Shown: in pieces, positions 1-64,000 of the stretch
Position numbering within the stretch: position 1 is the stretch's first letter
How the letters are laid out: each line of letters begins with the position of its first letter
NCBI GenBank assembly: GCA_043822065.1
Contig: JBDRCC010000020.1
Location: 1 to 64,000 of the forward strand
Direction: 5' to 3'
DNA from: an archaeon
GTDB lineage: Archaea; Undinarchaeota; CAZHTU01; JBDRCC01
Length of the DNA: 64,000 nt
Translations under genes and position numbers: made by a program
Notes under the pieces: model-generated
What the model was told of the DNA's origin: nothing
What the model saw: the letters and a program-made list of their open reading frames with translations, nothing else
The model's database searches: none

Positions 1-31
1 ACTTAACACGTCTTAACACGTTCACTTTTCG

Positions 32-1162
32 TCAGACGCGTTCACTCAGGATAGCGCAAATCGCCAGAAGGATTATCAGATAAATCACGTTAAACCCGGT
101 TTCAACCGCAATCAGGAGGTAGCTTATCCCCAGCGCATAGAACGTCTTGTCCCGCCTGTACAGGTTGCCGTACAGTATCCCGATGAGCGCCATAGCCGCA
201 ATCACCTCGAGAATCCCCCCGTCAAGCCAGAGGAACCCGAACATCCCCGGCGTCGTGTTCCGGCGGAAGCCGGTTGTCAGCTCCCCCACGTAAAAGTACG
301 GGCTTGCCTCCCAAAGGCGCCCCTTTGCATGCCCAACCGGGCTGAACGTGTTAACTATGTACTCATATTTGTCATAAGTATATCCTGCGCGGTTGAGGAA
401 AAGCCCAGCCGCCCCCATCCCGGAATCCCCCCTAACGACAGCAAAGAGCATCACGAAAGCCAGGACGGCGGCGAGGCCAACAGCCACCTCCCGCGCGCCA
501 ATCATCCTCCTGTTATGGAGCACAACCACGAGGCTCAGCAGGATTACGACGACTATCCCCCTGTACCCGCCGAGCATGAAGAGCATCCCCAGGAGGGTGT
601 ACAGCGCTATCTCAGCCTTTCCGCTGCGCGCAACCAGGGAGACAAAGCCCAAAACAAAAAGCGCGTCCGCAAGGACTACCGCCGCGGTGTGCCCGCCAGC
701 CTTCAGTCCAGGATTGAAAAGCGGTATCCCCTGCGTCCAGAGGCTTGCCGCGAGGAACGCAAGCCCCCCGAGGAGGAACGCCCAGTCGATGCACTGCCTG
801 TTCCGGATATACATCCTGAGGAGGAGGACGCAGACCGGCCCTGCGAAAATCAGATGCGGCTCAAACCTGTAGAGGTAAGCCGATGCCACGACCAGGATCA
901 GCCCGTAGGAAAGGAAGTTCAGCCACCTGCTCTCGAGGATTTCGGCTCTTTTCGAAAGCGCGACCCCGCCGGCAAAGCAGCCGACCCCGATAATATAGAC
1001 TGAAACCCCAAGCGCGCTGATGCTGAACTCTGGAAAAATAATCGTCGCAGCCCACCCCAGGAGGAGAAAGGCTAAGGCAGCCGCCGGCAGGGCTATCTCG
1101 GGGGCGAACGGCTCCCGCCTAGCCCTCTGTAACAACCCTGAAAGAGTCACTGAGCGCACCAT
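32..1162 (-). CDS. Oligosaccharide repeat-unit polymerase (Wzy-like) membrane protein
   Basis: Polytopic membrane ORF with GGYRG, TPGMFGFLWLDGG and LLIAVETG motifs, shared with paralog 2014-3129. Confidence 0.65.
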   Translation of the reverse strand: MVRSVTLSGLLQRARREPFAPEIALPAAALAFLLLGWAATIIFPEFSISALGVSVYIIGVGCFAGGVALSKRAEILESRWLNFLSYGLILVVASAYLYRFEPHLIFAGPVCVLLLRMYIRNRQCIDWAFLLGGLAFLAASLWTQGIPLFNPGLKAGGHTAAVVLADALFVLGFVSLVARSGKAEIALYTLLGMLFMLGGYRGIVVVILLSLVVVLHNRRMIGAREVAVGLAAVLAFVMLFAVVRGDSGMGAAGLFLNRAGYTYDKYEYIVNTFSPVGHAKGRLWEASPYFYVGELTTGFRRNTTPGMFGFLWLDGGILEVIAAMALIGILYGNLYRRDKTFYALGISYLLIAVETGFNVIYLIILLAICAILSERV

Positions 1163-1898
1163 CCGGCAAACCCTCTTTTATCTTCTGCCCGTCCTCATCG
1201 GACAGCCTTGAAAGAACCCCTATCTTGACCAAAAAGCTGTTCGTCTTCCCCATCTGTATCGGCAGGCCAAGCGAGCAGAGCTCGTCAAGCCGTATCGACG
1301 TGCTCTCTATCCTGAAACCGTTCGAATAAAGGAAAAGCTCCTCACCCTGGACCAGGCTCATCCCGTTCGCTATGTCGACCTGCTTCGCAGGGTCAAGGTT
1401 CATGTTAATGCCGACAGTCCCCTCGAGGCGGACGCTGCCTACGCCGTAGCCTTTCCCAATACTATCTACAAACCTGTACATTCCGCTGCAGAAGCTGTCC
1501 ATACCCCTGAAGTCCATTGCCTCGTGCCTTACCTGGATTACCGAAGGCGTCCTGATCACGAGCGTTATCTCGCTGGCGGCGATGTCCTCCATGCCGGCAA
1601 GTATCCCGCCGACGCTGTACCTGCGCTCACCTGTGTCTATTGTTATAGAGCTTTTGTCGATGCCTGCGACAGTCCCCTCGATGTAAATGTCCTGCCCAGT
1701 GCTGACCTCCTTTCCGCTTACTGCCATGCCGATGTCAAAGCCCCGCGCGTCGAGGGTCTTGTATTTCGAAATCGCGTAATACACCTCGGCTCCTGAGAAG
1801 CTGTAGGGGTCTGGGTTTATCACGAGGAAAAACGCCAAAAGGCTGAGAATCAGGATAAGAAACACTGCGTCCAGCAGCCCGACCTTTATTTTCCCCAT
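1119..1898 (-). CDS. Membrane-anchored hypothetical protein
   Basis: N-terminal TM helix (MGKIKVGLLDAVFLILILSLLAFF) then a soluble domain; overlaps the downstream Wzy-like gene. Confidence 0.6.
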   Translation of the reverse strand: MGKIKVGLLDAVFLILILSLLAFFLVINPDPYSFSGAEVYYAISKYKTLDARGFDIGMAVSGKEVSTGQDIYIEGTVAGIDKSSITIDTGERRYSVGGILAGMEDIAASEITLVIRTPSVIQVRHEAMDFRGMDSFCSGMYRFVDSIGKGYGVGSVRLEGTVGINMNLDPAKQVDIANGMSLVQGEELFLYSNGFRIESTSIRLDELCSLGLPIQMGKTNSFLVKIGVLSRLSDEDGQKIKEGLPDGALSDSFRVVTEG

Positions 1899-2013
1899 GC
1901 CTCGTATAACGCCTCCCCTTATTAAAAACACATCGGTTTGCGGATGCGTGACCTGAAACTAACAGCACTTACACATAATCAATGATTTATACTAGTTCGG
2001 ATTATATTCCTGC

Positions 2014-3129
2014 ATGGCTAAGCCGGTTTCGCCCTACAACAGCCTGTTTTTCAGGATATGGCACTCCATTGAGAAGCCGGTCTGCCGCGACGACATCTTC
2101 CGCCCGGAGCTTTTCATCGCGTTCTTCCTTGCGTTCCTCCTCTTCGGCATCCGCTCGGCGAGCAGGTACACCGCGGTAATCCCTGCATCCCTGCTTTTCT
2201 TCTATGCCGGCGCAAAGCTCTCGCCGAAGCTCAAGCTGGGCAAGTACTCTTTTTCCTTCCTCACGCCTAAGCGCACCCTCGCCCTGGCAGTCCTTTCAAT
2301 ACTCACCGGCGTATTCGAGCTGGCGCTCATCGGCGGGACCCCGCTCCTGAAGCCAGGCCTGTTCACAGACCACCACGTCATTTTCACAACAATTGCCTTT
2401 CTCTCAGTCCCCCTGGCGGTCATTTATCTTGGCCTTACTGGCAAGGAGAAGCTGCACATTTCGTCAGCCCTGTTCACCGCCGTCCTGGTGCTGATGTCCC
2501 TCCTGGGCTACCGAACCGAGGTCGTCGCCCTCCTGATAGCGTTCTTCGCAACTGCGTTCTACATGAAGCTCCTGCCCCAAAAGGTCCTTTACGTCGGAGT
2601 CGCCCTGTTCGTCTTCTCCATCCTCGGCTTGGGGCTGCTCAAGGCGCAGAGCGCCGGCGCCTCCGAGCTCAACGTCCTGACCACCCGCGCAGAGACCACG
2701 CTCTCCGTCAGCAACTATCTTACAGAGATATCCGGAATGACTGGGGTCTACCATGGCAGGGTCCACCTGTCAGCGTTCTCAACCCTGCTCAAGACGCCTG
2801 GTCCGAAGTTCGGCCCTAGGACGCTGATTGCGAACACAATCCAGGCGCGCCCGGGGGTAACAATCACCAGCACCCTTGCAGGCCCTCTCATCCTTGACTT
2901 TGGCATAGCCGGCTCGCTTGTGGGCTTCCTCCTCCTTGGCGTAATCCTCGGCAGGGCGCACGGCGCGGCAAGGACCGGGATGGACTATGCGGTTTATTCC
3001 GTCCTCCTTGCATTCGCCCTCATCTCAATCGAAACAGGTTTAATCGACGGGATAGTTTTAATATACTACATCCTGGGCACGGTGTATTTTTTCAGGCCAA
3101 GGCAGTGCGCCCATGGTCTAGTGGTATGA
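2014..3129 (+). CDS. Oligosaccharide repeat-unit polymerase (Wzy-like) membrane protein
   Basis: Multi-TM; LGYRT, TSTLAGPLILDFG and LISIETG motifs. Confidence 0.7.
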   Translation: MAKPVSPYNSLFFRIWHSIEKPVCRDDIFRPELFIAFFLAFLLFGIRSASRYTAVIPASLLFFYAGAKLSPKLKLGKYSFSFLTPKRTLALAVLSILTGVFELALIGGTPLLKPGLFTDHHVIFTTIAFLSVPLAVIYLGLTGKEKLHISSALFTAVLVLMSLLGYRTEVVALLIAFFATAFYMKLLPQKVLYVGVALFVFSILGLGLLKAQSAGASELNVLTTRAETTLSVSNYLTEISGMTGVYHGRVHLSAFSTLLKTPGPKFGPRTLIANTIQARPGVTITSTLAGPLILDFGIAGSLVGFLLLGVILGRAHGAARTGMDYAVYSVLLAFALISIETGLIDGIVLIYYILGTVYFFRPRQCAHGLVV

Positions 3130-3177
3130 TTCGAGCTTCCCAAGCTCGCGGTTCGGGTTCGATTCCCGGTGGGCGCA
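3107..3177 (+). tRNA. tRNA-Gly (CCC)
   Basis: Acceptor GCGCCCA/TGGGCGC, anticodon arm CGAGC-TTCCCAA-GCTCG, T-loop TTCGATT; CCA not encoded. Confidence 0.95.
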
Positions 3178-3210
3178 TCCATTTTATATCCCTGAGCTAA
3201 TATATCTAGC

Positions 3211-3924
3211 ATGGCAAAGTGCACTATTGTCGACTACAAGGGGAAGTCATACGACCTTTCAGACCCCACCCAGGAGATTAAGTTCCACGCCACAACCAAC
3301 CATGACCTCCTTACCGAGGATGAGTCGCAAAGCCCAGCCATGAGGGTCATGGTTCTTTTCAAGACAAAGTTCATACTCAAGAACGTCAGCGACGGCTCGG
3401 CAGTCCTGCTTGTCTCAGGCAGGGAGATGGCCCTCACCTAGGAGCTTGGAAAACGGAAAATCGACCTGACGGTAATCGACATCGTGCGCGAGACAATCGA
3501 GGCCGCAGAAAAAAATGCCAGGAACAAAAGAATCAAGTTTGTTGCCGCTGATGTCAGGTCTATGCCATTTGCCAGCTCCGCCTTTGATGCCGTTATACTC
3601 CCTGATGTCCTGGAGCATGTCTACTTGCCGGAGCGAAGCCTCAGCGAGGTAAAGCGCGTGCTGAAGCCTGGCGGCAGGGTCATAATCACCGTCCCTGACG
3701 AGAAAAAGGTCCAGGCTGCAAAAAGCATTATAGAGCTTGTGCCTATTCTCGCGGACCGGCTCCTCCACACCAAGGGGCTTTCTCCAAATCACATAAACGT
3801 CTTTGATGAAGCGTCCCTTAAGTCCGCACTAAAAAAAGAGGGCTTCAAGGTAGTTAGGCTTAGGAAGTCCCCCGCCGGCGTCGGCCTGCGGCTGATGTGC
3901 GTGGCAGTTAAAAGTGCAGAATAG
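3211..3924 (+). pseudogene. Class I SAM-dependent methyltransferase interrupted by one in-frame TAG (3439-3441)
   Basis: ORFs 3211-3441 and 3484-3924 are in the same frame. Read-through gives VLLVSGREMALT*ELGKRKIDLTVIDI...FVAADVRSMPF...FDAVILPDVLEHV...RVLKPGGRVIITVP. Confidence 0.7.
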
Positions 3925-3931
3925 GCCTGCC

Positions 3932-4126
3932 TCAGTAGCAGCTGCACTCTATCGGAAGCAAAGAGACGAGCTCGCAGGGGAAGTAGGCGGCCAGTATGAG
4001 CATGATTGCGCCACCTATTATAATTCCGGCAAGCAGGAGCCAGAGTATATAACCTATCACATCCCCGAACACGCTTTCCAGGGCTTCTTCAAGCATTCCC
4101 CATGCAGGATAAAATTTTAGCATCAT
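3932..4126 (-). CDS. Small membrane protein with Cys-containing C-terminus (paralog 2)
   Basis: EE..E.VFGD.IG motif, TM helix and CxC tail; similar to 4128-4325. Confidence 0.55.
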   Translation of the reverse strand: MMLKFYPAWGMLEEALESVFGDVIGYILWLLLAGIIIGGAIMLILAAYFPCELVSLLPIECSCY

Positions 4127-4127
4127 T

Positions 4128-4325
4128 TTAGCAGTTGCACGCCACGTTCGGGAGGATAGCGCCAATCCAGCAGCCATTGAAGTACATGAGCGCGGCGAAT
4201 ATGAGAATCCCCATTATTACCCCTATCAGGACTGTCCAAAAAATCCCGCCAAGGATGTCACCGAAAATGCCCTTGAATACCTCTTCCCCTACATCGAACA
4301 CAATTGGGAGAGCCGAAAATAGCAT
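4128..4325 (-). CDS. Small membrane protein with Cys-containing C-terminus (paralog 1)
   Basis: EEVFKGIFGDILGG, TM helix, ends ACNC. Confidence 0.6.
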   Translation of the reverse strand: MLFSALPIVFDVGEEVFKGIFGDILGGIFWTVLIGVIMGILIFAALMYFNGCWIGAILPNVACNC

Positions 4326-4413
4326 CTATATCCATAAAATCGTCCCAGTATTAAAAACTAACTGTATGCCAAGCACCGCCCTCAATAAATTTATGTACTG
4401 CCCCCGTTAGTAT

Positions 4414-4869
4414 ATGTGCATGGGCCTGCAGAAAGTTATCGACCGGCTTGGGCTGAACGCGGAGATTATCCGCTTTTCCAAGCCAGTCACGACAACACGC
4501 GAGTCAGTCCTCGCCCTCGGCATCTCGCCGGAGCAGATAGTCAAGTCAATCCTCCTCATCCTCGATGAGAAGCGCCCGCTGATGTGCATCCTACGCGGCT
4601 CGGACCGGATTGACTTCAAGGCGCTCCGCCGCCTGTACAGCATCAATAACATCCGCACAGCAACGCCGGCTGAGGTCCTCCAGCACACAGGCTACGAGGT
4701 CGGCGCGGTCGCGCCCATAATTCCTGACCTTGAGTCGATTGCAGACCGGAGGATAATGAACTACGCCGACGTTTACGGCGGCGGGGGAACGACCACTTCC
4801 CTTGTGAAGCTATCCCCTGACGACATACTCCGCTATGCAAAGCTCCAGGACTTTGTGATTTCACCATAA
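4414..4869 (+). CDS. YbaK/EbsC family aminoacyl-tRNA editing protein
   Basis: QIVKSILL, TGYEVGAVAP and GGG motifs. Confidence 0.9.
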   Translation: MCMGLQKVIDRLGLNAEIIRFSKPVTTTRESVLALGISPEQIVKSILLILDEKRPLMCILRGSDRIDFKALRRLYSINNIRTATPAEVLQHTGYEVGAVAPIIPDLESIADRRIMNYADVYGGGGTTTSLVKLSPDDILRYAKLQDFVISP

Positions 4870-4901
4870 GGCTTATTAACCTCCAAGGCTTTAACCCTCC
4901 C

Positions 4902-5180
4902 ATGCAAAGGGGAATAGAGCTTTCCATACAGATGCTCGTCATACTAGCCCTCGCGCTGATTGTCCTCGTGACCGTCTCCATCTTTTTTTCGTCCGGCGCG
5001 ACAAACTTCATGTCCAAGATTTTCAAGTTCGGGAAGGCTGCCGGCGCGGACGATACCTCAGTAATCGAGAATACTTCCGTCTGGGCAAACCCGTTTAGCT
5101 CCTGCAAAACAAAAGACGACTGCCCTAGGAAAGGGGCGCTTACCGCAACTGCATGCACGGACAACAGGTGCGTCTACTAA
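4902..5180 (+). CDS. Class III signal peptide (pilin-like) protein with Cys-rich tip
   Basis: MQRG/IELSIQMLVILALALIVLV; 4 Cys in the C-terminal part. Confidence 0.75.
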   Translation: MQRGIELSIQMLVILALALIVLVTVSIFFSSGATNFMSKIFKFGKAAGADDTSVIENTSVWANPFSSCKTKDDCPRKGALTATACTDNRCVY

Positions 5181-5461
5181 TGAAAAAAGGAATGGAGTTC
5201 ACAATGTCGACGATTATAGTCATCATAATACTGTTAGTCACCGCTTTGTTCATCCTCCAATTCCTTGCGGCTGGCTTCCCAGCCGCGACAAAGCCGCTCT
5301 CTGGCATCATTGGCGAGGTCAAGGATGAGACCGGGGGGAAGCTTGTCGGATGCGGGAACAACATACGGGAGTCCTATCTCGGCGAGAAATGCGACGGAAC
5401 TGATTTTGGGCCGGATTGCGCTGTTGGCGCCACCGTATGCACTGACTGCAAGACCTGCTAA
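5180..5461 (+). CDS. Class III signal peptide (pilin-like) protein with Cys-rich tip
   Basis: MKKG/MEFTMSTIIVIIILLV; 6 Cys; TAATG overlap with the upstream gene. Confidence 0.75.
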   Translation: MKKGMEFTMSTIIVIIILLVTALFILQFLAAGFPAATKPLSGIIGEVKDETGGKLVGCGNNIRESYLGEKCDGTDFGPDCAVGATVCTDCKTC

Positions 5462-5500
5462 TAAGCAATATTTATTAACCCCCCACCCTTTCACACTACC

Positions 5501-5797
5501 ATGCGGGCATTTGAACTTACACTGACAACGGTGATAGCCCTTATAATCGGCTTGGTGACTATGGTCGCTATCCTGATATTTTTCAAGGGCGGCTTCGAGA
5601 TTGGCGGCGGGAGCATCGCAGGCGTGGTAAAGGAGGCAGCCAATGAGACCGGGGGCGACTTGATACCTAATAAAATGTCGTCCAGCCCAAAGGTCTTTTT
5701 CGGCTTCTGCGACTGCGAAACTGCAGGCACGGGTGATCCGGACTGCACAGCGATAGACTATACAAAGACCACCTGCGACGGATGCCACTGCAGCTAA
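5501..5797 (+). CDS. Class III signal peptide (pilin-like) protein with Cys-rich tip
   Basis: MRA/FELTLTTVIALIIGLV; ends CDGCHCS. Confidence 0.75.
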   Translation: MRAFELTLTTVIALIIGLVTMVAILIFFKGGFEIGGGSIAGVVKEAANETGGDLIPNKMSSSPKVFFGFCDCETAGTGDPDCTAIDYTKTTCDGCHCS

Positions 5798-5804
5798 CCC
5801 CATA

Positions 5805-5975
5805 ATGGACAAAAAAGCACTTTCAGGCAAGCAGATGCTACTACTCGCCATCCTTGCGCTGGCGGCAATAGCCCTGCTGTTCTACCTCAGACCAGCCCCG
5901 CAGCCTGGCGCCGGCTTGACAATCTACGACAGCATAAACGTGACTGAGCATGTACCATACCCGCACACAGGCTAA
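5805..5975 (+). CDS. Small (56 aa) pilin-like or membrane protein, not in the ORF track
   Basis: MDKKA/LSGKQMLLLAILALAAIALLFYLRP...PYPHTG*; fills the gap in the array. Confidence 0.55.
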   Translation: MDKKALSGKQMLLLAILALAAIALLFYLRPAPQPGAGLTIYDSINVTEHVPYPHTG

Positions 5976-6357
5976 ACGTGGAATCGAGCTGACGATGTCC
6001 GCAGTCGTCATCATAATCATAGTGCTCGCCACCCTGATACTCCTCATACGCTTCTTCACAGTCGGCTTTTCCGAGTCAGTCTCCTCCCTCTCTGAAATAC
6101 CGGAGAAGCTCGAGGAGCAGGGTGCCGAAGGCGTTACCCGCGTCACCGGAAGGTGCCCTAAACTGGATGATGGCACCCAGCTAAATTGGTTTTTGTCCGG
6201 CGGCTGCGAGGAGGCACCACCAGGCTGCACTATAGGGTCTTTTGGCTCAGATGCAGAGGCATACAACAAGTGCCGCAAGTGCGCCAGCGAGTCCATCCGG
6301 CTTATGAAGAGCAGGACCGGCACCAGCGGCGATGAGTGCGAGTGCGAATGCGTATAA
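5950..6357 (+). CDS. Class III signal peptide (pilin-like) protein with Cys-rich tip
   Basis: AKRG/IELTMSAVVIIIIVLATL; ends ECECECV. Confidence 0.75.
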   Translation: MYHTRTQAKRGIELTMSAVVIIIIVLATLILLIRFFTVGFSESVSSLSEIPEKLEEQGAEGVTRVTGRCPKLDDGTQLNWFLSGGCEEAPPGCTIGSFGSDAEAYNKCRKCASESIRLMKSRTGTSGDECECECV

Positions 6358-6358
6358 A

Positions 6359-6745
6359 ATGCGTGCCATAGAATTTACCATAACAACGATTGCCACCATA
6401 GTCCTCGCCCTGGTCAGCCTCACCCTCGTGATTATCGTCTTCAACTCCCAGTTCAGCAAAACATCGGAGCCCATGGAGGAGCTGACCACCGAGTCTGATG
6501 ACCTGCCTAGCGGAATCGACACCACGATAATACTCGGCAGGTTCAACATCTGCCCGAAAAACGCCAAGTACAAGTGCTTCCAGCCGCCGCCGTTCGACAA
6601 CGAGTGGTGCGGGAGCAGCTCAACATATAATTCAATGGGGGATTGCGTCAACCCATGCGCCACTGCAAGCGCAAAAATGGGCGGCGATGACGGCAACACG
6701 TACTCGGATACCGGGCAGTGCTACTGCAGGTGCGTAAATGGGTAG
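6359..6745 (+). CDS. Class III signal peptide (pilin-like) protein with Cys-rich tip
   Basis: MRA/IEFTITTIATIVLALV; CFQPPPFDNEWCG; ends GQCYCRC. Confidence 0.75.
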   Translation: MRAIEFTITTIATIVLALVSLTLVIIVFNSQFSKTSEPMEELTTESDDLPSGIDTTIILGRFNICPKNAKYKCFQPPPFDNEWCGSSSTYNSMGDCVNPCATASAKMGGDDGNTYSDTGQCYCRCVNG

Positions 6746-6746
6746 C

Positions 6747-7139
6747 ATGCGCGCGCTTGAGATGACGATAAAGACAATCGCGGTAATAATAGCCGCCCTC
6801 GTCTGCGCATTTTTAATCCTCCGCTTTTTTACCTCCCAGCTTGACTGGGCAACCGACAAGACAGACGCAACAACCCCAGACACCAGCCAGGACATAGGCT
6901 TTACAGGGATATACGGCGTCCTCGGCGCCTGCAAGGCGAAGGAGGGTGAGACCGTCGTCTGGAGGTGCGTCCAGCCGCCGCCGTTCGACAGCGAGGACTG
7001 TGGCGTGCCCTACGCGTTTGCCTCAAAGCACGAGTGCACCTACGGAATAGCTAGCGGGGGCACTACAACACAAGAGGGCTGCCGGTACATAACCTCCGAC
7101 TACGACAAGGACTGCTTCTGCAAGTGCTCCTCCGAATAA
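6747..7139 (+). CDS. Class III signal peptide (pilin-like) protein with Cys-rich tip
   Basis: MRA/LEMTIKTIAVIIAALV; CVQPPPFDSEDCG; CFCKC. Confidence 0.75.
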   Translation: MRALEMTIKTIAVIIAALVCAFLILRFFTSQLDWATDKTDATTPDTSQDIGFTGIYGVLGACKAKEGETVVWRCVQPPPFDSEDCGVPYAFASKHECTYGIASGGTTTQEGCRYITSDYDKDCFCKCSSE

Positions 7140-7179
7140 GAACCTTAAGTTTTATCAATTCAGCCAACATTATCCCAGC

Positions 7180-7572
7180 ATGCGCGCAATGGAGTTCACA
7201 ATAGAGACAGTGGTCATCGCAATCATTATGATAGTCGTCCTTGCCGTAGTCTTGATATTCTTCAACCGAAGCTTCCAGGACTCCTCCGAGGTAATAGGGC
7301 AGGCGGAGACTCCAGCCGAGAAAATAAACGCAATCCAGGACATGGGCAGCCTGTTCCGCTACCTCGGCGCCTGCCCTAGCGACGCGGTTTGGAAGTGCGT
7401 CCAGCCGAGGCCTTTCGACGACGAGGACTGCGGCTCAAACCCGTCACCAGGCTTTCTAACGAAGAAAGACTGCATGTACGGTGAGGGGTTTTCTAACACA
7501 TATGGTGGATGCAACTTCAGGGGGTCTAGCTACGACGACGACTGCTTCTGCAAGTGCTTTCCGCCGGCGTAG
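7180..7572 (+). CDS. Class III signal peptide (pilin-like) protein with Cys-rich tip
   Basis: MRA/MEFTIETVVIAIIMIVVL; CVQPRPFDDEDCG; CFCKC. Confidence 0.75.
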   Translation: MRAMEFTIETVVIAIIMIVVLAVVLIFFNRSFQDSSEVIGQAETPAEKINAIQDMGSLFRYLGACPSDAVWKCVQPRPFDDEDCGSNPSPGFLTKKDCMYGEGFSNTYGGCNFRGSSYDDDCFCKCFPPA

Positions 7573-8200
7573 CCGAAAGAAGCCTTACCACGTCACACCC
7601 ATCTGCAACAAGCTTTTTTATCTCGCCAAGCTCCAGCCCGAATGCTTTCCTCACAAGCCTGGCAGTCTCGCTATTGGGGTTCAGCACCAAAAAAGATAGG
7701 AGCGAGTTGAAGTTGTGCGGCTTCCTCGCCGAGCTCCCCCTTTCAAAGTCTATCAGGACAATCTTCTTTCCGACTATGATGTGCTTCGGTGCAGAGCTCA
7801 GCTGCCCGTGGTCTATCCCGGCGCCGTCCAGCCTTTTAGCCTGGCTGAGGACATCCAAAACGACTTTCCTGATCCTCGCGCCCGGCGCGCTGCCTACCCA
7901 CTTGCCGAACGCCTCGCCGCCGGCAAACTCCATGGCGATTGCTTCCATCTTTCGGTCGTACCCTAGAAGTTTCGGCCCGACGCCGACTGCGTTAGCCTTC
8001 TTCAGCATCTCCGCCTCGCTTTTGAGGCTTGTCCCGGGAACCTTGTTCCTCAGGACCTTGAGGCAGATTACCCCCTTTTCAGTGTCCGCCTTGTAGACGA
8101 CACCGCGCCACCCCCTCTTCTCCAGCTTGCTGTTTTCCCAGGGCACAAGCCGGAAAACCCGGAATGGAAATTTGAAATCAGTTCGCCCGTCACTCTTCAT
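7526..8200 (-). CDS. Archaeal atypical Ser/Thr protein kinase (RIO/Bud32-like); start uncertain
   Basis: RGWRGVVY glycine loop, CLKV Lys, EAEML, GVGPKL, IDHGQL, LIDFE. Confidence 0.75.
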   Translation of the reverse strand: MKSDGRTDFKFPFRVFRLVPWENSKLEKRGWRGVVYKADTEKGVICLKVLRNKVPGTSLKSEAEMLKKANAVGVGPKLLGYDRKMEAIAMEFAGGEAFGKWVGSAPGARIRKVVLDVLSQAKRLDGAGIDHGQLSSAPKHIIVGKKIVLIDFERGSSARKPHNFNSLLSFLVLNPNSETARLVRKAFGLELGEIKKLVADGCDVVRLLSATPAESTCRSSRRRS

Positions 8201-8311
8201 CGCAATTGCTCAGTGAGATACAGTTTCATCATCTGCAAGAACTAGGGCTAAAGCAAAAGATATACTTTTTGGTCGGTTAACGTATATAAGAGGGAAGACA
8301 ATATTTATCCG

Positions 8312-8650
8312 ATGGTCATCTCTCGGACTTCAATCGTCGTCACCGCGTCGCTACTATTCATACTGCACTTCTTCAACCCGTCAGTCCAGCAGGTAATCAT
8401 GATAGGGATTGTCTTTGTCCCGCTCCCCCTCTACTACTTCGGAATCATCGGCGACCCATTCCCTTCAAAGACATCCGTCATCAGCACAGCCGGGGTGATA
8501 CTCCTCGACCACTTTTCAGTCAGCCCCTGGAAGACGTTCCTAGTCTGCGTCGTGGTCTCCTCCATACTTGACCTGTACTTTAAGGGGAGAAAGCGCCCTG
8601 CGTTCGAGAACGTCGTCGACCTCTCAGAAAGCCAGAAGAAAACGCTTTAG
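8312..8650 (+). CDS. Hypothetical membrane protein
   Basis: Hydrophobic 112 aa ORF; TATA (tatataag) about 25 nt upstream. Confidence 0.6.
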   Translation: MVISRTSIVVTASLLFILHFFNPSVQQVIMIGIVFVPLPLYYFGIIGDPFPSKTSVISTAGVILLDHFSVSPWKTFLVCVVVSSILDLYFKGRKRPAFENVVDLSESQKKTL

Positions 8651-10324
8651 CTACTGCCTGCCGAAGAACTCAAGCACGTTCTGGATAAGCCTCAGGAAGC
8701 TCTGGGTCTCGACCGCCAGCGGCTTTTCGACCTGCACCGTCTCACGCGCCCTTTCCTCTATTACGTATCCGTTCGCCTCAAGGTCGAACTCAGCATATTC
8801 CTTTGCCATCAGCCCGAAAGCGCACGCCTCGCGCGTGTTGTTCTCAAAGAATGCTATTTTCGCCTCCCCGAGGTACTGCTCAGCCCAGAAGCCAAGCCCC
8901 TTTTCCATTGCGGCTGAGACGTACCCTTCCGCCTCTGCAACCCTTCTCTTTGCGTCCTCATCCATCTCCTTGCCGTCGCCTATGCAGAATGCCCGCGCCT
9001 TTGCGTTTATCGCGTCATACCCCATCTCATAGTACCATCCCTGGCGCCTGTCATATTCCGCAGCGCTTGCTATATGGGTCGAGTCATACGGGTCCTGGTT
9101 CAGGACGAAATCCGCGGCAATCTCCTCCTTTGCCTCTTCGAGCCGCATTTCCGCAAGGTGGGCAAGCTGCGAGGAGAACTCAACTCGTTCCCCGCCAACA
9201 TTGTCAAGGAACCTTGCCGAGATGTCAAGCCAGCCGTCAGCAGCCTCAAGCCCTGCGGCATCCTCCGTTCCCGAAAGCCTTTGAATCCAAATCTCGCTCA
9301 GGGTCCAGGAATACCTCTCCCTTCCGGCGACAAGCATCGGAAGAGGCTCGGAGTATCCTGCAGGCATCTCCAGCGCCTCGGCCTTCAGCCGCACCCTTTC
9401 CTTCAGCTCTCCCGTGCCAAACTCCTCGCCCCCGTATGTCCTGGCGTCAATCAGCGCTTTGAACGCCCTGTTTGCGGCGGAATACGGGTACCCCATCCCG
9501 AGGTATTTTTCTGCGCTAGCGATATTATCCTCAATCAGCTGCCGGTCCTCCCCCTCCGGCATGCCGGCCGCAATCCCGCGCGCCTCCTCTGCGAATTCCC
9601 GCGCGACGCTGGCAAGCGGCTCCTCGCCCTTCCCAATCTCACGCGGCTCGAGCGAAATTTTTGTAGCCTCCCGCGGTCTGTACGGCTCCGGTGCAAACGC
9701 TATTTTCGCAAGCTCACCAATCGTCCCGACCTCAACGACCTCCAACCCCCAGTGCTGGCGCGCATACCGCTCAATGTCTATGACTACCTTTTCCTCAACA
9801 AGCACCGGCTTGCCGTCGTCCTCCCTGACGAAGGGCGCAACAGCCTCGACGCCGAGCTGGCCGGCAGGGACTATGAACAGCCCGTATCCCTTGGACGGGT
9901 AGAGCTTCTCAAGGATTCCTGAGACCTGGAGCACCTTTCCATCCTCGCCTATGCCGCCGGTCATTATGATGTCGTCCCTTATCCTCCTGCCCTGGAGCTT
10001 TGCTATTGTCTCAAGCGCCATCGCGGCGCCCGCGCTCCCGCCCTCGACGGTGGTCGCATTTGCGTAGAAAGTATAAATAATGTCCCGCATGCCGAGCTCC
10101 TGCCCGGTGTAGTTCAGGGCGGCTTCGGCTGCAATCCTGCCAGAGTACTGGGTGTCTATCCCTGCAAACGGCGCGCTTGCAATCAGGACCCTGCCCTTGC
10201 CTGGGACAATCTCAGCCTCAACTTGGAGCACAACCCCGTTCCGCTTGTTGTCTATCGCGGCAACGTTTACCGCCGCCACAGGGCACACAAGAACAAGCAC
10301 CATCAAAATATACGCCAGCCGCAT
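8651..10324 (-). CDS. Secreted Lon-type (S16) serine protease without ATPase domain
   Basis: Signal peptide; VEGGSAGAAM (Ser) and GILEK (Lys) dyad; MTGGI. Confidence 0.85.
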   Translation of the reverse strand: MRLAYILMVLVLVCPVAAVNVAAIDNKRNGVVLQVEAEIVPGKGRVLIASAPFAGIDTQYSGRIAAEAALNYTGQELGMRDIIYTFYANATTVEGGSAGAAMALETIAKLQGRRIRDDIIMTGGIGEDGKVLQVSGILEKLYPSKGYGLFIVPAGQLGVEAVAPFVREDDGKPVLVEEKVVIDIERYARQHWGLEVVEVGTIGELAKIAFAPEPYRPREATKISLEPREIGKGEEPLASVAREFAEEARGIAAGMPEGEDRQLIEDNIASAEKYLGMGYPYSAANRAFKALIDARTYGGEEFGTGELKERVRLKAEALEMPAGYSEPLPMLVAGRERYSWTLSEIWIQRLSGTEDAAGLEAADGWLDISARFLDNVGGERVEFSSQLAHLAEMRLEEAKEEIAADFVLNQDPYDSTHIASAAEYDRRQGWYYEMGYDAINAKARAFCIGDGKEMDEDAKRRVAEAEGYVSAAMEKGLGFWAEQYLGEAKIAFFENNTREACAFGLMAKEYAEFDLEANGYVIEERARETVQVEKPLAVETQSFLRLIQNVLEFFGRQ

Positions 10325-10361
10325 GCTACCACTAATGTCTAAAAACTTTATTAACTAACCG

Positions 10362-11678
10362 CTAAAACAGTGCCCCCCAATATGCAGCCGCAAACATGAC
10401 CAGCAGGCAGGCGGAAATCAGGCTCATCACAATCCCTGACCTCATCATCTGCCTCATGCTTACCTCGCCGGAGCCGTAGGCGAGCGCGTTCGGCGGCGTC
10501 GAGACCGGAAGAACGAACGCCAGGCTTGCGGCCACCCCACCGATGAGCATGACCGGGGCTCCGAACTCCCCTGCGACCCTTGCCAGTATCGGCACCGTCA
10601 GGACGGCGGCGGCGGTATTGCTCGTGAACGTCGTCAGCACAATCACGAAAAGCGCAACAGAAAGGTACAGGAGCGCGGTGGAGCCGCCAATCCCTCCAAT
10701 CAGCAGGCTTGCCATGTAGTCCGCCCCCCCGCTTTCTACGAGGACGGAGCCGAGGGAAAGCCCGCCGCCCATCAGGAGCAGGATGTCCCAGTTTATCTCC
10801 CTGAGGTCGGAGGTGTCGAGCAGCCGGAACATGTAGAGCATTGTGGCGCCAAGCAGCCCGACGATGCCGTAATTTATGCCGTGAGCCGACTCAGTCAGCC
10901 AGAGGAGGAAGACAACCGCCATCGTCAGGATGGTATAAGCCTCCTTCGAGCCCATCCTGCCGAGGTCCTCAAGCGACCTGAGGCAGTGCGCCACCTGCCG
11001 CCTCTCTATGTTGTGCGGGTTCAGCCGGATGACTGCAAACCAAAGGATGAAAAGCAGAATCACCCCGAACGGCACCGTCGCAAGCGACCACTGGTAAAAG
11101 CTTATGCCGGCGCTCTCCGCGGCTATCGCGTTTGGCGGGCTCCCGACGAGCGTCATCAGCCCCCCGATGCTTGCCGAGAACGCTATGCCAAGTATGACTG
11201 CTGCGGAAAACGGCTTGCCCTTCTGCCCGAGGCTCCTGACTATCGAAATGCCTACCGGAATCATCAGCACGGCCGCGGCAGTGTTGTTCATGAACGCGCT
11301 GAGCGCGGCTGTCGTTATCATCAGCCCTAGAATAATATACTCAGACCTCTCGCCCATAGCTCCGAGGACATGGTTCGCAAACCTCCTGTCCAGCCCGTAC
11401 TTGCCCACCGCCCTAGCAAGAAGGAAGCCGCCGAGGAAAAGTGCTATCACCGGGGAAAAAAACGGGCTTAGCGCGTCAGTTGGGCTGAGCAGCCCGAGGA
11501 CTGACGCCAGCACCGGCACCAGCATCGCAGTAACATAGAGCGGGAATACCTCCGCAACCCAGAAAACCGCCGCAAGCACCGTTATCCCTATGCCGAATTT
11601 TGTGTTAGTGCCCACCGGCAGGAAGTACGTCAGCGCGAATCCAGCAACCCCGAGAATGAATCCAATCAGCCGTTTCAT
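10362..11678 (-). CDS. SLC13/DASS family anion transporter
   Basis: MNNTA and TSNTA motifs, GSPPNA and STPPNA, INWDILLLMGGGLSLG. Confidence 0.92.
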   Translation of the reverse strand: MKRLIGFILGVAGFALTYFLPVGTNTKFGIGITVLAAVFWVAEVFPLYVTAMLVPVLASVLGLLSPTDALSPFFSPVIALFLGGFLLARAVGKYGLDRRFANHVLGAMGERSEYIILGLMITTAALSAFMNNTAAAVLMIPVGISIVRSLGQKGKPFSAAVILGIAFSASIGGLMTLVGSPPNAIAAESAGISFYQWSLATVPFGVILLFILWFAVIRLNPHNIERRQVAHCLRSLEDLGRMGSKEAYTILTMAVVFLLWLTESAHGINYGIVGLLGATMLYMFRLLDTSDLREINWDILLLMGGGLSLGSVLVESGGADYMASLLIGGIGGSTALLYLSVALFVIVLTTFTSNTAAAVLTVPILARVAGEFGAPVMLIGGVAASLAFVLPVSTPPNALAYGSGEVSMRQMMRSGIVMSLISACLLVMFAAAYWGALF

Positions 11679-11978
11679 CTATGCCTTCCTGTAATACACC
11701 TTCTTGCCGCGCCTTACCTTCTGGACAAGCCCCATCTCATACAGCCTTTTGCACGCCTGGACCGCGGCCGCGCGGGAGGTGTTCCGCTTATTTGCTATGT
11801 CCTCCGCAGTCAGCTCCTCCACTTCAAGCAGCTCAAGGACCGCTTCCGTCATCCCGGTCATCTCCTTCCGCGAAATCCCCTCGAGCAGGATGCCAAGCCG
11901 CCTGTAAAAGTCGTCGAGCTCCTCGTGCACCGCCTGCTTCACAAGCAATTTTAACCTGAGTTCGTCGGCCCTATTCAT
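11679..11978 (-). CDS. Winged-helix DNA-binding protein
   Basis: LTAEDIA...SRAAAVQACKRLYEMGLVQKVRRGKKVYY. Confidence 0.75.
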   Translation of the reverse strand: MNRADELRLKLLVKQAVHEELDDFYRRLGILLEGISRKEMTGMTEAVLELLEVEELTAEDIANKRNTSRAAAVQACKRLYEMGLVQKVRRGKKVYYRKA

Positions 11979-12282
11979 TCCCGTCAAACAGCCCTATCTT
12001 CTCGTGCCTCCAGAGTATCATCAGGAGGATTGCGACCGAGAGCAGGGCGTATGCCTTGTCAATCAGCCCGCCAAGAAGCATCTTCGTGAGCGTTATGTTG
12101 TCAAGCACGTTGAGTATGAGATAGCAGGTCAATCCCCCGAACAGCTCAAGGAAGAAGTCGTCGCGCCTCTCCTTGAAGCCGGAGAACGTCAGGAATACGA
12201 GCGCGGTGTATATCCCGTACGTGAAAAACAGGAGGGGTATCCTGAGCTGCGCGAGTATCGCGACTATCGCCTCAGCGTGCAT
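11971..12282 (-). CDS. Small membrane protein
   Basis: Three hydrophobic segments; overlapping operon arrangement. Confidence 0.6.
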   Translation of the reverse strand: MHAEAIVAILAQLRIPLLFFTYGIYTALVFLTFSGFKERRDDFFLELFGGLTCYLILNVLDNITLTKMLLGGLIDKAYALLSVAILLMILWRHEKIGLFDGNE

Positions 12283-12526
12283 GAGTGTACCTCCAGTAGT
12301 ACAGCCCGAACACAGGCAGGAGAAGTATCCCTGTCAGCTCAAGGTAGTGCTGGAAGAAAAGGGAGCCGAGGTACCTTGACAGGTCGAACATCGCATACAC
12401 GAGCGCGATTATCGAAAGAACATACGTGAGCTCGCGGTACATCTTTTTTTTCGAGCTCCTGGCGTGCATGAAAAGTACCGCGCTTGTTGCGAGCATGCTC
12501 GCGAAGGCTATCAGCAGCACAACCAT
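12272..12526 (-). CDS. Small membrane protein
   Basis: Three hydrophobic segments; first gene of the minus-strand operon. Confidence 0.6.
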   Translation of the reverse strand: MVVLLIAFASMLATSAVLFMHARSSKKKMYRELTYVLSIIALVYAMFDLSRYLGSLFFQHYLELTGILLLPVFGLYYWRYTHAR

Positions 12527-12606
12527 AGCCTAACTAATCCACCGCTATTTAAATATTTTACACGAAAACAAGGTTTATTTATGACTTTTACTATAGTATT
12601 TCTCTA

Positions 12607-13122
12607 ATGGAGCTTTCAATAGTCCCAGTGGGGACTGTCCCAAACGCGCTGCTCAACCACCTGAAATACGCCCTTCCCGAGCACATCGGCTTTGAGAAGG
12701 TAACTCGGGAGCGCGACCTTCCCCTGCCGAGCACCTACGACGGGCCGAGGAAGCAGTACTGCGCAAGGGGCTTTTTCTCGCTGCCAATAGAATCCAGGGC
12801 AGGCATCAGCCTTCTCGTGACTGACGTCGACATATTCATCGAGCCGCTGGAATACGTCTTCGGCCACTACCAGGGCAGGACTGCCCTAGTTTCAGTGCGC
12901 CGGCTCAGCCCAGCGTTTACCGGCGCCGACAACCCGGAATCCCTCCGGACGCGCTCCTTAAACCACTCCCTCCACGAGATAGGCCATGCACTCGGGCTTG
13001 GCCACTGCAAAAAAGGCTGCGTAATGCGGCTTTCGCCAAGCGTCGTATCCCTGGACAGCCGCCCCATTGGCTACTGCCCGTCCTGCAAGAAACAAATAAA
13101 CAAGAGCCTTAAGAAAAAATAG
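12607..13122 (+). CDS. amzA: Archaemetzincin (peptidase M54)
   Basis: HEIGHALGLGHC...CVM...CPSC signature. Confidence 0.88.
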   Translation: MELSIVPVGTVPNALLNHLKYALPEHIGFEKVTRERDLPLPSTYDGPRKQYCARGFFSLPIESRAGISLLVTDVDIFIEPLEYVFGHYQGRTALVSVRRLSPAFTGADNPESLRTRSLNHSLHEIGHALGLGHCKKGCVMRLSPSVVSLDSRPIGYCPSCKKQINKSLKKK

Positions 13123-13138
13123 CCAATCCGCCAGCCGC

Positions 13139-13774
13139 CTATTTTTCCACGACTATGCAGCAGTGGTCCCTCTCGTACGGTTCGAGCTCCAGCGACTCTT
13201 TCACCTTCAGCTCCTTTGCGACCTTCCCCTGCACCCTGCTGTAGACATCCTTGGGCTCCATCACGACGTCAACGCTCCGCGCCTTGACCATCAGCACGCC
13301 GCTGCCGCCGCCCCGCAGGAATTTTTTGCAGTTTGAAATGAATATTTCGCCCTGGTTCTTCTGCGCAACGTCCTGGTACACCACATCGACCATCCCGACG
13401 TAGGCATACTCCTCCGGGAAGTTCGCGTCCGCGAGAATTGGCACCATGTTCTTCCTCCGCTCGCACACCTCTATCAGCTCGCGCATCGTCCGCGCTGAGA
13501 ATTCAACGCAGTATACGACCCCTTCCTTCCCGACGACGTCGCTGAAGTGCGAGGCGGTCGTCCCGTTTCCGGCGCCCAGGTAAAGAATCTTGTCGCGCGG
13601 CTTCACTGGGAACGCCTTCAGCCCGCAGAGTATCGCCGCTGCAGGCTTCGACCTGCGGGGGTTCCATGTCCTGTACGCCCCGACAAACTTTTCGCTGTAA
13701 ACCTGCTTGTTGTCCAGAGCCTTTGTCAGAATCCCCTGCTCAGACTTGAAAACTCCCGGAAAAATCTCAATCAT
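13139..13774 (-). CDS. flpA: Fibrillarin-like rRNA/tRNA 2'-O-methyltransferase
   Basis: WNPRRSK, LYLGAGNGTTASH, YQDVAQ, LEPYERDH. Confidence 0.96.
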   Translation of the reverse strand: MIEIFPGVFKSEQGILTKALDNKQVYSEKFVGAYRTWNPRRSKPAAAILCGLKAFPVKPRDKILYLGAGNGTTASHFSDVVGKEGVVYCVEFSARTMRELIEVCERRKNMVPILADANFPEEYAYVGMVDVVYQDVAQKNQGEIFISNCKKFLRGGGSGVLMVKARSVDVVMEPKDVYSRVQGKVAKELKVKESLELEPYERDHCCIVVEK

Positions 13775-14520
13775 CTTATGTTTTTGAGCCGCTGTTTGTA
13801 TTTCTCAATTAGCGCGCTGTTAATGGCTGGGTTTGCATAGTCAATCCTCGCCGCTATGGCAAGCTTTGCAGCCAGCATCCTTGCAATCCTTCCCCGCTTC
13901 GGCTTGTCGGCTCCGTGGATCGCGTCAACCTGGAATATAACGCCGTACTTCGGCGGATTCGCCCCGGTCTTCAGGTGCCTGAACAGCGCCTTTTCAGCCC
14001 CGAGGACCTGTATCGTCGAGGAGGGCATCCTCGCAAGGTTCTCGAGCGAGCCTGCGAGCTTTATCAGCCGCGCGCCGACGGTCGGGCCGGCGAGCTCGCT
14101 TATGTTCGGCGCCAGCCGCTTCATGCTCTTGTCGACGTACTTCTCGATGTCGTCCCTCAGCTTGTACATCTCAAGGGCCTGCCCAGCGTACCTCCGTATT
14201 ATCTTGTACTCGTCCTCGCCAAGCTCCGCGCCGACGCTCTTTTCCGCCATGTTTTTTATCTTCCTGTCCTCAATCTCGGTCCGCGGGCCTGCGAAGGCGT
14301 ACTCTGAATACTTCCTGTGGTCCTTCACCACGGAGTCCAGCTCCGGGAAGTGCAGGGAATACCACTCCCTGAGCCTCTCGACAAAGACGTTCACGTCCTT
14401 GTCCACATCGTCGAGCGCGGAAATCGCCTGGATTACCTGGGCGTCCTTCTTCGCAAAGCTCTTCCTGAGCCCCTTTCTTGCGTCGGCAAAAGCCTTTTGC
14501 CTGATTTCCTCAAGGTTCAT
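13771..14520 (-). CDS. nop5: C/D box sRNP protein Nop5 (Nop56/58 homolog)
   Basis: RLREWYSLHFPEL, PSSTIQVLGAEKALFRHLK, PPKYG. Confidence 0.96.
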   Translation of the reverse strand: MNLEEIRQKAFADARKGLRKSFAKKDAQVIQAISALDDVDKDVNVFVERLREWYSLHFPELDSVVKDHRKYSEYAFAGPRTEIEDRKIKNMAEKSVGAELGEDEYKIIRRYAGQALEMYKLRDDIEKYVDKSMKRLAPNISELAGPTVGARLIKLAGSLENLARMPSSTIQVLGAEKALFRHLKTGANPPKYGVIFQVDAIHGADKPKRGRIARMLAAKLAIAARIDYANPAINSALIEKYKQRLKNIR

Positions 14521-14562
14521 TTCGCCAACTTTATAAATCTCCGCCTATATAAAGAAGACGCC

Positions 14563-14829
14563 GTGGGCAACATCAAACAGAGCTTCATCAAGAATGCGGG
14601 GAAGAATCTCATCAGCCAGCACGCTGCGGAGTTCAGCAAGGACTTTTCCCAGAACAAGCTGATTGTCTCGAAATACATCGAGGCGAACAAGGTCCTGCGC
14701 AACAAGGTAGCCGGGTACATCACCCGCAAGATGAAGACAAAGGACAGGCCGCCATCAAAGGTCTACATCCAGAAGGCGATTGAGAAGCGCGCAAAGAGCA
14801 CTGTGCGGCGCAGGCAGCCACGTTTTTAA
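14563..14829 (+). CDS. rps17e: 30S ribosomal protein S17e
   Basis: GTG start, GNIKQSFIK...FSKDFSQNK...LRNKVAGYITR. Confidence 0.92.
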   Translation: MGNIKQSFIKNAGKNLISQHAAEFSKDFSQNKLIVSKYIEANKVLRNKVAGYITRKMKTKDRPPSKVYIQKAIEKRAKSTVRRRQPRF

Positions 14830-14891
14830 ACATCAGAAAAACTGCGTTTTTCCGATACCTTTTCCCTATGCGGACAGCCAAGCTTTTAAAC
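14815..14891. repeat. Imperfect duplication of the rps17e 3' end around a hairpin
   Basis: cagccacgtttttaaac (14815-14831) vs cagccaagcttttaaac (14875-14891); hairpin atcagaaaaa-ctgcg-tttttccgat (14832-14856). Confidence 0.55.
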
Positions 14892-14912
14892 TCCTGAACC
14901 CACCGGCATTTT

Positions 14913-15470
14913 ATGGAAAGCGGGAGAGGGTATTTTTCACTTTTTTCAGCCATAGGCATCGTCCTGATGGCGTACTTCCTTTTCTCAGTCTACTCCTTGC
15001 ACACCTCCATCCTTTCTGAGGGCCGCTCTACGTCAATCCTCCTCGACCGGCTCTACACCTCGAGGAAAGGCGCGGAAACACTTTTTTGGGAGGCTGCGCT
15101 CGTCAAGGATTCCAACGATGAAAAGATGCTTTCCTGGGAAGCCGCCCTCGAGAACGATCAGATAAGCACCGCAGCATGGGTCGGCGACGCGATAAACTCC
15201 TCTGCCCTCTCCTGCAACCTCTCCGCAATGCAGCTCCAGCACGGGGGGACTGACCTCAGCGATAGGGTTGACGATTCCCCTAATAAAACCTACGAATTCG
15301 TTGACTGCCTCGCCCCGCCGCTTTCGGGCCAAGAGGATTCAATCCAGGTCCATCCGTGCAACGTCTCAGGCATCCCCGCCTTCGCCGCCGTCATCTGTTT
15401 CAAAAGCCCGGAAGCAGCCACCTATTTCGCGGCAAACAGCGGCGACCTCAAATCCATACCCACAACCTGA
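14913..15470 (+). CDS. Pilus-associated protein with class III-like N-terminus
   Basis: MESGRG/YFSLFSAIGIVLMAYFLF. Confidence 0.55.
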   Translation: MESGRGYFSLFSAIGIVLMAYFLFSVYSLHTSILSEGRSTSILLDRLYTSRKGAETLFWEAALVKDSNDEKMLSWEAALENDQISTAAWVGDAINSSALSCNLSAMQLQHGGTDLSDRVDDSPNKTYEFVDCLAPPLSGQEDSIQVHPCNVSGIPAFAAVICFKSPEAATYFAANSGDLKSIPTT

Positions 15471-15822
15471 GGGTATACACATCGTTCCCGGAAAAAAACA
15501 TCCGCTCGGCAGATACCCTCTCCCCCACCCTCTGGTTATACCCTATTCCCATTTCCACTATGCTAAACCCGAATTCATACTGCGGGCTCAGCAGCCCCAA
15601 CTTTTTCTTAATTTCGCCCTGGATGCAGCTTTCATCATACTTGCATCCCTGGACCATCCCATCTCTTACAATCCTCACTAGCACGTCGTTCGCATGCAGC
15701 TCCATCAACCTGTAGTTCGGCCCGGCCTGCGGCTCCGGCGTCATGGTCGCGAGCATTATTATGAACACTACCGCGAGGAAAACCGGCTCCATTAGGTACA
15801 TCAGCCCCCTAGTAGACCGCAA
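15448..15822 (-). CDS. Minor pilin-like protein (start uncertain)
   Basis: RSTRG/LMYLMEPVFLAVVFIIML. Confidence 0.6.
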   Translation of the reverse strand: MRSTRGLMYLMEPVFLAVVFIIMLATMTPEPQAGPNYRLMELHANDVLVRIVRDGMVQGCKYDESCIQGEIKKKLGLLSPQYEFGFSIVEMGIGYNQRVGERVSAERMFFSGNDVYTLRLWVWI

Positions 15823-16339
15823 CCGTAAGCACCGCATCCTGCTCCACACCCCCAACCTGCACGCCAACAAGCCGCTTCACGACAGCCCGATTATCCGCAT
15901 CAGGAAGCCTGTCAAGGTACTCCATCCCGCCAGCCTCAATCCCGACCGACAGGTTGTACTTCCCAAGCCCGTACATCTCCCGCACCTTGTCCCTGCCTGC
16001 TTTCAGCATTTCATCAAGCGCGTTTACCTTGCCAATGTCCAGCACCCGTTCTTCTACCGATTTACTTTCCCAGTCGTAATGCGCAAGCCCCGGGTGGTAA
16101 ACGTCCTGAGCCGTCCAGTCCACCCCCGTTTGGCTATACCCTGGATTGTGCACAAGGTCATTCGACACGGTGACCGCAATCTCCTCCATCACCACTCTCC
16201 TGTGCGCCTCGGAAACAGCCTCCGCGCTCCCTGCCAGGTATGCCAGCGCGACAAACACTAGCCAGAGCGACGCCACAAGCCCGACCATGGCGGAAAGGCT
16301 ACTCTGCCCTGACCGTGACCGAACCGTTGGCATTTTCAA
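15809..16339 (-). CDS. Minor pilin-like protein
   Basis: RSRSG/QSSLSAMVGLVASLWLVFVALAYL. Confidence 0.65.
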   Translation of the reverse strand: MKMPTVRSRSGQSSLSAMVGLVASLWLVFVALAYLAGSAEAVSEAHRRVVMEEIAVTVSNDLVHNPGYSQTGVDWTAQDVYHPGLAHYDWESKSVEERVLDIGKVNALDEMLKAGRDKVREMYGLGKYNLSVGIEAGGMEYLDRLPDADNRAVVKRLVGVQVGGVEQDAVLTVAVY

Positions 16340-16679
16340 TTCTCACCACCCCGCTATACGCCTTATCCTCGGCAGAGACGTTCCCGAAAACCCGTTTCGA
16401 AACCTCCGCCCCGCCCCGCTTCATAGTCAGCTCAGTCCCATTCGACTCAAGGGTAAAGTTGCTCACTTCCAGCCGGAGGCTCACTACGTTCCCGTCGCCG
16501 AGGAAGTGCACCCCGCCGGCGGCATTCGCAATTTTCGTTAGCTCAAGGTTCATTTTCGCCTTCGAGCCGAAGTGCTCCTCCTTCTCGCTGAATCTTATGT
16601 ATATCCCCCCGAAGGCTGCGATTATCATGGCGGAAGCCGCCAGGACCATCATTGCCTCGAGGGCAGCCTGCGCCCTCAT
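16299..16679 (-). CDS. Class III signal peptide pilin (QxxxE type)
   Basis: MRA/QAALEAMMVLAASAMIIAAF. Confidence 0.75.
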   Translation of the reverse strand: MRAQAALEAMMVLAASAMIIAAFGGIYIRFSEKEEHFGSKAKMNLELTKIANAAGGVHFLGDGNVVSLRLEVSNFTLESNGTELTMKRGGAEVSKRVFGNVSAEDKAYSGVVRIENANGSVTVRAE

Positions 16680-16682
16680 GCC

Positions 16683-16874
16683 CTATTTGGCAAGCTCTGC
16701 CAAGGCGCCATTCAGCTGGCTTGCCGCAGTCTTGTTCAGCTCTAACGCCGCGCCCTTCGCAAACCCGACGGCTATCGACGCGACGGCTATCCCCACCGCG
16801 AGCATCATCAGCGTTACCAGCGCGCCGGAGACCGCCCTTGATGCCATCAGCCTTGTCCTGAGTATTTTCCACAT
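16683..16874 (-). CDS. Short major pilin-like protein
   Basis: SRA/VSGALVTLMMLAVGIAVASIAVGF followed by an amphipathic helix. Confidence 0.7.
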   Translation of the reverse strand: MWKILRTRLMASRAVSGALVTLMMLAVGIAVASIAVGFAKGAALELNKTAASQLNGALAELAK

Positions 16875-16970
16875 ACTGCCCACCTCAAACTTCCGGCGGG
16901 TTCGCTTGCTTATAAATCTTCCCATAACAAGATATTTAAACAACGGAACTTTTCTCTAATTGGAGGTAAC

Positions 16971-17306
16971 ATGGCACTAATAGTCGAAGGAGCCGCAATG
17001 GCTTTGACCCTTTTCGTCATCGGCGTACTGGCGAACTATTCCGGAATCGTGAAGAAGGCAGAGAAAGGCTTTGAGTTTATCATCGCCGGAGCTTTCCTGT
17101 ACATCTTCACCGCCGCTCTCCAGTACACTCTGACATTCAGGGTTGCTGGTGTCTACATCGTGGAGCTCAGCACAACTTTCGGCATACTGATGGCGCTTGT
17201 CGCAATGGCTTCGAGCCTGCTTGCGCTGTTCTGCGTCCTTATGGGCGCGCTGTATGCTGTCGAGGAGCTCAGCCAGCAGCACGCAAAGCGATCCGGGAAG
17301 CGATAG
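16971..17306 (+). CDS. Hypothetical membrane protein
   Basis: 3 TM segments; GGAGGT RBS upstream. Confidence 0.7.
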   Translation: MALIVEGAAMALTLFVIGVLANYSGIVKKAEKGFEFIIAGAFLYIFTAALQYTLTFRVAGVYIVELSTTFGILMALVAMASSLLALFCVLMGALYAVEELSQQHAKRSGKR

Positions 17307-17351
17307 GCGGCATTGCAGCATTGGGGCATCATTTCAGGTTGCCCTCGCATA

Positions 17352-19091
17352 TCATATAAGGCTAAGGCTTTTTGTTATGCTGAACAGTGCGTTCCCCCCT
17401 ACCAAAAGGATGGGAAGGTACATCAGCATCTTTTTTTTGTTCCCCTCCAGGTTGGCGACTGAAAAAGAAATAACAAACGGCTGGACCAGGAGGTTCAGCT
17501 GGATGCCCTTCACGAGTGCGTCAAGCATTCCTAGGTCTACCGTGAACAACGTCCCGTTAAGCAGGCCCACCAGCCCGCCGCCCATCGAGACCACGACGCC
17601 GAACAGGCATGACGCTATCATGAATCCGGCAAGCTGGGTCATCCTCTCGCTTGCAGTCGCCGACCTTGCCTCCTGCATGAGGTACTTTACCCTCCGTATG
17701 TATTCCGACGTCTCAAGGAAAGCCTGGCGCATGTTCACCCCCGTCTTGTGGGCGTCAACAAGCAGCGAAGAAGCCCGCTTCACGAGCTCTGAGCCGGTGT
17801 CCCTGTAGATTTTTGAGAGCGACTCCTCGACCGTGCTCCCCGCCTCAATCTCCCTCGAAGCCATGGAAAAGTGCCAGCTTATCCCATTGAGCCCGAGCTT
17901 TCCTATCCCGCTGACTATCCTCTCCGTCCTGTCCTCCGAAAACTGCGCAGCCTGCTCAAGGACGACTGGGAGGTTTTCCTCAAGGTCCTTTAGGAAGGAC
18001 GCGTACTGCACAAGGGGGTAGGCGATGAACGCCCCGCCGGCGAACGCGCCTGCGGCCGCGGAAAATGCGACCGAGTTAAACGCCCCTGCGCCAAGCGCCC
18101 TTGCAAGCAGGATGCTGCCTGCAAAAGCCCCCACACCAAGCGCCATCCCAGCCCCAACTCGAAATCCCGCTCCGTGCCCGTACCCCAGCACTCCAAGCGC
18201 CCTGTCGAGCTCGTCCAGCATGCCATCCTTCCTCGTGCCGTGCAGCCTCTTCACGAAAACCGGCACTGTCGAAAGCTGGTACTGGTAAAGGCATATTGCG
18301 GCGAAGCTGAAGCCAAAGCCTATCCCCGAGCTTATTGCAAGCTCAGAGACGTCCGGCGAGTAAATCAGCATGCCTATCATCAGCAGGCAGACAAGAAGCG
18401 TCGGGAATACGACGGTAAAAACGGTCGACGTCTGGCTTAGAATGCCCGACTTCGCGTTGTGCTCCCTCAAAACATTCTCATTTTTCTTCAGTATGGCCTC
18501 AGCCACCTGCCGTATGCTCCCGCTGTTCGGCTGGGCGTACGAGCTCTTGAGCGCGGCAATTCCCTGGCCAACGAGCACCGAGTCGACTGAATCCGCTACC
18601 CTGTCCAGCCCGTCGAGGATGCTCGCCCCAGCCCGTTCCCAAATCAGGACGCGCCTTACCTCCTCGGAAAAATGGCCGTAGCCGGAGGAAACGCGCTCAA
18701 GGCATTTCCGGAACAGCCTGCCGGAGCCCATATCCGCCGAAACCACAAGGAGCCCGAGCCCCATGTCCGTTTCGAATTCCTCTGCGTACCTCTTCCTGCA
18801 CTTATCAGGCTCAATCAGCGAAAGCGCAAAGCAGCCAAAGCCAGCCATCCCGGCAGCCAAGAGCGCCCTTGAAAGCCCACCCCCAAGCAGCCCAAACAGC
18901 GCGAGGAGCAGCAGGAAAACCATGCCGAAACCCAAAATTCCCAGGAACACAGAATACACAAACCACTCCTCCGCAGAATGCTCGAGCTGCGACTTTGCAA
19001 GGCTCTTTCCAAGGTATTCTCTTGCCGTAGAGGGTATTGGTACAAGCGGTTTTATCTTTTGGCTGAGCTCTACGAGGCTGTCCTTTTTCAA
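17352..19091 (-). CDS. tadC: Type II/IV secretion system membrane platform protein (TadC/PilC, two T2SSF domains)
   Basis: Two repeats: SGYGHFSEEVRRVLI..RAGAS..DGL and LEENLP...EIEAGSTVEESL; next to pilins. Confidence 0.8.
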   Translation of the reverse strand: MKKDSLVELSQKIKPLVPIPSTAREYLGKSLAKSQLEHSAEEWFVYSVFLGILGFGMVFLLLLALFGLLGGGLSRALLAAGMAGFGCFALSLIEPDKCRKRYAEEFETDMGLGLLVVSADMGSGRLFRKCLERVSSGYGHFSEEVRRVLIWERAGASILDGLDRVADSVDSVLVGQGIAALKSSYAQPNSGSIRQVAEAILKKNENVLREHNAKSGILSQTSTVFTVVFPTLLVCLLMIGMLIYSPDVSELAISSGIGFGFSFAAICLYQYQLSTVPVFVKRLHGTRKDGMLDELDRALGVLGYGHGAGFRVGAGMALGVGAFAGSILLARALGAGAFNSVAFSAAAGAFAGGAFIAYPLVQYASFLKDLEENLPVVLEQAAQFSEDRTERIVSGIGKLGLNGISWHFSMASREIEAGSTVEESLSKIYRDTGSELVKRASSLLVDAHKTGVNMRQAFLETSEYIRRVKYLMQEARSATASERMTQLAGFMIASCLFGVVVSMGGGLVGLLNGTLFTVDLGMLDALVKGIQLNLLVQPFVISFSVANLEGNKKKMLMYLPILLVGGNALFSITKSLSLI

Positions 19092-19095
19092 ATCT

Positions 19096-19218
19096 TCAGA
19101 ACGGCAGCGAGATTGGCATGCTTATGAACCCAAACCACTGCAGCACGAAAACTATGACGATTACCGCAAGGACTGCGATAACCGCATACACCAGCTTTCT
19201 CTTCGTCTCGTCTTCCAT
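19096..19218 (-). CDS. 40 aa single-TM protein, not in the ORF track
   Basis: MEDETKRKLVYAVIAVLAVIVIVFVLQWFGFISMPISLPF*, just upstream of tadC. Confidence 0.55.
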   Translation of the reverse strand: MEDETKRKLVYAVIAVLAVIVIVFVLQWFGFISMPISLPF

Positions 19219-19281
19219 CAAAACCGCCCAGTACCAGTCTTTTTGGCTTAACTTGCATATAAACCTTGTTCGCTGGTGAAA

Positions 19282-20001
19282 TCAGAACTTTATAAAACTA
19301 TCTAACTTCTCGCAGCCGAAGCTCACCCACAGCCCGAGGAGGTAATGTGATAGGAAGCCATAAGTCCCGCCGGTGCCGTACGCCAGGTAGGCAATCACAA
19401 GGAATCCGGCAACCCCGATGCCGACGCGCTTCCTGTCGAACCCGCGCGGCGTCTTTACTTCAGTAAGGTAGCCGAGACCAAGCCCGAGCAGCGAGCCGCT
19501 GTACTCGCTGTACATGAATCCAGGGCTTATGTAGAGCGCAAAAATAGTGAGCGCGAGAACTCCGCCGAGCAGGTACCACCTGTACCTCTTTTCAACCTTG
19601 TACTCCGGGAATCTCTTCCAGAGGCTGAATACAACGTACCCTTCCACCGCGCCTATAAGCAGCCCGGCAACAACGTCCTGCCAGAAGTGTTCCCCCATGG
19701 CCACCCTGCTTATCGCGACCAGCAGGGCAAGGGAGTAATACCACGGCTCCTCCCTGAGGAATGAAAGCAGCGCGCTTATCCTGGAGGTGTGTGCGCTCGG
19801 GAAAGAGTAGCTTGGCTCAGTTGCGCCGGCAGGCCTCTGGACCGCGAAAAAGTTCTTCAGCCCCCCGATGAGAAGCGAGTCCAGGAGCAGTACGCCTGAC
19901 AGCCCGATGCTCCGCTTCCGCTGGCCAGTCCAGACAAGAAGCCCTATGACTAGCAGGAAAAAGTAAAGCCCGCCAAGCTCCGTTACTATTTCCCAGACCA
20001 T
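19282..20001 (-). CDS. PAP2 family phosphatase
   Basis: K..F...RP, SFPSAH, SRVAMGEHFWQDV. Confidence 0.9.
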   Translation of the reverse strand: MVWEIVTELGGLYFFLLVIGLLVWTGQRKRSIGLSGVLLLDSLLIGGLKNFFAVQRPAGATEPSYSFPSAHTSRISALLSFLREEPWYYSLALLVAISRVAMGEHFWQDVVAGLLIGAVEGYVVFSLWKRFPEYKVEKRYRWYLLGGVLALTIFALYISPGFMYSEYSGSLLGLGLGYLTEVKTPRGFDRKRVGIGVAGFLVIAYLAYGTGGTYGFLSHYLLGLWVSFGCEKLDSFIKF

Positions 20002-20052
20002 AGCTCCCCTAAATATACCAACATTTAAAATCTTATGCCCCTTATACAAACC

Positions 20053-20235
20053 ATGAAGCGCGGAGTCTCGCTTTCCATGGAGCTTGTGGTTTCCCTTATC
20101 CTCCTGCTGTGCGTGGGAATCCTGCTAATACTCTTCTTCCAGGGAAGGATTTATGAAACAGTCAAGATGGTGGAATTCGGCGGCTCTTTCAGCGCCGAAG
20201 AGGGCGCTGGCAGGATAATCTCCGGCTACTCATAG
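20053..20235 (+). CDS. Short class III signal peptide (pilin-like) protein
   Basis: MKRG/VSLSMELVVSLILLLCVGILLILFF; same N-terminal style as the 4902-7572 array but no Cys tip. Confidence 0.65.
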   Translation: MKRGVSLSMELVVSLILLLCVGILLILFFQGRIYETVKMVEFGGSFSAEEGAGRIISGYS

Positions 20236-20269
20236 GCATTTTATATATTCTGAAACCCACCCCATTCTC

Positions 20270-21019
20270 ATGAAGCGCTTGCTCTTGCTGTTCCTCCTAG
20301 CTGCAGCCGCGGCAGCCAGCCCGCTCTCCGAAACCGAAACCGAGTTCAGCCTGCCTGCCGCAGGGATAAGCCTCTACGGCACAAACTCGACATACTCGGT
20401 CTCTGACATTGAAAGTTCTGTCAAGAAGTTCCAGGCGCAGAAGGTCGAGCCCGCGGACTATGCCTTTCAGGCAGCGCTATTTGCTGCGGAAGCCGCAACC
20501 TTCACCGCGCTTGAGGTCAAGTTCTCAAAAGCCCTACGGTTTTCTGACGAGGCTTACAAGAAGGCAGGCTTGACAACGCGGGGCAAGACGGCATCAAAGG
20601 ACGTCCTGAAAGCCGCAGGCAAAAAAGTCAAGGAGGAATCAGCAGGCACGTTCTCCGCGCTCCAGCTCACGGCAGACGCAGTCCGGGCGCTTGCGATCTC
20701 CGGGCCAACGCCAGGCGGGCTTAGGAAGGCGGCAAAGCACGCAGTCTACTGCGCTGCGGAAAACTACGCCTACGCCCTGTCGAAGGGCGTCTCCCCTGGC
20801 GACCCGAAGATGAATGAGGCAGCAGACTACCTCCGGCTGGCAGTCCTGCACTACCGCAGCTTTTCCCCAGCCATAGACGCGGCTTCCCTTACCTACACAA
20901 AATACACCCCCACTGGCTTCAACAAGGTCGTCGAAAATTCCATCCTTTCAGTCCAGGCCAGCAAGCTCGCCCTGAAAAACAAGCCGGCAAAAAAATCCGC
21001 CCAGCTCTCCATCCGATAG
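20270..21019 (+). CDS. Secreted hypothetical protein
   Basis: Signal peptide MKRLLLLFLLAAAAAA; Ala/Lys-rich. Confidence 0.65.
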   Translation: MKRLLLLFLLAAAAAASPLSETETEFSLPAAGISLYGTNSTYSVSDIESSVKKFQAQKVEPADYAFQAALFAAEAATFTALEVKFSKALRFSDEAYKKAGLTTRGKTASKDVLKAAGKKVKEESAGTFSALQLTADAVRALAISGPTPGGLRKAAKHAVYCAAENYAYALSKGVSPGDPKMNEAADYLRLAVLHYRSFSPAIDAASLTYTKYTPTGFNKVVENSILSVQASKLALKNKPAKKSAQLSIR

Positions 21020-21049
21020 GCTTTTATTGAATCGCGCCTTTAGCAAACC

Positions 21050-21457
21050 ATGGACGGAAAGGAATACCGGGTTCTAATGCGGGTTGGCGGAGCGACATTC
21101 GTGACAATCTTCATCCTTTTCATCTTTGTAGGCGCCGTCAGCGGAGAAAGCATCTGGGAGATGGAGGCCCTCAACCTCGTAGAAATCTTCGTTGCAATCC
21201 CAATCCTCTCTGTGGCATACTACTGGCTAATATCCAGCAAGGTGGAGGAGTTCGAGAAGCGGCTTGAGGTCCAGGAAAAGCTCTTCGAGAAGATAGTCAA
21301 GGAGTTCGGAATCGAGGAGGAGAAGCTTACCCTCGAAGAGAATGACATCTCGCAGGAGGAGAAGACCCTGAAAGAGGACATAGGCGAGCTAAAGGGCCTT
21401 GTCAAGCACATGCACTCAGACCTCACCGTTTTGCGGGAGAAGCTGAAGCGGAAGTGA
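21050..21457 (+). CDS. Two-TM protein with C-terminal coiled coil
   Basis: 2 TM followed by E/K-rich heptads. Confidence 0.7.
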   Translation: MDGKEYRVLMRVGGATFVTIFILFIFVGAVSGESIWEMEALNLVEIFVAIPILSVAYYWLISSKVEEFEKRLEVQEKLFEKIVKEFGIEEEKLTLEENDISQEEKTLKEDIGELKGLVKHMHSDLTVLREKLKRK

Positions 21458-21495
21458 CCACAAACCTTTTTTAAGCCCCCACGATTGGTAATATC

Positions 21496-22347
21496 ATGAA
21501 ACAGTCATTAGATTCCGTAAAGCGCGGGTTTGCGCAGATGCTCAAGGGCGGCGTCATAATCGACGTCACCAGCCCTGACGATGCGAAGCTTGCAGAGCAC
21601 GTAGGCGCTGTTGCAGTGCTCGTCACCGAAAAGCTCGCCGCTGACACCCGCGGGACTGATTACATCGGGCGGATGGCAGACCCAAAGGTCATCACTGAAA
21701 TCTCCAGCGCAGTCACAATCCCTGTGATTGCCAAAGTCCGGCTTGGCCACATATCCGAGGCCCAGATTCTAGCGGAGCTAAACGTCGACATGATATTCGA
21801 GAGCGATGACACCCCGGCGCCAGGCATCTGCTACATAGACAAATGCGAGTTTTCCACGCCGTTTGTCTGCGGCGCATCAACCCTCTCCGGCGCGCTGAAG
21901 CGCATCGACGAGGGCGCATCAATGATACGCATCAACGGCGACTCCGGCTCCGGCAGCGTCTCAGAGCTTATCGGCAATATACGCACCATCAGCAGCGAGG
22001 TGCGTGCGCTTGTCGAGAACAGGAACAGCAGCTCCTTTTTGGCGAAGAAGGCTGACGAGTACGGCGTCTGCTTCGAGCTGGTCGAGGACACGGCTAAAAT
22101 CGGCAGGCTTCCCGTCGCTTGCTTTGCCGCAGGCGGCATAAGCACCCCTGCCGACGTCGCGCTTGCCATGCATATGGGCTGCGACGGCGTTTTTGTAGGC
22201 TCAGGGATATTCAAGGCGCAGCACCCTGACAAGATGGCGAAAGCTCTTGTCTTTGCATCTGACAACTACTCAAAGCCGGACATACTTGCTAAAGTGACTT
22301 CTGCGGCCGGAAGGCCGATGCCTGCGAAGAAAAAGCTGCAGGCCTGA
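21496..22347 (+). CDS. pdxS: PdxS-like protein (PLP synthase lyase subunit), divergent
   Basis: MLKGGVIIDV, PVIAKVRLGH, PFVCGA, FAAGGISTPAD, DGVFVGSGIFK; second catalytic Lys motif reads IRINGD. Confidence 0.88.
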   Translation: MKQSLDSVKRGFAQMLKGGVIIDVTSPDDAKLAEHVGAVAVLVTEKLAADTRGTDYIGRMADPKVITEISSAVTIPVIAKVRLGHISEAQILAELNVDMIFESDDTPAPGICYIDKCEFSTPFVCGASTLSGALKRIDEGASMIRINGDSGSGSVSELIGNIRTISSEVRALVENRNSSSFLAKKADEYGVCFELVEDTAKIGRLPVACFAAGGISTPADVALAMHMGCDGVFVGSGIFKAQHPDKMAKALVFASDNYSKPDILAKVTSAAGRPMPAKKKLQA

Positions 22348-22456
22348 TTAGAGCAGAATTACCATCAGGTCGAATATGACCGAGCTCAGCTTTTTGAGAA
22401 AAAGCTGATGCAAAAACCTAAAGCAGGATTACCATCAGGTCGAATATGACCGAGCT
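22348..22456. repeat. Duplicated gene 3' end (39 nt) flanking a REP-like hairpin
   Basis: 22348-22386 vs 22418-22456, 36/39 identical; hairpin tcagcttttt-gag-aaaaagctga then tgcaaaaac. Confidence 0.92.
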
Positions 22457-23035
22457 TATGAAATGCATCAGGAAGCTTGGCAAAATCGAATTTGTCTTCA
22501 GGTCAACCCACCCGAAGGCGTAGCCCGCGAAAAACGAGTATGGCACCTCAAGCCAGGGCTTTCCTATATGGACCAGCATGTACACGAACGAATGGACCAG
22601 GTTCCCCCACCACTTGTCCTTCAGGCTGAACAGCAGGAAGCCCCTGTAAAAGAACTCCGTCGAGAACATTATAACACCAACCAGCGCCTCGAAAGCTATG
22701 AACATCCACCAGCTGTCAAGCGCCCCCTTCCACTCGGGGTAGTACAGCTTGAAGTCCCCAAGCATTGCGCCGTATGCCATTATCGGCATTGCTACCAGAA
22801 GGAGAATTGCGGAATACTTCAGCCCCGTTCTCCAGTCCCCAAGCTGCATCCCATACGCTGGGAGCTTCTTGCCCCACGCATGCAGGACAATCATCGGGAT
22901 TGCCGCAAGGAAAAGGAACGTGTGCGCCGTCCTCATGAACACGCCTGGCGGGCTTGTGAAATAGCTGCACCATGCCAGGACGCCGGCAAGGGCGAGCACC
23001 AGCAACTTGTTGACTTTCTCAATCTTCATGCCCAC
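22418..23035 (-). CDS. CPBP (Abi/CAAX protease-like) intramembrane metalloprotease
   Basis: TEFFYRG, YMLVHIGKP, SILPSFLMH. Confidence 0.85.
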   Translation of the reverse strand: MGMKIEKVNKLLVLALAGVLAWCSYFTSPPGVFMRTAHTFLFLAAIPMIVLHAWGKKLPAYGMQLGDWRTGLKYSAILLLVAMPIMAYGAMLGDFKLYYPEWKGALDSWWMFIAFEALVGVIMFSTEFFYRGFLLFSLKDKWWGNLVHSFVYMLVHIGKPWLEVPYSFFAGYAFGWVDLKTNSILPSFLMHFISSVIFDLMVILL

Positions 23036-23082
23036 GTATAATATCTAAATCTATTTATACTGAAAACTGCAATATTCCCCCC

Positions 23083-23598
23083 ATGCCAGCCCGCACTTTC
23101 ATGGGCAAGTCCCCAAAGTGGGACCAATCCTGCTACATCGACCAAGCGGCAGTCCTGATTGGCGACGTCACCATAGGGAAATCATGCAGCGTCTGGCCTG
23201 GAGCGGTAATCCGCGCCGACGTGAACAAAATCCAGATTGGGGACAACACAAGCGTCCAGGACAACTGCGTCCTGCACGTCTCCGCCGCCAGGGGGATAAA
23301 AATCGGGAGCAATGTCGTCATCGGCCACGGCGCCATAATCCACAGCTGTGAAATCGGAGACAGCTGCGTCATCGGGATGGGCGCTACAATCCTAGAGGGC
23401 GCGAAAATTGGAAGGGGTGCCGTCATCGGGGCGAACTCGCTCGTCCGCGAGGGGCAGGAAATCGGGGAAATGGAGCTCGCAGTCGGTTCGCCCGCAGTTG
23501 TGAAGAAAAAGCTTGCCGACCTTTCCCTAAACAAGCACCTTCTTGGGGAGTACGCACTCCTGGCTGCCAGGCATCGGTCAGAAAACATTAAAAAATAG
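23083..23598 (+). CDS. Gamma-carbonic anhydrase family protein
   Basis: Hexapeptide repeats, IRADVN.I.IG..TSVQDNCVLH, IGHGAIIH. Confidence 0.92.
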   Translation: MPARTFMGKSPKWDQSCYIDQAAVLIGDVTIGKSCSVWPGAVIRADVNKIQIGDNTSVQDNCVLHVSAARGIKIGSNVVIGHGAIIHSCEIGDSCVIGMGATILEGAKIGRGAVIGANSLVREGQEIGEMELAVGSPAVVKKKLADLSLNKHLLGEYALLAARHRSENIKK

Positions 23599-23614
23599 CC
23601 GCCATTCAGCACTT

Positions 23615-23812
23615 ATGAAGCTTATACTCGCCGCAATCCTGCTCTGCCTGCTTGTTATCCCGGCAGCCGCCCAAGTGGAGGAGCCCCAGAAAATTAATGT
23701 GTTCGAGGTAGTAAAGAAGATTATCAATGCCGTTGGCGACTTCATCATGCGCGCCTTTGACCGGGTTTTCAAGTTTAACGAGACTGAAGCAGAACTATCC
23801 GACTGGGAATAG
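23615..23812 (+). CDS. Small secreted protein
   Basis: MKLILAAILLCLLVIPAAA signal then an amphipathic helix. Confidence 0.6.
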   Translation: MKLILAAILLCLLVIPAAAQVEEPQKINVFEVVKKIINAVGDFIMRAFDRVFKFNETEAELSDWE

Positions 23813-23848
23813 TAAATATTTAAATACCCAACTGTCCAATAGTCTTCT

Positions 23849-23992
23849 ATGGCAGAAGAGCACAAACACGAAACGCTCCATGAGGAGACTGGCATTAGCA
23901 AGTACCTCATAATAGCCATAGTCCTTGCGATAGTCGTAATCGCAATATTGCTAATGCCCGCTCACTGGTTCTACTGGCTAACCTACAGGTAA
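23849..23992 (+). CDS. 47 aa single-TM protein, not in the ORF track
   Basis: MAEEHKHETLHEETGISKYLIIAIVLAIVVIAILLMPAHWFYWLTYR*; TATA tttaaata upstream. Confidence 0.6.
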   Translation: MAEEHKHETLHEETGISKYLIIAIVLAIVVIAILLMPAHWFYWLTYR

Positions 23993-24098
23993 GCATCGCT
24001 TTTTGCATAAGCTTCCCGGACGAACTACGTTCGTCTGGACCCAGAAAGCTTCGCTTTTCCGGGTTTTGTAAAAAGCTGTCTGGCTAACCTACAGGCAG
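23974..24098. repeat. 16-nt direct repeat of a gene end flanking a branched palindromic element
   Basis: ctggctaacctacagg at 23974 and 24080; outer stem gctttttgca/tgtaaaaagc; inner hairpins 24016-24038 and 24040-24063. Confidence 0.85.
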
Positions 24099-24416
24099 TT
24101 TTGCTATCTGCAGGACGACGACTGTCCCTACAAGCCAGGCAACATACCCATCAAAAACAGCCAGGTTACCGAGCGAGTACCTGAAAAGCAGGGTGCTAAG
24201 GACCAGGATCACAAGGCTCATAGGCCCGGCAAGCGGCCTGACCCCGCGGTGCATAAGGTAAAGGAACTGCGCGGCTATTGTTACCAGCGCGAACGCGCCA
24301 AGCAGGTACGGGTTTGCCGCCCCGGAAAGCATGCCCCTGAACAAAATCGCCCCCACAATGACCGAAACTATGTTCGCAGGCAGGCACAGCATGAACATAC
24401 CCAGCCTAATCCGCAT
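24084..24416 (-). CDS. Hypothetical 4-TM membrane protein
   Basis: Hydrophobic ORF; TATA (ttataaata on the - strand) upstream. Confidence 0.6.
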   Translation of the reverse strand: MRIRLGMFMLCLPANIVSVIVGAILFRGMLSGAANPYLLGAFALVTIAAQFLYLMHRGVRPLAGPMSLVILVLSTLLFRYSLGNLAVFDGYVAWLVGTVVVLQIAKLPVG

Positions 24417-24450
24417 TAAGTATTTATAATACCTCCGTCTCCTAACGCCC

Positions 24451-24540
24451 ATGGAAGAAAACAAGCAAACCTTCGTCCAGAAGATAAAGGCGAAGCTCAA
24501 ATCGAAGCCAAAGCCAAAGCCGTCCTGCTGCTGCCGCTGA
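24451..24540 (+). CDS. 29 aa Lys-rich peptide ending SCCCR (putative metal-binding)
   Basis: MEENKQTFVQKIKAKLKSKPKPKPSCCCR*; TATA upstream; TGATG coupling to the permease. Confidence 0.6.
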   Translation: MEENKQTFVQKIKAKLKSKPKPKPSCCCR

Positions 24541-25487
24541 TGATTAGCGAATTCAGCAATTGGCTGGTTTACGGATTATTTGGGATTTCAGCCGGCTCAC
24601 CCTCAGGTGCAGCCTTGGAGTTTTTTGTTTCTGACGCAATAAAAATCCTTCTCATGCTCCTTGTTATGATAACCTTGATATCCTACCTCCGGACCTACGT
24701 CTCCGAGGAGCGCATACGCAAGTCGTTCACGGGTAAAAAAGCCGGCGCAGGGAATATTGCAGCCGCATCCTTCGGCGCGCTGACGCCTTTCTGCTCCTGC
24801 TCCTCAATCCCGATATTCCTGAGCTTTGTCGAAATGGGAATCCCGCTCGGCGTGGCATTCTCGTTCTTGATAACCTCTCCCCTGATAAACGAGTACCTTG
24901 CAGTCCTCATGTTCGCCACTTTCGGCCTGAAAGTCACTGCAATCTACATCGCAAGCGGCATGGCGATAGGAATCCTCGGTGGAATCCTCCTTGACCGCCT
25001 TGGCATGGAGAAATACCTCATCCGCGATGTCACCAAGCTCAAGTCGTGCTCCAAGAAAGCCGAGCCTAAGTCCTGGCAGGAGCGGCTTTCCTACTCCCTT
25101 TCCCAGTCAAATGCGATAATCCGGCGGATATTCCCCTACGTCCTCCTTGGGCTTGCAGTCGGCGCCTACCTGCACGCCTACATCCCTGAGGCGACTGTGC
25201 AGTCCCTCATAACTAGGACCGGCATCTTCGCAGTCCCGCTCGCCGTCGCCCTCGGCGTCCCGCTCTACGCCAACTGCGCCGCAATCGTGCCAATCGCCGT
25301 AGTCCTCTTCCAGAAGGGCATCCCCCTCGGCACAGTCCTCGCGTTCATGATGTCGACCGCCGCCCTCAGCCTGCCGGAAGCGGTAATACTCAGCAGGGTT
25401 ATGAAGCCGAGGCTCGTCGCCGTTTTTTTCGCAGTAATAGCGCTTGCAATAATTTTTACAGGCTACCTTTTCAATTTAATAATCTAG
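24540..25487 (+). CDS. DUF318/ArsP family permease
   Basis: TPFCSCSSIP, FLITSPLINE, GVPLY, LSLPE. Confidence 0.9.
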   Translation: MISEFSNWLVYGLFGISAGSPSGAALEFFVSDAIKILLMLLVMITLISYLRTYVSEERIRKSFTGKKAGAGNIAAASFGALTPFCSCSSIPIFLSFVEMGIPLGVAFSFLITSPLINEYLAVLMFATFGLKVTAIYIASGMAIGILGGILLDRLGMEKYLIRDVTKLKSCSKKAEPKSWQERLSYSLSQSNAIIRRIFPYVLLGLAVGAYLHAYIPEATVQSLITRTGIFAVPLAVALGVPLYANCAAIVPIAVVLFQKGIPLGTVLAFMMSTAALSLPEAVILSRVMKPRLVAVFFAVIALAIIFTGYLFNLII

Positions 25488-25556
25488 CCGAACATCAGCA
25501 ACGACCTTCTTTCAAAAGAAGCTCGACCAAGAAACCATTTAGCCGAACATCAGCAA
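25484..25556. repeat. Duplicated gene 3' end (18 nt) flanking a REP-like hairpin
   Basis: 25484-25501 vs 25539-25556, 17/18; hairpin cgaccttcttt-ca-aaagaagctcg then accaagaaac. Confidence 0.88.
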
Positions 25557-26714
25557 TTCTGGCTTAAGTATCAGGACAAATCCGAGCCCCGCAATCATCA
25601 GCCCGCTCACCAGCTTGAGCCACTTGCCCTCTTTCTGCGTGACTTGGTGCTTCGTCATCGTGTAGACCGCAATCGCGAAGATAGCAAGGTCGTCAAGCAT
25701 GTACATCAGGATGTACAGGGCAAAATACAGGTAGTACTCTATCCTCGGCAGCTCGTGCATCGAGATTATCGTTGAATATATCACCGGCAGCCCTGCCGTG
25801 CACAGCAGCTCCACGAAGTTCACGGTGACCGCGACTGCCATCACACCAAGCATCATAGCGGGCGCTATACTCTGCTTGACGAGCTCATTCATCCTGTGGA
25901 CGATCTTCTTCTTCAGGTGGAGCGGTATCGACAGTGAGATGCCCTTGCCGAACCAGAAGAAGTCCTTCAGGTTTATCACTCCAGCAGCTATCGCGCCGAG
26001 CCCGACGACTGCCCTCAGCCAGGGCATGTACTTCAGGTAGCTCACGACATTGAACGCCGCCGCTATGAACATATAATATACAAGCCCGGAGACGAAAATG
26101 AACGTCCCGCCGATTATCATCATCTTTTTCCGGTCCCCGCTCCCTATCAAAAGGGCAATCAGGAATGTCAGCACCCACATCGCGCAGGGGTTGAACCCGT
26201 CGAGCAGGCCTATCACTACCGTGAAAACCGGGAGTGAAAATGCGTCAATCCCCACCCTGCCTAAAAACGGAAGGGTAACCGTGTCTGTCGCCTCGCAGCT
26301 TTCCACTCCGTTCGGCTCGGCAATCTCCAGCGCGTCCCTGCAGCCGTTTTCTATGCACCCGGCAATCTCTGCCTCAATCTCCGCGCTGGATGTCTCATCA
26401 CTGTCATAGCCGACAAAATGTTTCTCGCCAATTATTAGGGTAGGCACCGAGGATGGGTTGAACCCGCAGGTTTCCCCCATCTGCAGGAAAAGCTCCTGGT
26501 TCGGCACGCTCTCAAGGAGTTCGTACCTGTGGACCTCAAGCTCCGGGTATTTTGCCTCCATCGCGTCAAGGAAAACCTGCTCCTTGTGGCAGTGCGGGCA
26601 GCCCTCTGCCCAGAACATGTACGCCTTAGTCTCGTGCCCGCCTGCGGCAAAGCCAAAGCTGCTGAATAGGAGCAATACTAAACAAGCGATGAAAAGCTTT
26701 TTCATGCGAGCCAT
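25539..26714 (-). CDS. Thioredoxin/glutaredoxin fused to a CcdA/DsbD-like membrane domain
   Basis: Signal peptide, GCPHC, SVP; DGFNPCAMW and ELLCTAGLP. Confidence 0.85.
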   Translation of the reverse strand: MARMKKLFIACLVLLLFSSFGFAAGGHETKAYMFWAEGCPHCHKEQVFLDAMEAKYPELEVHRYELLESVPNQELFLQMGETCGFNPSSVPTLIIGEKHFVGYDSDETSSAEIEAEIAGCIENGCRDALEIAEPNGVESCEATDTVTLPFLGRVGIDAFSLPVFTVVIGLLDGFNPCAMWVLTFLIALLIGSGDRKKMMIIGGTFIFVSGLVYYMFIAAAFNVVSYLKYMPWLRAVVGLGAIAAGVINLKDFFWFGKGISLSIPLHLKKKIVHRMNELVKQSIAPAMMLGVMAVAVTVNFVELLCTAGLPVIYSTIISMHELPRIEYYLYFALYILMYMLDDLAIFAIAVYTMTKHQVTQKEGKWLKLVSGLMIAGLGFVLILKPELLMFG

Positions 26715-26764
26715 ATTGTTTATTTCTTTTAATGGTTTTAGTCCCTAGGCAACTAGCTATTTGG

Positions 26765-27052
26765 CTATCCTCCACAGCCTCCTCCGCAGCTGCCAGTGCA
26801 TGACGACCCGCCAGTGCAAGTCGGGCTTCCGCAGCTGCCGCTCCCTGGCGGCCCGCCCGGGTTGCTTGGCTGTGCTTGGACTTCCACTATCCCAGCACCT
26901 CCGCCGCCCGAAGACCCAAAATCTGTGCCCAGTCTGTAGTTGTAATACAGATTCAGCGATCCGGCTGCCATGGCGGCTAAAAGAAGGAGCCCGACAACAA
27001 AAATCAGCAGTTCGTTTCCAAGTAGTTCTTTTATTGCAGTTGTTTTTTTCAT
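26765..27052 (-). CDS. Small TM protein with Gly/Cys-rich tail
   Basis: TM then SGSCGSPTCTGGSSCTGSCGGGCGG; last gene of the ABC operon. Confidence 0.65.
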   Translation of the reverse strand: MKKTTAIKELLGNELLIFVVGLLLLAAMAAGSLNLYYNYRLGTDFGSSGGGGAGIVEVQAQPSNPGGPPGSGSCGSPTCTGGSSCTGSCGGGCGG

Positions 27053-27063
27053 TCCCCCCCCCC

Positions 27064-28308
27064 CTATATCTGCCTCAGAGCCTCCGCAGGATCTATCTTC
27101 GACGCCTTTAGGGCCGGATAAACTGTGGCTGCTGTCCCCACGAGGACCGCTAAAGCTACAGCTGCCACTGCAAGGTACGGGTCAAAGGCACTGGCAATCT
27201 CTACTTCAGCAATCAGGGATCCTGCAATTGATGTGACTATAATGCCTAAGGCATATCCAATTGCTCCGGATACAAGGCTAAGCACCAATGCCTCGGTTAT
27301 GAATATTCTGGCAATGTGCTGCTTTCTGAAGCCAATTGCCCTGAATATCCCAATTTCCCTTGTCCTCTCGTTTACAGAAGCCATCATCGTTGTGAACACC
27401 ATCAGCGAGCCAATTAGGAGTATAATTACCCCAACGGCCATGCCAAAGTTGCTTATCTGCTTTATTGTTTGCATCTTCTGTTCCACAACCTGCTTTATGG
27501 GCGTGGCTTTGCCATCAGGAATTGCCTCGTTTATCTGCCTCGCCATTTCCTCTACTGGGCATCCTGAGCATATAGCTGCAACTTCCACAAGGGTTATCTC
27601 ACCTTCTTTGCCAAGCAGCCGCTGGGCTGTCCGCAGGTTCATGAAAATTATTGAGTCGTCCTGGGAACCCGTTTCCTCGATGACGGCTCTTACATTGAAA
27701 CTCATCTCCCTGCCATTGCTGGAGAGTGTTACCGCATCCCCAGGCTTCTTGTTTAGCTTTTCAGCCACGCCAGACCCTATTAGGATATCTTCCTCTTTCA
27801 AGCCTGCAATTTCAGTCACAGTCACCATTTTAGTTGGGTCTATCGGGCTGGCCTTCTCCACGCGGACCAGCTCTATACCGCTCTCAGGGGTAAACTTCCA
27901 CCATTTCTTTAGCTTAATTTCAGTTGCCAGCTCGGCACCGACTAGCAGTATGGTTTCTCCATCAACATCAACTGCGCCAAGCAGCTTTTCTGACACCGTT
28001 GCAAGATTATTCTTATTTTTAATCTCCCAGATACTGTCTATCCTCTCCTCTTTTATTTGCCGAACGTCATACTGGGCGCCTGGGATTGATATCCCCCCGT
28101 AGGTCATGGACAACGTATTTGCTTTCGGGACAATCATGATGTTTGCCCCGTATTCGTCCAGCTTCTGCTGTACGTCCTGCTGCATTGCCTCAGTAATGGA
28201 GAAAATAGTCACTATGGTCGCTATGCCAATCACCATGCCAAGGACAAGGAAGAGCATCTTCTTCCTCCGCCTTTTTATGTTGTCCATTGCTATGTTTCCG
28301 AGCTTCAT
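27064..28308 (-). CDS. ABC transporter permease (MacB/FtsX family)
   Basis: SVNERTREIGIFRAIG, PALKASKIDPAEALR; CSGC motif. Confidence 0.92.
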   Translation of the reverse strand: MKLGNIAMDNIKRRRKKMLFLVLGMVIGIATIVTIFSITEAMQQDVQQKLDEYGANIMIVPKANTLSMTYGGISIPGAQYDVRQIKEERIDSIWEIKNKNNLATVSEKLLGAVDVDGETILLVGAELATEIKLKKWWKFTPESGIELVRVEKASPIDPTKMVTVTEIAGLKEEDILIGSGVAEKLNKKPGDAVTLSSNGREMSFNVRAVIEETGSQDDSIIFMNLRTAQRLLGKEGEITLVEVAAICSGCPVEEMARQINEAIPDGKATPIKQVVEQKMQTIKQISNFGMAVGVIILLIGSLMVFTTMMASVNERTREIGIFRAIGFRKQHIARIFITEALVLSLVSGAIGYALGIIVTSIAGSLIAEVEIASAFDPYLAVAAVALAVLVGTAATVYPALKASKIDPAEALRQI

Positions 28309-28730
28309 TAGAAGTATTTCCCTCCCAGTTCAATGTCAGCTTTTTTGATTAGCACGTTTCCGCCTATAACTTCTCGGTCCAATGGCGCCGGGTTGCATCC
28401 GCCTTCCTCTATGTTTATCCTCGTGGAGGGAAACCTCCGCCCGCAGTTGTTGCAAACCATATAGTCCCCTTCCTGCCTGTAGCCCTTCTTAGCCTCAAAG
28501 CAGACATCGCAGGCGTCAAACGCCGCCCTGTATACCCCATCACTGGACTTAAGCACAAAAAAGCGGATGGTTTTCCCCCCAGCGCCGTTATAGCTGTAGA
28601 AATGCGCCTTTCCGTCATTGATTTCTGAGATTGGTATCTTTAGGGTCTGGCCCTCCTGCTGGACTTTTTCCCCACTAACACACCCTGCAACAAGAAAAAC
28701 CAAAAGAATAACGAGTCCAGATTTACCCAT
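28308..28730 (-). CDS. DUF2318 membrane iron-sulfur (lipo)protein
   Basis: LVAGC lipobox; FDACDVC, VCNNCG, GGCNP. Confidence 0.88.
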
Positions 28731-29406
28731 TTTTGACCTCCCGGTCCAGCTTGCCATCCCTCAAATGCACTATTCTATGCGCGCTCATAGCTATTTTTTC
28801 ATCATGCGTGACCATCACAATCGTTTGCCCCCCCTTGTTTAATTCCTTTATCAGGCTCAGGATCTCGTCACCGGTTTTCGAGTCAAGGTTTCCGGTCGGC
28901 TCATCCGTAAGCAGAATCTTTGGAGTATTCACAATTGCACGCGCAATTGCCACCCGCTGCTGTTCCCCCCCAGAAAGCTTGTCTGGAAGCCTATTCTCCT
29001 TGCCATGCAAGCCTACTCTTCTGAGGGCGTCCATTGCCTTCTCGAGCTGCTTTTCGCCTGGCATCTTAGAGATTGAAAGCGGCAGCATTACATTCTCCAT
29101 CGCCGTCAAATATGGGATTAGCTGGTATGACTGAAAAACAAATCCAAGGTTCCGGAACCGGAAATCTGCCTGCTTTTCCTGGTTTAAATCATATACTCTT
29201 ATATTGTCCATGGAAACAATCCCTCTCGTTGGGGTATTCAAAATTCCAAGAATGCTCAGCAGAGTGCTTTTTCCAGAACCAGACGGTCCCATAACAGCAA
29301 GCATCTCCCCTTGCTTCACATTTAAGCTCACATCCTTAAGGGCAGAGATAACCCTATTTCCATCCTCATACTCTTTTGTTATATTCTCCAATTCAATTAT
29401 GTTCAT
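28723..29406 (-). CDS. ABC transporter ATP-binding protein (LolD-like)
   Basis: [35 protein letters not shown]. Confidence 0.95.
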
Positions 29407-29444
29407 GCCTACTCTAAGGATGAAACAGCTATTAAGCTCTTGTT

Positions 29445-29458
29445 TGAAACTAGTTTCA
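29445..29458. promoter_or_regulatory. Perfect 14-bp palindrome upstream of the ABC operon (putative operator)
   Basis: TGAAACTAGTTTCA; half-site tgaaac repeated at 29421; TATA-like ttaa between them. Confidence 0.55.
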
Positions 29459-29494
29459 CAACGTAAGACGGGTGTGCCTTAGATAGAAACAGTA

Positions 29495-29974
29495 TTACTT
29501 CAAAATAACGACGTTGGTCATGCCGCGCCGCTTGCGCTCGATGACGCCCTTTCCCTCTAGCTTGTCCAGGATCCTTGTGACCTTGACCTTTGTCATGCCA
29601 GCCTTCTCAACCAGCTCTGCCTGGAAAATCGCGCCGTCAGCCTTTTTTATCTCCTCATACAGCCTTTTTTCGTCTTCGGCAAGAGGCGGAAGCCTTACTG
29701 CCTTTCTTCCTGCCCAGTCATCCCCCTTAAGGTACACAAGGACACCCGACCCGCATAGGGCTATTATGAAAAAGAAATTCAGGAAAACATACGGCGGGAG
29801 GCCTTCTGTATGGGTGCATCCCTCGTGCCCCATGTCCCCGCAAACCAGCGCGCACTGCTCAGCCTCTTTCTTTAGGCTGTCCGAAATGGAATAAAAGGAA
29901 ATCACGAGAACTAGGGCTGAACATAGGACTATCCCAACTCCCAGCTCCCGTGGCCCAAACTTGCTTAGAGGCAT
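29495..29974 (-). CDS. Membrane-anchored winged-helix (MarR-like) regulator
   Basis: 2 TM with a Cys/His loop (CALVCGDMGHEGCTH); FQAELVEKAGMTKVKVTRILDKLEGKG. Confidence 0.85.
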   Translation of the reverse strand: MPLSKFGPRELGVGIVLCSALVLVISFYSISDSLKKEAEQCALVCGDMGHEGCTHTEGLPPYVFLNFFFIIALCGSGVLVYLKGDDWAGRKAVRLPPLAEDEKRLYEEIKKADGAIFQAELVEKAGMTKVKVTRILDKLEGKGVIERKRRGMTNVVILK

Positions 29975-29976
29975 CT

Positions 29977-31155
29977 TTATATCAGCTTCATCTGCTTCCC
30001 GACCTTCTCGAACTTCTCTATGCAGAAGTCCAGGTCGGCTTTTGTGTGCCCGGCATTAACTATTGCCCTGACCCTCGACGTGTCCTCAGAGACAAGCGGG
30101 TAGACAATCGGCCTGACGAAGACGCCCTCTTCGAACATCCTCTTGCTCAGCTCGACCGCGGTCGAGCTCTTGCCCACAATTATCGGCGTTATCGGCGAGA
30201 CGCTCCGCCCGGTGTTGAAGCCGAGCGCTTTGACCTTCTCCTTGAAGTGCTTGGTGTTCTTCCAGAGGTTCTTCAGGTGCTCTGGCTCGTCCCTGACGAT
30301 GTCAAGGACCTCCATGCACGCGGCAACGACCGCCGGCGGGTGCGAAGTGGTGAATATGAAGCTCCTCGCCCTGTTCGTCAGGTAGTCCTTCAGCTCCTGC
30401 ACCCCGGCGACGTACCCTCCGAGGCAGCCGAAAGCCTTTGATAGGGTCCCCATGTCGATGTCCAGCTTGTCAGCGACGCCGTAGTGGTGCGCCGTTCCCC
30501 TGCCTTCCGGGCCCATGACGCCGTCGCCGTGCGCGTCGTCTACCATGAGTATGGCGTCATATTTCTCGGTCAGCTCTGTTATCTGGTCAAGCGGCGCGGT
30601 GTCGCCGTCCATGCTGAACACCCCGTCAGTCACGACAAGCCGCTTCTCGTACTTCGCGCTTTGCTTGAGCGCCTCCTCAAGCCCAGTCATGTCGCAGTGG
30701 GGGTAAATCTTCCTCTCCGACTTGGTGAGCCTTACGCCGTCGATTATGCTCCCGTGGTTCAGCTCGTCGCTGATTATGACGTCCTTTTCCCCCATCAGCG
30801 CCTGGATTGTGCCTCTGTTCGCGGCAATCCCTGCGACGAAGATGAGCGAAGCCTCGGTCTTCTTGTACTCCGCAAGCTTCTTCTCAAGCTCTAAGTGAAT
30901 TGGCATCGTTCCGGCAATCTGCCTGACTGCGCCGGTTCCGAAGCCGTATTTGTCAATCGCTTCCTTCGCCGCCTTTACGACCCGCGGGTGGTTTGTAAGG
31001 TTGAGATAGTTATTTGTTGATAGTGTGACGACTTCCTTCCCGTTCATCTTCACGCGCGGACCCTGCTTTCCCTCGAAAACCGGCAGCTCGCCGAACTGGC
31101 TCTTGCTCTTCAGGTCCTGGATTACATCTTTTAGGAATGATAAGTGATTCGTCAT
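29977..31155 (-). CDS. kbl: Glycine C-acetyltransferase (2-amino-3-ketobutyrate CoA ligase)
   Basis: NNYL, SDELNHGSIIDG, DGVFSMDGD, VDDAHG, GTLSKAFG; divergent from tdh. Confidence 0.9.
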   Translation of the reverse strand: MTNHLSFLKDVIQDLKSKSQFGELPVFEGKQGPRVKMNGKEVVTLSTNNYLNLTNHPRVVKAAKEAIDKYGFGTGAVRQIAGTMPIHLELEKKLAEYKKTEASLIFVAGIAANRGTIQALMGEKDVIISDELNHGSIIDGVRLTKSERKIYPHCDMTGLEEALKQSAKYEKRLVVTDGVFSMDGDTAPLDQITELTEKYDAILMVDDAHGDGVMGPEGRGTAHHYGVADKLDIDMGTLSKAFGCLGGYVAGVQELKDYLTNRARSFIFTTSHPPAVVAACMEVLDIVRDEPEHLKNLWKNTKHFKEKVKALGFNTGRSVSPITPIIVGKSSTAVELSKRMFEEGVFVRPIVYPLVSEDTSRVRAIVNAGHTKADLDFCIEKFEKVGKQMKLI

Positions 31156-31229
31156 GTTTTTACCCCCAATCTACTCAATATGGATAAATTTATATTGTTT
31201 CTGCCCATTGCTTTGGCGGGGGAATTCTC

Positions 31230-32267
31230 ATGGCAGAAATGCAAGCAGTTATGAAATTGAAGGCCGAGAAGGGCATGACACTTACAACGACTAAGGAGCC
31301 GGCGGTGAAGCCGGACTACCTAAAAGTCAAAGTCAGGGCGACCGCAATCTGCGGGACTGACAAGCACATCTTCGACTGGCACGCCCCATGGGACACCCGG
31401 ATCAAGCCGCCCAAGATAATAGGCCACGAGCTGTGCGGTGAAGTCGTCGAAATCGGCGGCCACGTCTCAGGCTTCGAAGTCGGGGACATGATTTCTGCCG
31501 AAACCCACGTCGCGGACTGGACCTGCCCCCAGTGCCTGCGCGGAAACGCGCACATCTGCCAGAACATGAAGCTCTTCGGCGTCGACATCGACGGCGTCTT
31601 TGCTGATTATGCAGTCGTCCCGGCCAGAAATGCCTGGAAAAACGACCCCTCAATCCCATTCGAGATGCAGGCCGTCCAGGAGCCCCTTGGGAACTCAGTC
31701 TACACGACATACTCCACCAACCTGCCGGGGAAGCGGGTCTCAATTTTCGGCTGCGGCCCCACCGGCCTTTTCTCAATAGCGCTTGCAAAGGCGGCGGGCG
31801 CGTCGCAGGTCATAGCAGTTGCGGGGAGCAAGACGCACCTCGACTTGGCCAAAAAAATGGGCGCAACCCACATCATAAACCGCCACGAGAAAGACCCTGC
31901 AACGGAGATACTTGAAATCACCGGCGAAGGTGCGGACATAATGCTGGAAATGTCAGGAAGCGCCAGCGCCCTTGACCAGGGGCTGAAATCCCTGCGCCAG
32001 GGGGGCGAGGTCTCAATCCTCGGGCTTTACTCAAAGCCGCCGCAAATCGACTGGTCAAAGGACATAGTCCTCAAGAATGTCACCCTCTACGGAATCAACG
32101 GAAGGCTTATGTTCAAGACATGGGAAACCGTCGCATGGCTCCTCAGGGAAAAGGTCATCGACATATCGCCAGTCATCACCCACAAGTTCAAGCTGTCCGA
32201 ATTCGACAAGGCGATGGAGGTCGCCCTTTCAGGAGAATGCGGCAAGGTCATAATGTTCCCAAAGTAG
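31230..32267 (+). CDS. tdh: L-threonine 3-dehydrogenase
   Basis: [38 protein letters not shown]. Confidence 0.93.
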
Positions 32268-32311
32268 CGCTGGCAGTCATTCTTATTCTGCTGGCAGGAG
32301 GATGCATAGAA

Positions 32312-32764
32312 ATGGCGAAACCAAAGGCAGGTCAGAACAGGATAGCGGTAGTTGACACGAGCAAAGGCGCGTTCAAGTTCGAGCTCTACGAGGCGCAGGC
32401 GCCAGTCACCACTGCAAACTTCATCAAGCTGGCAAGCGCAGGCTTCTATAACGGGCTCACCTTCCACAGGTACGAGCCTGGCTTCGTCATCCAGGGCGGG
32501 GACCCCAACGGCGACGGCACAGGCGGCAGCGGGGAAAATATCCCCCTTGAAATCAAACCTGAACTTAAGCACACCGCGGGGGCAGTCGGCATGGCGCGCT
32601 CCCAGAACCCGAACTCCGCATCAAGCCAGTTCTACATCTGCCTTGACGACGCAAACTCCCTCGACGGCAATTATGCAGTCTTCGGGATGGTCACCGAAGG
32701 CATGGACAACGTCCTCAAGCTGCGGGTTGGAGACGAAATCACCTCAATAACAATCGTGGGTTAG
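32312..32764 (+). CDS. ppiB: Cyclophilin-type peptidyl-prolyl isomerase
   Basis: [43 protein letters not shown]. Confidence 0.93.
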
Positions 32765-32842
32765 TGCATGGCAGCTGCCGCCTGCGCATAAGCAATCCCG
32801 CCCTTGGTGAAATATATATACCTGCGCCGCATTACGAAGAAT

Positions 32843-34135
32843 ATGGGAAAAACAGAGGGCATAATTCGGCGTGACAAGAGAGTTATCTCGCCATCTTTCG
32901 CACGCTCATCGCCCGTGGTCTTTGAAAAAGGGAAAGGCTGCTACCTGTGGGATGTTGAAGGCAAGAAGTACCTGGACTTCCAGAGCTCCGTCACAGTGTG
33001 CGGCGTCGGCTACCAGAACCCGGATGTCAAAGCTGCAATCCGCAGCCAGCTGGACAAGCTGATGAACTGCAACTTCCCGGACTACTACTCCGAGCTGCCT
33101 GTGAAGGTTGCTGAAAAGCTGGTCACCAAGGTACCGATTCCAGGCCAGAAAAAGGTCTTTTTTGCAAACTCCGGCACCGAGTGCGTCGAGTGCGCGCTCA
33201 AGCTTGCGCGCTGGCATACCGGGAAGACAAACCTAATAGGGTTCTATGGGGACTTCCACGGCAGGAGCTACGGAGCGGTCAGCCTGACCTGCTCGAAAAA
33301 GCTCCAGCACCAGGGCTTCGAGCCGCTGCTGCCGGGCGTGAAGCACAGCCACTTTGCATACTGCTACCGCTGCCCCCTTAACCTGGAGTACCCAGGGTGC
33401 GGTGTCGCTTGCGCGGATTACCTGGAAGAGGTTGTGCTAACCGATTCTCCGCCAGAAAACACGGCTGGGCTCATCTTTGAGCCAATACAGGGCGAGGGAG
33501 GGTACATAGTCCCACCCAAGGAGTTCCTCCCGCGGGTGCAAAAAATCTGCAACCGGAACAAAGTCCTTTTCATCAGTGATGAGGTCCAGACCGGGCTGTG
33601 CCGGACTGGCAGGTGGTCTGCATCAGAGGTCTTCAAGATAAAGCCCGACGTTGTCCTGCTGTCCAAGTCAATAGCCAACGGCATGCCCTTCGGGGCGGTG
33701 ATTGCGAAAGAGAAATACATGCGCTGGCCCTCCGGGAGCCACTCCAACACCTTCGGCGGGAACGCGCTCGCATCAGCTGCGTCGCTCGCCGTGATAAATT
33801 ATATGGAGAAAAAGCGGCTGTGGAAGAATTCAGAACAGGTGGGCAAATTCGCGATGGAGCGGCTGGAGAGGATGAAGGAAAAATACCCGATAATCGGCGA
33901 TGTGAGGGGGAAAGGGCTCATGATTGGCGTTGAATTCATTAAGGACAGGAAGAAGACGCCGGCAGTGAAGGAACGGGACAAGATTGTGAAAACCGCCGTC
34001 CTGGAGGGCTTAATCCTTCTCGGCTGCGGCAAGAGCGTAATCCGGATAGCCCCGCCGCTTACCATAACCGAGGCGGAGATGGAAAAGGGGCTCAACTTGT
34101 TTGAGAAAGCGTGCAAGAGCGTGCGGACGTCCTAA
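32843..34135 (+). CDS. Class III PLP aminotransferase (acetylornithine/GABA aminotransferase family)
   Basis: NSGTE, FHGRS, EPIQGEGG, DEVQTG..RTG, LSKSIANG, SNTFGGN. Confidence 0.92.
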   Translation: MGKTEGIIRRDKRVISPSFARSSPVVFEKGKGCYLWDVEGKKYLDFQSSVTVCGVGYQNPDVKAAIRSQLDKLMNCNFPDYYSELPVKVAEKLVTKVPIPGQKKVFFANSGTECVECALKLARWHTGKTNLIGFYGDFHGRSYGAVSLTCSKKLQHQGFEPLLPGVKHSHFAYCYRCPLNLEYPGCGVACADYLEEVVLTDSPPENTAGLIFEPIQGEGGYIVPPKEFLPRVQKICNRNKVLFISDEVQTGLCRTGRWSASEVFKIKPDVVLLSKSIANGMPFGAVIAKEKYMRWPSGSHSNTFGGNALASAASLAVINYMEKKRLWKNSEQVGKFAMERLERMKEKYPIIGDVRGKGLMIGVEFIKDRKKTPAVKERDKIVKTAVLEGLILLGCGKSVIRIAPPLTITEAEMEKGLNLFEKACKSVRTS

Positions 34136-35097
34136 AACGCAGTTTTAGCCTTTAGTCCCTGGCCCCGTAGACTGATTTCAGCCATCACGCACTTGCCGTG
34201 CACGACCTCGATGCCATTGTTTTTGCTGAAACCGATGGCTTCTCCCGATTCCGAGCTAGGCTGCATCCACACCTTCTTTATTTCTGCGTCCTTGCACGCC
34301 CTGACGATTTTTTCCGTGACCTGCGGCGAGACGACAATGTCCACAACATCCGGCTTCTTCGGCAGGCTCTTCAGGTCAGGGTAGCACTTGCGCTCCAATA
34401 TCTTTTCCGCATTAGGATTAACTGGATAAGCCTCGTATCCCTGCGCCAGCAGGAACTTGAAAATTTTATGGCCGTATTTTCTAAAATTTGCCGAAGCCCC
34501 CACTACGGCATAAACATTTGTTTTCTCAAGAAACTTTTTTACCAGCGCCGCGTCGTCCTCGAAGCTCATCCCCATCTCATGCCACTCTGCGCCGCCGTGG
34601 GTGGACGCCGACTTGCCAGTGTAAACAAAGCCGAGCTTCCTGTAGTAATCAACCATGTTTTCCTTGCATATCAGCAGGACCTTTTCTTTTCCGAGCCCTT
34701 TGGAAATCTCCACAAACCTCTCGACCAGCCGCCTCGAAACCCCAAGCCCCCTGAACTCCGGCAGGACTGCGACAGTGAACACGACAACATTCTTCCCGCC
34801 CGGAACATGGCCAACCATGCCCTTCAGCTCCTCTGCACTGATGTCCTCCTTTTCTATTGTGGCGCCGTTTATTATGCCGATTATTTTCCCGCCCAGCTCG
34901 GCGACAAGAAATCCCTCTGGGAACAGCTCAATCCTTTTCCTGAACTTTTCCTCCGAAGCCACCTCAGGTGGAGGATAGCACCTGTCCTCAACAATCCACG
35001 CTGCATGCAAATCAGCCAGCCGCACCTGCCTGATGATTATCTCGTCCGGGCTCACCCCAATGCCCTCAGAAGCAGAGGTCACGTTTGCCATCTTCAA
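34132..35097 (-). CDS. GNAT N-acetyltransferase fused to a CoA-binding domain
   Basis: VAVLPEFRGLG, YYRKLGF, STHGGAEWHEM; then AVVGAS...YPVNP...VWMQP. Confidence 0.85.
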   Translation of the reverse strand: MKMANVTSASEGIGVSPDEIIIRQVRLADLHAAWIVEDRCYPPPEVASEEKFRKRIELFPEGFLVAELGGKIIGIINGATIEKEDISAEELKGMVGHVPGGKNVVVFTVAVLPEFRGLGVSRRLVERFVEISKGLGKEKVLLICKENMVDYYRKLGFVYTGKSASTHGGAEWHEMGMSFEDDAALVKKFLEKTNVYAVVGASANFRKYGHKIFKFLLAQGYEAYPVNPNAEKILERKCYPDLKSLPKKPDVVDIVVSPQVTEKIVRACKDAEIKKVWMQPSSESGEAIGFSKNNGIEVVHGKCVMAEISLRGQGLKAKTAF

Positions 35098-36454
35098 GCT
35101 CCTTAAGCCGCTTTATGGTCAGCTCCCGCCTCTTTTTGCCCTCAATGCCCTTTAGCTGGTCCTCTATGACATTGTCCCCGAGTTTCCTCAGCTCTTCATC
35201 TGCATAGTCCAGCAGGTACTCCTTGAAAGTCAGAAGCGAGTTCGGCAGGCAGAAGTTCCTAATCAGCCCCGGTTTTGCCATGTCCATGAAGTCCTTTCCA
35301 GTCCTTCCCAGCCGGTAGCAGGCGGTACAGAAGCTCGGGCTGTAGCCCATCTTGCAGATGTCCTCCACAATTTCAGCCATTGACCTTGAGTCATGAAGCG
35401 TGAACTGCTCCGCATCCCCTTTGCTGTCCTCCGAATACCCGCCGGGGTTCGTCCGCGAGCCCGCGCTTATCTGCGAGATGCCCAAGCCGAAGACCTCGTT
35501 CCGCATCTTTGCAGTTTCCCTTGTAGACAGAATCATCCCAGTGTATGGGACCGCCAGCCTGAGTATTGCAACCATCTTCTTGAAGTCGCCATCCGAAACA
35601 GGCGCCGGCGGCGTGCATGCGGCGGGCGCGTTCAGCGCCGGCTCGAGCCGCGGGACGGAAATCGTGTGCGGTCCGACGCCATACTTCTCGTCAAGGTGCT
35701 TCGCGTGGTATAACAATCCCATGATCTCAAACTTATAATCATAAAGCCCGAACAGCGCGCCAATCCCGACGTCGTCAATCCCACCCTCCTTGGCGTTATC
35801 CATCGCATATAGCCTGTTCAGGTAGTGCGACTTCGGCCCAGAGACATGCATCTTTTCATACGTCGGGCGGTGGTAGGTCTCCTGGAACTCCTGGTATGTC
35901 CCTATCCCCTTCGCTTTGAGCCTCCTGTAGTTCTCGACGGTCTGCGGGGCAATGTTGATGTTAACCCGCCGTATCTCCCCCTTCCCGACCTTCGTCGAAT
36001 AAACAGTGTCAATAGCGTTCTCGAGGTACTCAATGTTCGCGGTGTTGTTGTCTTCTCCAGCGACAAGCAGGAGCCGCTTGTGTCCCTCCTTTTCGAGGAG
36101 CTCGACCTCGCGCCTTATTTCATCCGTTGACAATACCTTCCGTTTCAGCTCCTTGTTGTCCTTCCTGAAGCCGCAGTAAAGGCAGTTGTTTACGCAGACG
36201 TTCGTCAGGTAAAGCGGCGCAAAAAATACCAGCCTCTTGCCGTAAATATCCTCCTTTATCTTCCGCGCCGCAGTGAAAATCTTCTGTATTACTTCTTTGT
36301 CCTCTGTCTGGAGCAGGACGGCTGCCTCCGCCGGCGCCAGCCCCTTCAGCTTGAGCGCCTTTTCGACAACAGCAAGCGCTTCCGCGTGTGAAGCCTTCTT
36401 CCCCCTGGCAAGCTCTTCCTCTATTTTTTTCTGGTCAATGAAGCTTTCCATCAT
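35066..36454 (-). CDS. hydG: [FeFe]-hydrogenase maturase HydG (radical SAM)
   Basis: FAPLYLTNVCVNNCLYCGF, FQETYH, VGPHTISVPR, C-terminal CTAC-x22-C auxiliary cluster motif. Confidence 0.93.
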   Translation of the reverse strand: MMESFIDQKKIEEELARGKKASHAEALAVVEKALKLKGLAPAEAAVLLQTEDKEVIQKIFTAARKIKEDIYGKRLVFFAPLYLTNVCVNNCLYCGFRKDNKELKRKVLSTDEIRREVELLEKEGHKRLLLVAGEDNNTANIEYLENAIDTVYSTKVGKGEIRRVNINIAPQTVENYRRLKAKGIGTYQEFQETYHRPTYEKMHVSGPKSHYLNRLYAMDNAKEGGIDDVGIGALFGLYDYKFEIMGLLYHAKHLDEKYGVGPHTISVPRLEPALNAPAACTPPAPVSDGDFKKMVAILRLAVPYTGMILSTRETAKMRNEVFGLGISQISAGSRTNPGGYSEDSKGDAEQFTLHDSRSMAEIVEDICKMGYSPSFCTACYRLGRTGKDFMDMAKPGLIRNFCLPNSLLTFKEYLLDYADEELRKLGDNVIEDQLKGIEGKKRRELTIKRLKELEDGKRDLCF

Positions 36455-37740
36455 AATCCCAAGTCCGTCGGAGCCCTTCCCAGCCTCTTCAGCAGGGCTA
36501 CGGTCTCATCGACGCTGTCCGCAGCCTCCGAGCCGCTTCCTGCCTTGTCCGGGTATATTGAATACAGCATCTTGTACTTTTTAGGCGTGACGTTAACCAT
36601 CAGCGAGTTCCCGCCAGACTTAAGCCCCTTCTCCTTCCCTTCCCTGCCAAGTGTCTCGACAGCAGTCGTTACAAGTATCTTCGCGTCCGGCTGCATAAGC
36701 CTTGAAACAGCGAGCGCCTTCATAGCCAGCTCCAGCGGCGGCTGCGCCTCCTTTCCCAGCGGCGTGTCAGGGTGCGGGATGAACGGCCCGAAGGAGTACA
36801 TCTCAGTCCCGAGCTCCTTTGTAAGCGCGATATCATTAACCAAGTCATCTTCCGTCTGCCCAGGAAGCCCAATCAGCCCCCCTGTCGCGATAAGGTAGCC
36901 CATCTTTCCAATCTCGCGTATCAGCTTCACCTTGTCTTCGAGCTTTTCTCCGGGGTGCAGCTTTGCATAAAGCTTAGGATTCGATGTCTCAAATCTCATC
37001 AGGCACGCCCTTGCGCCGGCGTCATAGAACTTCCTGTACGATTCCGCCGGCCTGTCCCCGAAGCTCACGAAAATCAGCGCACTGCACCTCTTCCAAACCT
37101 CGCGCACTACCCTTGCCAGGTCTTCGTCCGAATAATAGTCATCCTCGCCTGACTGTAAAACAAACGCTTTGAACCCAAGCTCCGTCGACGCCTTTTCCGC
37201 GGCTGCTATAATCTCGTCTGGCTCCATCCTGTACCTCTTCAACTCCTTGTTTCCTGCCCTCAGCCCGCAGTACTGGCAGTTCTGCTTGCAGTAGTTTGAG
37301 AACTCGATTATCCCGTGGACGCAGCATGCGTTCCCAAGAGCCCGGTGCCTCACCTGGTTTGCAGTCTCGTACAGCAGGCGGAGCTCGTTTTTGTCGGAAG
37401 TCTCCATCAGCCTGAGCCCGTCAGCCAAGCCCAAGTCAGGCGTCTGAGACGCCCTGTTGATTATCCGCCTAAACTCGCCAGAAACCTTTATGTCGTGGAC
37501 CTCTGCCTGCGCCTCGTCAGCTCCCTTCAGCTGGAAGAACAGCTCCCTCCATTCCTTTAATATCTCAAGCGCCTCATCCCCAGGTATCTTCCCCACGATA
37601 AAACCGCCCTGGGCGTAGACATATTCGCCAACTTTAGGCATTATAAGGTCCGCCCTTGCTTTCCTTATCTCGCCAAAATACTCAACATCAGCGTTCTGCC
37701 CGCTTATCGCAGCAACTCTGCCGGGTATCGCATAGCACAT
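36451..37740 (-). CDS. hydE: HypC/HupF-like domain fused to [FeFe]-hydrogenase maturase HydE
   Basis: N-terminus MCYAIPGRV...VGEYVYAQGGF; GIIEFSNYCKQNCQYCGLR, LQSGED, ETSN..LY..LHP, GPFIPHPDTPL, YSIYP. Confidence 0.88.
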   Translation of the reverse strand: MCYAIPGRVAAISGQNADVEYFGEIRKARADLIMPKVGEYVYAQGGFIVGKIPGDEALEILKEWRELFFQLKGADEAQAEVHDIKVSGEFRRIINRASQTPDLGLADGLRLMETSDKNELRLLYETANQVRHRALGNACCVHGIIEFSNYCKQNCQYCGLRAGNKELKRYRMEPDEIIAAAEKASTELGFKAFVLQSGEDDYYSDEDLARVVREVWKRCSALIFVSFGDRPAESYRKFYDAGARACLMRFETSNPKLYAKLHPGEKLEDKVKLIREIGKMGYLIATGGLIGLPGQTEDDLVNDIALTKELGTEMYSFGPFIPHPDTPLGKEAQPPLELAMKALAVSRLMQPDAKILVTTAVETLGREGKEKGLKSGGNSLMVNVTPKKYKMLYSIYPDKAGSGSEAADSVDETVALLKRLGRAPTDLGL

Positions 37741-37800
37741 GCTATCCCTTTACTACCGTATTATAAATAATTTCTGCCCAGCCGCAACGCCGATGCAATA

Positions 37801-37856
37801 AGTTAGGCAAAACTAACTCTACAGAACATTTATATACAAGTTAGCCTAAACTAACT
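37801..37856. promoter_or_regulatory. Two DtxR-type operators flanking the TATA box of dtxR-feoAB
   Basis: AGTTAG-gcaaaa-CTAACT (37801-37818) and AGTTAG-cctaaa-CTAACT (37839-37856) around tttatata. Confidence 0.85.
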
Positions 37857-37861
37857 CTCCA

Positions 37862-38272
37862 ATGAAAAACAAAACGCGAGAGGACTACCTTCGTGCAATA
37901 TTCCTAATCTACGAAACCCAAACTAGAAACCTGGCTGGGGTAAAATCAGTCGATATCGCGAAATCCCTGGCGGTTTCAAAGCCGAGCGTTTCCAGCATGG
38001 TTTCCAAGCTTTCAAAGGAGGGGCTTGTCCGGGCTCATCCCTATGGATTGGTATTCCTTACAAAGAAAGGGATCTCTGAGGCAAAGAAAATAACAAAAAA
38101 GCACAGGGTAATCGAGGTTTTCCTGACTGATATCCTTGGCTACGCGATTAACGAAGCAGAAGACGAGGCTCACCGGCTTGAGCACGCGTTTTCTGACGAG
38201 TCCATAAAACGGCTCTCTAAGTTCCTAAACAATCCACGGAGGTGCCCGCATGGCAACAGAATCTATAGTTAG
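37862..38272 (+). CDS. DtxR/MntR family metal-dependent repressor
   Basis: EDYLRAI, SVSSM, HRVIE.FL, EAHRLEHA, CPHG. Confidence 0.93.
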   Translation: MKNKTREDYLRAIFLIYETQTRNLAGVKSVDIAKSLAVSKPSVSSMVSKLSKEGLVRAHPYGLVFLTKKGISEAKKITKKHRVIEVFLTDILGYAINEAEDEAHRLEHAFSDESIKRLSKFLNNPRRCPHGNRIYS

Positions 38273-38519
38273 CAAGGTCCCCCTTACCTCCATAAAACCC
38301 GGCGAAAAAGCAGTTATAAAACAGATACATGGGGGCGTCGCCGCAACACAGCGGCTTACGGATATGGGGCTTACAATCGGAACAGAAATTGAAGTTACGA
38401 AATGTGCCCCCTTCCTGGGCCCGGTCTGCATACGCGTCCGCAACTCCTGCCTTGCGATAGGCTATGGGCTCGCTTCAAAGATTTCTGTGGTGAAGAAACT
38501 TGAACGAAAAAAAGCTTAG
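38250..38519 (+). CDS. feoA: Ferrous iron transport protein FeoA
   Basis: RLTDMGLTIG, APFLGP, LAIG..LASKI. Confidence 0.92.
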   Translation: MATESIVSKVPLTSIKPGEKAVIKQIHGGVAATQRLTDMGLTIGTEIEVTKCAPFLGPVCIRVRNSCLAIGYGLASKISVVKKLERKKA

Positions 38520-40419
38520 GATAGTGCTCGCTGGGAATGCCAACGTCGGCAAGAGCGTCCTCTTCAACGCCTTAACCGGCATGCACCAGCACATAGGCAA
38601 CTGGCCCGGAAAGACCATAGAAAAGGCAGAGGGCACTTTCTACTTCCATGACTACTTAATAGACGTCATAGACCTCCCAGGCATCTATTCCCTCTCCACC
38701 TTTTCAATCGAGGAGAAGATTTCCAGGGATTATATCGCCTTAGAAAATCCAGACGTCGTAATAAACGTTATAGATGCCTCTGTGCTTGAACGAAACCTTT
38801 TCTTCACCCTCCAGCTAATCGAGATGGGCGCCCCTCTCGTCGTTGCACTAAACCAGGTGGACCTAGCCAAGAAGAAAGGGATAACAATCGACCACGAAAA
38901 ATTATCAGAATTGCTTGGCGTCTCTGTTGTTCCGACGGTTGCAATCAAAGACAAAGGCATATCCGCGCTTCTTGCAGAGGTCGTTTCAGTTTCCAAACAA
39001 AAACAAAGGAGGCATGAGCTAAAATACGGCAAACAGGTCGAAGAGAAGATATCAGAAATAAGCAGGCTTCTCAAAAAACACCCACCTCTCTACCCTCCAA
39101 GGTGGATGGCAATCAAGCTCCTGGAAAAAGACCATGAAATAACAAAGCAGGCAGACTCCTCAATAGTCTCAAGGGCGGGGGTTCTCTCAAAACAGCTCGA
39201 GAAAATCCATGGCGAGACCTCTAGTGCAGTGATATCTGGCGAGCGGTACTTCATCGCGTCTGGCGTTGCAAAAAAGACGATGAAAAAAATCGAATACAAG
39301 GAGACCCGTTCCGACCGGGTCGACTACTGGGCAACCCACAGGATATTTGGCTATCCTATAATGCTCTTTTCCGTCCTTTTAACGTTCTTCGCCATCTTTT
39401 CCTTTGGCAACTATGCCTCCGAACTAATGGTCTCCTGGTTCGCTAACAGCCACCTCCTTGTTAACCTGGTCTTCGGCAGCGGCGCGTTATCCGAAATTGT
39501 ATGGAGCGCATTGGAGGGGCTGATTGCCGGCGTCACCATCGCACTTCCATACATCATCCCTTTCTACGTCGCCCTCTCTCTTCTCGAGGACACGGGATAC
39601 CTCTCAAGGGTCGCCTTCCTAACGGACAAGATAATGCACCAAATCGGATTGCACGGAAAGGCGTTTATCCCGCTCATACTCGGCTTTGGGTGCAACGTCC
39701 CTGCCTGCCTTGGCTGCAGGATAATGGAGCGCTACCGTGAGCGGTTCATAACCGCTTTTCTCGCGACCCTCGTGCCGTGCGCCGCGAGGACGGTCATCAT
39801 TATGGGGCTGGTTGCCGCGTATGTCGGCTTCGAATGGGCGATTGCCCTCTACCTTTTCGACATACTCATAATCTTCTTGCTGGGGAAGCTTGCAAACCGC
39901 GTGATGCCAGGCGAGCCGGTCGGGCTCATACTCGAGATGCACGCCCTCAGGAAGCCCTCAATAAAAATAGCGTTCAGCCAGGCGTGGTTCCGCGTGAAGG
40001 ACTTTATAACCGTGGCATTTCCAATAATCATAGCCAGCAGCATCGTAATAAAAATATTCGATATCTTCGGCCTTCTTACAAAACTCTCTGACCTGCTTTC
40101 GCCCGTAACGGTAGGATGGCTCGGCCTTCCATCCATAGTCGGGCTAATCCTAATCTTCGGGATACTGCGAAAGGAGCTTATCCTAATCATGCTCGCAACA
40201 CTTGTCGGCACCACCAACTTCGCTTCGGCGCTGAGCCCGCTGCAGATGCTAACTCTTGCCATTGTTACCATGCTCTACGTACCATGCGTCGCAACAATAG
40301 TGGCCCTGAAGAAGGAATTTGGCTGGAAAAAGGCAATCGGGATATCCGCTTTCGAGGTATTTTTTGCGATACTTGTTGCAGGCCTCGTGATGAGGGTGCT
40401 GGCGTTCGCTGTTTTTTGA
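38500..40419 (+). CDS. feoB: Ferrous iron transport protein FeoB
   Basis: [34 protein letters not shown]. Confidence 0.96.
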
Positions 40420-40425
40420 TTTCTT

Positions 40426-41208
40426 TTAAAGCACTGGCCTTCTTTTCTTCATCTCAGCCATGTCCATGACCTCTACTTTGGGTTTTATCCCCTCGTAATA
40501 AGTCCTCACATTAAGCCCCTCAAACTTTTTCTTTAGTTTGGTTATCTCCTCTTCAGAGACTACTTCAATGCCTTTTCTCTTCCAGGGGACGTTTACGTAG
40601 GTCATATCCGGTTTTATCTTCCTCGCAAGCGCGGCCATTTTAGCAGCTGAACCCTTATTCTCATTCAAAAGCATCATCTGGAGGCAGAACTTCCCCTGAA
40701 ATCCCTTCCTGAATTTCCCTATTCCTTCGACCACTTCATCAAATTCGATCCCCATTGCCGGCCGGTTGACTTTCTTGAATGTTTTTCCATCAGCCGCATC
40801 AAGGGTCGCAACGACCATGTCCATCTTTTCCAGGTCATTTCTGACATCCCCCCTATGTAGAAGGCTTCCGTTCGTGAGAATTGCAACTGGTGTTTTCTCA
40901 TGCTTCGTGCCCTTCAGCGTTTTTCTTATCTCGTCCACCATCTCTCCAAGATTTTCCGCAAGCGTCGGCTCTCCAGTCCCAGAAAAAGTTATTATGTCAA
41001 ATTTTGGGTTTTTCTTGAGCGCATCCTGCAGGTCTTTACCAACAGCCCCTGTCCCGACAAAGACCCGCCTCGCGGCAGTTTTTTCAGTAGTGCTTCCCAG
41101 CTGGCAATAAATGCAGTCAAACGTGCACACTTTCCGCCTTGATATGGGGTCGACTCCAAGAGACCTCCCGAGCCGCCAGGAAGGCACTGGCCCGTATATC
41201 GTGCTCAT
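40426..41208 (-). CDS. Radical SAM Fe-S oxidoreductase
   Basis: YGPVPSWRLGRSLGVD, CTFDCIYC, GTGEPTL. Confidence 0.9.
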   Translation of the reverse strand: MSTIYGPVPSWRLGRSLGVDPISRRKVCTFDCIYCQLGSTTEKTAARRVFVGTGAVGKDLQDALKKNPKFDIITFSGTGEPTLAENLGEMVDEIRKTLKGTKHEKTPVAILTNGSLLHRGDVRNDLEKMDMVVATLDAADGKTFKKVNRPAMGIEFDEVVEGIGKFRKGFQGKFCLQMMLLNENKGSAAKMAALARKIKPDMTYVNVPWKRKGIEVVSEEEITKLKKKFEGLNVRTYYEGIKPKVEVMDMAEMKKRRPVL

Positions 41209-41567
41209 CTGGACCTATGCTCCTCACACACGTTCTGCAGGCTCGCACTTTCCAGCATCCCCTGCTTAAATGATTCGATAGCGTCTTTTGCAGTTCCCAT
41301 AGCCCCGACGTAGACAGCTACACCCATCCCACAAAGAAGCTGAAGCGCCCGCGGGCCGAGCTCCCTGCAGACCAAAACGTCCGCTCCAGTCCGTTTTATT
41401 ATCTCCGGCGGAAGCCCAGTTCCGCCCATGTGCGAGCTCGTGTTCGGGAAAACTTTTACTTCCGCGGTTCCAGTATCATAAAGCGTGTACGTCCCGCACC
41501 TTCCGAAGTGCTGGGCTACAGGCGCGCCAAGCCCTCCATCTCCATCAGTTGGTATGCATAGTCTCAT
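41205..41567 (-). CDS. NifB/NifX family (dinitrogenase Fe-Mo cofactor domain) protein
   Basis: HFGRC, LGPRA, terminal CEEH. Confidence 0.88.
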   Translation of the reverse strand: MRLCIPTDGDGGLGAPVAQHFGRCGTYTLYDTGTAEVKVFPNTSSHMGGTGLPPEIIKRTGADVLVCRELGPRALQLLCGMGVAVYVGAMGTAKDAIESFKQGMLESASLQNVCEEHRSR

Positions 41568-41821
41568 TTGCCCATTGCCTCCCTTCCCCTGCCCTTGTAT
41601 CCGATAAAGGCGAGAATCCCTGACGCAACCAGAAGTGCCTTCTCAAGCAGCGTCGGCAAAAATAATGCCATGGATAGGAGCATGGTTGGCAGCATGTACC
41701 TCCTGTACCAGCACCTGTCCTGCAGCGACGTCAAGTAGAATACAAAAGAGAATACGATAGCGCTTACCGCGATTGGAAGTGTCCCATAGGACTGTATGCT
41801 CTGGAGTATTGTCTCAAACAT
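41564..41821 (-). CDS. Small membrane protein
   Basis: Hydrophobic, translationally coupled within the operon. Confidence 0.6.
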   Translation of the reverse strand: MFETILQSIQSYGTLPIAVSAIVFSFVFYLTSLQDRCWYRRYMLPTMLLSMALFLPTLLEKALLVASGILAFIGYKGRGREAMGK

Positions 41822-42160
41822 TTATCTCATCCCTCCTCTTAGTCTGTTGCGGTCCCTGCCGAGGCCGTATGCCATCTGGTAGCTTCCGCCCTCTATTCGG
41901 ATTGCCTTTCCATTAACTAGGGCATCCGAAACCTTCTTCCTTGCCGAAGAGAGTATCCTGTGGAATGTTGGCTGGGAGACGTCCATCTTCCTTGCTGCCT
42001 CGTCCTGGCTCAGCCCCATCGAGTCCCCAAGCCTCAGAGCCTCAAGCTCGTCTCTCATAAGAACCTCGAACTCCAGCTGGTTTGCAGGTATTCCTGCCGG
42101 CTTGTACAAGCAGACTTCCGGCTCGAAAAAGACCCGCCTAAACCTTCTTGGTCTCGGCAT
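41822..42160 (-). CDS. DUF134 DNA-binding protein
   Basis: MPRPRR, ELEALRL.D, Q.EAA..M.VSQPTF.RIL..AR.K, GKAIRIEGG. Confidence 0.92.
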   Translation of the reverse strand: MPRPRRFRRVFFEPEVCLYKPAGIPANQLEFEVLMRDELEALRLGDSMGLSQDEAARKMDVSQPTFHRILSSARKKVSDALVNGKAIRIEGGSYQMAYGLGRDRNRLRGGMR

Positions 42161-42449
42161 CCACAGCCTCCCTGACGGTTTTTCCAGTTACCACTTTTGC
42201 GGCGACCTTTCCGTCATCCAAAGCCATTTTCATATTTCCGCCGAAGTTTCCAGCGACTACCTGCTTAACCTTCTCATTGACAAGCATCCTGGCGACAGCG
42301 AATCCCGCGCCTCCACCTAACCTGAATGGGTTCTTTATTGCCTTAACCAGCTTGCCGCCCTCAAAAATAAGATAGTAGGGTGCCTGGCCGCTTACCTGGC
42401 TTACTTTCGAGTCCTCAGTTTCACCTTCCGAAGCAACTGCAACTTTCAT
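42138..42449 (-). CDS. NifB/NifX family protein
   Basis: MKVAVAS, APYYLI, NPF...GGAG, GNFG. Confidence 0.85.
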   Translation of the reverse strand: MKVAVASEGETEDSKVSQVSGQAPYYLIFEGGKLVKAIKNPFRLGGGAGFAVARMLVNEKVKQVVAGNFGGNMKMALDDGKVAAKVVTGKTVREAVDAETKKV

Positions 42450-42949
42450 TTCCACACCTCCATTATCCGCTCAACAACAATTCCCTGCAAAAAGGAAAAG
42501 CTGATTATTACAAACGTCAGCACAATGGTATACGCAGCCCCAAAATAGATAATCATCATGGGCATCAGCGGGACCTTTATCGCCCTTGTGTACAGAAATG
42601 CCGCCACCAGCCCGTTCCTTGCCCCCTTCTGCTGTATGTCCTGCAGGAGAGGGTACCACATGTACAGCGGCCCAGTCGAGATGATTCCCCCGACTATGGC
42701 AACGAGCCAGCCATTGAGACCAGATTCTTTCCCCATGTACCTCGCAATCGTGTCCGGGCTGACGTAGTAGTTGACTACCGCCATAAGGCCGAATATGATG
42801 AAAAGGATAGGCACTACCTTTACGAATATCTGATAGGCAAAGCCAAGGCTCAGCGCGAATACCTCAAAGGAAAAAGCCCCTGTGAGGGCATAGAGCAACA
42901 GGACAATTCCAAGAAAATACCAGCTAGCGTAGCTCGTTTCGCTCCTCAT
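42446..42949 (-). CDS. Split DUF318-type permease, subunit 2
   Basis: GIISTGPLYMWYPLL, FLYTRAIKVP. Confidence 0.8.
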   Translation of the reverse strand: MRSETSYASWYFLGIVLLLYALTGAFSFEVFALSLGFAYQIFVKVVPILFIIFGLMAVVNYYVSPDTIARYMGKESGLNGWLVAIVGGIISTGPLYMWYPLLQDIQQKGARNGLVAAFLYTRAIKVPLMPMMIIYFGAAYTIVLTFVIISFSFLQGIVVERIMEVWK

Positions 42950-43362
42950 AACATCACCACTATGCCGGCCGTGACAAGCGCAACAGCAATGGAAAGAATA
43001 AAACTGCAGAGATTCCTGGTCAATGCAAACTTTTTTCCGAGCATGATGGACTCTGCTGGAAGCGTGACAACGCCGACAGTTACCCACGCAACTATAAACG
43101 CGGTAACCGCCACGAGGCTGACGCCCTGGCCCAGGAGCTCACCGCCTATTACGTAGCTTGTCACGGGATTCCCCGCTAGTATGCTGCCAGCCGCGCTTCC
43201 GATTACAGAGTCGGCGAGAAGGCTGTGGCCAAAAACCTTCCCGTAGGCTGACTTTGGTATAAGCGCGTTGGCAAGGCTTACCAATAGAACGACCCCTACC
43301 AAAACCGGCAGGCTCTTCCATATGGCCCTTCCTGCCCTGCTTACTGCGCCTTTTACGTCCAC
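42946..43362 (-). CDS. Split DUF318-type permease, subunit 1
   Basis: GSILAGNPVTSYVIGGELL..GV, AWVTVG...LPAE..MLGKKFA..RN. Confidence 0.8.
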   Translation of the reverse strand: MDVKGAVSRAGRAIWKSLPVLVGVVLLVSLANALIPKSAYGKVFGHSLLADSVIGSAAGSILAGNPVTSYVIGGELLGQGVSLVAVTAFIVAWVTVGVVTLPAESIMLGKKFALTRNLCSFILSIAVALVTAGIVVML

Positions 43363-43363
43363 T

Positions 43364-43639
43364 TTACTTTAGTTCCTTAAGCCTCTTTTCTATTTCAGCC
43401 TTTTCGGCTTCAATTTCCTTCAAATCGGCTTCAAGGAACTTTTTCTCGTCTTCCTTGGTGTAGGCTGGCTCTGGGTATCCATACGTGGGCGGATACATTC
43501 CCCTCCCAGTATAACCTCTTCCGAAGCCCCTGCCAAAGCCCCTTCCAAATACCCTGCCCCTTCCCGGGCAGCAGTACCCGAAACCCCTTCCGGTCGTCGG
43601 GCCTTCTCCAGATGGTCCTGTCCTGTCATATCCTGGCAT
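43364..43639 (-). CDS. DUF5320 family protein
   Basis: MPGYDRTGP.G.GP.TGRG.GYC, GRGF repeats, C-terminal coiled coil; AGGTGA RBS. Confidence 0.88.
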   Translation of the reverse strand: MPGYDRTGPSGEGPTTGRGFGYCCPGRGRVFGRGFGRGFGRGYTGRGMYPPTYGYPEPAYTKEDEKKFLEADLKEIEAEKAEIEKRLKELK

Positions 43640-43652
43640 GCAATTCACCTCA

Positions 43653-43672
43653 TTATGAATATATATTCATAA
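43653..43672. promoter_or_regulatory. Perfect 20-bp palindrome at the start of the DUF5320-DUF134 operon (putative operator)
   Basis: TTATGAATATATATTCATAA directly downstream of the - strand TATA (cttaaatag). Confidence 0.75.
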
Positions 43673-43746
43673 CTATTTAAGCCTATCGGCAGCAGTCTCT
43701 TGTAAACAATCCCAAAAAATAAATACTGCCCCCGCATTTCCCCTAT

Positions 43747-44229
43747 ATGGACTTCCAGCCGAAAGAGATTGGCAAAGCCTTCCTTTGGGTCATCCTCTGC
43801 CAGCTTGCAGGCGCCATCGGCTCAATCGCGACAGCCAGCTCAGTCTCGACATGGTACCAGGCACTGAACAAGCCGTGGTTCACCCCTCCGAATTGGGTTT
43901 TCGGGCCGATGTGGGTTACTATTTACACAATGATAGGCATCTCCGCCTACCTCATCTGGAAGCAGGGAATCCAGAAGCCGGAGGTAAAATACGCAATGCA
44001 GGTCTTCGGCATCCAGCTCCTGCTCAACACTTTATGGTCATTCGTCTTCTTCTGGCTCCGCTGGCCCATGGGAGGGTTCTTTTTCATCCTCATGGTCCTC
44101 GGCGTAGTAATATACAACGCCGCCCTATTCTACGAAATCTACAAGCCGGCAGGCTGGCTCTTCAGCCTTTACATCCTGTGGGGGAGCATCGCCACTGCGG
44201 TAGCGTTCTACGTCTGGCTCCTGAATTAG
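43747..44229 (+). CDS. tspO: TspO/MBR tryptophan-rich sensory protein
   Basis: WYQALNKPWFTPPNWVFGPMW, LNTLWS. Confidence 0.93.
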   Translation: MDFQPKEIGKAFLWVILCQLAGAIGSIATASSVSTWYQALNKPWFTPPNWVFGPMWVTIYTMIGISAYLIWKQGIQKPEVKYAMQVFGIQLLLNTLWSFVFFWLRWPMGGFFFILMVLGVVIYNAALFYEIYKPAGWLFSLYILWGSIATAVAFYVWLLN

Positions 44230-44255
44230 CTTCCAGACGCCCCTCCCAAAGCCTT

Positions 44256-44681
44256 CTACTTGAAGACCTTGGCAATCACTATCCCGATCAGCACGGTCTG
44301 CAGGAACGCCTGCACAGTCCAGGTCACGACCATCGCGCCGCTTATGAGGAACGTCGAGTAGCTCATAAGCATCCCCGGAATCCCGAGAAGGAATACCAGG
44401 AGCCCGAAGTGCGTGCCCTTCTTGCACAGCGTATCCGCCTTTATGGAGTCCTTGACGAAGTTGTAGACCACCGCCATGAACAGGCCGGCGAAGAACGGGT
44501 GGACGAACACATAAGACATCCACGGGTCGCTCCAGGGCCTGAAAATGCCTGCAGCCCCATACTCTGCCATGACCCCCGGCGCAACTATCTTGAAAACAGG
44601 CTGCAGGGCGAAGAAAACAACAAGCCCCACGACCAGCGCGCCGAGTGCCGAGATGATGATGCTCCTCCAGTCGAGCTTCAT
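44256..44681 (-). CDS. 4-TM membrane protein (DUF1761-like)
   Basis: Hydrophobic, KKGTHFGL..F; AGGTGA RBS. Confidence 0.65.
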   Translation of the reverse strand: MKLDWRSIIISALGALVVGLVVFFALQPVFKIVAPGVMAEYGAAGIFRPWSDPWMSYVFVHPFFAGLFMAVVYNFVKDSIKADTLCKKGTHFGLLVFLLGIPGMLMSYSTFLISGAMVVTWTVQAFLQTVLIGIVIAKVFK

Positions 44682-44761
44682 AAATCACCTAAACAAAACA
44701 AGTATATAATCCCTATAGCACCTCAAAAACCTATTTAAGCCATCCCCAATTTATTGCAATA

Positions 44762-47700
44762 ATGCAGAAGATTGTAAAGCGTGCGTTGCACCCGGTACTC
44801 GGCATATTCCTGTTTTTAGTGGTAGTCTTTGCGGCACCGCAATTTGAAATTGGAAACCAAAGTCCAGTAAACGGATCTTTTTCCAGGTTCAACTATACTG
44901 CCATTAATGAAACGATAACTGAGCAGAACATGGACTCTTTTATCCTTAACTGGGACGGCGCAAATTACAGTTTTTATGAGGACAGCCTTGTCCTGATGAT
45001 GAGCTTCGAAGACTCCGCAGGATTGGGCGAGAGCTATTCAGCTTCCGACTCGTTTGTACGCGACACCTCAAAATCTGGAAATAACGGAACCACATGCGGC
45101 GGGTTGGGGGCTACTTGGACTTCTGCAGGCAAATACGGCGGAATGACTGTTTACAACGGCTCCACACAATATGTTGACATATTAAACTCGCCAACCCTCA
45201 ACTTTGGGCAAAGCGACGACTCGACAGTCATGGGCTGGGTTAAGACAAACATGGTAGGCTACCAAACGTGGTTTGACAAGTCCGCAAACAACTCGGCAGA
45301 GGGGGCAAACAAGTACCACATGTGGTACCTGCTTACGCCCAACCAGAAATTCGACTGCCGCACTGGAAAGGAGGCAGTTGCTTGGGACTCCTTTGAGTCG
45401 CTGAGCACATACACTGTTGGCGAATGGGCGCACATCGCATGCGTGAAGTCAGGGAACACAATATACCTCTACATAAATGGCGAGTACGACAGCCAAAGCC
45501 CACTAGACCTATTCTCTGGCGCCACGCCAAGCATTGACCACGCCAACATCGGAAGGTTTAGGCGGGACAATATATACTACTTCAACGGCTCGATAGACGA
45601 AGTACGCGTCTACAGAAGGGCGCTAACGGGCGCTGAAATATGGCAGCAGTACTCTTCAAACCTGAGGGAGTACGACTCAAACAAATGGGAGTTCTACTCC
45701 AACCAGACAAACCTAACTGACCGGGCTTATTCTTTCTACACATATGCGAACGACACGGTAGGGGGCTCAGCTACAACAGAAACTAGGACTGTAACCGTGG
45801 ATACCGGATTTCCTTCGACAAATTTCTCTGCCCCAACGCTTGAGAACGCCACGCACATCCGGGTGCTCTCAACAATTGTAAACCTCACGTCTTCTGATTC
45901 AAACTATCATTACGTCATCGCGGACTGGAACCGGAGCCTGGTGGGATGGTTTGGATTCGATTCGTACAACAGCACGCATGTCACTGACAGCTCCACGTGG
46001 GGCAATGATGCATGGTTCGGCGGCAATTTTAATGAGCGAAATTTCACCGGTGGCAAATATGGGCTGGCATTAGCGTTCGACGGTACGAATGACTACATAG
46101 AGGTCAACCAGACACAAAGCATCAACAACATAAACTCAGGATTCACTTTCACCGGGTGGGTCAACTTCCATCAAGTGGACCGGGCAACGGACACGTACGA
46201 CTGGCAGACGTTCTTTGCTAAGAGCAATTATGGCTCATGGTACAGCCTCATGCTCTGCACAGAGGCTGCAGACTGCGGGGGCAACAAGGTACTGAGGTTT
46301 TATACCCCTGGTTTGACCCCCACCTCAGTTGACTACAACTGGAATTCTGTGCAGGCAAACGTTTGGTACCATGTTGGAGTAACCTACAACACAACCCACA
46401 TTGCGTACTACATAGACGGGAACCAGGTTAGCGCCCCAACCGTCAGCGGGGCAGTCACCACAAACAGCAATCCGCTACTCATCGGATACGCTAAAAATGG
46501 CCCGTATCCCTTCGATGGACAGATGGATGAGCTAACATTCTGGAACCGGGCACTCTCGCCACTGGAAATAAATGCAACAATGAATGCCAGCCTGCCCAGG
46601 TATGAATACAATTTCACAAACCTGCCAGACGGCCCATACACACTCCAGGCTTATTCAAAAGATGCAGCAGGAAACGTAAACCAGACTGAACAGCTGGCAA
46701 TAGCCGTCGACACCCGAGTGCCCGGCGCCTATTTTGACAGCCCAACGCCTGCAAACAACTCCCTCTCCGGCCAGAACTCAGTTTATGTCAATATAACTGC
46801 ATCAGATGCGAACCAGCGCCATGTTGTCCTTGACTGGAATAACTCGCTAAAGGGATGGTGGAGGCTAGAGGACAATTTTGTCGACGAGAGCGGAAACAAC
46901 AATTTAGGCGAATGCACAAACTGCCCAAGCTATACCCTCTCCGGAAAGTCCGGGGGGGCTTACCAGTTCAACTCGGATACGTCCAGCTATATACTAATAA
47001 ACGACTCATCCAGCCTTGACGTCACTAAGCAGATTACCCTCGAAACATGGATTAAGCCTGCGACCTACCGGCCGATGGCAATTGTCGGCAAGTGGAACAC
47101 TGTCGGCGGCGGGCACTCGTATGTGCTGTACTCAAACGGCATTGCCTCAGCAGGCTTCAGGCTGAACAACGGCGCTACCAACTTCATTCAGCTTACAGGA
47201 TGGTCAACCGATCCCCCCCTCAACCAGTGGAGCCACCTTGTTGCAACTTACAACGGCACTACTGCAAAGGTGTATGTAAACGGGGATGAGGTCGCCTCCC
47301 AAACTGCGGTTAGTACTATCCTTAGCTCGGCCAGCTGGGTTTCCATTGGGCGGGAGGGCTATGGCAATTATTACAACGGCAGCATCGATGAGGTCAAGAT
47401 ATACAGCCGGGCGCTGCATCCTGACGAGATAAACGCATCAATGAATGCAAACCTTTGGAAATACGGGCACAACTTCACAAATCTAGCAGACGGAGCGTAC
47501 AACTTTACGGCTTACGTGGTAGATGCTGCTGGGAACAAGAACCAGACTGAGGCAAGAACTCTGACAATCGACAGCACAATACCCCAAATACAATTTGAAA
47601 CTCCAACATACCCCAACAACACAATATTGACCCTGGAAAATGCGCCAATAAACATTTCACTAACCGAAGCTAACCTAAACGAGTTTATCCTGAACTGGAA

Positions 47701-49909
47701 CAACACAAACATTTCCCTTTACGACGATTCCCTACTGGCCATGTTTAATTTTGACAATGTCGCATCAATAGGGGACAGCGCCTCGGCAGCTGCTGATTTG
47801 AGCAAAAGCGAGAACAACGCGTCCATAAACTCTGCAACTTACAGCACTGACAGCAAATACGGAAGCTCAATCTACTTTGACGGCTCGAGCTCATATGTTC
47901 AGCTTTCCAATCCCGGAAACTTCAACTTCAGCGGGGGAAGCTTTACTGCGTCAGCTTGGATAAAGGCAGAGGGCCTTGGCTCAAACAGCATGGGTGCCAT
48001 AGTGGCTAGGGATGTGGGAACAAACTTTAAATCCTGGTGGATACGGGTTGAGTCAGACTACCGGGTTAGATTCCTATTATCCGAGGATGGCGGCCCCGAG
48101 CCAAATGTTTACTCCACATCAACCGTCCAAAACCAATGGACCCATGTCACAGCAGTGAAGGACAATGACAATGAACGGATATACATGTACATAAACGGGG
48201 TAATGGAGGGAAATGTTTCCGATACCTCTGGTTCGAATGACCCGACAAACCCAATTCCTGTCCGGATTGGGGACTTCTATTCAGCTGTGGGGCGGGAGTT
48301 TAACGGCAAGATAGATGAGGTCAGAATCTGGAACAGGAGCCTTGCCCCATACGAGGTTAAGCAGGTATACTCTGCAAATCTAAGGAAATATGATTTATCG
48401 AGATGGGCGCTTTTCTCGAATCAGACTAATTTAACAGACGGAATCTACACCTATTATGGATATGCAAAGGACGTAGCACTGAACGCTAATCAGACAGAAA
48501 TCAGGACGCTTGTCATAGACGTTACGCCGCCCAATGTCTCCCAGAATACCCCCCTCGCCAATTATCTGAATGACACGAGCTATCCAGCTAACATCCTCTT
48601 CAACTGCTCTGCGGCGGATTGGTATGGGTTGTCAAACATCAGCCTGTACATAACAAACAGCCAGAACAGCAGCTTTGCGCTGTCTAATTCCTCGGACACC
48701 GGCGGAAGCCAGAACTCAAGCATCTGGGCTCTGGCCCTGTCATACGGCAACTATACCTGGGGGTGCCTGGCGCATGACCTAACAAACCATTCAACGTGGA
48801 CCGCTAACCGGACAATTACAGTAAACTTCACAGACATGGATGGGGATGGAATTGCCGACCCAGTGGATAATCTAGAATGGAGTGCATCAGATGTTGATGT
48901 AACTGGTGCGACAAACTTCGATATCACCATCAGCGGGAACAGCACAACGGGGACTTATGATGATGTCCATGATGTTGCTTTCTACGATGCATCTAGCAGG
49001 ATAATGAACTTTACCCACAACTTCACGGCTGCGAAGTTTAATCTCGCAAGAGTCTCAGTAAAACTCTCACCAACCTATATTATCGCAAACCTGAGTGGTC
49101 AGCTTCAGGGAAGAAAAACAATGTATATCGCCGACAATAACTTCATCGCCCTCTGCGTCAAGGACGCAGAAATAAGCGACATCTCGAGCATGACCGCAGA
49201 CTGCAGCGGTGTGAATGAAACTGACTTCACAACTTGCCTTGGAAACAGCACAGGCGTGACAAACAATTCACTCACCTGCTATGATGAAGGAAGCATGATT
49301 AGAATAACCAATTTAACCTATTCTGCCCTCCGCGGAACGCCCGCTCCGGCAACGGGTGGAGGCGGCGGAGGCACCTTAAAAGCACCCGTAGGCTACAACA
49401 TAACCTCCGAGATTTCCCTATTTGGCATTTCCAGCATAAAACTCTCTTTAGCAGAAACCCAGGACTTTGATTATATCCTCTATGATTTCGACGAGACTAC
49501 TTTCGAGCTGAAGATTTCCAAAAGATACACTTTCCTCAAAAACGCAGTCTTTGAGCTTCTGCCAACTCAAAAGGAAATAAGTCTAAATACCGGCGAATAC
49601 AAGCCCTTAGATCTAAACGGCGACGGTAAGAAAGACATAACCCTCACCCTGGATGAAGTCAAACACGGCTACGTGAGTGTGACCGTTGCAAGGTTCCCAG
49701 AACCGGCTCATGCAACGCCCATCTCAGACAACGAGGAATCTCTTCAAATTCCAACCCCTAAAAAAGAATCCGTTGCCGAACAACCAGAAACAAAAGAGCC
49801 AATACTGGCTGCCGAGATGGAGACTAAGAAACATTTCCCGTGGTGGCTGCTATTAGTCATATTATTACTTGCAGCTTATCTCCGCTATAATTCCAAAAAT
49901 AGAACTTAA
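44762..49909 (+). CDS. Large cell-surface protein with four LamG-like (ConA lectin) domains and Ig-like linkers
   Basis: Four W.H...Y..G...G.IDE..(Y/W).RAL-type modules; many NxS/T sites; signal peptide and C-terminal TM anchor. Confidence 0.88.
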   Translation: MQKIVKRALHPVLGIFLFLVVVFAAPQFEIGNQSPVNGSFSRFNYTAINETITEQNMDSFILNWDGANYSFYEDSLVLMMSFEDSAGLGESYSASDSFVRDTSKSGNNGTTCGGLGATWTSAGKYGGMTVYNGSTQYVDILNSPTLNFGQSDDSTVMGWVKTNMVGYQTWFDKSANNSAEGANKYHMWYLLTPNQKFDCRTGKEAVAWDSFESLSTYTVGEWAHIACVKSGNTIYLYINGEYDSQSPLDLFSGATPSIDHANIGRFRRDNIYYFNGSIDEVRVYRRALTGAEIWQQYSSNLREYDSNKWEFYSNQTNLTDRAYSFYTYANDTVGGSATTETRTVTVDTGFPSTNFSAPTLENATHIRVLSTIVNLTSSDSNYHYVIADWNRSLVGWFGFDSYNSTHVTDSSTWGNDAWFGGNFNERNFTGGKYGLALAFDGTNDYIEVNQTQSINNINSGFTFTGWVNFHQVDRATDTYDWQTFFAKSNYGSWYSLMLCTEAADCGGNKVLRFYTPGLTPTSVDYNWNSVQANVWYHVGVTYNTTHIAYYIDGNQVSAPTVSGAVTTNSNPLLIGYAKNGPYPFDGQMDELTFWNRALSPLEINATMNASLPRYEYNFTNLPDGPYTLQAYSKDAAGNVNQTEQLAIAVDTRVPGAYFDSPTPANNSLSGQNSVYVNITASDANQRHVVLDWNNSLKGWWRLEDNFVDESGNNNLGECTNCPSYTLSGKSGGAYQFNSDTSSYILINDSSSLDVTKQITLETWIKPATYRPMAIVGKWNTVGGGHSYVLYSNGIASAGFRLNNGATNFIQLTGWSTDPPLNQWSHLVATYNGTTAKVYVNGDEVASQTAVSTILSSASWVSIGREGYGNYYNGSIDEVKIYSRALHPDEINASMNANLWKYGHNFTNLADGAYNFTAYVVDAAGNKNQTEARTLTIDSTIPQIQFETPTYPNNTILTLENAPINISLTEANLNEFILNWNNTNISLYDDSLLAMFNFDNVASIGDSASAAADLSKSENNASINSATYSTDSKYGSSIYFDGSSSYVQLSNPGNFNFSGGSFTASAWIKAEGLGSNSMGAIVARDVGTNFKSWWIRVESDYRVRFLLSEDGGPEPNVYSTSTVQNQWTHVTAVKDNDNERIYMYINGVMEGNVSDTSGSNDPTNPIPVRIGDFYSAVGREFNGKIDEVRIWNRSLAPYEVKQVYSANLRKYDLSRWALFSNQTNLTDGIYTYYGYAKDVALNANQTEIRTLVIDVTPPNVSQNTPLANYLNDTSYPANILFNCSAADWYGLSNISLYITNSQNSSFALSNSSDTGGSQNSSIWALALSYGNYTWGCLAHDLTNHSTWTANRTITVNFTDMDGDGIADPVDNLEWSASDVDVTGATNFDITISGNSTTGTYDDVHDVAFYDASSRIMNFTHNFTAAKFNLARVSVKLSPTYIIANLSGQLQGRKTMYIADNNFIALCVKDAEISDISSMTADCSGVNETDFTTCLGNSTGVTNNSLTCYDEGSMIRITNLTYSALRGTPAPATGGGGGGTLKAPVGYNITSEISLFGISSIKLSLAETQDFDYILYDFDETTFELKISKRYTFLKNAVFELLPTQKEISLNTGEYKPLDLNGDGKKDITLTLDEVKHGYVSVTVARFPEPAHATPISDNEESLQIPTPKKESVAEQPETKEPILAAEMETKKHFPWWLLLVILLLAAYLRYNSKNRT

Positions 49910-49916
49910 CTTTCGA

Positions 49917-50075
49917 TTAAGCGCGCCGCCTGCCCTTTCTTGGGACATCATTCTGCCCGTATTCTGCCAGCCTTTTCCTGGCATCGGCATCGCTTAAGCC
50001 GGACCGCGTGGAATCAAGCTTCCCCAGAAGCGCATCAGCATTCATGCTCCAGGGCGACTCTATGCGGGCAGCCAT
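49917..50075 (-). pseudogene. Truncated N-terminal fragment of a P-type cation ATPase
   Basis: MAARIESPWSMNADALLGKLDSTRSGLSDADARKRLAEYGQNDVPRKGRRRA*, containing the GLS...A..RL..YG.N motif. Confidence 0.7.
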
Positions 50076-50115
50076 ACGCTTAGAATGAGCGGGGGTATAT
50101 ATTGGTTTATTGAAG

Positions 50116-50201
50116 CGCCGGGAGAGGGATTTGAACCCCCACGGGCCAAAGGCCCATACGCTCTCGAGGCGTACGCGTTAGCCAGATTCTGCCATCCCGG
50201 C
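50116..50201 (-). tRNA. tRNA-Ser (CGA)
   Basis: Acceptor GCCGGGA/TCCCGGC, G discriminator, anticodon arm TACGC-CTCGAGA-GCGTA, long variable arm GGGCC-TTT-GGCCC, T-loop TTCAAAT. Confidence 0.95.
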
Positions 50202-50208
50202 ACCGCCC

Positions 50209-51711
50209 TTATTTTTTCTCCCGCGACTTTATACCCTTATCTATCTTGTCCTTTATCTGTTCCGACTCCTTTTCGCCCTCAAGGGTCCTCATGTGCGGGA
50301 ACAGGACGACATCTCTTATCGACGGCGAATTAGTGAGCACCATAACAAACCTCTCAATTCCGAGCCCCCAGCCCGCGGTCGGCGGCATCCCGTACTCGAG
50401 CGCGCGGACGTAGTCTTCGTCCATCATGTGCGCCTCCTCGTCCCCGGCCGCCCTGTCCTTGAGCTGCCCCTTGAACCTTTCGTCCTGGTCCACCGGGTCG
50501 TTCAATTCCGAATAAGCATTCACGAGCTCCATCCCGCCAACGTACATCTCAAACCTCTCGACGAGGTCCGGGTTGCCCCTCTTCCTCTTCGCAAGCGGGG
50601 AAAGCTCAAGCGGGTAGTCGTATATGAAAGTCGGCTGTATGAGCTTCGGCTCGACAAGCTCGCTGAATAATTCGTCTATCGCCTGCGCCTTGGTCGCGTT
50701 CGGCTCAAGCCGTATCCCGTTCGCCTCAGCCAGCTCAAGCAGCGCGTTCCTGTCTTTCCCCTCGACATCCACGCCGCCAATCTTCTTCAGCCCCTCGTAA
50801 ACTGTGTACTTCTTGAACGGCGCCTTGAAGTCAATATCATTCCCGCCGTACTTGACCTTCAGCCCGCCGGTGGCTTTCTTGACAATCTCAGAAAAGAACG
50901 TCTCAGTGAAGTCCATCAGCTTATTGTAATCAGCATACGCCCAGTAGAACTCCATCATGGTGAACTCCGGGTTGTGCTTCGTCGAAATCCCCTCGTTCCT
51001 GAAGTTCCGGTTTATCTCGTAAACCTTCTCGAACCCGCCGACTATCAGCCTTTTCAGGTAAAGCTCAGGAGCAATCCTCAGGTACAAATTCCTGTCCAGG
51101 ACATTGTGGTATGTTATGAACGGCTTTGCCATCGCCCCGCCGGCAATCGCCTGGAGCATCGGGGTCTCGACCTCAAGGAAGCCCTCGCCCTCCATGAACT
51201 CGCGTATCGCCTTTACAATCCTGCTCCTTGCGACAAAAGTCTCCTTGACCTCCGGGTTGACTATGAGGTCCAGGTACCTCTGGCGGTAGCGGAGCTCAAC
51301 GTCCTTCAGCCCGTGCCATTTCTCAGGCAGGGACCTCAGCGCCTTGCAGAGTATCTCGATTTTTTTCGCCTTTACGCTGACCTCGCCCCTTTTGGTCTTG
51401 AACACCTCTCCCTCGACGCCGACAAAGTCCCCTATATCTAGGTACTCGAGCATGGCATACTTGTCTTTCATGTCGTCCTGGAAGAAAGCCGCCTGTATTT
51501 GCCCGGAGTCGTCCTTCAGGTGCATGAAGCTTATCGCGCCGTGCTGCCGCAGGCTCATTATCCTGCCAGCGACCTTCGCCTTCTTGCCTTCGAGCTTTGA
51601 GAAGCCGTCAAGCACTTCCTTCGCATGGTGCGTCCTCTCAAAGATGTAGGGGTACGGCTCGATGCCATCCTTCCTCATCCTGTCGAGCTTTGCCTTTCTC
51701 TGCTCTTCCAT
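50209..51711 (-). CDS. lysS: Lysine--tRNA ligase, class II
   Basis: OB fold, RYRQRYLDL, LRIAPELYLKRL, FRNEG...HNPEFT, YGMPPTAG.GLGIER. Confidence 0.97.
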   Translation of the reverse strand: MEEQRKAKLDRMRKDGIEPYPYIFERTHHAKEVLDGFSKLEGKKAKVAGRIMSLRQHGAISFMHLKDDSGQIQAAFFQDDMKDKYAMLEYLDIGDFVGVEGEVFKTKRGEVSVKAKKIEILCKALRSLPEKWHGLKDVELRYRQRYLDLIVNPEVKETFVARSRIVKAIREFMEGEGFLEVETPMLQAIAGGAMAKPFITYHNVLDRNLYLRIAPELYLKRLIVGGFEKVYEINRNFRNEGISTKHNPEFTMMEFYWAYADYNKLMDFTETFFSEIVKKATGGLKVKYGGNDIDFKAPFKKYTVYEGLKKIGGVDVEGKDRNALLELAEANGIRLEPNATKAQAIDELFSELVEPKLIQPTFIYDYPLELSPLAKRKRGNPDLVERFEMYVGGMELVNAYSELNDPVDQDERFKGQLKDRAAGDEEAHMMDEDYVRALEYGMPPTAGWGLGIERFVMVLTNSPSIRDVVLFPHMRTLEGEKESEQIKDKIDKGIKSREKK

Positions 51712-51793
51712 ATCAGGTTATACCGTCCGGAAATTAATAAGCTTATTGAACTCTGCCGACATCTTAAATATTACTTCCGACTTAGCTTTCTCC

Positions 51794-52978
51794 ATGCTCA
51801 AAGCAGCCCTCGGTCTAATCGCGCTTGCAGTTGCTGCAGCGCTGCTCTGGACGGACAGGAAAAACATCGAGCGCTCTTCTGTCTTCTTTGTCAGGCGCAC
51901 CAAGAAGGGCATTTACCTCCTCGACAGGCTCGCCAAGATTCCCGGGCTGAGGCTCTTCTACTCGGTAGGCATACCCCTCTGCCTGCTCGGCATCCTCTAC
52001 ATTCTGCTAATCGTCGGCTCGAACGCCATCTACATATTGACGCATCCGGCTGCCTCCCCCGGGCTCGCGCCAATAATACCCGGCGTCAGAATCCCGGGCT
52101 CGCCGGTTTACGTCCCGCTTGGCTACGGCATCCTTGGCCTTTTCATCCTGCTCATAGTCCACGAGGGCTCCCACGGCATAACCGCACGCTTAGACAAAAT
52201 AAAGGTCAAGAGCACCGGGCTTCTCTTAGCATTAGCAATCCCCGGCGCATTTGTTGAGCCTGACAAGAACTCCTTCGAGCGCGCAAAGACAATGTCCAAG
52301 CTCCGCGTCGCTGCGGCAGGCTCGTTTGCAAACATCCTTACCGCGGGAATCTGCGTCCTCCTGATTGTCTTCGCGCTTTCGGCATATTCTCCAACCGGGG
52401 TAGTCGTTGTTTACACCTTCAACGACACGCCTGCGTTTGATGCGTTCAACCAGACCACGGTTATAACGCACTTCGAGGGCGAAAGAATAAGGACTGTGAC
52501 CGAGCTCGGGGTTGCGATAAACAGGACATCCCCAAACCAGACTGTTTCCTTCGATGTGCTCCAGCTTGACGATGAGCGCGTCGTTCCAAGGCAGGTCTCC
52601 CTGACGACAATACACGCCCCGAACAACACCGCCCAGAGCTACGTCGGGCTGAGCGCGGTCGAGCCCGTCGCCCAGGGCCTTATCTTCTCCCTCCCAATAT
52701 CCTCGATTTCGCTTATAGAATACGTCAACCCGCTTTACTGGTCGATACCGCAGGAGTCTTACCTCTGGTACGTCCTCAACTCCCTGAAGTGGATTGCATT
52801 CCTCAACTTCGCAATAGGCGCGGTCAACCTCCTCCCAGTCCAGCCGCTTGACGGCGGGCTGATGGTGAAAGAAATCGCAAAAAAGGTTTCCGCGAAATAC
52901 GAAAAGTATGTCACCGGGCTGTTCTCGCTGCTAGTCGTGGCTATTTTTGCCCTTAACCTTCTTCCCTATTTCCTTTGA
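51794..52978 (+). CDS. Site-2 protease (M50) with PDZ-like domain
   Basis: HEGSH, GAFVEPD, AAAGS.AN, NLLPVQPLDGG. Confidence 0.92.
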   Translation: MLKAALGLIALAVAAALLWTDRKNIERSSVFFVRRTKKGIYLLDRLAKIPGLRLFYSVGIPLCLLGILYILLIVGSNAIYILTHPAASPGLAPIIPGVRIPGSPVYVPLGYGILGLFILLIVHEGSHGITARLDKIKVKSTGLLLALAIPGAFVEPDKNSFERAKTMSKLRVAAAGSFANILTAGICVLLIVFALSAYSPTGVVVVYTFNDTPAFDAFNQTTVITHFEGERIRTVTELGVAINRTSPNQTVSFDVLQLDDERVVPRQVSLTTIHAPNNTAQSYVGLSAVEPVAQGLIFSLPISSISLIEYVNPLYWSIPQESYLWYVLNSLKWIAFLNFAIGAVNLLPVQPLDGGLMVKEIAKKVSAKYEKYVTGLFSLLVVAIFALNLLPYFL

Positions 52979-54442
52979 TACGTAAAACCCGTCGTCCCTG
53001 TACCCAAGGTTCCTGTAATACGGCTTAGTTCCGATTCCGCTGAGAACGTAAAGTTTCCCGCCGCCTGCAATTCTCTCTGCCTCCTCAAGGAGGCTCTTCC
53101 CGAGCCCGAAGTGCTGCTTCGCGGACGAAATCCTCCTGCCAATCGGCACCTGCTCGCCGTACACCCGCAGCTCGCGCACGACCGGAATGCTGCCAAGCCT
53201 CAGCCTGAGGAAGGCGGCTATGCTGTCCGTCCCCTTATCCTCATACGAAAGGAAAACCTCCTTCCCGCCCGACGCCTCATACTCAATCTTCTCAAGCCCG
53301 AGGTCCGAGACCTTCACTCCCCTGCGCCCGACCTCCCTGCACCTTATGCAGGGGCATGACCTCTCCTCTTCCGCCAGCCTTTCGGCGACAAGCTCGGTGA
53401 TGTTCGACTTCTGCGAGCCGGCTGCTATCTTGTTGATTGGGATGTCCCTTTGCATCCTCATTATCCTAAGGTACCTTGGGAAATAATTTGTCGCCTTCGC
53501 AACCACGTCGACTATGTCTTCGGCCGAATAGGGCACGTACTCCCCTTTTTTCCACATCTCATGCAGTTTCGTGCCGGGAATGACGAGGCAGGGGTAAATC
53601 TTCATCATGTCCGGCCTGAACCTCGGGTCAGAGAACAGCCCCCTGAACATCTCAACATCCCTCTTCTTGTCCGATCCCGGCAGCCCAGGCATGATGTGGT
53701 ACACAACCTTCATTCCAGCTTCCCTTGCGAGCATGCTCGCCTTTGCAGTCGCCTCCACACTGTGCCCCCGGCTCACCTTTTTCAGGACGTCATCGTAAAT
53801 GCTCTGGACGCCAAGCTCGACCCGGGTCGCGCCAAGCCCGAGCATTACGTTAATCTCCTTCTGCGAGCAGAAGTCGGGGCGCGTCTCCACAGTCAGCCCG
53901 GTGCACCTGTTCCTGGCACTCTCATTCAGCATCTGCGCCGAGCGGAGCGTCTTGGAAGTTTTTCCATTCAGCGCATCAAAGCACCTTTTGACAAACTTTG
54001 CCTGATACTCCGGCTTTTCAGACGGGAACGTCCCGCCCATGACTATCAGCTCGCACTTGTCAGTCACGTGCCCGCCCTCCCGAAGCTGCTTCAGCCTGTT
54101 TGTGACCTGCCTATAAGGGTCGAACTCGTTAGACCGCGCCCTTCTCGTAGCAGGCTCATACCCCGTGTAGGACTTTGGGGCAATCTCGGACGTCGGGCAG
54201 TATATGCACTCGCCAGGGCACTTGAACCCAGGGTACATCACGGCAAGGACTGTTATCCCCGAGAGGCTCCTGACCGGCTTCGTCTTCAGGACCTTCAGCT
54301 CCGCCCGTTCCTCTTCAGAGCACTCGGCAAGGATGTCTGCGTTCGAAAGCACTTTTCCATGCTTCCTGGCGTACTCCCTCCTCAGCCTCTCAAGGTTTTC
54401 ATGCGTCGGCTTCTTCAGAAGCCCGCCAATTATCTCCCTCAT
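52931..54442 (-). CDS. elp3: tRNA uridine(34) acetyltransferase Elp3
   Basis: CPGECIYCP, PKSYTGYEP, MGGTF, ETRPD, KIYP, QRDIP, QHFGLG..L. Confidence 0.95.
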   Translation of the reverse strand: MREIIGGLLKKPTHENLERLRREYARKHGKVLSNADILAECSEEERAELKVLKTKPVRSLSGITVLAVMYPGFKCPGECIYCPTSEIAPKSYTGYEPATRRARSNEFDPYRQVTNRLKQLREGGHVTDKCELIVMGGTFPSEKPEYQAKFVKRCFDALNGKTSKTLRSAQMLNESARNRCTGLTVETRPDFCSQKEINVMLGLGATRVELGVQSIYDDVLKKVSRGHSVEATAKASMLAREAGMKVVYHIMPGLPGSDKKRDVEMFRGLFSDPRFRPDMMKIYPCLVIPGTKLHEMWKKGEYVPYSAEDIVDVVAKATNYFPRYLRIMRMQRDIPINKIAAGSQKSNITELVAERLAEEERSCPCIRCREVGRRGVKVSDLGLEKIEYEASGGKEVFLSYEDKGTDSIAAFLRLRLGSIPVVRELRVYGEQVPIGRRISSAKQHFGLGKSLLEEAERIAGGGKLYVLSGIGTKPYYRNLGYRDDGFYVSKEIGKKVKGKNSHD

Positions 54443-54478
54443 CGCAACTCTTTAATAAGCCCCCGATATACCAAAATC

Positions 54479-55345
54479 ATGGACAAGGTCTATTTAGTGC
54501 TTATCGTCGTTGGGCTGCTTTTTATCGGCTCCGTCACCTATTCCTACATGGCATTCACCGACGGGTTCCCCTGGGGGGACAAAATCGCGGTCATCGAAAT
54601 CAACGGCCCAATCGACTTCGGCCCGATGCAAAACGGGGTTGCGCCGGTGCAAATAGCCAGCCTTATCAAGGAGGCAGAGGAAAACCCCTCCGTCAAGGCA
54701 ATCGTTCTTGAAATCAACTCGCCAGGCGGCTCCCCAGTCAGCTCAGACGAGATTGCAAGGGCGGTCCGCGACGCTGAGAAGCCGACCGTTGCCTGGCTCG
54801 GCGACATCGCGGCAAGCGGCGGATACTGGATTGCAGCCTCCGCAGACAAGATTGTCGCGCACCCGATGAGCGTAACCGGCTCAATCGGCGCGTTCTCCCT
54901 GCTGGTCGAGCTGTCAGACCTTATGGATGACGTCGGCGTGAATGTTGAATACATACAATCCGCAGAATACAAATCGCTCGGAAGCCCGTTCCACAATGCC
55001 ACCGACGAGGAGAAGCAAATCCTCCTGGACATGGTACTGGAAATACATGAGCAGTTTGTCCAGACTGTCGCGGAAAGCCGCGGCATGGATGTAGAGGCTG
55101 TCCGGAAAATTGCGGATGGCAGGCCTTTTTCCGGGCGGACTGCCTATGAGCTTGGTCTTGTCGACTCCCTTGGCAACGAGCAGGACGCGATAGAGCTCGC
55201 AAAGGAGCTTGGCGGAGTGGAGGGCGAGCCTGAGATTATCAGGATGCAGCCGAAGAAGCCGCTGTTCCTTGACCTTTTCTCAACCCCGTTCACCCTTGCA
55301 AAAGGCGTAAGCGGCTTGGAAGCCGGTAACCTGATTACGACTTAA
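54479..55345 (+). CDS. sppA: Signal peptide peptidase SppA (S49)
   Basis: INSPGGS, AASGGYWIA, TGSIG, GLVD. Confidence 0.94.
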   Translation: MDKVYLVLIVVGLLFIGSVTYSYMAFTDGFPWGDKIAVIEINGPIDFGPMQNGVAPVQIASLIKEAEENPSVKAIVLEINSPGGSPVSSDEIARAVRDAEKPTVAWLGDIAASGGYWIAASADKIVAHPMSVTGSIGAFSLLVELSDLMDDVGVNVEYIQSAEYKSLGSPFHNATDEEKQILLDMVLEIHEQFVQTVAESRGMDVEAVRKIADGRPFSGRTAYELGLVDSLGNEQDAIELAKELGGVEGEPEIIRMQPKKPLFLDLFSTPFTLAKGVSGLEAGNLITT

Positions 55346-55365
55346 ATCCCATAACTCTGAGCGAA

Positions 55366-55500
55366 TTAATTCAGGTCTACGCCGTGTTCCCAGCGACCTT
55401 TTCTTTTTAGAAAAAAGAAAACGTCGATGAAAAGAAAAACTACTTTAGTGTTCGCTCCGCTCACAGATATAATTAGTTCAGGTCTACGCCGTGCTCCCAG
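55366..55500. repeat. Duplicated gene 3' end (28 nt) flanking a REP-like hairpin
   Basis: 55366-55393 vs 55473-55500, 26/28; hairpin cgaccttttcttttt-ag-aaaaaagaaaacgtcg then atgaaaagaaaaac. Confidence 0.92.
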
Positions 55501-56261
55501 TGGTGGTCGAACAGGTCCTGGAGGTTTCTGACAAAGTGCTCTGACTTTATCCAGATCCCATACTCCTGCTCCGCCTGGTCAGGCGACATTATCAGGAGCG
55601 CCTCTTTCCTGTCCTTGAGGAGTATCTTCGTGTTTATGCTGGCCTTCCTTATGCGGCCGTGCTTTGAAATATTCCTTGCATGCTCTGCGTGCTTCGTCTC
55701 TATGTTCCCAAGAACCTTTATCTCGATGCCCTTGGCCTTCGCCTCTTTCAGGTGGTCGACGTGGTTTGCGGCGAGGTTCCTGAGCCCATCGCCCGTGGTG
55801 AACTTGCAAATAGATTTCTCAGCCGAGAGTATCATTTCTTCGCGTTGCCGCCTCATATTATCTGTCCCCTTTATGAAGCCGCTCAGGCTTGCCGGGTCGA
55901 GCGCTGCGCTTGCGGACCGGTATATCGGGGCGAGCGTGTCGACAAACTCCTTCTGGAGCTTTTCAAGCTCGGCAACTCTCTGCTCGAACTCCTCCTGGTA
56001 ATCCGCCTTTATCCGCCTTATGACCTCTTCTGGCTTTGCAGGTATGTACCTTACCGGCCTGTCGTTCTGGACCTTTACGAAGCCTCTTTTCTCCAAGCTG
56101 GACAGGACGTCATACGCCCTGCTCCTCGGGACTCCGGATATGTCAGAGACCTCTCCCGCCGAGGAAACCCCGGTCGAAAGCAGGCCAACATACACCTTTG
56201 ACTCGTACTGGTTAAGCCCAAGCCTCTTCAGTAATGAAAATGTCTTGCCATTGCCTATCAT
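55473..56261 (-). CDS. trmB: TrmB family transcriptional regulator
   Basis: LGLNQYESKVY..LL, SGVPRSRAYDVL.SL..RGF; C-terminal sensor domain. Confidence 0.9.
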   Translation of the reverse strand: MIGNGKTFSLLKRLGLNQYESKVYVGLLSTGVSSAGEVSDISGVPRSRAYDVLSSLEKRGFVKVQNDRPVRYIPAKPEEVIRRIKADYQEEFEQRVAELEKLQKEFVDTLAPIYRSASAALDPASLSGFIKGTDNMRRQREEMILSAEKSICKFTTGDGLRNLAANHVDHLKEAKAKGIEIKVLGNIETKHAEHARNISKHGRIRKASINTKILLKDRKEALLIMSPDQAEQEYGIWIKSEHFVRNLQDLFDHHWEHGVDLN

Positions 56262-56381
56262 GGTATGAAACTAATATCACAATTTAAGTATATAAATGTT
56301 ACCATTAGTGAGTGGTAGTTTTCCGGCATGCCTGGCAAGCCGTAGATTAATTATTTAAGCAGCCGCTCGCTTATATCTAGT

Positions 56382-57239
56382 ATGATAATTGGGGGATCTG
56401 CTTCTCTTGAGCTGGCAAAAAAAATCTCCGCGGAGTCAGGCGAGCCGCTCGCCGCAGTCAAGCACAAAAAATTCCCTGACGGTGAGGTCTATGTCAAGCT
56501 CGAGCAGGGCAAAGTCGGCGAGGACGTCACCATCGTCCAGTCCACGCACTTTCCGCAGTACGAGAACTTTGCCGAACTGCTGTTCCTTGCCGAGATAGCA
56601 AAGCAGTACGGTGCAAAGAGGATACGCGCAGTCGTGCCGTACCTCACGAACGCAATGCAGGACAAGGTCTTCGAGCCTGGCGAGATACTCGCGGTAAGGC
56701 CAATCGCCAGCGCGATGAAAGCCGTTGGCATAGAAAAAATACTCACCGTCGACTGCCACTTCTACAGGAAGGAGGGGCCCTTTGACGCCTTCGGCATTCC
56801 GGCCTACAACATCGGCGCCGCCCCGCTCCTGCTAGACCACGTCTCAAAGAAGTTCAAGGACTTAGTCATCGTCACTCCAGACGCCGGCTCCGCAGAGCAG
56901 GCAAAGCAGGTCGGGGGGCAGAACATGAAGAAGAAGCGCATTTCTTCCTTCGAGGTTGAGATCGAGGGGCTGCCAGACGTCTCAGGAAAGAACGTCCTGA
57001 TAATCGACGACCTGATAGAGACCGGCGGCACAGTCCGAAAAGCCATTGACAATGTCAAGAAAGCCGGTGCGGCCAAGGTCGCTGTCGCCGCAACCCATGC
57101 AGCCTTCTGCTGCCAGGCATACGATAAGATAAAGCCGATGGCAGACTACGTCGTAACGTCCGACACAATCCCGCACGAAACATCCAAAGTGACAGTCGCA
57201 AAAAAAATTGCCGACACAATGAGATTAGGAAAATGGTAA
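56382..57239 (+). CDS. prs: Ribose-phosphate pyrophosphokinase
   Basis: FPDGE, QDKVF.PGE, PDAG, IIDDLIETGGT. Confidence 0.93.
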   Translation: MIIGGSASLELAKKISAESGEPLAAVKHKKFPDGEVYVKLEQGKVGEDVTIVQSTHFPQYENFAELLFLAEIAKQYGAKRIRAVVPYLTNAMQDKVFEPGEILAVRPIASAMKAVGIEKILTVDCHFYRKEGPFDAFGIPAYNIGAAPLLLDHVSKKFKDLVIVTPDAGSAEQAKQVGGQNMKKKRISSFEVEIEGLPDVSGKNVLIIDDLIETGGTVRKAIDNVKKAGAAKVAVAATHAAFCCQAYDKIKPMADYVVTSDTIPHETSKVTVAKKIADTMRLGKW

Positions 57240-57919
57240 GCCAGAAAAAATTAGAAACCGAATCCAAAAAGCAGAACGAGAAGCTCAAGCAGATGGCAGG
57301 TACAGCGGCCGCACGCTACGTCGACGGCGGGATGGTCGTCGGGCTTGGCACGGGCTCAACCGTGAAATACACAATCCAGGAAATTGGAAGGCTGAAGCTC
57401 AAAATCCTCGGCGTCCCGACGTCTAAGGCGACCGAGCGCCTCGCAAGGACGTGCGGCATCCGGCTCACCAGCCCGAACAAGGTCGACAGCATTGACGTCA
57501 CCATAGACGGTGCCGACGAGATTGACGCTGAAATGAACCTCATCAAAGGCGGCGGAGGCGCGCTGACAAGGGAAAAGATTGTCGCCTCAATGAGCAAGCT
57601 CTACGTTGTTGTCGCCGACGAGTCAAAGGTCGTACAGACCCTTGGCAAATTTCCCCTTCCGATTGAAGTCTTAGAATTCGCAAAAAGGAATGTCTCCCGG
57701 ACGCTCCTAAAGTTTGGTGCGACTTCTGTCACCGAGCGCAAAGGGAAAACCGACAACGGCAACATCATCCTCGACGCCAAGTTCCCAGCAATACTGAACC
57801 CGCTCAAGCTCGAGAAAGATTTAAATAATCTGCCCGGCGTAATTGAGAATGGGATATTCCCGAAGCGGTACGTCAACTACGTCGTCATCGGGACAAAGAA
57901 AGGCGTAAAAACAGCATAA
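57233..57919 (+). CDS. rpiA: Ribose-5-phosphate isomerase A
   Basis: GLGTGST, DGADE, KGGGGALTREK, TDNGN. Confidence 0.96.
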   Translation: MVSQKKLETESKKQNEKLKQMAGTAAARYVDGGMVVGLGTGSTVKYTIQEIGRLKLKILGVPTSKATERLARTCGIRLTSPNKVDSIDVTIDGADEIDAEMNLIKGGGGALTREKIVASMSKLYVVVADESKVVQTLGKFPLPIEVLEFAKRNVSRTLLKFGATSVTERKGKTDNGNIILDAKFPAILNPLKLEKDLNNLPGVIENGIFPKRYVNYVVIGTKKGVKTA

Positions 57920-58224
57920 TGCCAAGGACAATAAACTACGAGGAAAAGAAATTCAGGGCGAGGCAAAAAGGCCTCGGCCACATCGGCAAGGCAAGGGAGC
58001 GCGTCTGCCCGTTCTGGATTACCGCCGCAGTCGAGGAGGTCTACCGCCCGGAGCCGCGGGCAGTTTTTGTCACCCACTGCATGGCGACGGGACGGATGAT
58101 CTGCCCGCGCGACCCATACCACTACGAGACCTGCGAGTACTACCAGAAGTTCAGGCGCTCAAAGGACGAGAATGTCGACAGGACAACGACAATGCCGAGG
58201 TTCCCTGTCCCAAGCCCGGACTAA
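57919..58224 (+). CDS. Hypothetical Cys-containing protein
   Basis: TAATG coupling to rpiA; CPFW...HC...IC...CEYY. Confidence 0.7.
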   Translation: MPRTINYEEKKFRARQKGLGHIGKARERVCPFWITAAVEEVYRPEPRAVFVTHCMATGRMICPRDPYHYETCEYYQKFRRSKDENVDRTTTMPRFPVPSPD

Positions 58225-58256
58225 ACTATTTATAACTCAAAGTTCAAACACATTCC

Positions 58257-59525
58257 ATGAATGAAATTAGAGACTATCTCGGCCAGATACGTGCCGACGC
58301 CTTTCTAGCTTACGTCTCGCGCGAAACCCACGGTACCATAACGCAAGACATTCTGGGCGTCCCGCCCGATGCAATGACCTCAAGGGAACACTTCGCCTTT
58401 ATCTATACAGACAAGAAAAAAGTAGACTTCTTCGCCTCAAAAATCGACGAGGCTCACGTATCTGATCTTAAACACGACATCACCTTTTACTACAGCTACA
58501 GGAACAAGTACAAGCTCCTTGAAGACAAGCTCAAAGATCTCAACACCATACTGCTCGACTACTCCTTCCAGCATCCTGAGGAAGTGAAAACCCTGAAGAT
58601 GGATCCTTCAAGGTACATCAAGAAGGGTCCCGTCATTCCAGCCCTGGAGTTCGTAGATCTGCTAAAAAAGAGGGACGCTCAAATCGTTAATCAGCTGGTA
58701 CCCAAGATTGCGTTCATCTCAGACACCGGATATCTAAGCCACACCTATGCAGCAGAAAAGCTTACCGGAATCGTCTTGGACGCCTTTGAGCTAATCCGGA
58801 AAGAAGCTGGAAAAATAAGGGAGGGCGATGTGTGCAAGTTCATATACGACGAAATTAGAAAGAAAGGGATGGCGATGGAAAATCTTCCCTACGAAAAAGG
58901 GGAACAGATCCCTAATTCCAGCCCCATAGTCTCCGTCAATGAAAATGCAAGCAATGTCCACTACAAGGCTAAATTCGGCAAGGGGGCGAAAATCAAGGAA
59001 GGAGATCTCGTCCTAATAGACCTCTGGGCGAGGACACGCAGCCACTCCCCGGTTTTCGCTGACATAACCTGGATGGGCTACGTCGGTGAGGAAGTACCTA
59101 AAAAACTTGAGGATATATTCCAAACAGTCATCCAGGCAAGGGACGCAGCTGTCAGCCGGCTAATGGAGAACTATCCTGGAAAAATAACTGGCCAGGAGCT
59201 TGACAGAGTCGCCCTTGATGTCCTTGGAGGTGCTGGCTACAAGGAAGAAGCAATCATTAGCAGGCTGGGGCATGCTATGGACATTCAGGATCATGGTAAA
59301 GGAGTAAATCTTGACGACTTTGAGATCCCAGACGCAAGGGAGCTCAAGCCAAGGCTCCTCTTTACAATAGAACCTGGCCTCTACCTCCCGAAGTACGGCT
59401 TCAGAAGCGAAATAGATATCTTCCTGCACCACAACCGAGCCGAAATAACCACAATGCCCTACCAGACAAAGGTAATCCCGCTTCTCGCACCTAGGTCGTC
59501 CTGGAGCTCCTGCTGGAAAGAATAA
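58257..59525 (+). CDS. M24 family (Xaa-Pro) aminopeptidase
   Basis: NVHY, LIDLWA, ADITW, LGH, FTIEPGLY, GFRSE. Confidence 0.88.
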   Translation: MNEIRDYLGQIRADAFLAYVSRETHGTITQDILGVPPDAMTSREHFAFIYTDKKKVDFFASKIDEAHVSDLKHDITFYYSYRNKYKLLEDKLKDLNTILLDYSFQHPEEVKTLKMDPSRYIKKGPVIPALEFVDLLKKRDAQIVNQLVPKIAFISDTGYLSHTYAAEKLTGIVLDAFELIRKEAGKIREGDVCKFIYDEIRKKGMAMENLPYEKGEQIPNSSPIVSVNENASNVHYKAKFGKGAKIKEGDLVLIDLWARTRSHSPVFADITWMGYVGEEVPKKLEDIFQTVIQARDAAVSRLMENYPGKITGQELDRVALDVLGGAGYKEEAIISRLGHAMDIQDHGKGVNLDDFEIPDARELKPRLLFTIEPGLYLPKYGFRSEIDIFLHHNRAEITTMPYQTKVIPLLAPRSSWSSCWKE

Positions 59526-59556
59526 AAAGTTTATATCTCCTTCGCGATAAGTCTAT

Positions 59557-59664
59557 ATGGCTTTCGTTGGTAGAACTCGATATCTAGAACTCTTGGTGGG
59601 GCTTGTTGATAACATCGAGCTAGGCATGACCCTGCCAAGGTTCCCGGTGCCGAGCCCGGACTAA
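59557..59664 (+). pseudogene. 35 aa chimeric ORF: truncated gene start fused to the displaced gene end
   Basis: MAFVGRTRYLELLVGLVDNIELGM + TLPRFPVPSPD*; own TATA (tttatatc) upstream. Confidence 0.5.
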
Positions 59665-59697
59665 GCATTATATACTAAAATAGCTCATTAACAGGAT

Positions 59698-60744
59698 ATG
59701 GCGGCTTCACCAAAGCAGTTTATATCTCAGATAGAATCCAACAAGGAATACCTACGAATTGCGAAGATAGTTGTCGAAAGAACACTTGCTCTCAAGACAA
59801 CCGAGACGATTTCAATTTTTGCCGACAACGCAGCCGGTAAAATCGGTGCGGCAGTCTTCCTTGTTGCCGAAGGCATTGCAAAACAGGCGAACTTCAGGAT
59901 AATTGAGCACAGCTACGGCAAAAGGCCGATAATTGGGATCCCTACGGAAATTAAAGAGCTTACAGAGGCAAGCGATGTCGTAGTCTACGTCCTAGGCGAC
60001 CAGTACGGCGAAGAGCGCGCCGAAAACGGGATCCGGGCTTATTGGATGTTCGAATGGGCTCTCACTAAAAAGTTGGGCAGGTGCACCGGGATGCCTGGTA
60101 TCACTGAGCAGATGTTCCTTAATCTAGTCGACATAGACTACCAAAAATTAAAGGGGCGGGCGACCAAGATAGCAAAGCTCATCGCGGGGAGATACATACA
60201 CATTATTACCCCAGCCGGAACAGACCTAATATTTAGCCTCTTGAAAGCGGACGGCACCCCATGTGAGACAGACCCGGATATAGGCGAGAACCACGAGAAA
60301 GGCAAGCCTGGCGTCGCAAACATCCCCTGCGGGGAAATCTGCTATATGTATGAAATGAACACTAACCACTGCCACGGGACTGTAGTAATTGACGGTGCCA
60401 TCGGGGACTTTGGCCTTGTCGACCAGCCGCTAAGCTTTGATGTCTACAAGGGGAGGATACTCTTAGACACCATCAAAGGCGGCAAAGCTGCACAATACCT
60501 GAAGAATGAGATAAAGCGCTCCAAGGACGGCGAAGGCGCAGTCTTCAGCGAGCTGGGCATCGGCCTGAACGAAAAGGCAAAACTGCACCCCAACCTGAAC
60601 TGCCTTGAGGCGGAGAAGATATGGGGCACGGTCCACGTCGCATTTGGGCGCAAGGTGCACAACGACTGCGTCCTCAAAAACCCCAAGGTCATCGCACTTA
60701 AGCCGGAGACCGTAAAGGAGCAGAAGGAAAGCTGGAAAATCTGA
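59698..60744 (+). CDS. M29-like (aminopeptidase T) metallopeptidase
   Basis: MPGIT, AGTDL, NIPCGE, SELGIGLN, EAEK..GTVHVAFG, HND. Confidence 0.85.
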   Translation: MAASPKQFISQIESNKEYLRIAKIVVERTLALKTTETISIFADNAAGKIGAAVFLVAEGIAKQANFRIIEHSYGKRPIIGIPTEIKELTEASDVVVYVLGDQYGEERAENGIRAYWMFEWALTKKLGRCTGMPGITEQMFLNLVDIDYQKLKGRATKIAKLIAGRYIHIITPAGTDLIFSLLKADGTPCETDPDIGENHEKGKPGVANIPCGEICYMYEMNTNHCHGTVVIDGAIGDFGLVDQPLSFDVYKGRILLDTIKGGKAAQYLKNEIKRSKDGEGAVFSELGIGLNEKAKLHPNLNCLEAEKIWGTVHVAFGRKVHNDCVLKNPKVIALKPETVKEQKESWKI

Positions 60745-60832
60745 GCAATCCCCGAAGCATCTCGTTTTAGCTCAGATTTCGCAGTGCAGAAACCGCAGTT
60801 TTTATATATGCCACTAGCAAATAGTATCTCTA

Positions 60833-61912
60833 ATGGGGAGCTTGCAACAGGGCGCATATAACGCAGTCAAAGTCTGCATGGGCGTCAAGAGGGGCGAAAG
60901 AGTCACAATAATAACTGACGACTCTGCAATGCAGATTGCAACCGCCCTCAGAACAGAAGCGGAGAAACTTAAAGCAAAGGTTTCTTTCTTCAACCTCGAT
61001 GATTTTGAGAACCGGAGGGCGAGCAAGAAAAACCTCCTTAAGAAGGCGCCGAAGGAAGTCCTCGAAGCCATAGAGGACTCGGACATCACTTTCTACAATG
61101 CCGCGGACAAGCAGTTTGGCTCGAATACCGAGGTCCAGGCTAGAATCAAGATATGGGAGCACGCCATACAATATGCCCGGCACGCCCACATGCCCGGAGT
61201 AAGTGTTAAGATGATGGAAACCGGCATGTGCGTCGACTACAAGAAAGTTCACAAAATTACGCACAAAGTCTACGGCGAGTTCCTGAAGGATGCAAAAAGC
61301 ATGCACATAGCATCCAGGGCAGGAACAGACTTAGCCATCATGTTCGGGCCGACAAACAAGTACCCAGATGCCAGATGGCGCGCCTGCGGCGGGCTTTACC
61401 ACAAGAAAGGCGAGAGCGGAAACCTCCCGGAGGGCGAGGTATTCACCTGCCCGATTCGTGTCAATGGCGACCTTGTCTTCGACGGCTGCATCGGGGAGTT
61501 GTCCAAGGACGACCTTGAGGAGACAAACCAGGTAATAAGCATGAAGGTGGTGGACAGCTTTTGTGAGCGGGACAGCATAAACTGCCGCAACAAGGACCTC
61601 GAGTCGGCTTACAGGAACTACCTTTCCAAGCATCAGAATTCTTACCGAGTTGGCGAGATAGGCGTCGGGACCAATGTACTTTTGAGGAAATACGGCTTCG
61701 TCGGGCACATGCTCCAGGACGAGAAATACCCGGGCATCCACATTGCCTTCGGGGAGTCAAGCCCTGACGACACCGGCATCAGCTGGGAGAAGGAAGGCGG
61801 CGACCCGCCGACGCACATAGACGGCTTCATAAAACACGCCACGCTTGATGTCACGGACAAGGACGGAACGACAAAGCGGCTCCTCAAGAACGGAAAATTC
61901 GTTTTCGAGTGA
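60833..61912 (+). CDS. M29 (aminopeptidase T) metallopeptidase
   Basis: HMPGV, AGTDL, NLPEGE, GEIGVGTN, QDEKYPGIHIAFG, HID. Confidence 0.9.
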   Translation: MGSLQQGAYNAVKVCMGVKRGERVTIITDDSAMQIATALRTEAEKLKAKVSFFNLDDFENRRASKKNLLKKAPKEVLEAIEDSDITFYNAADKQFGSNTEVQARIKIWEHAIQYARHAHMPGVSVKMMETGMCVDYKKVHKITHKVYGEFLKDAKSMHIASRAGTDLAIMFGPTNKYPDARWRACGGLYHKKGESGNLPEGEVFTCPIRVNGDLVFDGCIGELSKDDLEETNQVISMKVVDSFCERDSINCRNKDLESAYRNYLSKHQNSYRVGEIGVGTNVLLRKYGFVGHMLQDEKYPGIHIAFGESSPDDTGISWEKEGGDPPTHIDGFIKHATLDVTDKDGTTKRLLKNGKFVFE

Positions 61913-63184
61913 TTATTTCTTGCCCCAGCCTCGCTAATCCCTACCTACTTGCTTATTACCCACTTGCCTTTCAGGTTAATGCCGGAGGTGCCTTGCAGTA
62001 TCAGTTTGTCACCGATATAAATCGCGGGATTGTACATGAGGTAGTCACAGTGCGTCTTAGAGCCAAATCCCAAGTGGCATGTCCCAACTGCCTTCTCTGC
62101 CTCTAGCAGGGTCGTACCCTTGTAGATACTAGCATTTGGATTAGTGCCTATGCCAACTTCGAATAGGACGCCCCTGTCATTAGGCTCTCCTGCAACAAAC
62201 TCCTTCATCCACTCCGTCGCGTCATCCCTTGCGGGGTCAACCGCCTCTATGGTCCCTTCGAGTATACGCCCGCTCTGGACCTCAAACCTAATCGGTCCAT
62301 CCAATATCCCGCCAGTTTCCTCTTCCTTATACATCCCACTCAAGCCGTCAATAACAACAACGCCGCTGGCTTGCATGTAATCGACAGGCTCCCAGAAAGT
62401 TTCGCCGCCTGGCAAATTCCTCATGTTCTTCACTTTGGTAATATCTCCATTGCTTAAGTCCACTTTACTCTTCCCGCCAAAGAGCCTTATTTTCTTTCCG
62501 GTCACCAGGCTTACCTTGATGTCGGTGCCAGCAGGAGTCCTTATGCGGACATTTTCCTTGTCATTCAATAAGTCCCGTATCGTTTCACAATTTTTTTGTA
62601 TTTCTTTGTAATCTATATCTATCAATGTCGTATACATCTTCTCAGTTATGCCTGGCATCGGGACGCACCGGGTGGCATCTTCTTCCTTTAAGTGCCGCGG
62701 ATACTTCTTGCGGGTATCATCAAAGTTCTTGGATAGCAGCAGCGCCCACACCTGCCTGACTTCCCCCTTCACTATGTCCTCCCCGCCGCTTATCCCATAG
62801 ATGACAATGTCCGCAGATTTGCACTCGTCAATTAAGCGGTCCCCTGGCTTAACTGGGCTCTTCGGGTCGTCAAGGGATAGCGGAACTTTTTTTCCGTAGA
62901 ATGCTGCTGTGCGGTAGCCCTTTTTTATTTCTATGTCGCCGCCATCCACCACGGTTAGGTAAACGTGGCCGCTAATCTTGCGTGCCTCTTCATAAAGGCT
63001 GATAAACATGCTCCTGTGCGCCTTATCCGTGAAAATTAGCAGCTTTTCGTCCTTTCTAAGGCCTATTGCTTCCTTTACAATCCTTGAGCTTGCGCTTTTC
63101 AGGCTTGCCATCTGCGTTGTCTTAAATGTTTTGTATCCTGCGGTATATAACTCTTTGTGTCGCTTACGCTATTTCTTGCCCCAG
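61913..63184 (-). repeat. Duplicated topA 3' end (16 nt) flanking the third M29 gene
   Basis: ttatttcttgccccag (61913-61928) vs ctatttcttgccccag (63169-63184): WGKK-TAA vs WGKK-TAG. Confidence 0.8.
61945..63111 (-). CDS. M29-like (aminopeptidase T) metallopeptidase
   Basis: MPGIT, AGTDI, NLPGGE, FEVGIGTN, EAEK..GTCHLGFG, HCD. Confidence 0.85.
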   Translation of the reverse strand: MASLKSASSRIVKEAIGLRKDEKLLIFTDKAHRSMFISLYEEARKISGHVYLTVVDGGDIEIKKGYRTAAFYGKKVPLSLDDPKSPVKPGDRLIDECKSADIVIYGISGGEDIVKGEVRQVWALLLSKNFDDTRKKYPRHLKEEDATRCVPMPGITEKMYTTLIDIDYKEIQKNCETIRDLLNDKENVRIRTPAGTDIKVSLVTGKKIRLFGGKSKVDLSNGDITKVKNMRNLPGGETFWEPVDYMQASGVVVIDGLSGMYKEEETGGILDGPIRFEVQSGRILEGTIEAVDPARDDATEWMKEFVAGEPNDRGVLFEVGIGTNPNASIYKGTTLLEAEKAVGTCHLGFGSKTHCDYLMYNPAIYIGDKLILQGTSGINLKGKWVISK

Positions 63185-64000
63185 TCGGCCTTCGATTTGC
63201 ATTTCGGGTCTATGCACATCTCCCACGGCCTCTTGCCGCGGTTTATTACCTTGATGACCGGCTTGCCGCACTCCTTGCATACCTTGCCCTCACCCTTTAT
63301 CAGCCCTCCCTGCGGGAGCGGGTAGCTATTGCTGCACTTCGGGTAGTTTGAGCAGCCAGCAAACCGTTTCTTCGAAACCTTTGCACGGATTATCCTCAGC
63401 TCGCCCTCGCCGCAGGCTGGGCACTTCCCTATTGCCTTCTCCGCCTTTTTCGTCTCTATGTATGAGGACTGGAGCTCCCTTCCGATTTCAAGCTCGTCCT
63501 CCTTGAATTTTGACAGGACTTCCGTCAGGATGGTCTTCGCGTCCTCAAGAACGTCTTCCTGCCTCATCTTGCCGGACTGTATTGCCTCCATGTCATCCTC
63601 AAACTTCCGCGTCAGCGCGGGGTCTATTATCTGCGGGACGTGCTTCTCGAGCGTGGAAATGATGTTCATCCCGAGCTCCGTGACTTCTATCGACCTGCCC
63701 GTGATGTAGTTCCTGTCCTGCAGGGTGGTTATTATCTGCGCCCTCGTCGACTTTGTCCCGAGCACGAGCGAGTCAAGCTTCCTTATGAGGGACGCCTCAG
63801 TGTACCTTGCAGGCGGCTGGGTCTGCTTTTCGTGCAGCTCTATCCCAAGCACATTTAGACTGCCACCCTTTGACAGGTCAGGTATCTCGTCCTCCTTCAG
63901 CCCGACGTATGGCTCATACAATACGTGCCAGCCCTTCTCGACAGTCCTTGTCCCCTTGGAGATGAACGGCTCTTCCGCGACGAGTATCCTTGCGGCTACG
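63169..64000 (-). CDS. topA: DNA topoisomerase I (type IA), C-terminal part; runs off the window
   Basis: TQPPARYTEASL, LGTKSTRA.II..L..R.YI, zinc ribbons CPAC...GCSNYPKC. Confidence 0.95.
   Translation of the reverse strand, partial: VAARILVAEEPFISKGTRTVEKGWHVLYEPYVGLKEDEIPDLSKGGSLNVLGIELHEKQTQPPARYTEASLIRKLDSLVLGTKSTRAQIITTLQDRNYITGRSIEVTELGMNIISTLEKHVPQIIDPALTRKFEDDMEAIQSGKMRQEDVLEDAKTILTEVLSKFKEDELEIGRELQSSYIETKKAEKAIGKCPACGEGELRIIRAKVSKKRFAGCSNYPKCSNSYPLPQGGLIKGEGKVCKECGKPVIKVINRGKRPWEMCIDPKCKSKADWGKK

Follow-up and report, generated by a model that had tools for sequence, protein, structure and literature searches.

An array of small cysteine-rich proteins with class III-like N-termini in a probable DPANN archaeon

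The 64-kb stretch of DNA that was analysed (the window) carries eight short ORFs at positions 4902-7572, all on the + strand and designated g1-g8. Seven of them (g1-g3 and g5-g8) encode the motif [KR][GA]-x-E-[LFM]-[ST], followed by an uncharged helix of 16-24 residues and a tail of 58-105 residues. When the whole 64 kb was translated in six frames and searched by regular expression for [KR][GA]xEx[STA] plus a hydrophobic run, seven matches were obtained, and all seven lay in the array; the motif was absent elsewhere, which bore out the first-pass annotation in its claim of seven ORFs with a common motif, a helix and a Cys tip. We interpret the array, at a probability of roughly 55%, as coding for small surface proteins with class III signals and heads stabilised by disulfides. 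On this reading they make up a family without a name and probably act as alternative or minor pilins. The source, judged by sequence, is probably a DPANN archaeon, and the family would appear to be spread mainly among DPANN-type archaea.

Gene layout, coding strand and promoter-like units

The ORF listing of the window returned the eight co-oriented ORFs that had first been described (Table 1). The array is overlapped by antisense ORFs of 100-205 aa, the region has 52-56% GC, and the family is without a name, all of which might suit the view that these ORFs arose by chance or that the true genes are the long antisense ones. That view is scarcely credible. Codon-usage log-odds per codon were 0.25-0.38 for g1-g8, compared with 0.42 +/- 0.13 for 36 confident window genes and -0.32 to 0.08 for five long antisense ORFs (a sixth, of 57 codons, scored 0.22); because these values favour g1-g8 over the long antisense ORFs, the + strand was taken as the coding strand. 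Stop and start codons also abut or overlap: the g1 stop and g2 start share TAATG, g4 and g5 overlap by 26 nt, and a gap of 1 nt separates the g5 stop from the g6 start and the g6 stop from the g7 start. TATA-like boxes lie upstream at the genome's usual spacing, and independent homologs were found in metagenomic proteins P0005 (51% identity to g3, E = 1e-22) and P0010 (30% identity to g8 over helix and tip, E = 1e-7). The standing of g4 as a real gene is uncertain, and it gave no match to the family N-terminal HMM in a search of 1006 segments.

The array comprises three promoter-like units, each opened by a TATA-like box. The spacing from box to ATG recurs at many genes of the window that stand first in an operon, and a 33-nt upstream repeat (family D6), 79% identical, is common to g1 and g3. 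To judge from its upstream sequence, the mRNA of the first unit is probably leaderless. A sigma-70 promoter scan was set aside as inapplicable to an archaeon.

Table 1. Features of the array and of related loci in the window (slash, putative cut site; empty cell, no entry)
Feature	Position	Strand	Description
TATA-like box TTATTAA	4873..4879	+	29 nt 5' of g1 ATG; opens transcription unit 1 (g1-g2)
g1	4902-5180	+	92 aa; MQRG/IELS N-terminus; 24-residue uncharged helix; 58-residue tail, 4 Cys
g2	5180-5461	+	93 aa; MKKG/MEFT N-terminus; alternative ATG 5153; 6-Cys tail with ETGG
TATA-like box TTATTAA	5472..5478	+	29 nt 5' of g3 ATG; opens transcription unit 2 (g3-g7)
g3	5501-5797	+	98 aa; MRA/FELT N-terminus; 6-Cys tail with ETGG, CHCS end
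g4	5805-5975	+	56 aa; single helix, 0 Cys, without family motif; codon log-odds 0.247; uncertain as a gene
g5	5950-6357	+	135 aa; ..AKRG/IELT after 10-residue leader; 8-Cys tail, CECECV end
g6	6359-6745	+	128 aa; MRA/IEFT N-terminus; alternative ATG 6332; 8-Cys tail, CFQPPPFDNEWCG block, CYCRCVNG end
g7	6747-7139	+	130 aa; MRA/LEMT N-terminus; alternative start 6738; 8-Cys tail plus 1 Cys in helix
TATA-like box TTTTATCAA	7150..7158	+	30 nt 5' of g8 ATG; opens transcription unit 3
g8	7180-7572	+	130 aa; MRA/MEFT N-terminus; 8-Cys tail
TadC/PilC/FlaJ-like platform protein (T2SSF)	17352..19091	-	Pfam PF00482, 27.1 bits, cut-off 25.2
Eighth N-terminal-family member	20035..20235	+	66 aa; ..MKRG/VSLSMEL; without cysteine-rich tail; adjoins PAP2 and TadC-like genes
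CPHC thioredoxin-like membrane protein	25539-26714		Exported; family matches sub-threshold

A prepilin-type N-terminus in the array and its relatives

The general criteria for class III signals are G, A or S at -1, a charged residue at -2, an N-terminal motif and an H-domain of about 20 residues, and sites used experimentally include RAQI, KGQV, RALS and RAVS (PMC4371748, partial text). All seven N-termini fit these published criteria, upholding the earlier proposal of a class III signal. The -1 residue was small in every case (G in g1, g2 and g5; A in g3, g6, g7 and g8), the -2 residue was K or R in all seven, and leaders were 3-10 residues long, the alternative starts raising the maximum to 13. 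If the cut follows [GA], +1 would be I, M, F or L and E would occupy +2; the charges ahead of the uncharged run are this E, in 7/7 proteins, and a K or E at +6 in g7 and g8. No archaeal pattern matching E at +2 was found in the literature covered, as far as its partial texts go. The window proteins had neither the Q at +1 nor the QXSXEXXXL of DUF361/EppA substrates, and the E/D at +5 of bacterial type IV pilins was lacking.

Relatives of the family are few, unnamed and 62-133 aa long, and have the same architecture. When the g6-g8 profile was run exhaustively through HMMER, 13 proteins were found at E <= 0.001, three of them the window's own, and a word-indexed homolog search with g8 returned the self-match alone (1 match, 4 candidates). 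Profile scans of genome contigs, with either the neighbouring Lon_C-domain protein (for synteny) or a four-sequence alignment of g3 and relatives as the query, gave no confirmed relative. The nearest ESM-Atlas clusters were archaeal hypothetical proteins of 107-127 aa, commonest in Aenigmatarchaeota and Nanobdellota, which places them in DPANN phyla. Twenty-nine relatives were analysed, excluding the window's own proteins as well as P0004 and P0006, which were rejected as spurious (beta-helix/PMP-repeat proteins). The pattern [KRDE][GAS]xx[LMFIV][STPAN] occurred within the first 35 residues of 28 relatives, after leaders of 3-22 residues, and 25 of these 28 had Q/E at +1 or E at +2. Ten of the 28 carried Q at +1 ('QG'), mirroring EppA substrates (PMC4371748, PMC2910488, partial texts), but continued with G-[LMIV]-S rather than QXSXEXXXL.

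A K or R at -2 was found in 28/29 relatives, and because the -2/-1 motif was kept in these and in 7/7 window proteins despite only about 30% identity elsewhere, the prepilin-type reading was strengthened. The same conservation weighs against a less probable reading that we nevertheless take seriously, in which the genes encode uncleaved bitopic proteins (type II, N-in/C-out) whose helix would be a signal-anchor, whose Cys-rich ectodomain would remain unpolymerised at the membrane or under the S-layer, and whose [KR][GA]xE would serve insertion, topology or intramembrane interaction. A motif of this strictness is needless for a plain signal-anchor, and the ten relatives with Q at +1 resemble known prepilin peptidase substrates. 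However, the short basic N-terminus, single helix and acidic tail fit a signal-anchor equally, neither a pilin model or fold nor a link to the machinery was established, and the array lies outside the TadC-like operon. All seven proteins scored below the cut-off of every pilin, archaellin and class III model in Pfam and NCBIfam; the best pilin-related match was GspH, for g8, at E = 0.15. Array proteins and relatives alike fell below the cut-offs of bacterial N-methyl and Flp models, the relatives giving sub-threshold matches alone to Flp1_like, and PDB profile searches with full-length and N-terminal alignments found no pilin.

Cysteine-rich tails and the age of the paralogs

Cys made up 6.9-9.0% of the tails, compared with 1.13% in 36 Pfam-confirmed window genes, and the C-terminal endings in the array were CHCS, CECECV, CYCRCVNG, CFCKCSSE and CFCKCFPPA. 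Outside the helix, the Cys count was even in 7/7 window proteins and in 25 of the 29 relatives (one of the 25 having none), which fits complete disulfide pairing. Six of the seven tails had a net charge of -3 to -7. By sequence, the heads appear to comprise at least three types, distributed as g1, g2/g3, g5 and g6-g8. The window contained just two copies of the repeat encoding ETGG, GAGACCGGGGG, one in g2 (5327) and one in g3 (5645), as had been noted at first, and two or more matches were seen in 0/100 shuffles.

A C(V/F)QP(P/R)PFDxExCG block is common to g6-g8, seven of eight Cys columns are invariant in their alignment, and over 29 nt of the DNA for the CFCKC end identity is 93%. The first-pass annotation had recognised this common block correctly; its description of the DNA as near-identical was overstated, because the block DNA showed 73% and 83% identity to the reference copy over 48 nt and the whole genes were 49-57% identical in nucleotide sequence. 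Pairs among g6-g8 gave dS of 1.05-1.25, with nominal dN/dS of 0.5-0.7 that is not readable as selection because dS was saturated. The tails of g7 and g8 (42% identity) were no more diverged than their N-termini (38%). With such values, the suggestion of a duplicating, diversifying repertoire was not supported; because the paralogs are old (dS > 1), there was no sign of ongoing duplication or diversification. Searches for a mobile origin gave no match for g8 against phages or g3 against plasmids (tblastn), nor in PHROGs, and no att-like site was seen, the tRNA-Gly 3' end not being repeated in the window.

In the AlphaFold model of g8, residues 3-43 formed a long helix (pLDDT up to 93) at the N-terminus, and a small head came after it. 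Mean pLDDT was 65.7 and 64.8 in the two models obtained, and the heads scored 50-77; because model confidence was low, the negative results for the tip fold are weak evidence. Foldseek searches of the PDB with full-length and tip-only models gave no match at E <= 0.001, the ESM-Atlas structure rows had TM < 0.5 throughout, and the tip had no usable match among named ESM-Atlas clusters. The proposal that the heads are defensin- or toxin-sized knots found no support, given no PDB fold match at that threshold and no Pfam family at cut-off.

A related alternative is that the array encodes precursors from which a cut after the hydrophobic segment would free Cys-rich peptides, akin to bacteriocins, defensins or toxins, for secretion and action on neighbours or hosts. 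The tails are Cys-rich and of the right size (about 30-65 residues), and matches in this direction were seen for g1 (Nodulin_late, 18 bits, Pfam cut-off 30.4), for relative P0026 (YxzE-like putative bacteriocin, 24.2 bits, cut-off 40) and in the PDB profile search (dendrotoxin K, E = 0.22). Every one of these matches is below threshold, however, and no fold match to a toxin or defensin was found. For a Sec signal, the hydrophobic segment would be long (16-24 uncharged residues, with flanks in addition), and it is not followed by any AxA-type site that the proteins have in common. Genes for a maturase, exporter or immunity protein, as at RiPP or bacteriocin precursor loci, are absent from the adjoining DNA; the three radical SAM genes, HydE and HydG among them, lie at least about 28 kb away. 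Together, these observations make a secreted peptide improbable.

The Cys residues could instead bind a metal (Zn, Fe, Cu or Ni) or an iron-sulfur-like cluster, the heads being surface metal or redox modules of an anaerobe. Such a reading bears only on what the Cys do and fits a pilin or an anchor alike. HydG and HydE scored above NCBIfam cut-offs, implying anoxic life, and the window holds FeoAB and an iron-dependent repressor; the terminal CxC/CxCxC runs (CECEC, CYCRC, CFCKC), which we take to resemble metal-binding spacing, were counted in the same direction. Because the organism, carrying HydE and HydG, is probably an anaerobe, extracellular disulfides are less self-evident. Against metal binding stand the even Cys counts in 7/7 proteins and 25/29 relatives, the extracytoplasmic location, and the failure of any His- or Cys-rich metal-site family in Pfam or NCBIfam to match, and we regard it as unlikely. 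The exported CPHC thioredoxin-like protein (Table 1) could, by its sequence, serve thiol-disulfide chemistry.

Filament machinery and comparison with known systems

Of the machinery for type IV filaments, the window showed the TadC-like gene alone, at a distance of about 10 kb from the array; no assembly ATPase or A24 prepilin peptidase was found in the 64 kb. Further class III-looking ORFs occur downstream of the TadC-like gene. The ORF at 20035, which was outside the training set of the family N-terminus HMM, matched it at E = 1.7e-8 (29.7 bits, 1006 segments), the next-best match having E = 0.71, and this tip-less paralog is a candidate core subunit. The array itself is flanked by a YbaK-like deacylase, a Bud32-like kinase (sub-threshold) and a secreted Lon_C-domain protein. 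Pili are encoded in all Undinarchaeota genomes according to the available part of PMC7414124. The best match of the lysyl-tRNA synthetase (LysRS) was a 'Candidatus Undinarchaeota archaeon' protein, at 82% identity, which points to Undinarchaeota as the probable source lineage.

Bacterial type IV pilins have a lollipop shape with a disulfide in the head, and Flp-type subunits are very small; the predicted architecture of the array proteins is alike. A hallmark of bacterial type IV pilins is the glutamate at +5 after G/F, which in the array stands at +2. The array proteins also resemble archaeal class III proteins (M. maripaludis EpdA-E, H. volcanii PilA1-6, Sulfolobus Ups/Aap pilins) in the charged -2, the G/A at -1, the short leader and the helix of about 20 residues. 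They differ from them in matching no family model, in E at +2, in the absence of QXSXEXXXL (DUF361), in far smaller size (92-135 aa), and in a head that is a 4-8-Cys mini-domain rather than Ig-like or beta-rich. Archaeal pilins occur as several paralogs per genome, often separate from the machinery genes, as here (PMC4371748, partial text).

Similar clusters of small, fast-evolving, unannotated signal-bearing proteins were described as 'dark matter' islands in DPANN and read as diverse pilins (Makarova, Wolf and Koonin 2019, PMC6393860, partial text). The array is like these islands in being a cluster of small unannotated signal-bearing proteins; unlike them, as the available text recognises islands by adjacent FlaI/TadC-type genes, it is distant from the TadC-like gene and has a motif of its own, and a cysteine-rich head goes unmentioned there. 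The literature on cysteine-rich pilin-like proteins in DPANN contained no such family in titles or abstracts among the matches listed. In pilin-system proteins of hyperthermophilic Thermoproteota, conserved Cys are thought to form stabilising disulfides (PMC4858521, PMC13705601, partial texts). Those proteins are larger, no sequence similarity to them was found, and Cys density is much higher in the array, whose heads have at most about 65 residues. Class III signals in the Sulfolobus bindosome can deliver and tether functional extracellular domains with no long pilus being built (PMC2910488, PMC13705601, partial texts). By analogy, the array heads could be tethered in this fashion, with the difference that bindosome cargo consists of large substrate-binding proteins beside ABC transporters and the array cargo is tiny with no adjoining transporter.

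In the surface-protein reading that we favour, each protein would be inserted N-in/C-out by its class III (prepilin-type) signal, and a PibD/FlaK-type peptidase would cut after the [KR][GA] pair. The hydrophobic helix of about 20 residues would be retained, either packing into a filament core (type IV filament or short pseudopilus) or serving as a mere membrane anchor, and a short acidic linker would lead to a compact head of about 30-65 residues with 2-4 disulfides outside the cell. The seven heads, being of differing type, would equip each cell with a set of alternative surface knobs. What we infer here comprises the cleavage, the assembly into polymers, the disulfides and the biological role, adhesion or partner recognition being the likeliest. 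The first-pass suggestions of display on a pilus for host recognition, virus evasion or contact-dependent action are conjectural. A more specific and speculative form of this scheme, doubtful at present, is a DPANN class of mini-pilins made of a core helix and a head of at most 65 residues with 2-4 disulfides, in which the seven heads from three promoter units and the head-less core subunit would be mixed in one type IV filament as interchangeable adhesive or recognition tips for host cells.

DPANN archaea need physical contact with other cells, and their contact molecules lie mostly in unannotated "dark matter". Were the array to encode only membrane anchors, it would represent an ordinary lineage-specific paralog family; if its products are pilins, they would widen the range of heads known on type IV filament subunits. 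If they are compact surface proteins as read here, having a clear processing motif and a tiny head held by disulfides, they would be concrete, easily expressed candidates for attachment or recognition.

The array and its gene family

Eight plus-strand ORFs, g1-g8, were found between a YbaK-like deacylase gene and a Bud32-like kinase gene, and seven of them (g1-g3 and g5-g8; 92-135 aa) shared one architecture: a [KR][GA]-x-E-[LFM]-[ST] motif 3-10 residues from the start, followed by an uncharged run of 16-24 residues, and a tail of 58-105 residues with 4, 6, 6, 8, 8, 8 and 8 cysteines. A regular-expression search of the six-frame translation returned this motif and helix seven times in the whole window, always in the array. 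The remaining ORF, g4, encoded 56 aa with a single helix, carried neither motif nor cysteine, and was not among the matches of the family's N-terminal HMM.

Features of the array and of other loci discussed
Feature	Position	Strand	Remark
tRNA-Gly	3106-3181
Methyltransferase ORF	3484-3924	+
First small membrane ORF	3932-4177	-
Second small membrane ORF	4128-4325	-
YbaK-like deacylase gene	4414-4869		one flank of array
g1	4902-5180	+
g2	5180-5461	+
g3	5501-5797	+
g4	5805-5975	+
g5	5950-6357	+
g6	6359-6745	+
g7	6747-7139	+
g8	7180-7572	+
Bud32-like kinase gene	7526-8200		other flank, convergent to array; sub-threshold family match
Region of TadC/PilC-like gene and four small ORFs	14900-19100	-	small ORFs follow the platform gene
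TadC/PilC-like platform gene	17352-19091	-
Additional family ORF	20035-20235	+
Thioredoxin-like membrane protein	25539-26714	-
HydG and HypC-HydE fusion	35066-37740	-	[FeFe]-hydrogenase maturases
Large surface protein	44762-49909	+
Lysyl-tRNA synthetase	50209-51711	-	class II (bacterial-type)

The array is a real, coherent gene family. Codon-usage log-odds of g1-g8 were 0.25-0.38 per codon, compared with 0.42 +/- 0.13 for 36 Pfam-confirmed reference genes and -0.32 to 0.08 for five long antisense ORFs overlapping the array. Independent metagenomic homologs were found for g3 (P0005; 51% identity, E = 1e-22) and g8 (P0010; E = 1e-7, the alignment spanning both helix and head). The stop of g1 and the start of g2 overlapped as TAATG, and g6 and g7 each started 1 nt past the preceding gene's stop. 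TATA-like boxes were located 29-30 nt upstream of the ATG of g1, g3 and g8, those of g1 and g3 within a 33-nt repeat common to both, and the same spacing preceded many first-in-operon genes in the window. This pattern suggests that array transcripts are leaderless and form three units, g1-g2, g3-g7 and g8.

Against Pfam, NCBIfam and PHROGs, all seven proteins scored below the cut-off of every model. A g6-g8 profile searched against 1.84 billion representatives matched 13 proteins at E <= 0.001, three of which were the window's own and two of which, beta-helix repeat proteins, were judged spurious. With a 15-sequence profile, 27 of 6281 candidates matched at E <= 0.01, all of 79-128 aa and three again the window's own; the one protein with a name is labeled hypothetical and comes from a Candidatus Woesearchaeota archaeon. 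With the window's own and the two spurious proteins left out, 29 relatives were compared, 28 of which carried a [KRDE][GAS] motif near the N-terminus, with Q or E at +1 or E at +2 of the presumed cleavage site in 25 of those 28. At least four tail cysteines were present in 23/29, and the cysteine number was even in 25/29. The architecture is that of a sparse, unnamed family. Its nearest ESM-Atlas clusters consisted of hypothetical archaeal proteins 107-127 aa long, most often from Aenigmatarchaeota and Nanobdellota; the few taxon labels point to DPANN archaea. Diverse predicted pilins are described for DPANN dark-matter islands in extracts of one study (PMC6393860), and our literature search on cysteine-rich pilin-like proteins in DPANN returned nothing on point.

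The first-pass annotation had described a duplicating, diversifying repertoire. The shared blocks on which it drew were confirmed: C(V/F)QP(P/R)PFDxExCG was present in g6-g8, where seven of eight cysteine columns were invariant, and GAGACCGGGGG occurred in exactly two copies, one in g2 and one in g3 (two matches in 0/100 shuffles). The g6-g8 block was not near-identical in DNA, as had been stated, reaching just 73-83% identity over 48 nt (whole genes, 49-57%). No sign of ongoing diversification was seen: dS among g6-g8 was saturated (1.05-1.25), and in the closest pair, g7/g8, the tail (42% identity) was not more diverged than the N-terminus (38%). Across every pairing within the family of eight (seven from the array plus the additional family ORF), mean identity was 35% over the first 32 residues and 29% over the remainder. 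Judged from sequence, the array is an old paralog family without visible active diversification.

The host and neighboring genes

Gene content identifies the host as an archaeon, as fibrillarin, Nop5 and TrmB genes are encoded in the window. The lysyl-tRNA synthetase was 82% identical to a Candidatus Undinarchaeota archaeon protein and ca. 60% identical to Firmicutes enzymes; that single match suggests an Undinarchaeota lineage, and the two identities, for an enzyme of bacterial type, suggest an old transfer from bacteria. The host is probably an anaerobe, as HydG and HydE passed NCBIfam cut-offs; a Pfam scan of the window revealed no hydrogenase structural gene.

Just upstream of the array, the two small membrane ORFs were paralogous (37% identity, E = 2e-10), each with three cysteines and an LP-x-x-C-x-C ending. 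Neither had a family match, and codon usage of the second was gene-like (0.43). The methyltransferase ORF, just downstream of tRNA-Gly, looks N-terminally truncated because its match to the Methyltransf_11 model covered just positions 29-95; a search of the window turned up no second copy of the tRNA-Gly 3' end.

Pilin-like N-termini and cysteine-rich heads

All seven array proteins show the four general marks of a class III signal given in the extracts of PMC4371748: a small residue (G/A/S) at -1, charge at -2, a site close to the N-terminus and, after it, a hydrophobic H-domain. Relatives that are otherwise ca. 30% identical conserve exactly the -2/-1 positions, and ten of them carry Q at +1; both points favor a recognition site over a plain membrane anchor. 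Against a pilin reading, the motif's glutamate occupies +2 instead of +5, no machinery operon includes the array, and no pilin match was obtained by sequence model, PDB profile search or fold search. Weighing these observations, we place the array proteins, by the way they would work, with class III-signal surface proteins, and treat them as candidate members of the pilin family.

Pili are encoded in all Undinarchaeota genomes according to extracts of PMC7414124. Of the four small ORFs following the TadC/PilC-like gene, at least three had class III-looking N-termini of other types (RA/VSG, RA/QAALE, SG/QSSLS), and none was matched by the array's HMM; neither an assembly ATPase nor an A24 prepilin peptidase was encoded in the 64-kb window. 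Run over 1006 stop-to-stop segments, the family's N-terminal HMM recovered the seven array genes, on which it had been trained, and one new ORF, the additional family ORF (E = 1.7e-8; next best 0.71). This candidate core subunit of 66 aa lacked a cysteine-rich tail and adjoined the PAP2 and TadC-like genes. Elsewhere, the 1715-aa surface protein, a candidate adhesin, contained four LamG-type domains, Ig-like domains and many N-glycosylation sequons near its start; its N-terminus, KRA and then a hydrophobic run, may likewise be class III-like.

In the AlphaFold model of g8, a long helix spans residues 3-43 at the N-terminus and leads through a linker of low confidence into a small head (pLDDT 65.7 at full length; 64.8 with pTM 0.52 for the tip only). 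Neither low-confidence model had a PDB fold match at E <= 0.001, lending no support to a defensin or toxin fold. The even number of cysteines and the invariance of their columns suggest that 2-4 disulfides would hold each head. The terminal CxCxC runs may instead bind metal, an alternative of particular relevance in an anaerobic host. The 391-aa thioredoxin-like protein combines a signal peptide and a multi-pass membrane part with a thioredoxin/glutaredoxin-like CPHC domain, for which all matches were sub-threshold. It may be a thiol-disulfide oxidoreductase that is exported, and be of relevance to surface proteins rich in cysteine. In extracts of two reports (PMC4858521, PMC13705601), cysteines of Thermoproteales pilus components are noted as conserved, and binding proteins are noted to carry class III signals. 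The most fitting reading of the array proteins is that of small, pilin-like surface proteins, each with a class III signal and a disulfide-rich mini-head.

Follow-up and report, generated by a model that had tools for sequence, protein, structure and literature searches.

Introduction

What might allow foreign DNA to settle in the genomes of DPANN-type archaea, which are so tiny and densely packed that nearly any insertion would disrupt a gene? Tyrosine integrases usually leave direct repeats over the 3' end of a tRNA or protein gene, and the element-borne copy restores the gene. In fungal mitochondria, a mobile-element-linked duplication of the C-terminal coding end is known from atp6 of Allomyces and involves a homing endonuclease gene. 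Homology-facilitated illegitimate recombination, according to the accounts drawn on here, has been shown in Acinetobacter, Streptococcus pneumoniae and Pseudomonas stutzeri (PMC5361080, PMC2884548), and is orders of magnitude rarer than ordinary recombination (PMC5361080). C-terminal displacement occurs at Rhs, CDI and T6SS effector loci (PMC5361080, citing Jackson 2009), where the displaced ends, as presented in that source, are different toxin domains with immunity genes and measure hundreds of bases. REP/REPIN and MITE repeats, as portrayed in the material cited, are short, non-coding extragenic palindromes with many copies and possible terminator activity (PMC3184786, PMC3337134, PMC10969869).

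Here we describe a window, the whole 64,000-nt stretch of archaeal DNA that was analysed, in which the last codons of genes recur on the far side of an insert. Like homology-facilitated illegitimate recombination, so far as those accounts describe it, the arrangement would combine one homologous anchor with one non-homologous joint and place foreign DNA beside a conserved gene. Unlike in those accounts, the events would be recurrent (~20 loci per Mb), tiny in scale and deduced from sequence alone, the second joint would lie at a stem-loop, and the outcome is a 12-41 nt duplication, not a deletion. For the archaeal host, we know of no uptake or end-joining system. As at the Rhs, CDI and T6SS loci, a new 3' end would come in and the old one be orphaned downstream, here at 13 coding loci, whereas the displaced end, in contrast to those in the source, specifies the same peptide, is 4-13 codons long and belongs to ordinary housekeeping genes and tRNAs. 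The genes affected include a PdxS neighbour and genes for a CAAX protease, TrmB and a topoisomerase, with no toxin domain or immunity pattern. As in Allomyces atp6, the insert would bring a foreign gene 3' end and leave the resident one as a downstream pseudo-end, but no homing endonuclease gene is seen here.

Results

The first-pass annotation had reported six pairs of repeated gene ends, each surrounding an insert; all are present as described, its coordinates being correct to within 1-4 nt (Table 1). Its count of 14 silent mismatches among 15 is about right, since 9 of the 10 differing sense codons in the window are synonymous and three stop codons have been switched. The repeats of site 1 are 39 nt long with three mismatches counting the stop, and those of site 5 have six mismatches. 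At sites 1, 2, 3 and 6 the distal copy abuts or overlaps the stop of the convergent neighbour, as had been claimed: the dead copy begins directly after the stop of the PdxS gene (21496-22347) at site 1 and of gene 60833-61912 at site 6, and at site 3 it overlaps the stop of an ArsP-type permease gene (24540-25487) by 4 nt. The distal copy of site 4 lies 20 nt beyond the neighbour's stop. On the + strand the second copy of site 2 forms the last codons of a small ORF (23851-23993), and thus both copies are in use; the insert between them has no further copy anywhere in the genome. Sites 6 and 2 are the weakest by score (13 and 12, respectively), but gain support from the placement of their copies exactly against the neighbour's stop. 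Foreign DNA is indicated by the lower GC content of the inserts at sites 5 and 6 relative to 0.53-0.55, and by the lack of the inserts in the reconstructed empty site.

Table 1. Positions of the live gene ends, inserts and dead copies at the six sites
Site	Feature	Position	Strand	Remarks
1	Live 3' end of CAAX-protease-like gene 22418-23035	22418..22456	-	13 codons including stop TAG
1	Insert: hairpin element, subfamily b	22387..22417	-	T-run, then 9-bp A/T-rich stem
1	Dead copy of the same 13 codons	22348..22386	-	2 silent changes, stop TAA
2	Copy with live end (P V G stop) of gene 24084-24500	24080..24095	-	
2	Insert, 90 nt	23990..24079	-	Strongly folding (z = -3.1 and -4.2)
2	Second repeat copy	23974..23989	-	16/16 identical
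3	Live end (L L M F G stop TAA) of gene 25539-26714	25539..25556	-	
3	Insert: hairpin element, subfamily a	25502..25538	-	
3	Dead copy	25484..25501	-	Stop TAG the sole difference
4	Live end of TrmB-family regulator gene 55473-56261	55473..55500	-	
4	Insert: hairpin element, long form	55394..55472	-	5' module, T-run, 14-bp stem
4	Dead copy	55366..55393	-	2 silent changes (2 mismatches)
5	Live end of 101-aa gene 57919-58224	58188..58224	+	
5	Insert: M24 peptidase gene 58257-59525 plus ~100 nt	58225..59627	+	GC 0.477, flanks 0.53-0.55
5	Dead copy	59628..59664	+	5 silent and 1 conservative change in 11 codons, stop unchanged
6	Live end (W G K K stop TAG) of topoisomerase I gene running off the window	63169..63184	-	
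6	Insert: M29-like aminopeptidase gene 61945-63111	61929..63168	-	GC 0.487
6	Dead copy	61913..61928	-	Stop TAA the sole difference

The host genome is a DPANN-type archaeal bin of 1.03 Mb, compact at ~90% coding and 82% complete. A stop-anchored scan, in which the last 45 nt of each of 994 genes were compared with the 3 kb downstream and a score of at least 12 was taken as a hit, found the last codons and stop repeated downstream in 14 genes. Codon-shuffled tails, the control by which the pattern could be told from chance, gave 0/994, reverse-complemented downstream DNA likewise 0/994, and internal windows 3/994. Elsewhere, a 0.94-Mb sample of unrelated metagenome loci already yielded four hits at a score of at least 14, spread over three loci. 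The duplications are real and extend past the window; besides gene 3' ends they involve tRNA 3' ends, tRNA 5' ends and gene starts, and at C22 19615-19716 a unique insert has the same topology as site 2. Slippage does produce short direct repeats, and a local tandem duplication or chance match followed by neutral decay could be imagined, but the scan controls, the lack of the insert in the reconstructed empty site and the codon differences described below refute it.

The inserts at sites 1, 3 and 4 belong to one dispersed element, in which an A/T-rich hairpin comes after a T-run. The 1.03 Mb contain 22-26 copies of it, mostly intergenic, and 15-17 have flanking direct repeats of 12-41 nt. Among 26 A/T-run hairpins, 17 have flanking repeats scoring at least 14, a level unmatched by 300 random positions, which reach 13 at most; by nhmmer there are 22 copies, 15 with repeats, 14 of which begin within 12 nt of the hairpin. 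Seven copies are of the long form, and near-identical copies occur at unrelated loci (e.g. C2 24018 and C8 15613). The element is asymmetric, with one T-run end and one hairpin end. In the short forms the T-run lies 0-9 nt past the live stop, and on each strand the stem's 5' arm contains a second T-run; with an oligo-T run directly downstream of the gene, the element would appear to be archaeal terminator-like. The element also occurs in another family of the same order, and the same tRNA-Pro 5' end has been hit independently in both families. Non-coding repeats may be identical or nearly so (21/21 at C13, 45/46 in L173).

How do the live and dead copies differ? Across the 13 coding loci compared, 24 of 104 sense codons differ, 19 of them synonymously, amounting to 8.7% of bases, with changes at codon positions 1, 2 and 3 numbering 3, 4 and 20; one differing codon is a double change between Arg CGA and AGG. 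Random change would leave 23% of the differing codons synonymous and constraint on the live copy only would leave 38% (P = 4.5e-5), which agrees with the suggestion that both copies were once under coding selection. In the same time, a neutrally decaying dead copy should have gathered ~28 replacement-type changes; the observed number is 5-7 (P = 2e-6). There is no over-dispersion among the 13 loci (p = 0.39), and by manual reading eight of the nine long coding repeats have unlike copies.

The annotation had pointed to related strains as the source of the DNA, and a second lineage, ~7% away in coding sequence and with a like pattern of differences, is indeed present in the same assembly, as seen from five homeologous contig-end overlaps of 91-98% identity. 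In these, 149 of 747 codons differ, 102 of them synonymously (68%), and the divergence of 7.2% is indistinguishable from the 8.7% between repeat copies (Fisher p = 0.36 and 0.35). These data support the conclusion that the copies differ like two functional alleles of related lineages. With a mixed bin, overlapping contig ends and a repeat divergence that equals the inter-strain divergence, an assembly artefact has to be weighed, in which a real strain has an identical-copy duplication or none and the contig crosses, within the structure, from one co-assembled strain to the other. This is very improbable. Among the contig ends there are five overlaps of exactly 141 nt, from which a final word size of 141 would follow, and 17 of 18 structures span no more than that; the variants sit at 4-13 nt from the hairpin and at 1-11 nt from the other element end (e.g. 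C19 15730-15836), close enough to be tied to the element at small word sizes too. Moreover, two strains that both lack a junction of hairpin and gene end cannot create one, and similar structures were found in four independent assemblies.

The structures are polar. By manual reading, 21 of 22 assignable loci have the live copy on the T-run side, with the dead copy set against the hairpin (p = 1e-5). As the proposed hairpin-directed second joint would predict, the short inserts have a stem-loop whose end is 0-10 nt away from the dead copy. At 14 of 16 loci the likeness stops no more than 3 nt from the stop codon or RNA end, where 2.5 such loci would be expected for a boundary free to fall anywhere within the repeat (0 of 2,000,000 simulations). 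At one tRNA 5' end, the two copies match at 15/15 positions of the tRNA part and at 13/18 of the leader part. The spacer between live copy and element carries the signals that the live copy needs, an in-register stop in 13 of 13 cases, a GGAGG- or GAGG-type ribosome site upstream of both live gene starts, and CCA after each of the two live tRNA 3' ends; nowhere else in the genome is there a source for this stretch, which separates the live copy from the element consensus.

No recombinase or transposase had been noticed in the window, and the same picture emerged genome-wide: none of the transposase, integrase, reverse transcriptase and Cas1 families searched was found, although in a genome 82% complete absence is unproven. 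PF01797 (RAYT/Y1) was not found in the genome, while control genomes gave matches, and PF07282, PF01609, PF00665 and PF00239 have no match. Ku was not found in the genome search. The sole tyrosine recombinase is a XerA equivalog (258.9 bits, cut-off 220).

These searches bear on several known types of element. As in integrative elements, the repeats cover a gene 3' end and the gene ends in element-borne, possibly silently differing codons. The repeats could accordingly be the attL/attR of former site-specific integrative elements that brought a copy of the 3' end, with the short hairpins as deletion remnants, and sites 5 and 6 and loci L024 and L087 do resemble single-gene islets between repeats of 16-40 nt. 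That origin is nevertheless very improbable: XerA is the only candidate enzyme of the right class, ~20 different, unrelated repeat sequences flank the same 35-80 nt element family, inserts are as short as 31 nt, the targets include tRNA 5' ends and gene starts, and random deletion would not yield an element of uniform size with a hairpin always flush with one repeat. REP/REPIN repeats, as depicted in the sources cited above, are likewise short non-coding palindromes in many copies, but here no RAYT/Y1 or other transposase was found, and the duplications are long, variable and confined to one functional unit. A MITE was rejected because terminal inverted repeats at both ends are lacking, the duplications are 12-41 nt and not of a fixed short length, and no parent insertion sequence or transposase was found in the 82%-complete genome. 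Casposon or Cas1-type integration makes duplications of 14-15 bp, unlike the 12-41 nt repeats here, and PF01867 (Cas1) was not found in the genome. With SINE-like target-primed reverse transcription the structures have only the variable repeat length in common; PF00078 (reverse transcriptase) was not found in the genome, and the A/T run is internal, 0-29 unique bases from the repeat.

Discussion

The pattern points to an unusual, gene-preserving route of DNA exchange. The reading we favour, with a probability of roughly 0.45, is that related lineages exchange DNA by one-sided homologous import, the second joint being made at the hairpin. DNA of a relative would recombine with the chromosome through homology on one side only, within a gene or tRNA, and the incoming strand, or repair synthesis off it, would continue past the gene end into donor intergenic DNA, usually the T-run and hairpin element, sometimes a unique structured spacer or a whole gene. 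The imported tract would terminate at the stem-loop and be rejoined to recipient DNA, at a point between a few and 41 nt upstream of the native gene end, giving the order live end (donor allele), insert, dead end (recipient allele) and intact neighbour. Longer duplications would be lost by ordinary recombination between the repeats, or the event would finish cleanly. What can be observed directly in the assembled sequence is the topology, the polarity, the place of the hairpin beside the dead copy, the differences of the kind seen between alleles, and a second lineage whose distance matches; we infer the recombination route because no donor or empty allele was found, and the donor, the order of events and all the enzymology, including stalling versus cleavage at the hairpin and the joining step, are likewise read from their outcome.

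In favour of import, the unique inserts (site 2, C22 19615-19716) and the lower-GC genes at sites 5 and 6 share the topology of the element loci. Against it, lineages ~93% alike should share gene order, and clean double crossovers should far outnumber one-sided events; given the rarity of one-sided events and a duplication at 15-17 of 22-26 elements, import needs hairpins that regularly end incoming DNA. For the tRNA 5' loci the promoter is found ahead of the dead copy, so that the donor layout would not be the natural promoter-leader-tRNA, which also counts against import, as does a joining step without Ku. Near-identical elements at unrelated loci and the repeated tRNA-Pro hits look like transposition, and the identical non-coding repeats fit an insertion-made duplication as well as a very close donor.

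An insertion-made duplication is possible because most element copies carry a duplication. On such an account, which we consider unlikely if still a serious competitor, a non-autonomous mobile hairpin element is moved by a trans-acting enzyme with a 12-46 nt target duplication. The copies would be identical at birth, and later inter-lineage exchange would make them unlike when the element-free sister lineage replaces one of them, for example through a heteroduplex with the element as a repaired loop. An element family that is dispersed, divided into subfamilies and present as near-identical copies in unrelated places, duplication at most copies, independent insertions at one tRNA, the known identical non-coding repeats, a sister lineage on hand for the later exchange, and the same family with flanking repeats in G001, where five of nine pattern matches have repeats of 12 or more, and in two other archaeal bins would all be expected. 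What it lacks is an enzyme, since no transposase, reverse transcriptase, Cas1 or integrase beyond XerA was found in the 82%-complete genome, and the repeat lengths vary too much for a classical transposase. Extra assumptions are needed for likeness that stops at functional boundaries (14/16) and for a live copy on the T-run side (21/22), eight of nine long coding repeats must have been split later exactly at the element, and the unique and whole-gene inserts of the same topology are left uncovered.

Under one-sided import, the elements could in turn be viewed as transposase-less, selfish 'terminator cassettes' that spread between related genomes on conserved gene and tRNA ends, a doubtful proposal. 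Gene homology would give one joint, the cassette's own hairpin would stop or cut the incoming strand and give the other, and the host's former gene end would stay as a scar; whole genes could be gained likewise in compact genomes. The interpretation in the annotation is supported in part, by the allele-like differences, the related lineage, the stem-loop beside the dead copy and the lower-GC genes, and had missed the element family and the tRNA and gene-start targets.

The structures show repeatable entry of terminator-like hairpins and whole genes without breaking anything, and each dead gene end is a dated scar of its event that records the earlier allele. If one-sided recombination is true, the scars are a direct, countable record of exchange between co-existing uncultured archaeal lineages and an example of DNA that spreads without a dedicated enzyme. 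If instead a mobile element is responsible, its target duplication is unusually long, variable and polar, and its enzyme is yet to be found. Under either reading the pattern is readily scannable.

Results

How far does the duplication of gene ends around inserts reach beyond the window? All six window sites stand as the first-pass annotation had them: the last 4-13 codons of a gene with its stop codon, an insert, and then a second copy of the same gene end. The genome-wide check that it called for bears the pattern out. When the last 45 nt of each gene, anchored at the stop codon, were compared with the 3 kb downstream, 14 of 994 genes in the whole Undinarchaeota bin (GCA_043822065.1, here G000) reached the threshold score of at least 12, against 0/994 for codon-shuffled tails, 0/994 for reverse-complemented downstream DNA and 3/994 for internal windows. 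In 80 unrelated metagenome loci (0.94 Mb) with 1269 long ORFs, the same scan yielded four matches of at least 14, and none with shuffled tails; the four represent three loci, two overlapping ORFs of metagenome locus L073 sharing one place. The controls and the metagenome scan together indicate that the pattern is found elsewhere too, but is several-fold denser in G000.

The three metagenome loci differ in what they carry. On L073, a 72% GC contig, a 36-nt gene end is repeated at ~19.7 kb around a 44-nt insert with a GC-rich hairpin, with one replacement and a stop switched between TGA and TAG; this unrelated organism of high GC has the same topology. On L024 (~12.8 kb) and L087 (minus strand, ~1.1 kb), inserts of 742 and 1578 nt each hold a single gene and are bounded by direct repeats of 39-40 nt, which contain the final codons and stop of the upstream gene; the two repeats are identical in one case and show a TGA/TAA switch in the other. 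In G000, only two whole-gene inserts with gene-end duplication were seen, both in the window at 57919-63184, 3.7 kb apart, with aminopeptidase-type products and GC below that of their flanks.

Inserts, duplicated features and homeologous contig ends in G000 (contigs C1-C22; the window is the first 64 kb of C20) and related loci
Feature	Location	Size or content
Site 1 insert	window	31 nt
Site 2 insert	window	90 nt; unique sequence, strongly folded
Site 3 insert	window	37 nt
Site 4 insert	window	79 nt
Site 5 insert	window	1.4 kb; M24 peptidase gene
Site 6 insert	window	1.24 kb; M29-like peptidase gene
tRNA 3' ends covered by repeats	C1 28.6 kb; C1 37.5 kb	
tRNA 5' ends	C7 20.6 kb; C8 15.6 kb; C8 18.4 kb; two in G001	first 15-20 bases and 0-18 leader bases
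Gene starts duplicated	C2 24.0 kb; C15 9.6 kb; L205	
Intergenic repeat	C13 28.6 kb	one spacer between divergent genes
Homeologous contig-end overlap	C5 9353-10197 / C9	
Homeologous contig-end overlap	C19 46119-46783 / C3	
Homeologous contig-end overlap	C22 77722-78188 / C4	
Homeologous contig-end overlap	C10 1-351 / C11	
Homeologous contig-end overlap	C18 11546-11893 / C22	

Sites 1, 3 and 4 and seven more gene-end loci each have a copy of a single dispersed element as their insert. In the orientation of the gene whose end is duplicated, it consists of 0-29 unique bases, a T-run and an imperfect palindrome whose 5' arm is also T-rich, so that there is a T-run on both strands. It falls into several subfamilies, including a long form with an extra 5' module (seven copies, all within G000). 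Copies were detected by nhmmer and by patterns. The nhmmer census counted 22, of which 15 have repeats of at least 12, and 14 of these repeats begin within 12 nt of the hairpin; a structure scan found 26 hairpins in G000, 17 with flanking direct repeats scoring at least 14, where the top score over 300 random positions was 13. Folding is modest yet above that of shuffles (z -1.6 to -3.4), and RNAalifold predicted zero pairs on a MAFFT alignment of 23 copies because the loops are out of register. The family extends to G001, a genome of the same order but a different family (9 pattern matches versus 0 for a control pattern; 5 with flanking repeats of at least 12), to the same-phylum genome G013, and to two further archaeal bins, L173 and L205. 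Almost all matches to the 17-letter pattern are due to chance, a hairpin being present in 3 of 151, and in 0 of 31 viral pattern matches. An insert on C22 resembles that of site 2 in being strongly folded; a second repeat family made up of the two was rejected, each sequence being unique. No target motif is evident at the T-run joint among the non-coding cases. Copying of the unique T-run-end bases, which lie beside the live copy, from another element locus was likewise rejected, as they have no source or match elsewhere in the genome.

Duplication is not confined to gene ends, but also covers tRNA ends, gene starts and a spacer, and at every locus the neighbours on both sides are intact. The repeat that runs on into the rest of the gene or tRNA is here called the live copy, and the orphan repeat beyond the insert the dead copy. 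At C3 23.0 kb the dead copy contains the next gene's ribosome site and stop/start overlap, and at site 2 two convergent genes are each served by a different copy. With polarity, boundary and spacer classes assigned by eye, the T-run faces the live copy and the hairpin adjoins the dead copy at 21 of 22 assignable loci (p = 1e-5; 15/16 within G000, the sole exception being C2 24.0 kb). By the same assignment, likeness of the copies ends no more than 3 nt from a stop codon, RNA end or start codon at 14 of 16 G000 loci; about 2.5 would be expected if it ended anywhere within the repeat, and 14 was reached in 0 of 2,000,000 simulations. Spacers also carry useful signals: all 13 live gene ends have an in-register stop, both live starts that face the T-run have a GGAGG- or GAGG-type ribosome site in front, and a CCA absent from the dead copies follows each of the two live tRNA 3' ends.

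The CCA in both live copies prompted the idea that they came from mature tRNA through an RNA intermediate. It was dropped: CCA is encoded by 11 of the 32 tRNA genes of G000, and a third tRNA with an element, at C20 72.1 kb, has no CCA. An antisense reading frame preserving the dead copies was rejected too, since it holds only at C18 11.2 kb. At that locus (C18 11195-11283) a convergent neighbouring ORF (11201-11830, minus strand) extends across dead copy and hairpin to a stop within the element, and the duplication seems to have pulled apart two overlapping convergent genes.

Differences between the copies were counted by codon at 13 coding loci, C21 37002-37101 being added by coordinates; C20 7526-8200, whose copy is not stop-anchored, and C8 24734-25096, which matches the tail of a neighbouring paralogous gene, were left out. 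Differences are mostly silent, as had been noted for the window, and not random in codon position: of 104 sense codons 24 differ, 19 of them synonymously, with 3, 4 and 20 changes at positions 1, 2 and 3. One differing codon is an Arg CGA/AGG double change, and the stop codon differs at 8/13 loci. Random substitution would give a synonymous share of 23%, and constraint on the live copy with free decay of the dead one would give 38% (P = 4.5e-5). Decay of the dead copy over half the synonymous distance would leave ~28 replacement-type changes, against an observed 5-7 (P = 2e-6). In the coding repeats of G001 and L205 all six differences (6/6) are silent as well, and the tRNA 5' repeat at C8 18.4 kb is identical at 15/15 bases within the tRNA and at 13/18 within the leader. 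The synonymous excess and the few replacement changes indicate that the dead copies are much younger than their divergence, and the codon patterns point to two functional alleles as the probable source of the two copies.

Stop codons are unevenly distributed between the copies. Dead copies at the 13 coding loci (including sites 1, 4, 5 and 6) end in TAA in 10 cases, compared with 34% TAA genome-wide (p = 0.002); the live copies have TAG 6, TGA 3 and TAA 4.

Contig ends of G000 share either an exact stretch of 141 nt (five overlaps), which suggests 141 as the final word size of the assembly, or a homeologous stretch of 348-845 nt with 91-98% identity (five overlaps). These overlaps mean that two or more lineages, ~7% divergent in coding sequence, were assembled together in this bin, with breaks where their sequences part. 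Of 747 codons in the homeologous stretches 149 differ, 102 synonymously (68%), with 28, 20 and 114 changes at positions 1, 2 and 3 and a coding divergence of 7.2%. The repeat copies are 8.7% different and 79% synonymous, with 74% of changes at third positions, and both figures are indistinguishable from those of the contig ends (Fisher p = 0.36 and 0.35). All 13 coding loci are compatible with one divergence level (p = 0.39), and 8 of 9 coding repeats with at least 23 sense bases differ, which is the prediction of a fixed ~8% distance and not of spread insertion ages. It is highly improbable that the copy differences are an artefact of mixed strains in the assembly: 17 of 18 structures span no more than 141 nt, and the variant bases, 4-13 nt from the hairpin and 1-11 nt from the element's other end, are near enough to stay linked with the element at small word sizes too. 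Two strains without a hairpin-to-gene-end junction cannot yield one on assembly, and the same structures occur in four independent assemblies.

G000 comprises 1,026,769 bases in 22 contigs (GC 0.50-0.55) and is rated 82% complete; by our own ORF calling, 1046 genes take up 90% of its DNA. TTTATA-type boxes precede genes at the window loci read, the 93-nt length of two tRNA calls is suggestive of introns, and the sole tyrosine recombinase is the archaeal XerA equivalog; these features suggest an archaeon. Within its phylum, G000 is probably of the DPANN type. Among species representatives, which include 17 genomes of its phylum, G000 is the only member of its family. A metagenome scan with a 391-aa protein gave no sister alleles, the closest relatives being merely 46-49% identical, and a PdxS synteny search among relatives gave nothing usable, G001 having no match.

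Discussion

The gene-end duplications are real, statistically solid and genome-wide, and they extend to other archaeal bins. What might explain them? We tentatively favor one-sided homologous import with the second joint at the hairpin, essentially the idea of the first-pass annotation, and give it a probability of about 45%. One-sided import accounts for the polarity, for the uniform allele-level divergence and for the same topology in unique inserts and whole low-GC genes. Likeness would end at functional boundaries because homology of diverged alleles fades there, and the spacer bases with useful signals would be the donor's own intergenic DNA. However, lineages that are 93% alike should mostly swap by clean double crossover, yet most element copies carry the duplication; import would then need the hairpin to end the incoming DNA regularly, by stalled synthesis or by being cut. 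Near-identical element copies at unrelated loci and independent insertions at the same tRNA-Pro in two families also look like transposition. These points would be handled if the element itself made a long target duplication and exchange between lineages came later. We regard this as rather unlikely: polarity, the boundary rule, spacer signals and the non-repeat inserts would each need a separate explanation, and there is no candidate enzyme. Searches of G000 for Y1 transposase, TnpB, DDE_Tnp_1, rve, resolvase, reverse transcriptase, Cas1 and Ku, all of which matched in control genomes, gave no match, and the one tyrosine recombinase is XerA; in a genome 82% complete this is absence of evidence only. 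Recombination between related lineages is required whether duplication comes by import or from the element.

The topology matches that of homology-facilitated illegitimate recombination and of C-terminal displacement at Rhs and T6SS loci (PMC5361080, PMC2884548); the G000 structures differ from both in scale, frequency, role of the hairpin, identity of the displaced peptide and organism. In its size and where it sits, the element is like REP or MITE repeats, but it lacks their terminal inverted repeats and fixed short duplication, and no cognate transposase was found. A limited literature search found no description of archaeal hairpin elements with long gene-end duplications, which does not prove that none exists. 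The gene-end duplications could be viewed as belonging with known recombination and small-repeat phenomena, as a new form of them.

In L173, a Candidatus Micrarchaeota archaeon bin, a copy of the same element at ~4.2 kb (minus strand) is flanked by a 46-nt repeat with one mismatch, in which a tRNA 3' end contributes 12 nt and non-coding DNA with an older small hairpin the other 34 nt; here the duplication extends well beyond the functional boundary. Native tRNA promoters in G000 have an AAAGAAA-type purine run and then a TTTAAA-type box, ~30-38 nt upstream (C7 2267-2350; C22 48.77 kb; C21 59.6 kb). In reverse, the element's T-run reads as this purine run, and the one at tRNA-Glu (C7) stands exactly at that position; the element might act as a terminator one way and supply half of a promoter the other way. 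Two other kinds of repeat were seen in G000. A repeat of 440-730 nt with a conserved GC-rich 10-bp hairpin has three copies at 73-87% identity (C1 63.4-63.9 kb, C3 16.8-17.6 kb, C6 74.7-75.5 kb), and large ORFs at C17 60.8-62.3, C7 142.6-143.4 and C6 30.0-32.5 kb contain internal tandem repeats of ~240-560 nt at 67-75% identity and probably encode repeat-domain surface proteins.

What the first reader, a model, noticed from the sequence alone, without database searches (positions are those of the whole stretch)
35066..37740. HypC-HydE fusion plus HydG without local hydF/hydA: a hybrid [NiFe]/[FeFe] maturation module in an archaeon
Seen: HydE carries an N-terminal domain of about 70 aa starting MCYAIPG, with VGEYVYAQGGF where HypC has VGD.VLVH.GF (His replaced by Gln). 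It is coupled to a complete HydG with the auxiliary CxxC-x22-C motif. No hydF, hydA or hypDEF is in these 64 kb. Established: HypC binds Fe(CN)2CO through its N-terminal Cys for [NiFe] enzymes, HydG makes an Fe(CO)2(CN)-cysteine synthon, HydE processes it, and HydF is the usual scaffold. Inference: the HypC domain may carry the Fe-CO/CN unit in place of HydF, or route HydG products to a [NiFe] or other metal centre.
Basis: partly seen in the sequence, partly recalled or inferred. Interest (0 to 1): 0.82.

Follow-up and report, generated by a model that had tools for sequence, protein, structure and literature searches.

The report
Radical-SAM maturation module for [NiFe] hydrogenase
A HypC-like iron chaperone fused to a HydE-like radical-SAM enzyme, paired with HydG, appears to replace the universal HypD/HypE/HypF machinery for building the iron-carbonyl-cyanide centre of [NiFe] hydrogenases in this archaeon and many other microbes.

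Summary
Window 36451-37740(-) encodes a 429-aa HypC-like domain fused to a HydE-like radical-SAM domain. It overlaps by 4 nt a complete HydG at 35066-36454(-).

The fusion is a large, highly conserved family: 120 of 120 best homologs are fused, and 371 stretches were confirmed in species-representative genomes of DPANN archaea and many bacterial phyla.

The module tracks [NiFe] hydrogenases, not [FeFe] ones. In 50 fusion-bearing genomes:
- HypD, HypE and HypF: 0/50 each
- [NiFe] large subunit: 49/50
- HydG: 47/50
- HypA: 33/50
- HydA: 7/50
- HydF: 5/50

In 38 of 80 loci the fusion lies within 10 kb of [NiFe] structural genes, often directly after the maturation protease and HypA.

All five genomes tested that have HydA and HydF also carry a second, unfused HydE beside hydF.

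The fused HydE forms its own clade. It keeps the catalytic residues of T. maritima HydE but changes R54, T134 and R155, and it gains an invariant Cys.

The window's genome (archaeal, 82% complete) has two intact [NiFe] large subunits and HypA with a MinD-type ATPase. No HypD/E/F, HydA or HydF was found in it.

Best reading, about 0.68: a HypDEF-independent, tyrosine-derived route to the [NiFe] iron centre. No description turned up in ten literature searches. All evidence is computational.

The parts
36451..37740 (-). Gene for the 429-aa HypC-like / HydE-like fusion protein
   Evidence: ORF. Pfam HupF_HypC, Radical_SAM and BATS. TIGR03956 HydE scores 284.3 bits, over its cut-off. AlphaFold2 model has pLDDT 91 and pTM 0.91.
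37516..37740 (-). HypC-like domain (residues 1-75): N-terminal Met-Cys, five strands, then a long helix
   Evidence: PF01455 covers residues 1-63 at 48.4 bits. PDB HypC 2z1c matches at E 1e-8 over residues 1-72. Secondary structure is E7-13, E16-21, E24-29, E40-44, E47-52, H54-78. Invariant residues are C2, Y3, I5, P6, Y21, G23, E24, G38, Y40, Q44, G46.
36481..37458 (-). HydE-like radical-SAM domain (residues 95-420), with CX3CX2C at Cys151/155/158 and the clade signature C140, H142, F224, A245
   Evidence: Foldseek to T. maritima HydE 3cix gives TM 0.93 normalised to the target, rmsd 1.5 A, 38% identity. Signature residues.
35066..36454 (-). HydG (462 aa), tyrosine-lyase radical-SAM enzyme with the C-terminal CX2CX22C auxiliary-cluster motif
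   Evidence: TIGR03955 scores 565.4 bits against a cut-off of 312.15. Motifs at residues 87 and 376. 4-nt overlap with the fusion gene.
37800..37858 (+). Two copies of a 21-nt palindromic box (AAGTTAGSCWAAACTAACTCT) in the divergent intergenic region. Possible operators for the neighbouring DtxR-like repressor. Whether they belong to the module is inferred, not shown.
   Evidence: Sequence read. Two matches in 64 kb against 0.01 expected.
37862..40419 (+). Context genes, divergently transcribed: DtxR-type iron-dependent repressor (37862-38272), FeoA (38250-38519), FeoB (38500-40419). They suggest a link to iron supply. They are not conserved next to the module elsewhere.
   Evidence: Pfam assignments. 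None of these families is among the recurrent neighbour clusters in the 80 loci.

Best explanation
HydG and the HypC-like/HydE-like fusion form a two-gene module. It makes the iron-carbonyl-cyanide unit of [NiFe] hydrogenases and delivers it, taking the place of HypC, HypD, HypE and HypF.

Proposed steps:
1. HydG cleaves tyrosine to CO and CN- on its dangler iron and forms [Fe(II)(Cys)(CO)2(CN)]. This is established for HydG homologs and inferred here.
2. The HydE-like domain takes this synthon and strips the cysteine backbone by 5'-deoxyadenosyl radical chemistry. This is established for T. maritima HydE, and the catalytic residues are conserved here.
3. The canonical enzyme is proposed to dimerise two Fe(I) units for HydF. 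Here the altered product pocket (R54->His, T134->Phe, R155->Gly/Ala, new Cys140) and the tethered HypC-like domain instead capture a mononuclear Fe(CO)x(CN)y unit on Cys2. Inferred.
4. The HypC-like domain docks on the apo large subunit at its L1/L2 cysteines and hands the iron over. This rests on a predicted complex, so it is inferred.
5. HypA plus a MinD-type ATPase insert nickel, and a protease trims the C-terminus. Those genes are present.

In this archaeon the clients would be the group-3b-like hydrogenase on contig C22 and the Mbh-like hydrogenase on contig C7.
For: Family:
- 120 of 120 listed homologs (49-100% identity, 97-100% coverage) carry PF01455 plus PF04055.
- 371 of 391 pattern-matched stretches in species genomes were confirmed as relatives.

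Phyletic pattern in 50 fusion genomes (50 of the 80 loci, chosen before any result):
- HypD 0/50
- HypE over cut-off 0/50
- HypF over cut-off 0/50
- [NiFe] large subunit 49/50
- HydG 47/50
- HypA 33/50
- HydA 7/50
- HydF 5/50
- Standalone HypC in only 2/50
- Two of the 50 records are titled whole chromosomes, G047 and G076.

Controls:
- HypD, HypE and HypF ring over cut-off in exactly the four named control genomes that also have a [NiFe] large subunit.
- Among 41 genomes (40 kin plus the window's own), HypD occurs in 15. Fourteen of those also gave a standalone HypC-like hit.
- G002, in the same order as the window's genome, has a canonical hypC-hypD-hypF cluster.

Synteny:
- A [NiFe] large subunit lies within 10 kb in 38/80 loci, HycI protease in 30, small subunit in 28, HypA in 20.
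- The typical order is beta-gamma-small-large-protease-HypA-fusion-HydG. The fusion also follows Mbh-like operons.
- 35 of 39 neighbouring large subunits keep both Cys motifs.

Paralogy:
- All 5 of 5 genomes with HydA and HydF have two HydE genes. The unfused one lies within 20 kb of hydF in 4 of the 5. The fused one lies within 1 kb of a [NiFe] large subunit in 3 of the 5.
- They have essentially one HydG each.
- The fused sequences fall on one side of a branch with 96% support (core 100%). All 5 canonical HydEs fall on the other side.

Residues:
- Kept: the equivalents of M224, M291, K309, T268/269, R159 and E161.
- Changed: R54->H in 27/27 (R in 32/34 other HydEs), T134->F in 26/27 (T in 32/34), R155->G/A in 26/27 (R in 29/34), and Cys140 in 27/27 (0/34).
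- A QM/MM study names R54, T134, R155 and T269 as contacts of the CN ligands of the Fe(I) dimer (PMC11826987, passage read).

Rosetta stone: HypC-HydE-HydG triple fusions exist, at 906, 881 and 909 aa.

Predicted complex of residues 1-80 with this genome's own 3b large subunit:
- Score 0.75, best of 3 controls 0.00. The mark was reached by 58 of 80 solved complexes and 2 of 110 mismatched pairs. These counts hold only roughly because my own alignments were used.
- The runs agree in at least 74% of contacts, and the partner's pLDDT is at least 77.
- The interface includes large-subunit residues 60-64 (L1 Cys62) and 410 (L2 Cys), and partner residues 3-6 and 42-52.
- If a like complex has been solved, the pass may come from memory.

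This genome: two large subunits with intact L1 and L2 motifs, and HypA followed by a ParA/MinD-type ATPase.
Against: - No biochemical evidence exists for any step.
- The ligand count does not match. HydG's product carries two CO and one CN, while the canonical [NiFe] site carries one CO and two CN. An exchange step or a non-canonical site must be assumed.
- In this window the module sits next to iron-uptake genes, not next to hydrogenase genes, and the genome is only 82% complete.
- 42 of 80 loci show no hydrogenase gene within 10 kb, although many of those contigs are short.
- 3 of the 50 genomes had no HydG over cut-off, and 1 of 50 had no large subunit.
- G037, a closed kin genome, has a 3b-like large subunit and a HypC-like gene but no HypD, HypF or HydE/G-like hit. 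Lack of HypD therefore does not always come with this module.
- The 50 genomes are related to one another and were reached through the fusion itself, so the tallies are not independent samples.
- The AlphaFold model gives no distances that I could read, so whether Cys2 lies near the HydE pocket is untested.
Confidence: 0.68

Rival explanations
1. The module is an ordinary [FeFe]-hydrogenase H-cluster maturation set. Its HydA and HydF partners lie in the unassembled 18% of the genome or are too divergent to recognise.
For: Both proteins pass the NCBIfam HydE and HydG equivalog cut-offs. The genome is 82% complete. 7 of 50 fusion genomes do have HydA. Archaeal [FeFe] hydrogenases exist and mostly lack known maturases (PMC11216029, passages read).
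Against: HydA was found in 7/50 and HydF in 5/50 fusion genomes, and neither was found in two records titled chromosomes. Where HydA and HydF exist, a separate unfused HydE is present as well (5 of 5), within 20 kb of hydF in 4 of them. The fused clade lacks R54, T134 and R155. The fusion neighbours [NiFe] genes, not hydA.
Confidence: 0.05
2. The module builds an Fe-CO/CN or other organometallic unit for a client that is not a hydrogenase. Its link with [NiFe] genes would then reflect shared regulation or shared lifestyle.
For: 42 of 80 loci show no hydrogenase gene within 10 kb. In this window the neighbours are iron-uptake genes and a GNAT/CoA-binding protein. HydE-like and HydG-like radical-SAM enzymes have relatives with other roles, such as PylB, BioB, ThiH and HmdB.
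Against: The domain fused to HydE is specifically a HypC homolog. HypC's only known role is iron delivery to [NiFe] large subunits (established knowledge). 49/50 genomes have a large subunit and 0/50 have the otherwise universal HypD/E/F. The gene sits in the operon position of hyp genes, after the protease and HypA. The predicted docking is at the L1/L2 cysteines.
Confidence: 0.1
3. The module supplies only part of the ligand set, for example CO, whose anaerobic source in the Hyp pathway is unknown. An unrecognised analog of HypD/E/F would supply cyanide and scaffolding.
For: The CO:CN ratio of the HydG synthon does not fit Fe(CN)2(CO). AIR-synthase-like proteins with weak HypE similarity exist in 8/50 genomes, at 76-126 bits and below the cut-off. 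One also exists in this genome.
Against: No HypF was found to make the carbamoyl precursor (0/50). The weak HypE-like hits are absent from 42/50 genomes. HydG makes cyanide as well as CO (abstract of PMC11826987).
Confidence: 0.1
4. For this genome alone: canonical hypCDEF exist in the missing 18% of the assembly, and the fusion is redundant or serves another purpose.
For: Completeness is 82.35%. In kin genomes hypC, hypD and hypF can sit in one cluster that a single gap could remove, as on contig C15 of G002.
Against: 0/50 other fusion genomes have HypD, so coexistence would be unprecedented in this sample. The only HypC-family hit in this genome is the fusion.
Confidence: 0.04

Closest known systems
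HydE/HydF/HydG maturation of the [FeFe]-hydrogenase H-cluster
   Same: HydG is a full member, with both cluster motifs. The HydE-like domain has the HydE fold (TM 0.93 to 3cix). It also keeps the equivalents of M224, M291, K309, T268/269, R159 and E161. Diatomic ligands from tyrosine are therefore expected.
   Different: Most genomes have no HydF scaffold and no HydA client. The HydE moiety is a separate clade with R54, T134 and R155 replaced, an added Cys, and a HypC-like domain fused at the N-terminus. Its gene neighbours are [NiFe] genes.
HypC/HypD/HypE/HypF assembly of Fe(CN)2(CO) for [NiFe] hydrogenases
   Same: The client appears to be the same: large subunits with canonical L1/L2 cysteines and C-terminal extensions. 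The carrier is of the same type: a HypC fold with N-terminal Cys2. HypA, a protease and a MinD-type ATPase are retained.
   Different: There is no HypD scaffold and no HypE/HypF carbamoyl-phosphate route to cyanide (0/50 each). The conserved His of HypC is an invariant Gln, and Leu3 is Tyr. The ligand source would be tyrosine by radical-SAM chemistry.
Chlamydomonas-type HydEF fusion (recalled, not tested here)
   Same: HydE is fused to the protein that receives its product.
   Different: There the partner is HydF, at the C-terminus, and the target is an [FeFe] hydrogenase. Here it is a HypC-like domain at the N-terminus.
HypX, the aerobic CO source for [NiFe] hydrogenases (recalled)
   Same: It is an accessory route that supplies a diatomic ligand outside the core Hyp set.
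   Different: HypX adds to HypCDEF and makes only CO from a formyl donor. This module would replace HypCDEF altogether.

Membership tests
HypC/HupF (PF01455, TIGR00074) | Profile match over the family cut-off | tested here: met
   Pfam scores 48.4 against 28.5 and 52.5 bits in the genome scan. NCBIfam TIGR00074 scores 45.7, just under its cut-off of 48. PDB HypC 2z1c matches at E 1e-8.
HypC/HupF (PF01455, TIGR00074) | N-terminal Met-Cys; Cys2 is the essential iron ligand | tested here: met
   MCYAIPG; C2 is invariant in 24/24 sequences.
HypC/HupF (PF01455, TIGR00074) | Conserved His in the GDYVLVHxGF motif (His51 of E. coli HypC; numbering recalled) | tested here: not met
   Gln44 is invariant in 24/24 fusions. 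Five canonical archaeal HypCs have His at that place.
HypC/HupF (PF01455, TIGR00074) | Small beta-barrel followed by a C-terminal helix | tested here: met
   The model has five strands between residues 7 and 52, then helix 54-78, at pLDDT 81-94. The domain alone was not fold-searched.
HypC/HupF (PF01455, TIGR00074) | Works with HypD | tested here: not met
   HypD was not found in this genome or in 0/50 fusion genomes.
HydE (TIGR03956) | Equivalog profile score over the cut-off | tested here: met
   The window protein scores 284.3 against 254.6. Other fused members are borderline at 243-259 bits, with 2 of 5 over the cut-off.
HydE (TIGR03956) | Radical-SAM CX3CX2C motif and the HydE TIM-barrel fold | tested here: met
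   Cys151/155/158. TM 0.93, rmsd 1.5 A and 38% identity to 3cix.
HydE (TIGR03956) | Residues of the T. maritima enzyme tied to synthon processing (M224, M291, K309, T268/269, R159, E161) | tested here: met
   Conserved in 24-27 of 27 fused sequences. K309 is Lys or Arg in 25/27. Roles are taken from passages of PMC11826987.
HydE (TIGR03956) | Residues contacting the CN ligands of the Fe(I) dimer (R54, T134, R155) | tested here: not met
   His in 27/27, Phe in 26/27 and Gly/Ala in 26/27 fused sequences. Other HydEs have R in 32/34, T in 32/34 and R in 29/34.
HydE (TIGR03956) | Co-occurrence with HydF and HydA | tested here: not met
   HydF in 5/50 and HydA in 7/50 fusion genomes. Neither was found in this genome.
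HydG (TIGR03955) | Equivalog score, radical-SAM motif and C-terminal CX2CX22C auxiliary-cluster motif | tested here: met
   565.4 bits against a cut-off of 312.15. Motifs at residues 87 and 376.
Canonical [NiFe] maturation system (HypABCDEF plus protease) | Fe(CN)2(CO) branch: HypC, HypD, HypE and HypF present | tested here: not met
   In this genome there is no HypD, HypE or HypF over cut-off, and HypC occurs only as the fusion.
Canonical [NiFe] maturation system (HypABCDEF plus protease) | Nickel branch: HypA plus a HypB-type NTPase | tested here: met
   HypA scores 80.1 bits. It is directly followed by a ParA/NUBPL-type P-loop ATPase. GTPase-type HypB (TIGR00073) was not found. Equating the MinD-type ATPase with HypB rests on recalled knowledge of Thermococcales.

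The most novel reading that the evidence does not exclude
All diatomic ligands of these [NiFe] hydrogenases come from tyrosine through HydG. The HypC-HydE protein is scaffold and carrier in one chain. That makes this a third, HypD-free maturation pathway that bridges the [FeFe] and [NiFe] systems. In the boldest form, the enzymes carry a non-canonical Fe(CO)2(CN) site, or the module is an ancestral state from which the two modern pathways diverged.
Probability: 0.2. Interest if true: 0.95.

Novelty: new variant of a known kind. Interest (0 to 1): 0.88.

Why it matters
[quoted passage not shown] The anaerobic source of the enzyme's CO ligand is a long-standing open question.

Here, hundreds of species across both prokaryotic domains have intact [NiFe] hydrogenases but none of HypD, HypE or HypF. 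They all share a conserved HydG plus HypC-HydE pair, often in the hydrogenase operon.

If the proposed function holds:
- [NiFe] maturation has a second, radical-SAM route.
- The two hydrogenase classes share biosynthetic chemistry.
- 'HydE/HydG' annotations in genomes without HydA should be reread. This bears on the reported scarcity of maturases in archaea and on metabolic inference for DPANN, Omnitrophota, Margulisiibacteriota, anammox Planctomycetota and others.
- A two-gene module might simplify heterologous production of [NiFe] hydrogenases.

The idea can be tested directly with standard expression, infrared spectroscopy and isotope labelling.

Tried and rejected
- Sequencing runs: none was listed for the two genes and no RNA holder was listed, so nothing can be said about expression.
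- Rfam on the window gave only two tRNAs.
- The sigma-70 promoter and terminator scan is uninformative for an archaeon and was not used.
- Literature: ten full-text searches found no paper linking HypC with HydE, or HydG/HydE with [NiFe] maturation. 'HypC-like' never co-occurred with HydE or HydG. An eleventh search failed on a term that was too short. Papers seen:
  - PMC11216029, passages only
  - PMC9431212, passages only
  - PMC10936187, passages only
  - PMC11826987, abstract and passages
  - all others as search listings only
- Supplementary Table S3 of PMC11216029 lists archaeal maturase hits. I could not see it, and it may already include members of this family under the name HydE.
- [FeFe] maturation was considered and rejected as the main role (see rivals).
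- Assembly or gene-calling artefact was rejected: 120/120 homologs are fused at 97-100% coverage.
- The putative protease ORF of this genome (C22:47796-48161) gave no Pfam hit, so I do not call it one.
- The large subunit is not more similar to module-linked large subunits (median 37%, top 47%) than to those of HypD-bearing archaea (31-41%). There is no sign that hydrogenase and module travel as one unit.
- Distances within the AlphaFold model (Cys2 to Cys140 or Met314) could not be read with the tools.

Full report
**1. What is in the window**

Two co-directional genes on the minus strand overlap by 4 nt, ATGA.

The upstream gene, 36451-37740, encodes 429 aa.
- Residues 1-63 match Pfam HupF_HypC at 48.4 bits against a cut-off of 28.5.
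- Residues 95-420 match the NCBIfam HydE equivalog at 284.3 bits against 254.6.
- The NCBIfam HypC model scores 45.7, just under its cut-off of 48.
- Against solved structures, residues 114-424 match T. maritima HydE at 263 bits. Residues 1-72 match T. kodakarensis HypC at E 1e-8.
- An AlphaFold2 model built on 24 homologs is confident, with pLDDT 91 and pTM 0.91. It shows five strands and a long helix, followed by the barrel.
- The barrel superposes on HydE 3cix with TM 0.93 normalised to the target, rmsd 1.5 A and 38% identity.

The downstream gene, 35066-36454, is a complete HydG at 565.4 bits against a cut-off of 312.15. It has CX3CX2C at residue 87 and CX2CX22C at residue 376. That includes Gln where canonical HypC has His.

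**2. The genome**

The window is the first 64 kb of contig C20 of a 1.03-Mb assembly in 22 contigs, 82.35% complete. It is archaeal, because ribosomal protein L15e is present. The closest homolog of the fusion, at 76% identity, is named by NCBI as from a Candidatus Undinarchaeota archaeon. That is a hint to the lineage, not a proof.

Whole-genome family scans gave these results.

| Family | Result |
|---|---|
| HydA | none |
| HydF | none over cut-off |
| HypD | none |
| HypE | none; best 56.9 bits is an AIR-synthase-type protein |
| HypF | none; best 36.9 bits |
| HypC | only the fusion |

The genome does encode two [NiFe] large subunits with intact L1 (RICGIC..H) and L2 (DPC..C) motifs. One sits in a group-3b-like operon on C22. 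The other sits in an Mbh/Mrp-like operon on C7. It also encodes a full-length HypA, directly followed by a ParA/MinD-type ATPase. The nickel-insertion half of [NiFe] maturation is therefore present. The iron-carbonyl-cyanide half is missing, apart from this module.

**3. The fusion is a large, conserved family**

- All 120 listed homologs (49-100% identity, 97-100% coverage) carry both Pfam domains.
- In an alignment of 24, the residues C2, Y3, I5, P6, Y21, G23, E24, G38, Y40, Q44 and G46 of the HypC-like part are invariant.
- A scan of one genome per species matched 391 stretches, of which 371 were confirmed as relatives. The best 80 were kept.
- Archaeal hosts are Aenigmatarchaeota, Altiarchaeota, Micrarchaeota and Nano-/Woesearchaeota.
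- Bacterial hosts are Omnitrophota, Margulisiibacteriota/WOR-1/Saganbacteria, Planctomycetota (including Scalindua and Brocadiia), Gammaproteobacteria, Elusimicrobia, Brevinematales, Patescibacteria, Nitrospiraceae and Thermodesulfobacteriota.
- None of the 40 nearest kin genomes held has the fusion.
- Triple fusions of HypC, HydE and HydG also exist: 906 and 881 aa and a 909-aa frame in G073.

**4. Gene neighbourhood**

I called and clustered ORFs in the 80 loci, within 10 kb on each side where the contig allowed. Pfam confirmed the identities of the recurrent clusters.

| Neighbour | Loci (of 80) |
|---|---|
| [NiFe] large subunit | 38 |
| HycI-type maturation protease | 30 |
| Small subunit | 28 |
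| Gamma subunit | 25 |
| Beta subunit | 24 |
| 80-aa HypA | 20 |
| Rex-like regulator | 14 |

- The usual order is beta-gamma-small-large-protease-HypA-fusion-(Rex)-HydG on one strand. In other loci the fusion follows an Mbh-like operon, again after the protease and HypA.
- The fusion ORF could be labelled in 75 loci, and 33 of those have a large subunit, 30 on the same strand.
- 72 of the labelled loci have an upstream gene in view. In 22 of those, that gene is the protease, HypA or the large subunit.
- A HydG-sized radical-SAM gene is adjacent in 33 of the 75.
- 35 of 39 neighbouring large subunits keep both cysteine motifs, and at least three of the other four are short ORFs.
- No [FeFe] hydrogenase cluster appears among the recurrent neighbours.

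**5. Phyletic pattern**

I took the genomes behind 50 of the 80 loci. They were chosen for contig length and taxonomic spread before any result, because the tool takes at most 50. They were scanned family by family.

| Family | Genomes over cut-off (of 50) |
|---|---|
| HypD | 0 |
| HypE | 0 (best 126 bits against a cut-off of 251.6) |
| HypF | 0 (three partial hits to the C-terminal half) |
| [NiFe] large subunit | 49 |
| HydG | 47 |
| HypA | 33 (41 at E<=0.001) |
| HydA | 7 |
| HydF | 5 (one more just under) |
| HypC family | 50, but standalone in only 2 |

- Two of the 50 records are titled chromosomes, G047 and G076. They show the same pattern.
- G050 is flagged as unpublished. It is one row in each tally. 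Without it the counts read 0/49, 0/49, 0/49, 48/49, 46/49, 32/49, 7/49, 5/49 and 49/49.
- Controls: HypD, HypE and HypF ring over cut-off in exactly the four named control genomes that also have a [NiFe] large subunit.
- Among 41 genomes (40 kin plus the window's own), 15 have HypD at E 1e-117 to 1e-146. Fourteen of those also gave a standalone HypC-like hit.
- G002, in the same order as this genome, has hypC, hypD and hypF together on one contig.
- G033 has the large subunit, hypF, hypC and hypD together.

The same kinds of hydrogenase are thus served by the canonical set in some lineages and by this module in others. The 50 genomes were reached through the fusion and are partly related. The tallies describe a pattern and are not a statistical test.

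**6. The fused HydE is a distinct paralog**

- All five genomes tested that have both HydA and HydF contain two HydE genes.
- The unfused one (292-365 bits) lies within 20 kb of hydF in four of the five, and in three of those hydG and/or hydA is close too.
- The fused one (243-259 bits) lies within 1 kb of a [NiFe] large subunit in three of the five.
- HydG is essentially single-copy in them. One HydG seems to feed two HydE paralogs.
- In a maximum-likelihood tree of 66 HydE sequences, columns filled in fewer than half of the rows were dropped, which probably removed the HypC part. All fused sequences lie on one side of a branch with 96% SH-aLRT support. Their core of 23 has 100% support.
- Five unfused or N-terminally different sequences fall on the fused side. 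Four of those share the clade signature described below.
- All five canonical HydEs from the double-HydE genomes lie on the other side.

I mapped positions onto T. maritima HydE and compared 27 fused sequences with 34 other HydEs.

| T. maritima position | Fused clade (of 27) | Other HydEs (of 34) |
|---|---|---|
| M224 | kept, 27 | M in 33 |
| M291 | kept, 27 | M in 32 |
| K309 | Lys or Arg in 25 | K or R in 30 |
| T268/T269 | kept in 24 each | T in 30 / 29 |
| R159, E161, L157, V105 | kept, 27 each | conserved |
| R54 | His in 27 | Arg in 32 |
| T134 | Phe in 26 | Thr in 32 |
| R155 | Gly/Ala in 26 | Arg in 29 |
| Position 52 | Cys in 27 | Cys in 0 |

A QM/MM study of HydE names M224 as the ligand of the Fe(I) intermediate and K309 as part of the radical relay. 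It names R54, T134, R155 and T269 as contacts of the CN ligands of the Fe(I) dimer (PMC11826987, passages read). The fused clade therefore keeps the machinery for processing HydG's synthon. It has rebuilt the place where the canonical product is held.

**7. Docking**

A complex prediction paired residues 1-80 of the fusion with this genome's own 3b large subunit.
- The score was 0.75 and the best of three controls was 0.00.
- That mark was reached by 58 of 80 solved complexes and 2 of 110 mismatched pairs. The counts hold only roughly, because my own alignments were used.
- The three runs agree in at least 74% of contacts, and the partner's pLDDT is at least 77.
- The confident interface includes large-subunit residues 60-64, which hold L1 Cys62, and residue 410, the L2 Cys.
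- On the partner side it includes residues 3-6, next to Cys2, and residues 42-52, which hold the YAQGG motif.
- This supports binding but does not show it. If a HypC-large-subunit complex has been solved, the pass could come from memory. I know of none, but that is recall.

**8. Mechanism proposed**

- Established for homologs: HydG makes [Fe(II)(Cys)(CO)2(CN)], and HydE uses it as substrate (abstract of PMC11826987).
- Inferred here: the fused enzyme performs the same radical chemistry. It retains a mononuclear Fe-CO/CN unit on Cys2 of its own HypC-like domain, perhaps with Cys140. That would mirror the HypC-HypD two-cysteine ligation, which I recall from the literature. It then delivers the iron to the large subunit. 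HypA, the MinD-type ATPase and a protease finish the job.
- The invariant His-to-Gln change may reflect loss of a step that the canonical HypC performs with HypD. That is speculation.
- The main chemical gap is the ligand ratio. The synthon has two CO and one CN, while the canonical site has one CO and two CN.

**9. Local context**

Upstream and divergent lie a DtxR-type repressor, FeoA and FeoB. The 121-nt intergenic region holds two copies of a 21-nt palindromic box. These are the only two in 64 kb, against 0.01 expected. This suggests iron-responsive control. These neighbours are not conserved elsewhere.

**10. Novelty**

Ten full-text searches found nothing that links HypC with HydE, or HydG/HydE with [NiFe] maturation. 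The Cell 2024 survey of archaeal [FeFe] hydrogenases reports that most archaea with HydA lack HydEFG. It does not mention HypC in the passages I read. Its Table S3 was not visible to me and may list members of this family as HydE. Public annotation calls these proteins HydE, biotin synthase or radical SAM protein. I rate the finding as a new variant built from known parts. It is of high interest because it challenges the universality of HypCDEF and is directly testable.

Noticed in passing
window 37800-37820 and 37838-37858 (+): Two copies of a 21-nt palindromic box (AAGTTAGSCWAAACTAACTCT) lie between the fusion gene and the divergent dtxR-feoA-feoB genes. They are the only two in the window, against 0.01 expected. 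They are likely operators of the DtxR-type repressor. AT-rich TATA-like stretches lie nearby.
   Followed up: partly
window 34132-35097 (-): A GNAT acetyltransferase fused to a CoA-binding domain (321 aa) lies directly downstream of hydG. Its longest reading frame overlaps the end of hydG by about 30 nt, so it may be co-transcribed. It is not among the recurrent neighbours in the 80 related loci.
   Followed up: no
window 40426-41208 (-): A 260-aa radical-SAM protein that fits no NCBIfam family. The best match is a TatD-associated radical-SAM model at 42.5 bits against a cut-off of 129.7.
   Followed up: no
G037:C1:93726-97266 (kin genome, one contig, 99% complete): It has a 3b-like [NiFe] large subunit (311 bits to the window genome's) and a standalone HypC-like gene 2 kb away. 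No HypD, HypF or HydE/HydG-like hit was found. This is a second kind of HypD-less [NiFe] genome that this module does not explain.
   Followed up: partly
L101:5851-6093 and 19 other related loci: The HypA next to the fusion is often only about 80 aa and matches just positions 1-69 of the 112-position HypA model. It seems to lack the zinc-finger half. The window genome's own HypA (contig C7) is full length at 144 aa.
   Followed up: no
L080:9281-10000 and 7 other related loci: A 239-aa membrane protein of the DsbD_2 family sits between the maturation protease and the fusion gene in 4 of these loci. It may be a metal transporter. Its function is not established.
   Followed up: no
proteins P0150, P0156, P0157, P0185: These HydE-family proteins of about 440 aa have N-terminal extensions of about 90-130 aa that do not align with the HypC-like domain. 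They fall among canonical HydEs in the tree, so HydE has other fusion partners.
   Followed up: no
G055:C51:14648-14839: One fusion-bearing Altiarchaeota genome also has a standalone HypC-family gene (67 bits) immediately beside a [NiFe] large subunit, again without HypD.
   Followed up: no
G063:C1:886905-901509 (Omnitrophota, locus L040): A single 15-kb stretch holds hydF, an unfused hydE, hydG, hydA, the HypC-HydE fusion and a [NiFe] large subunit. Both hydrogenase classes and both HydE paralogs are side by side. It would make a good test case.
   Followed up: partly
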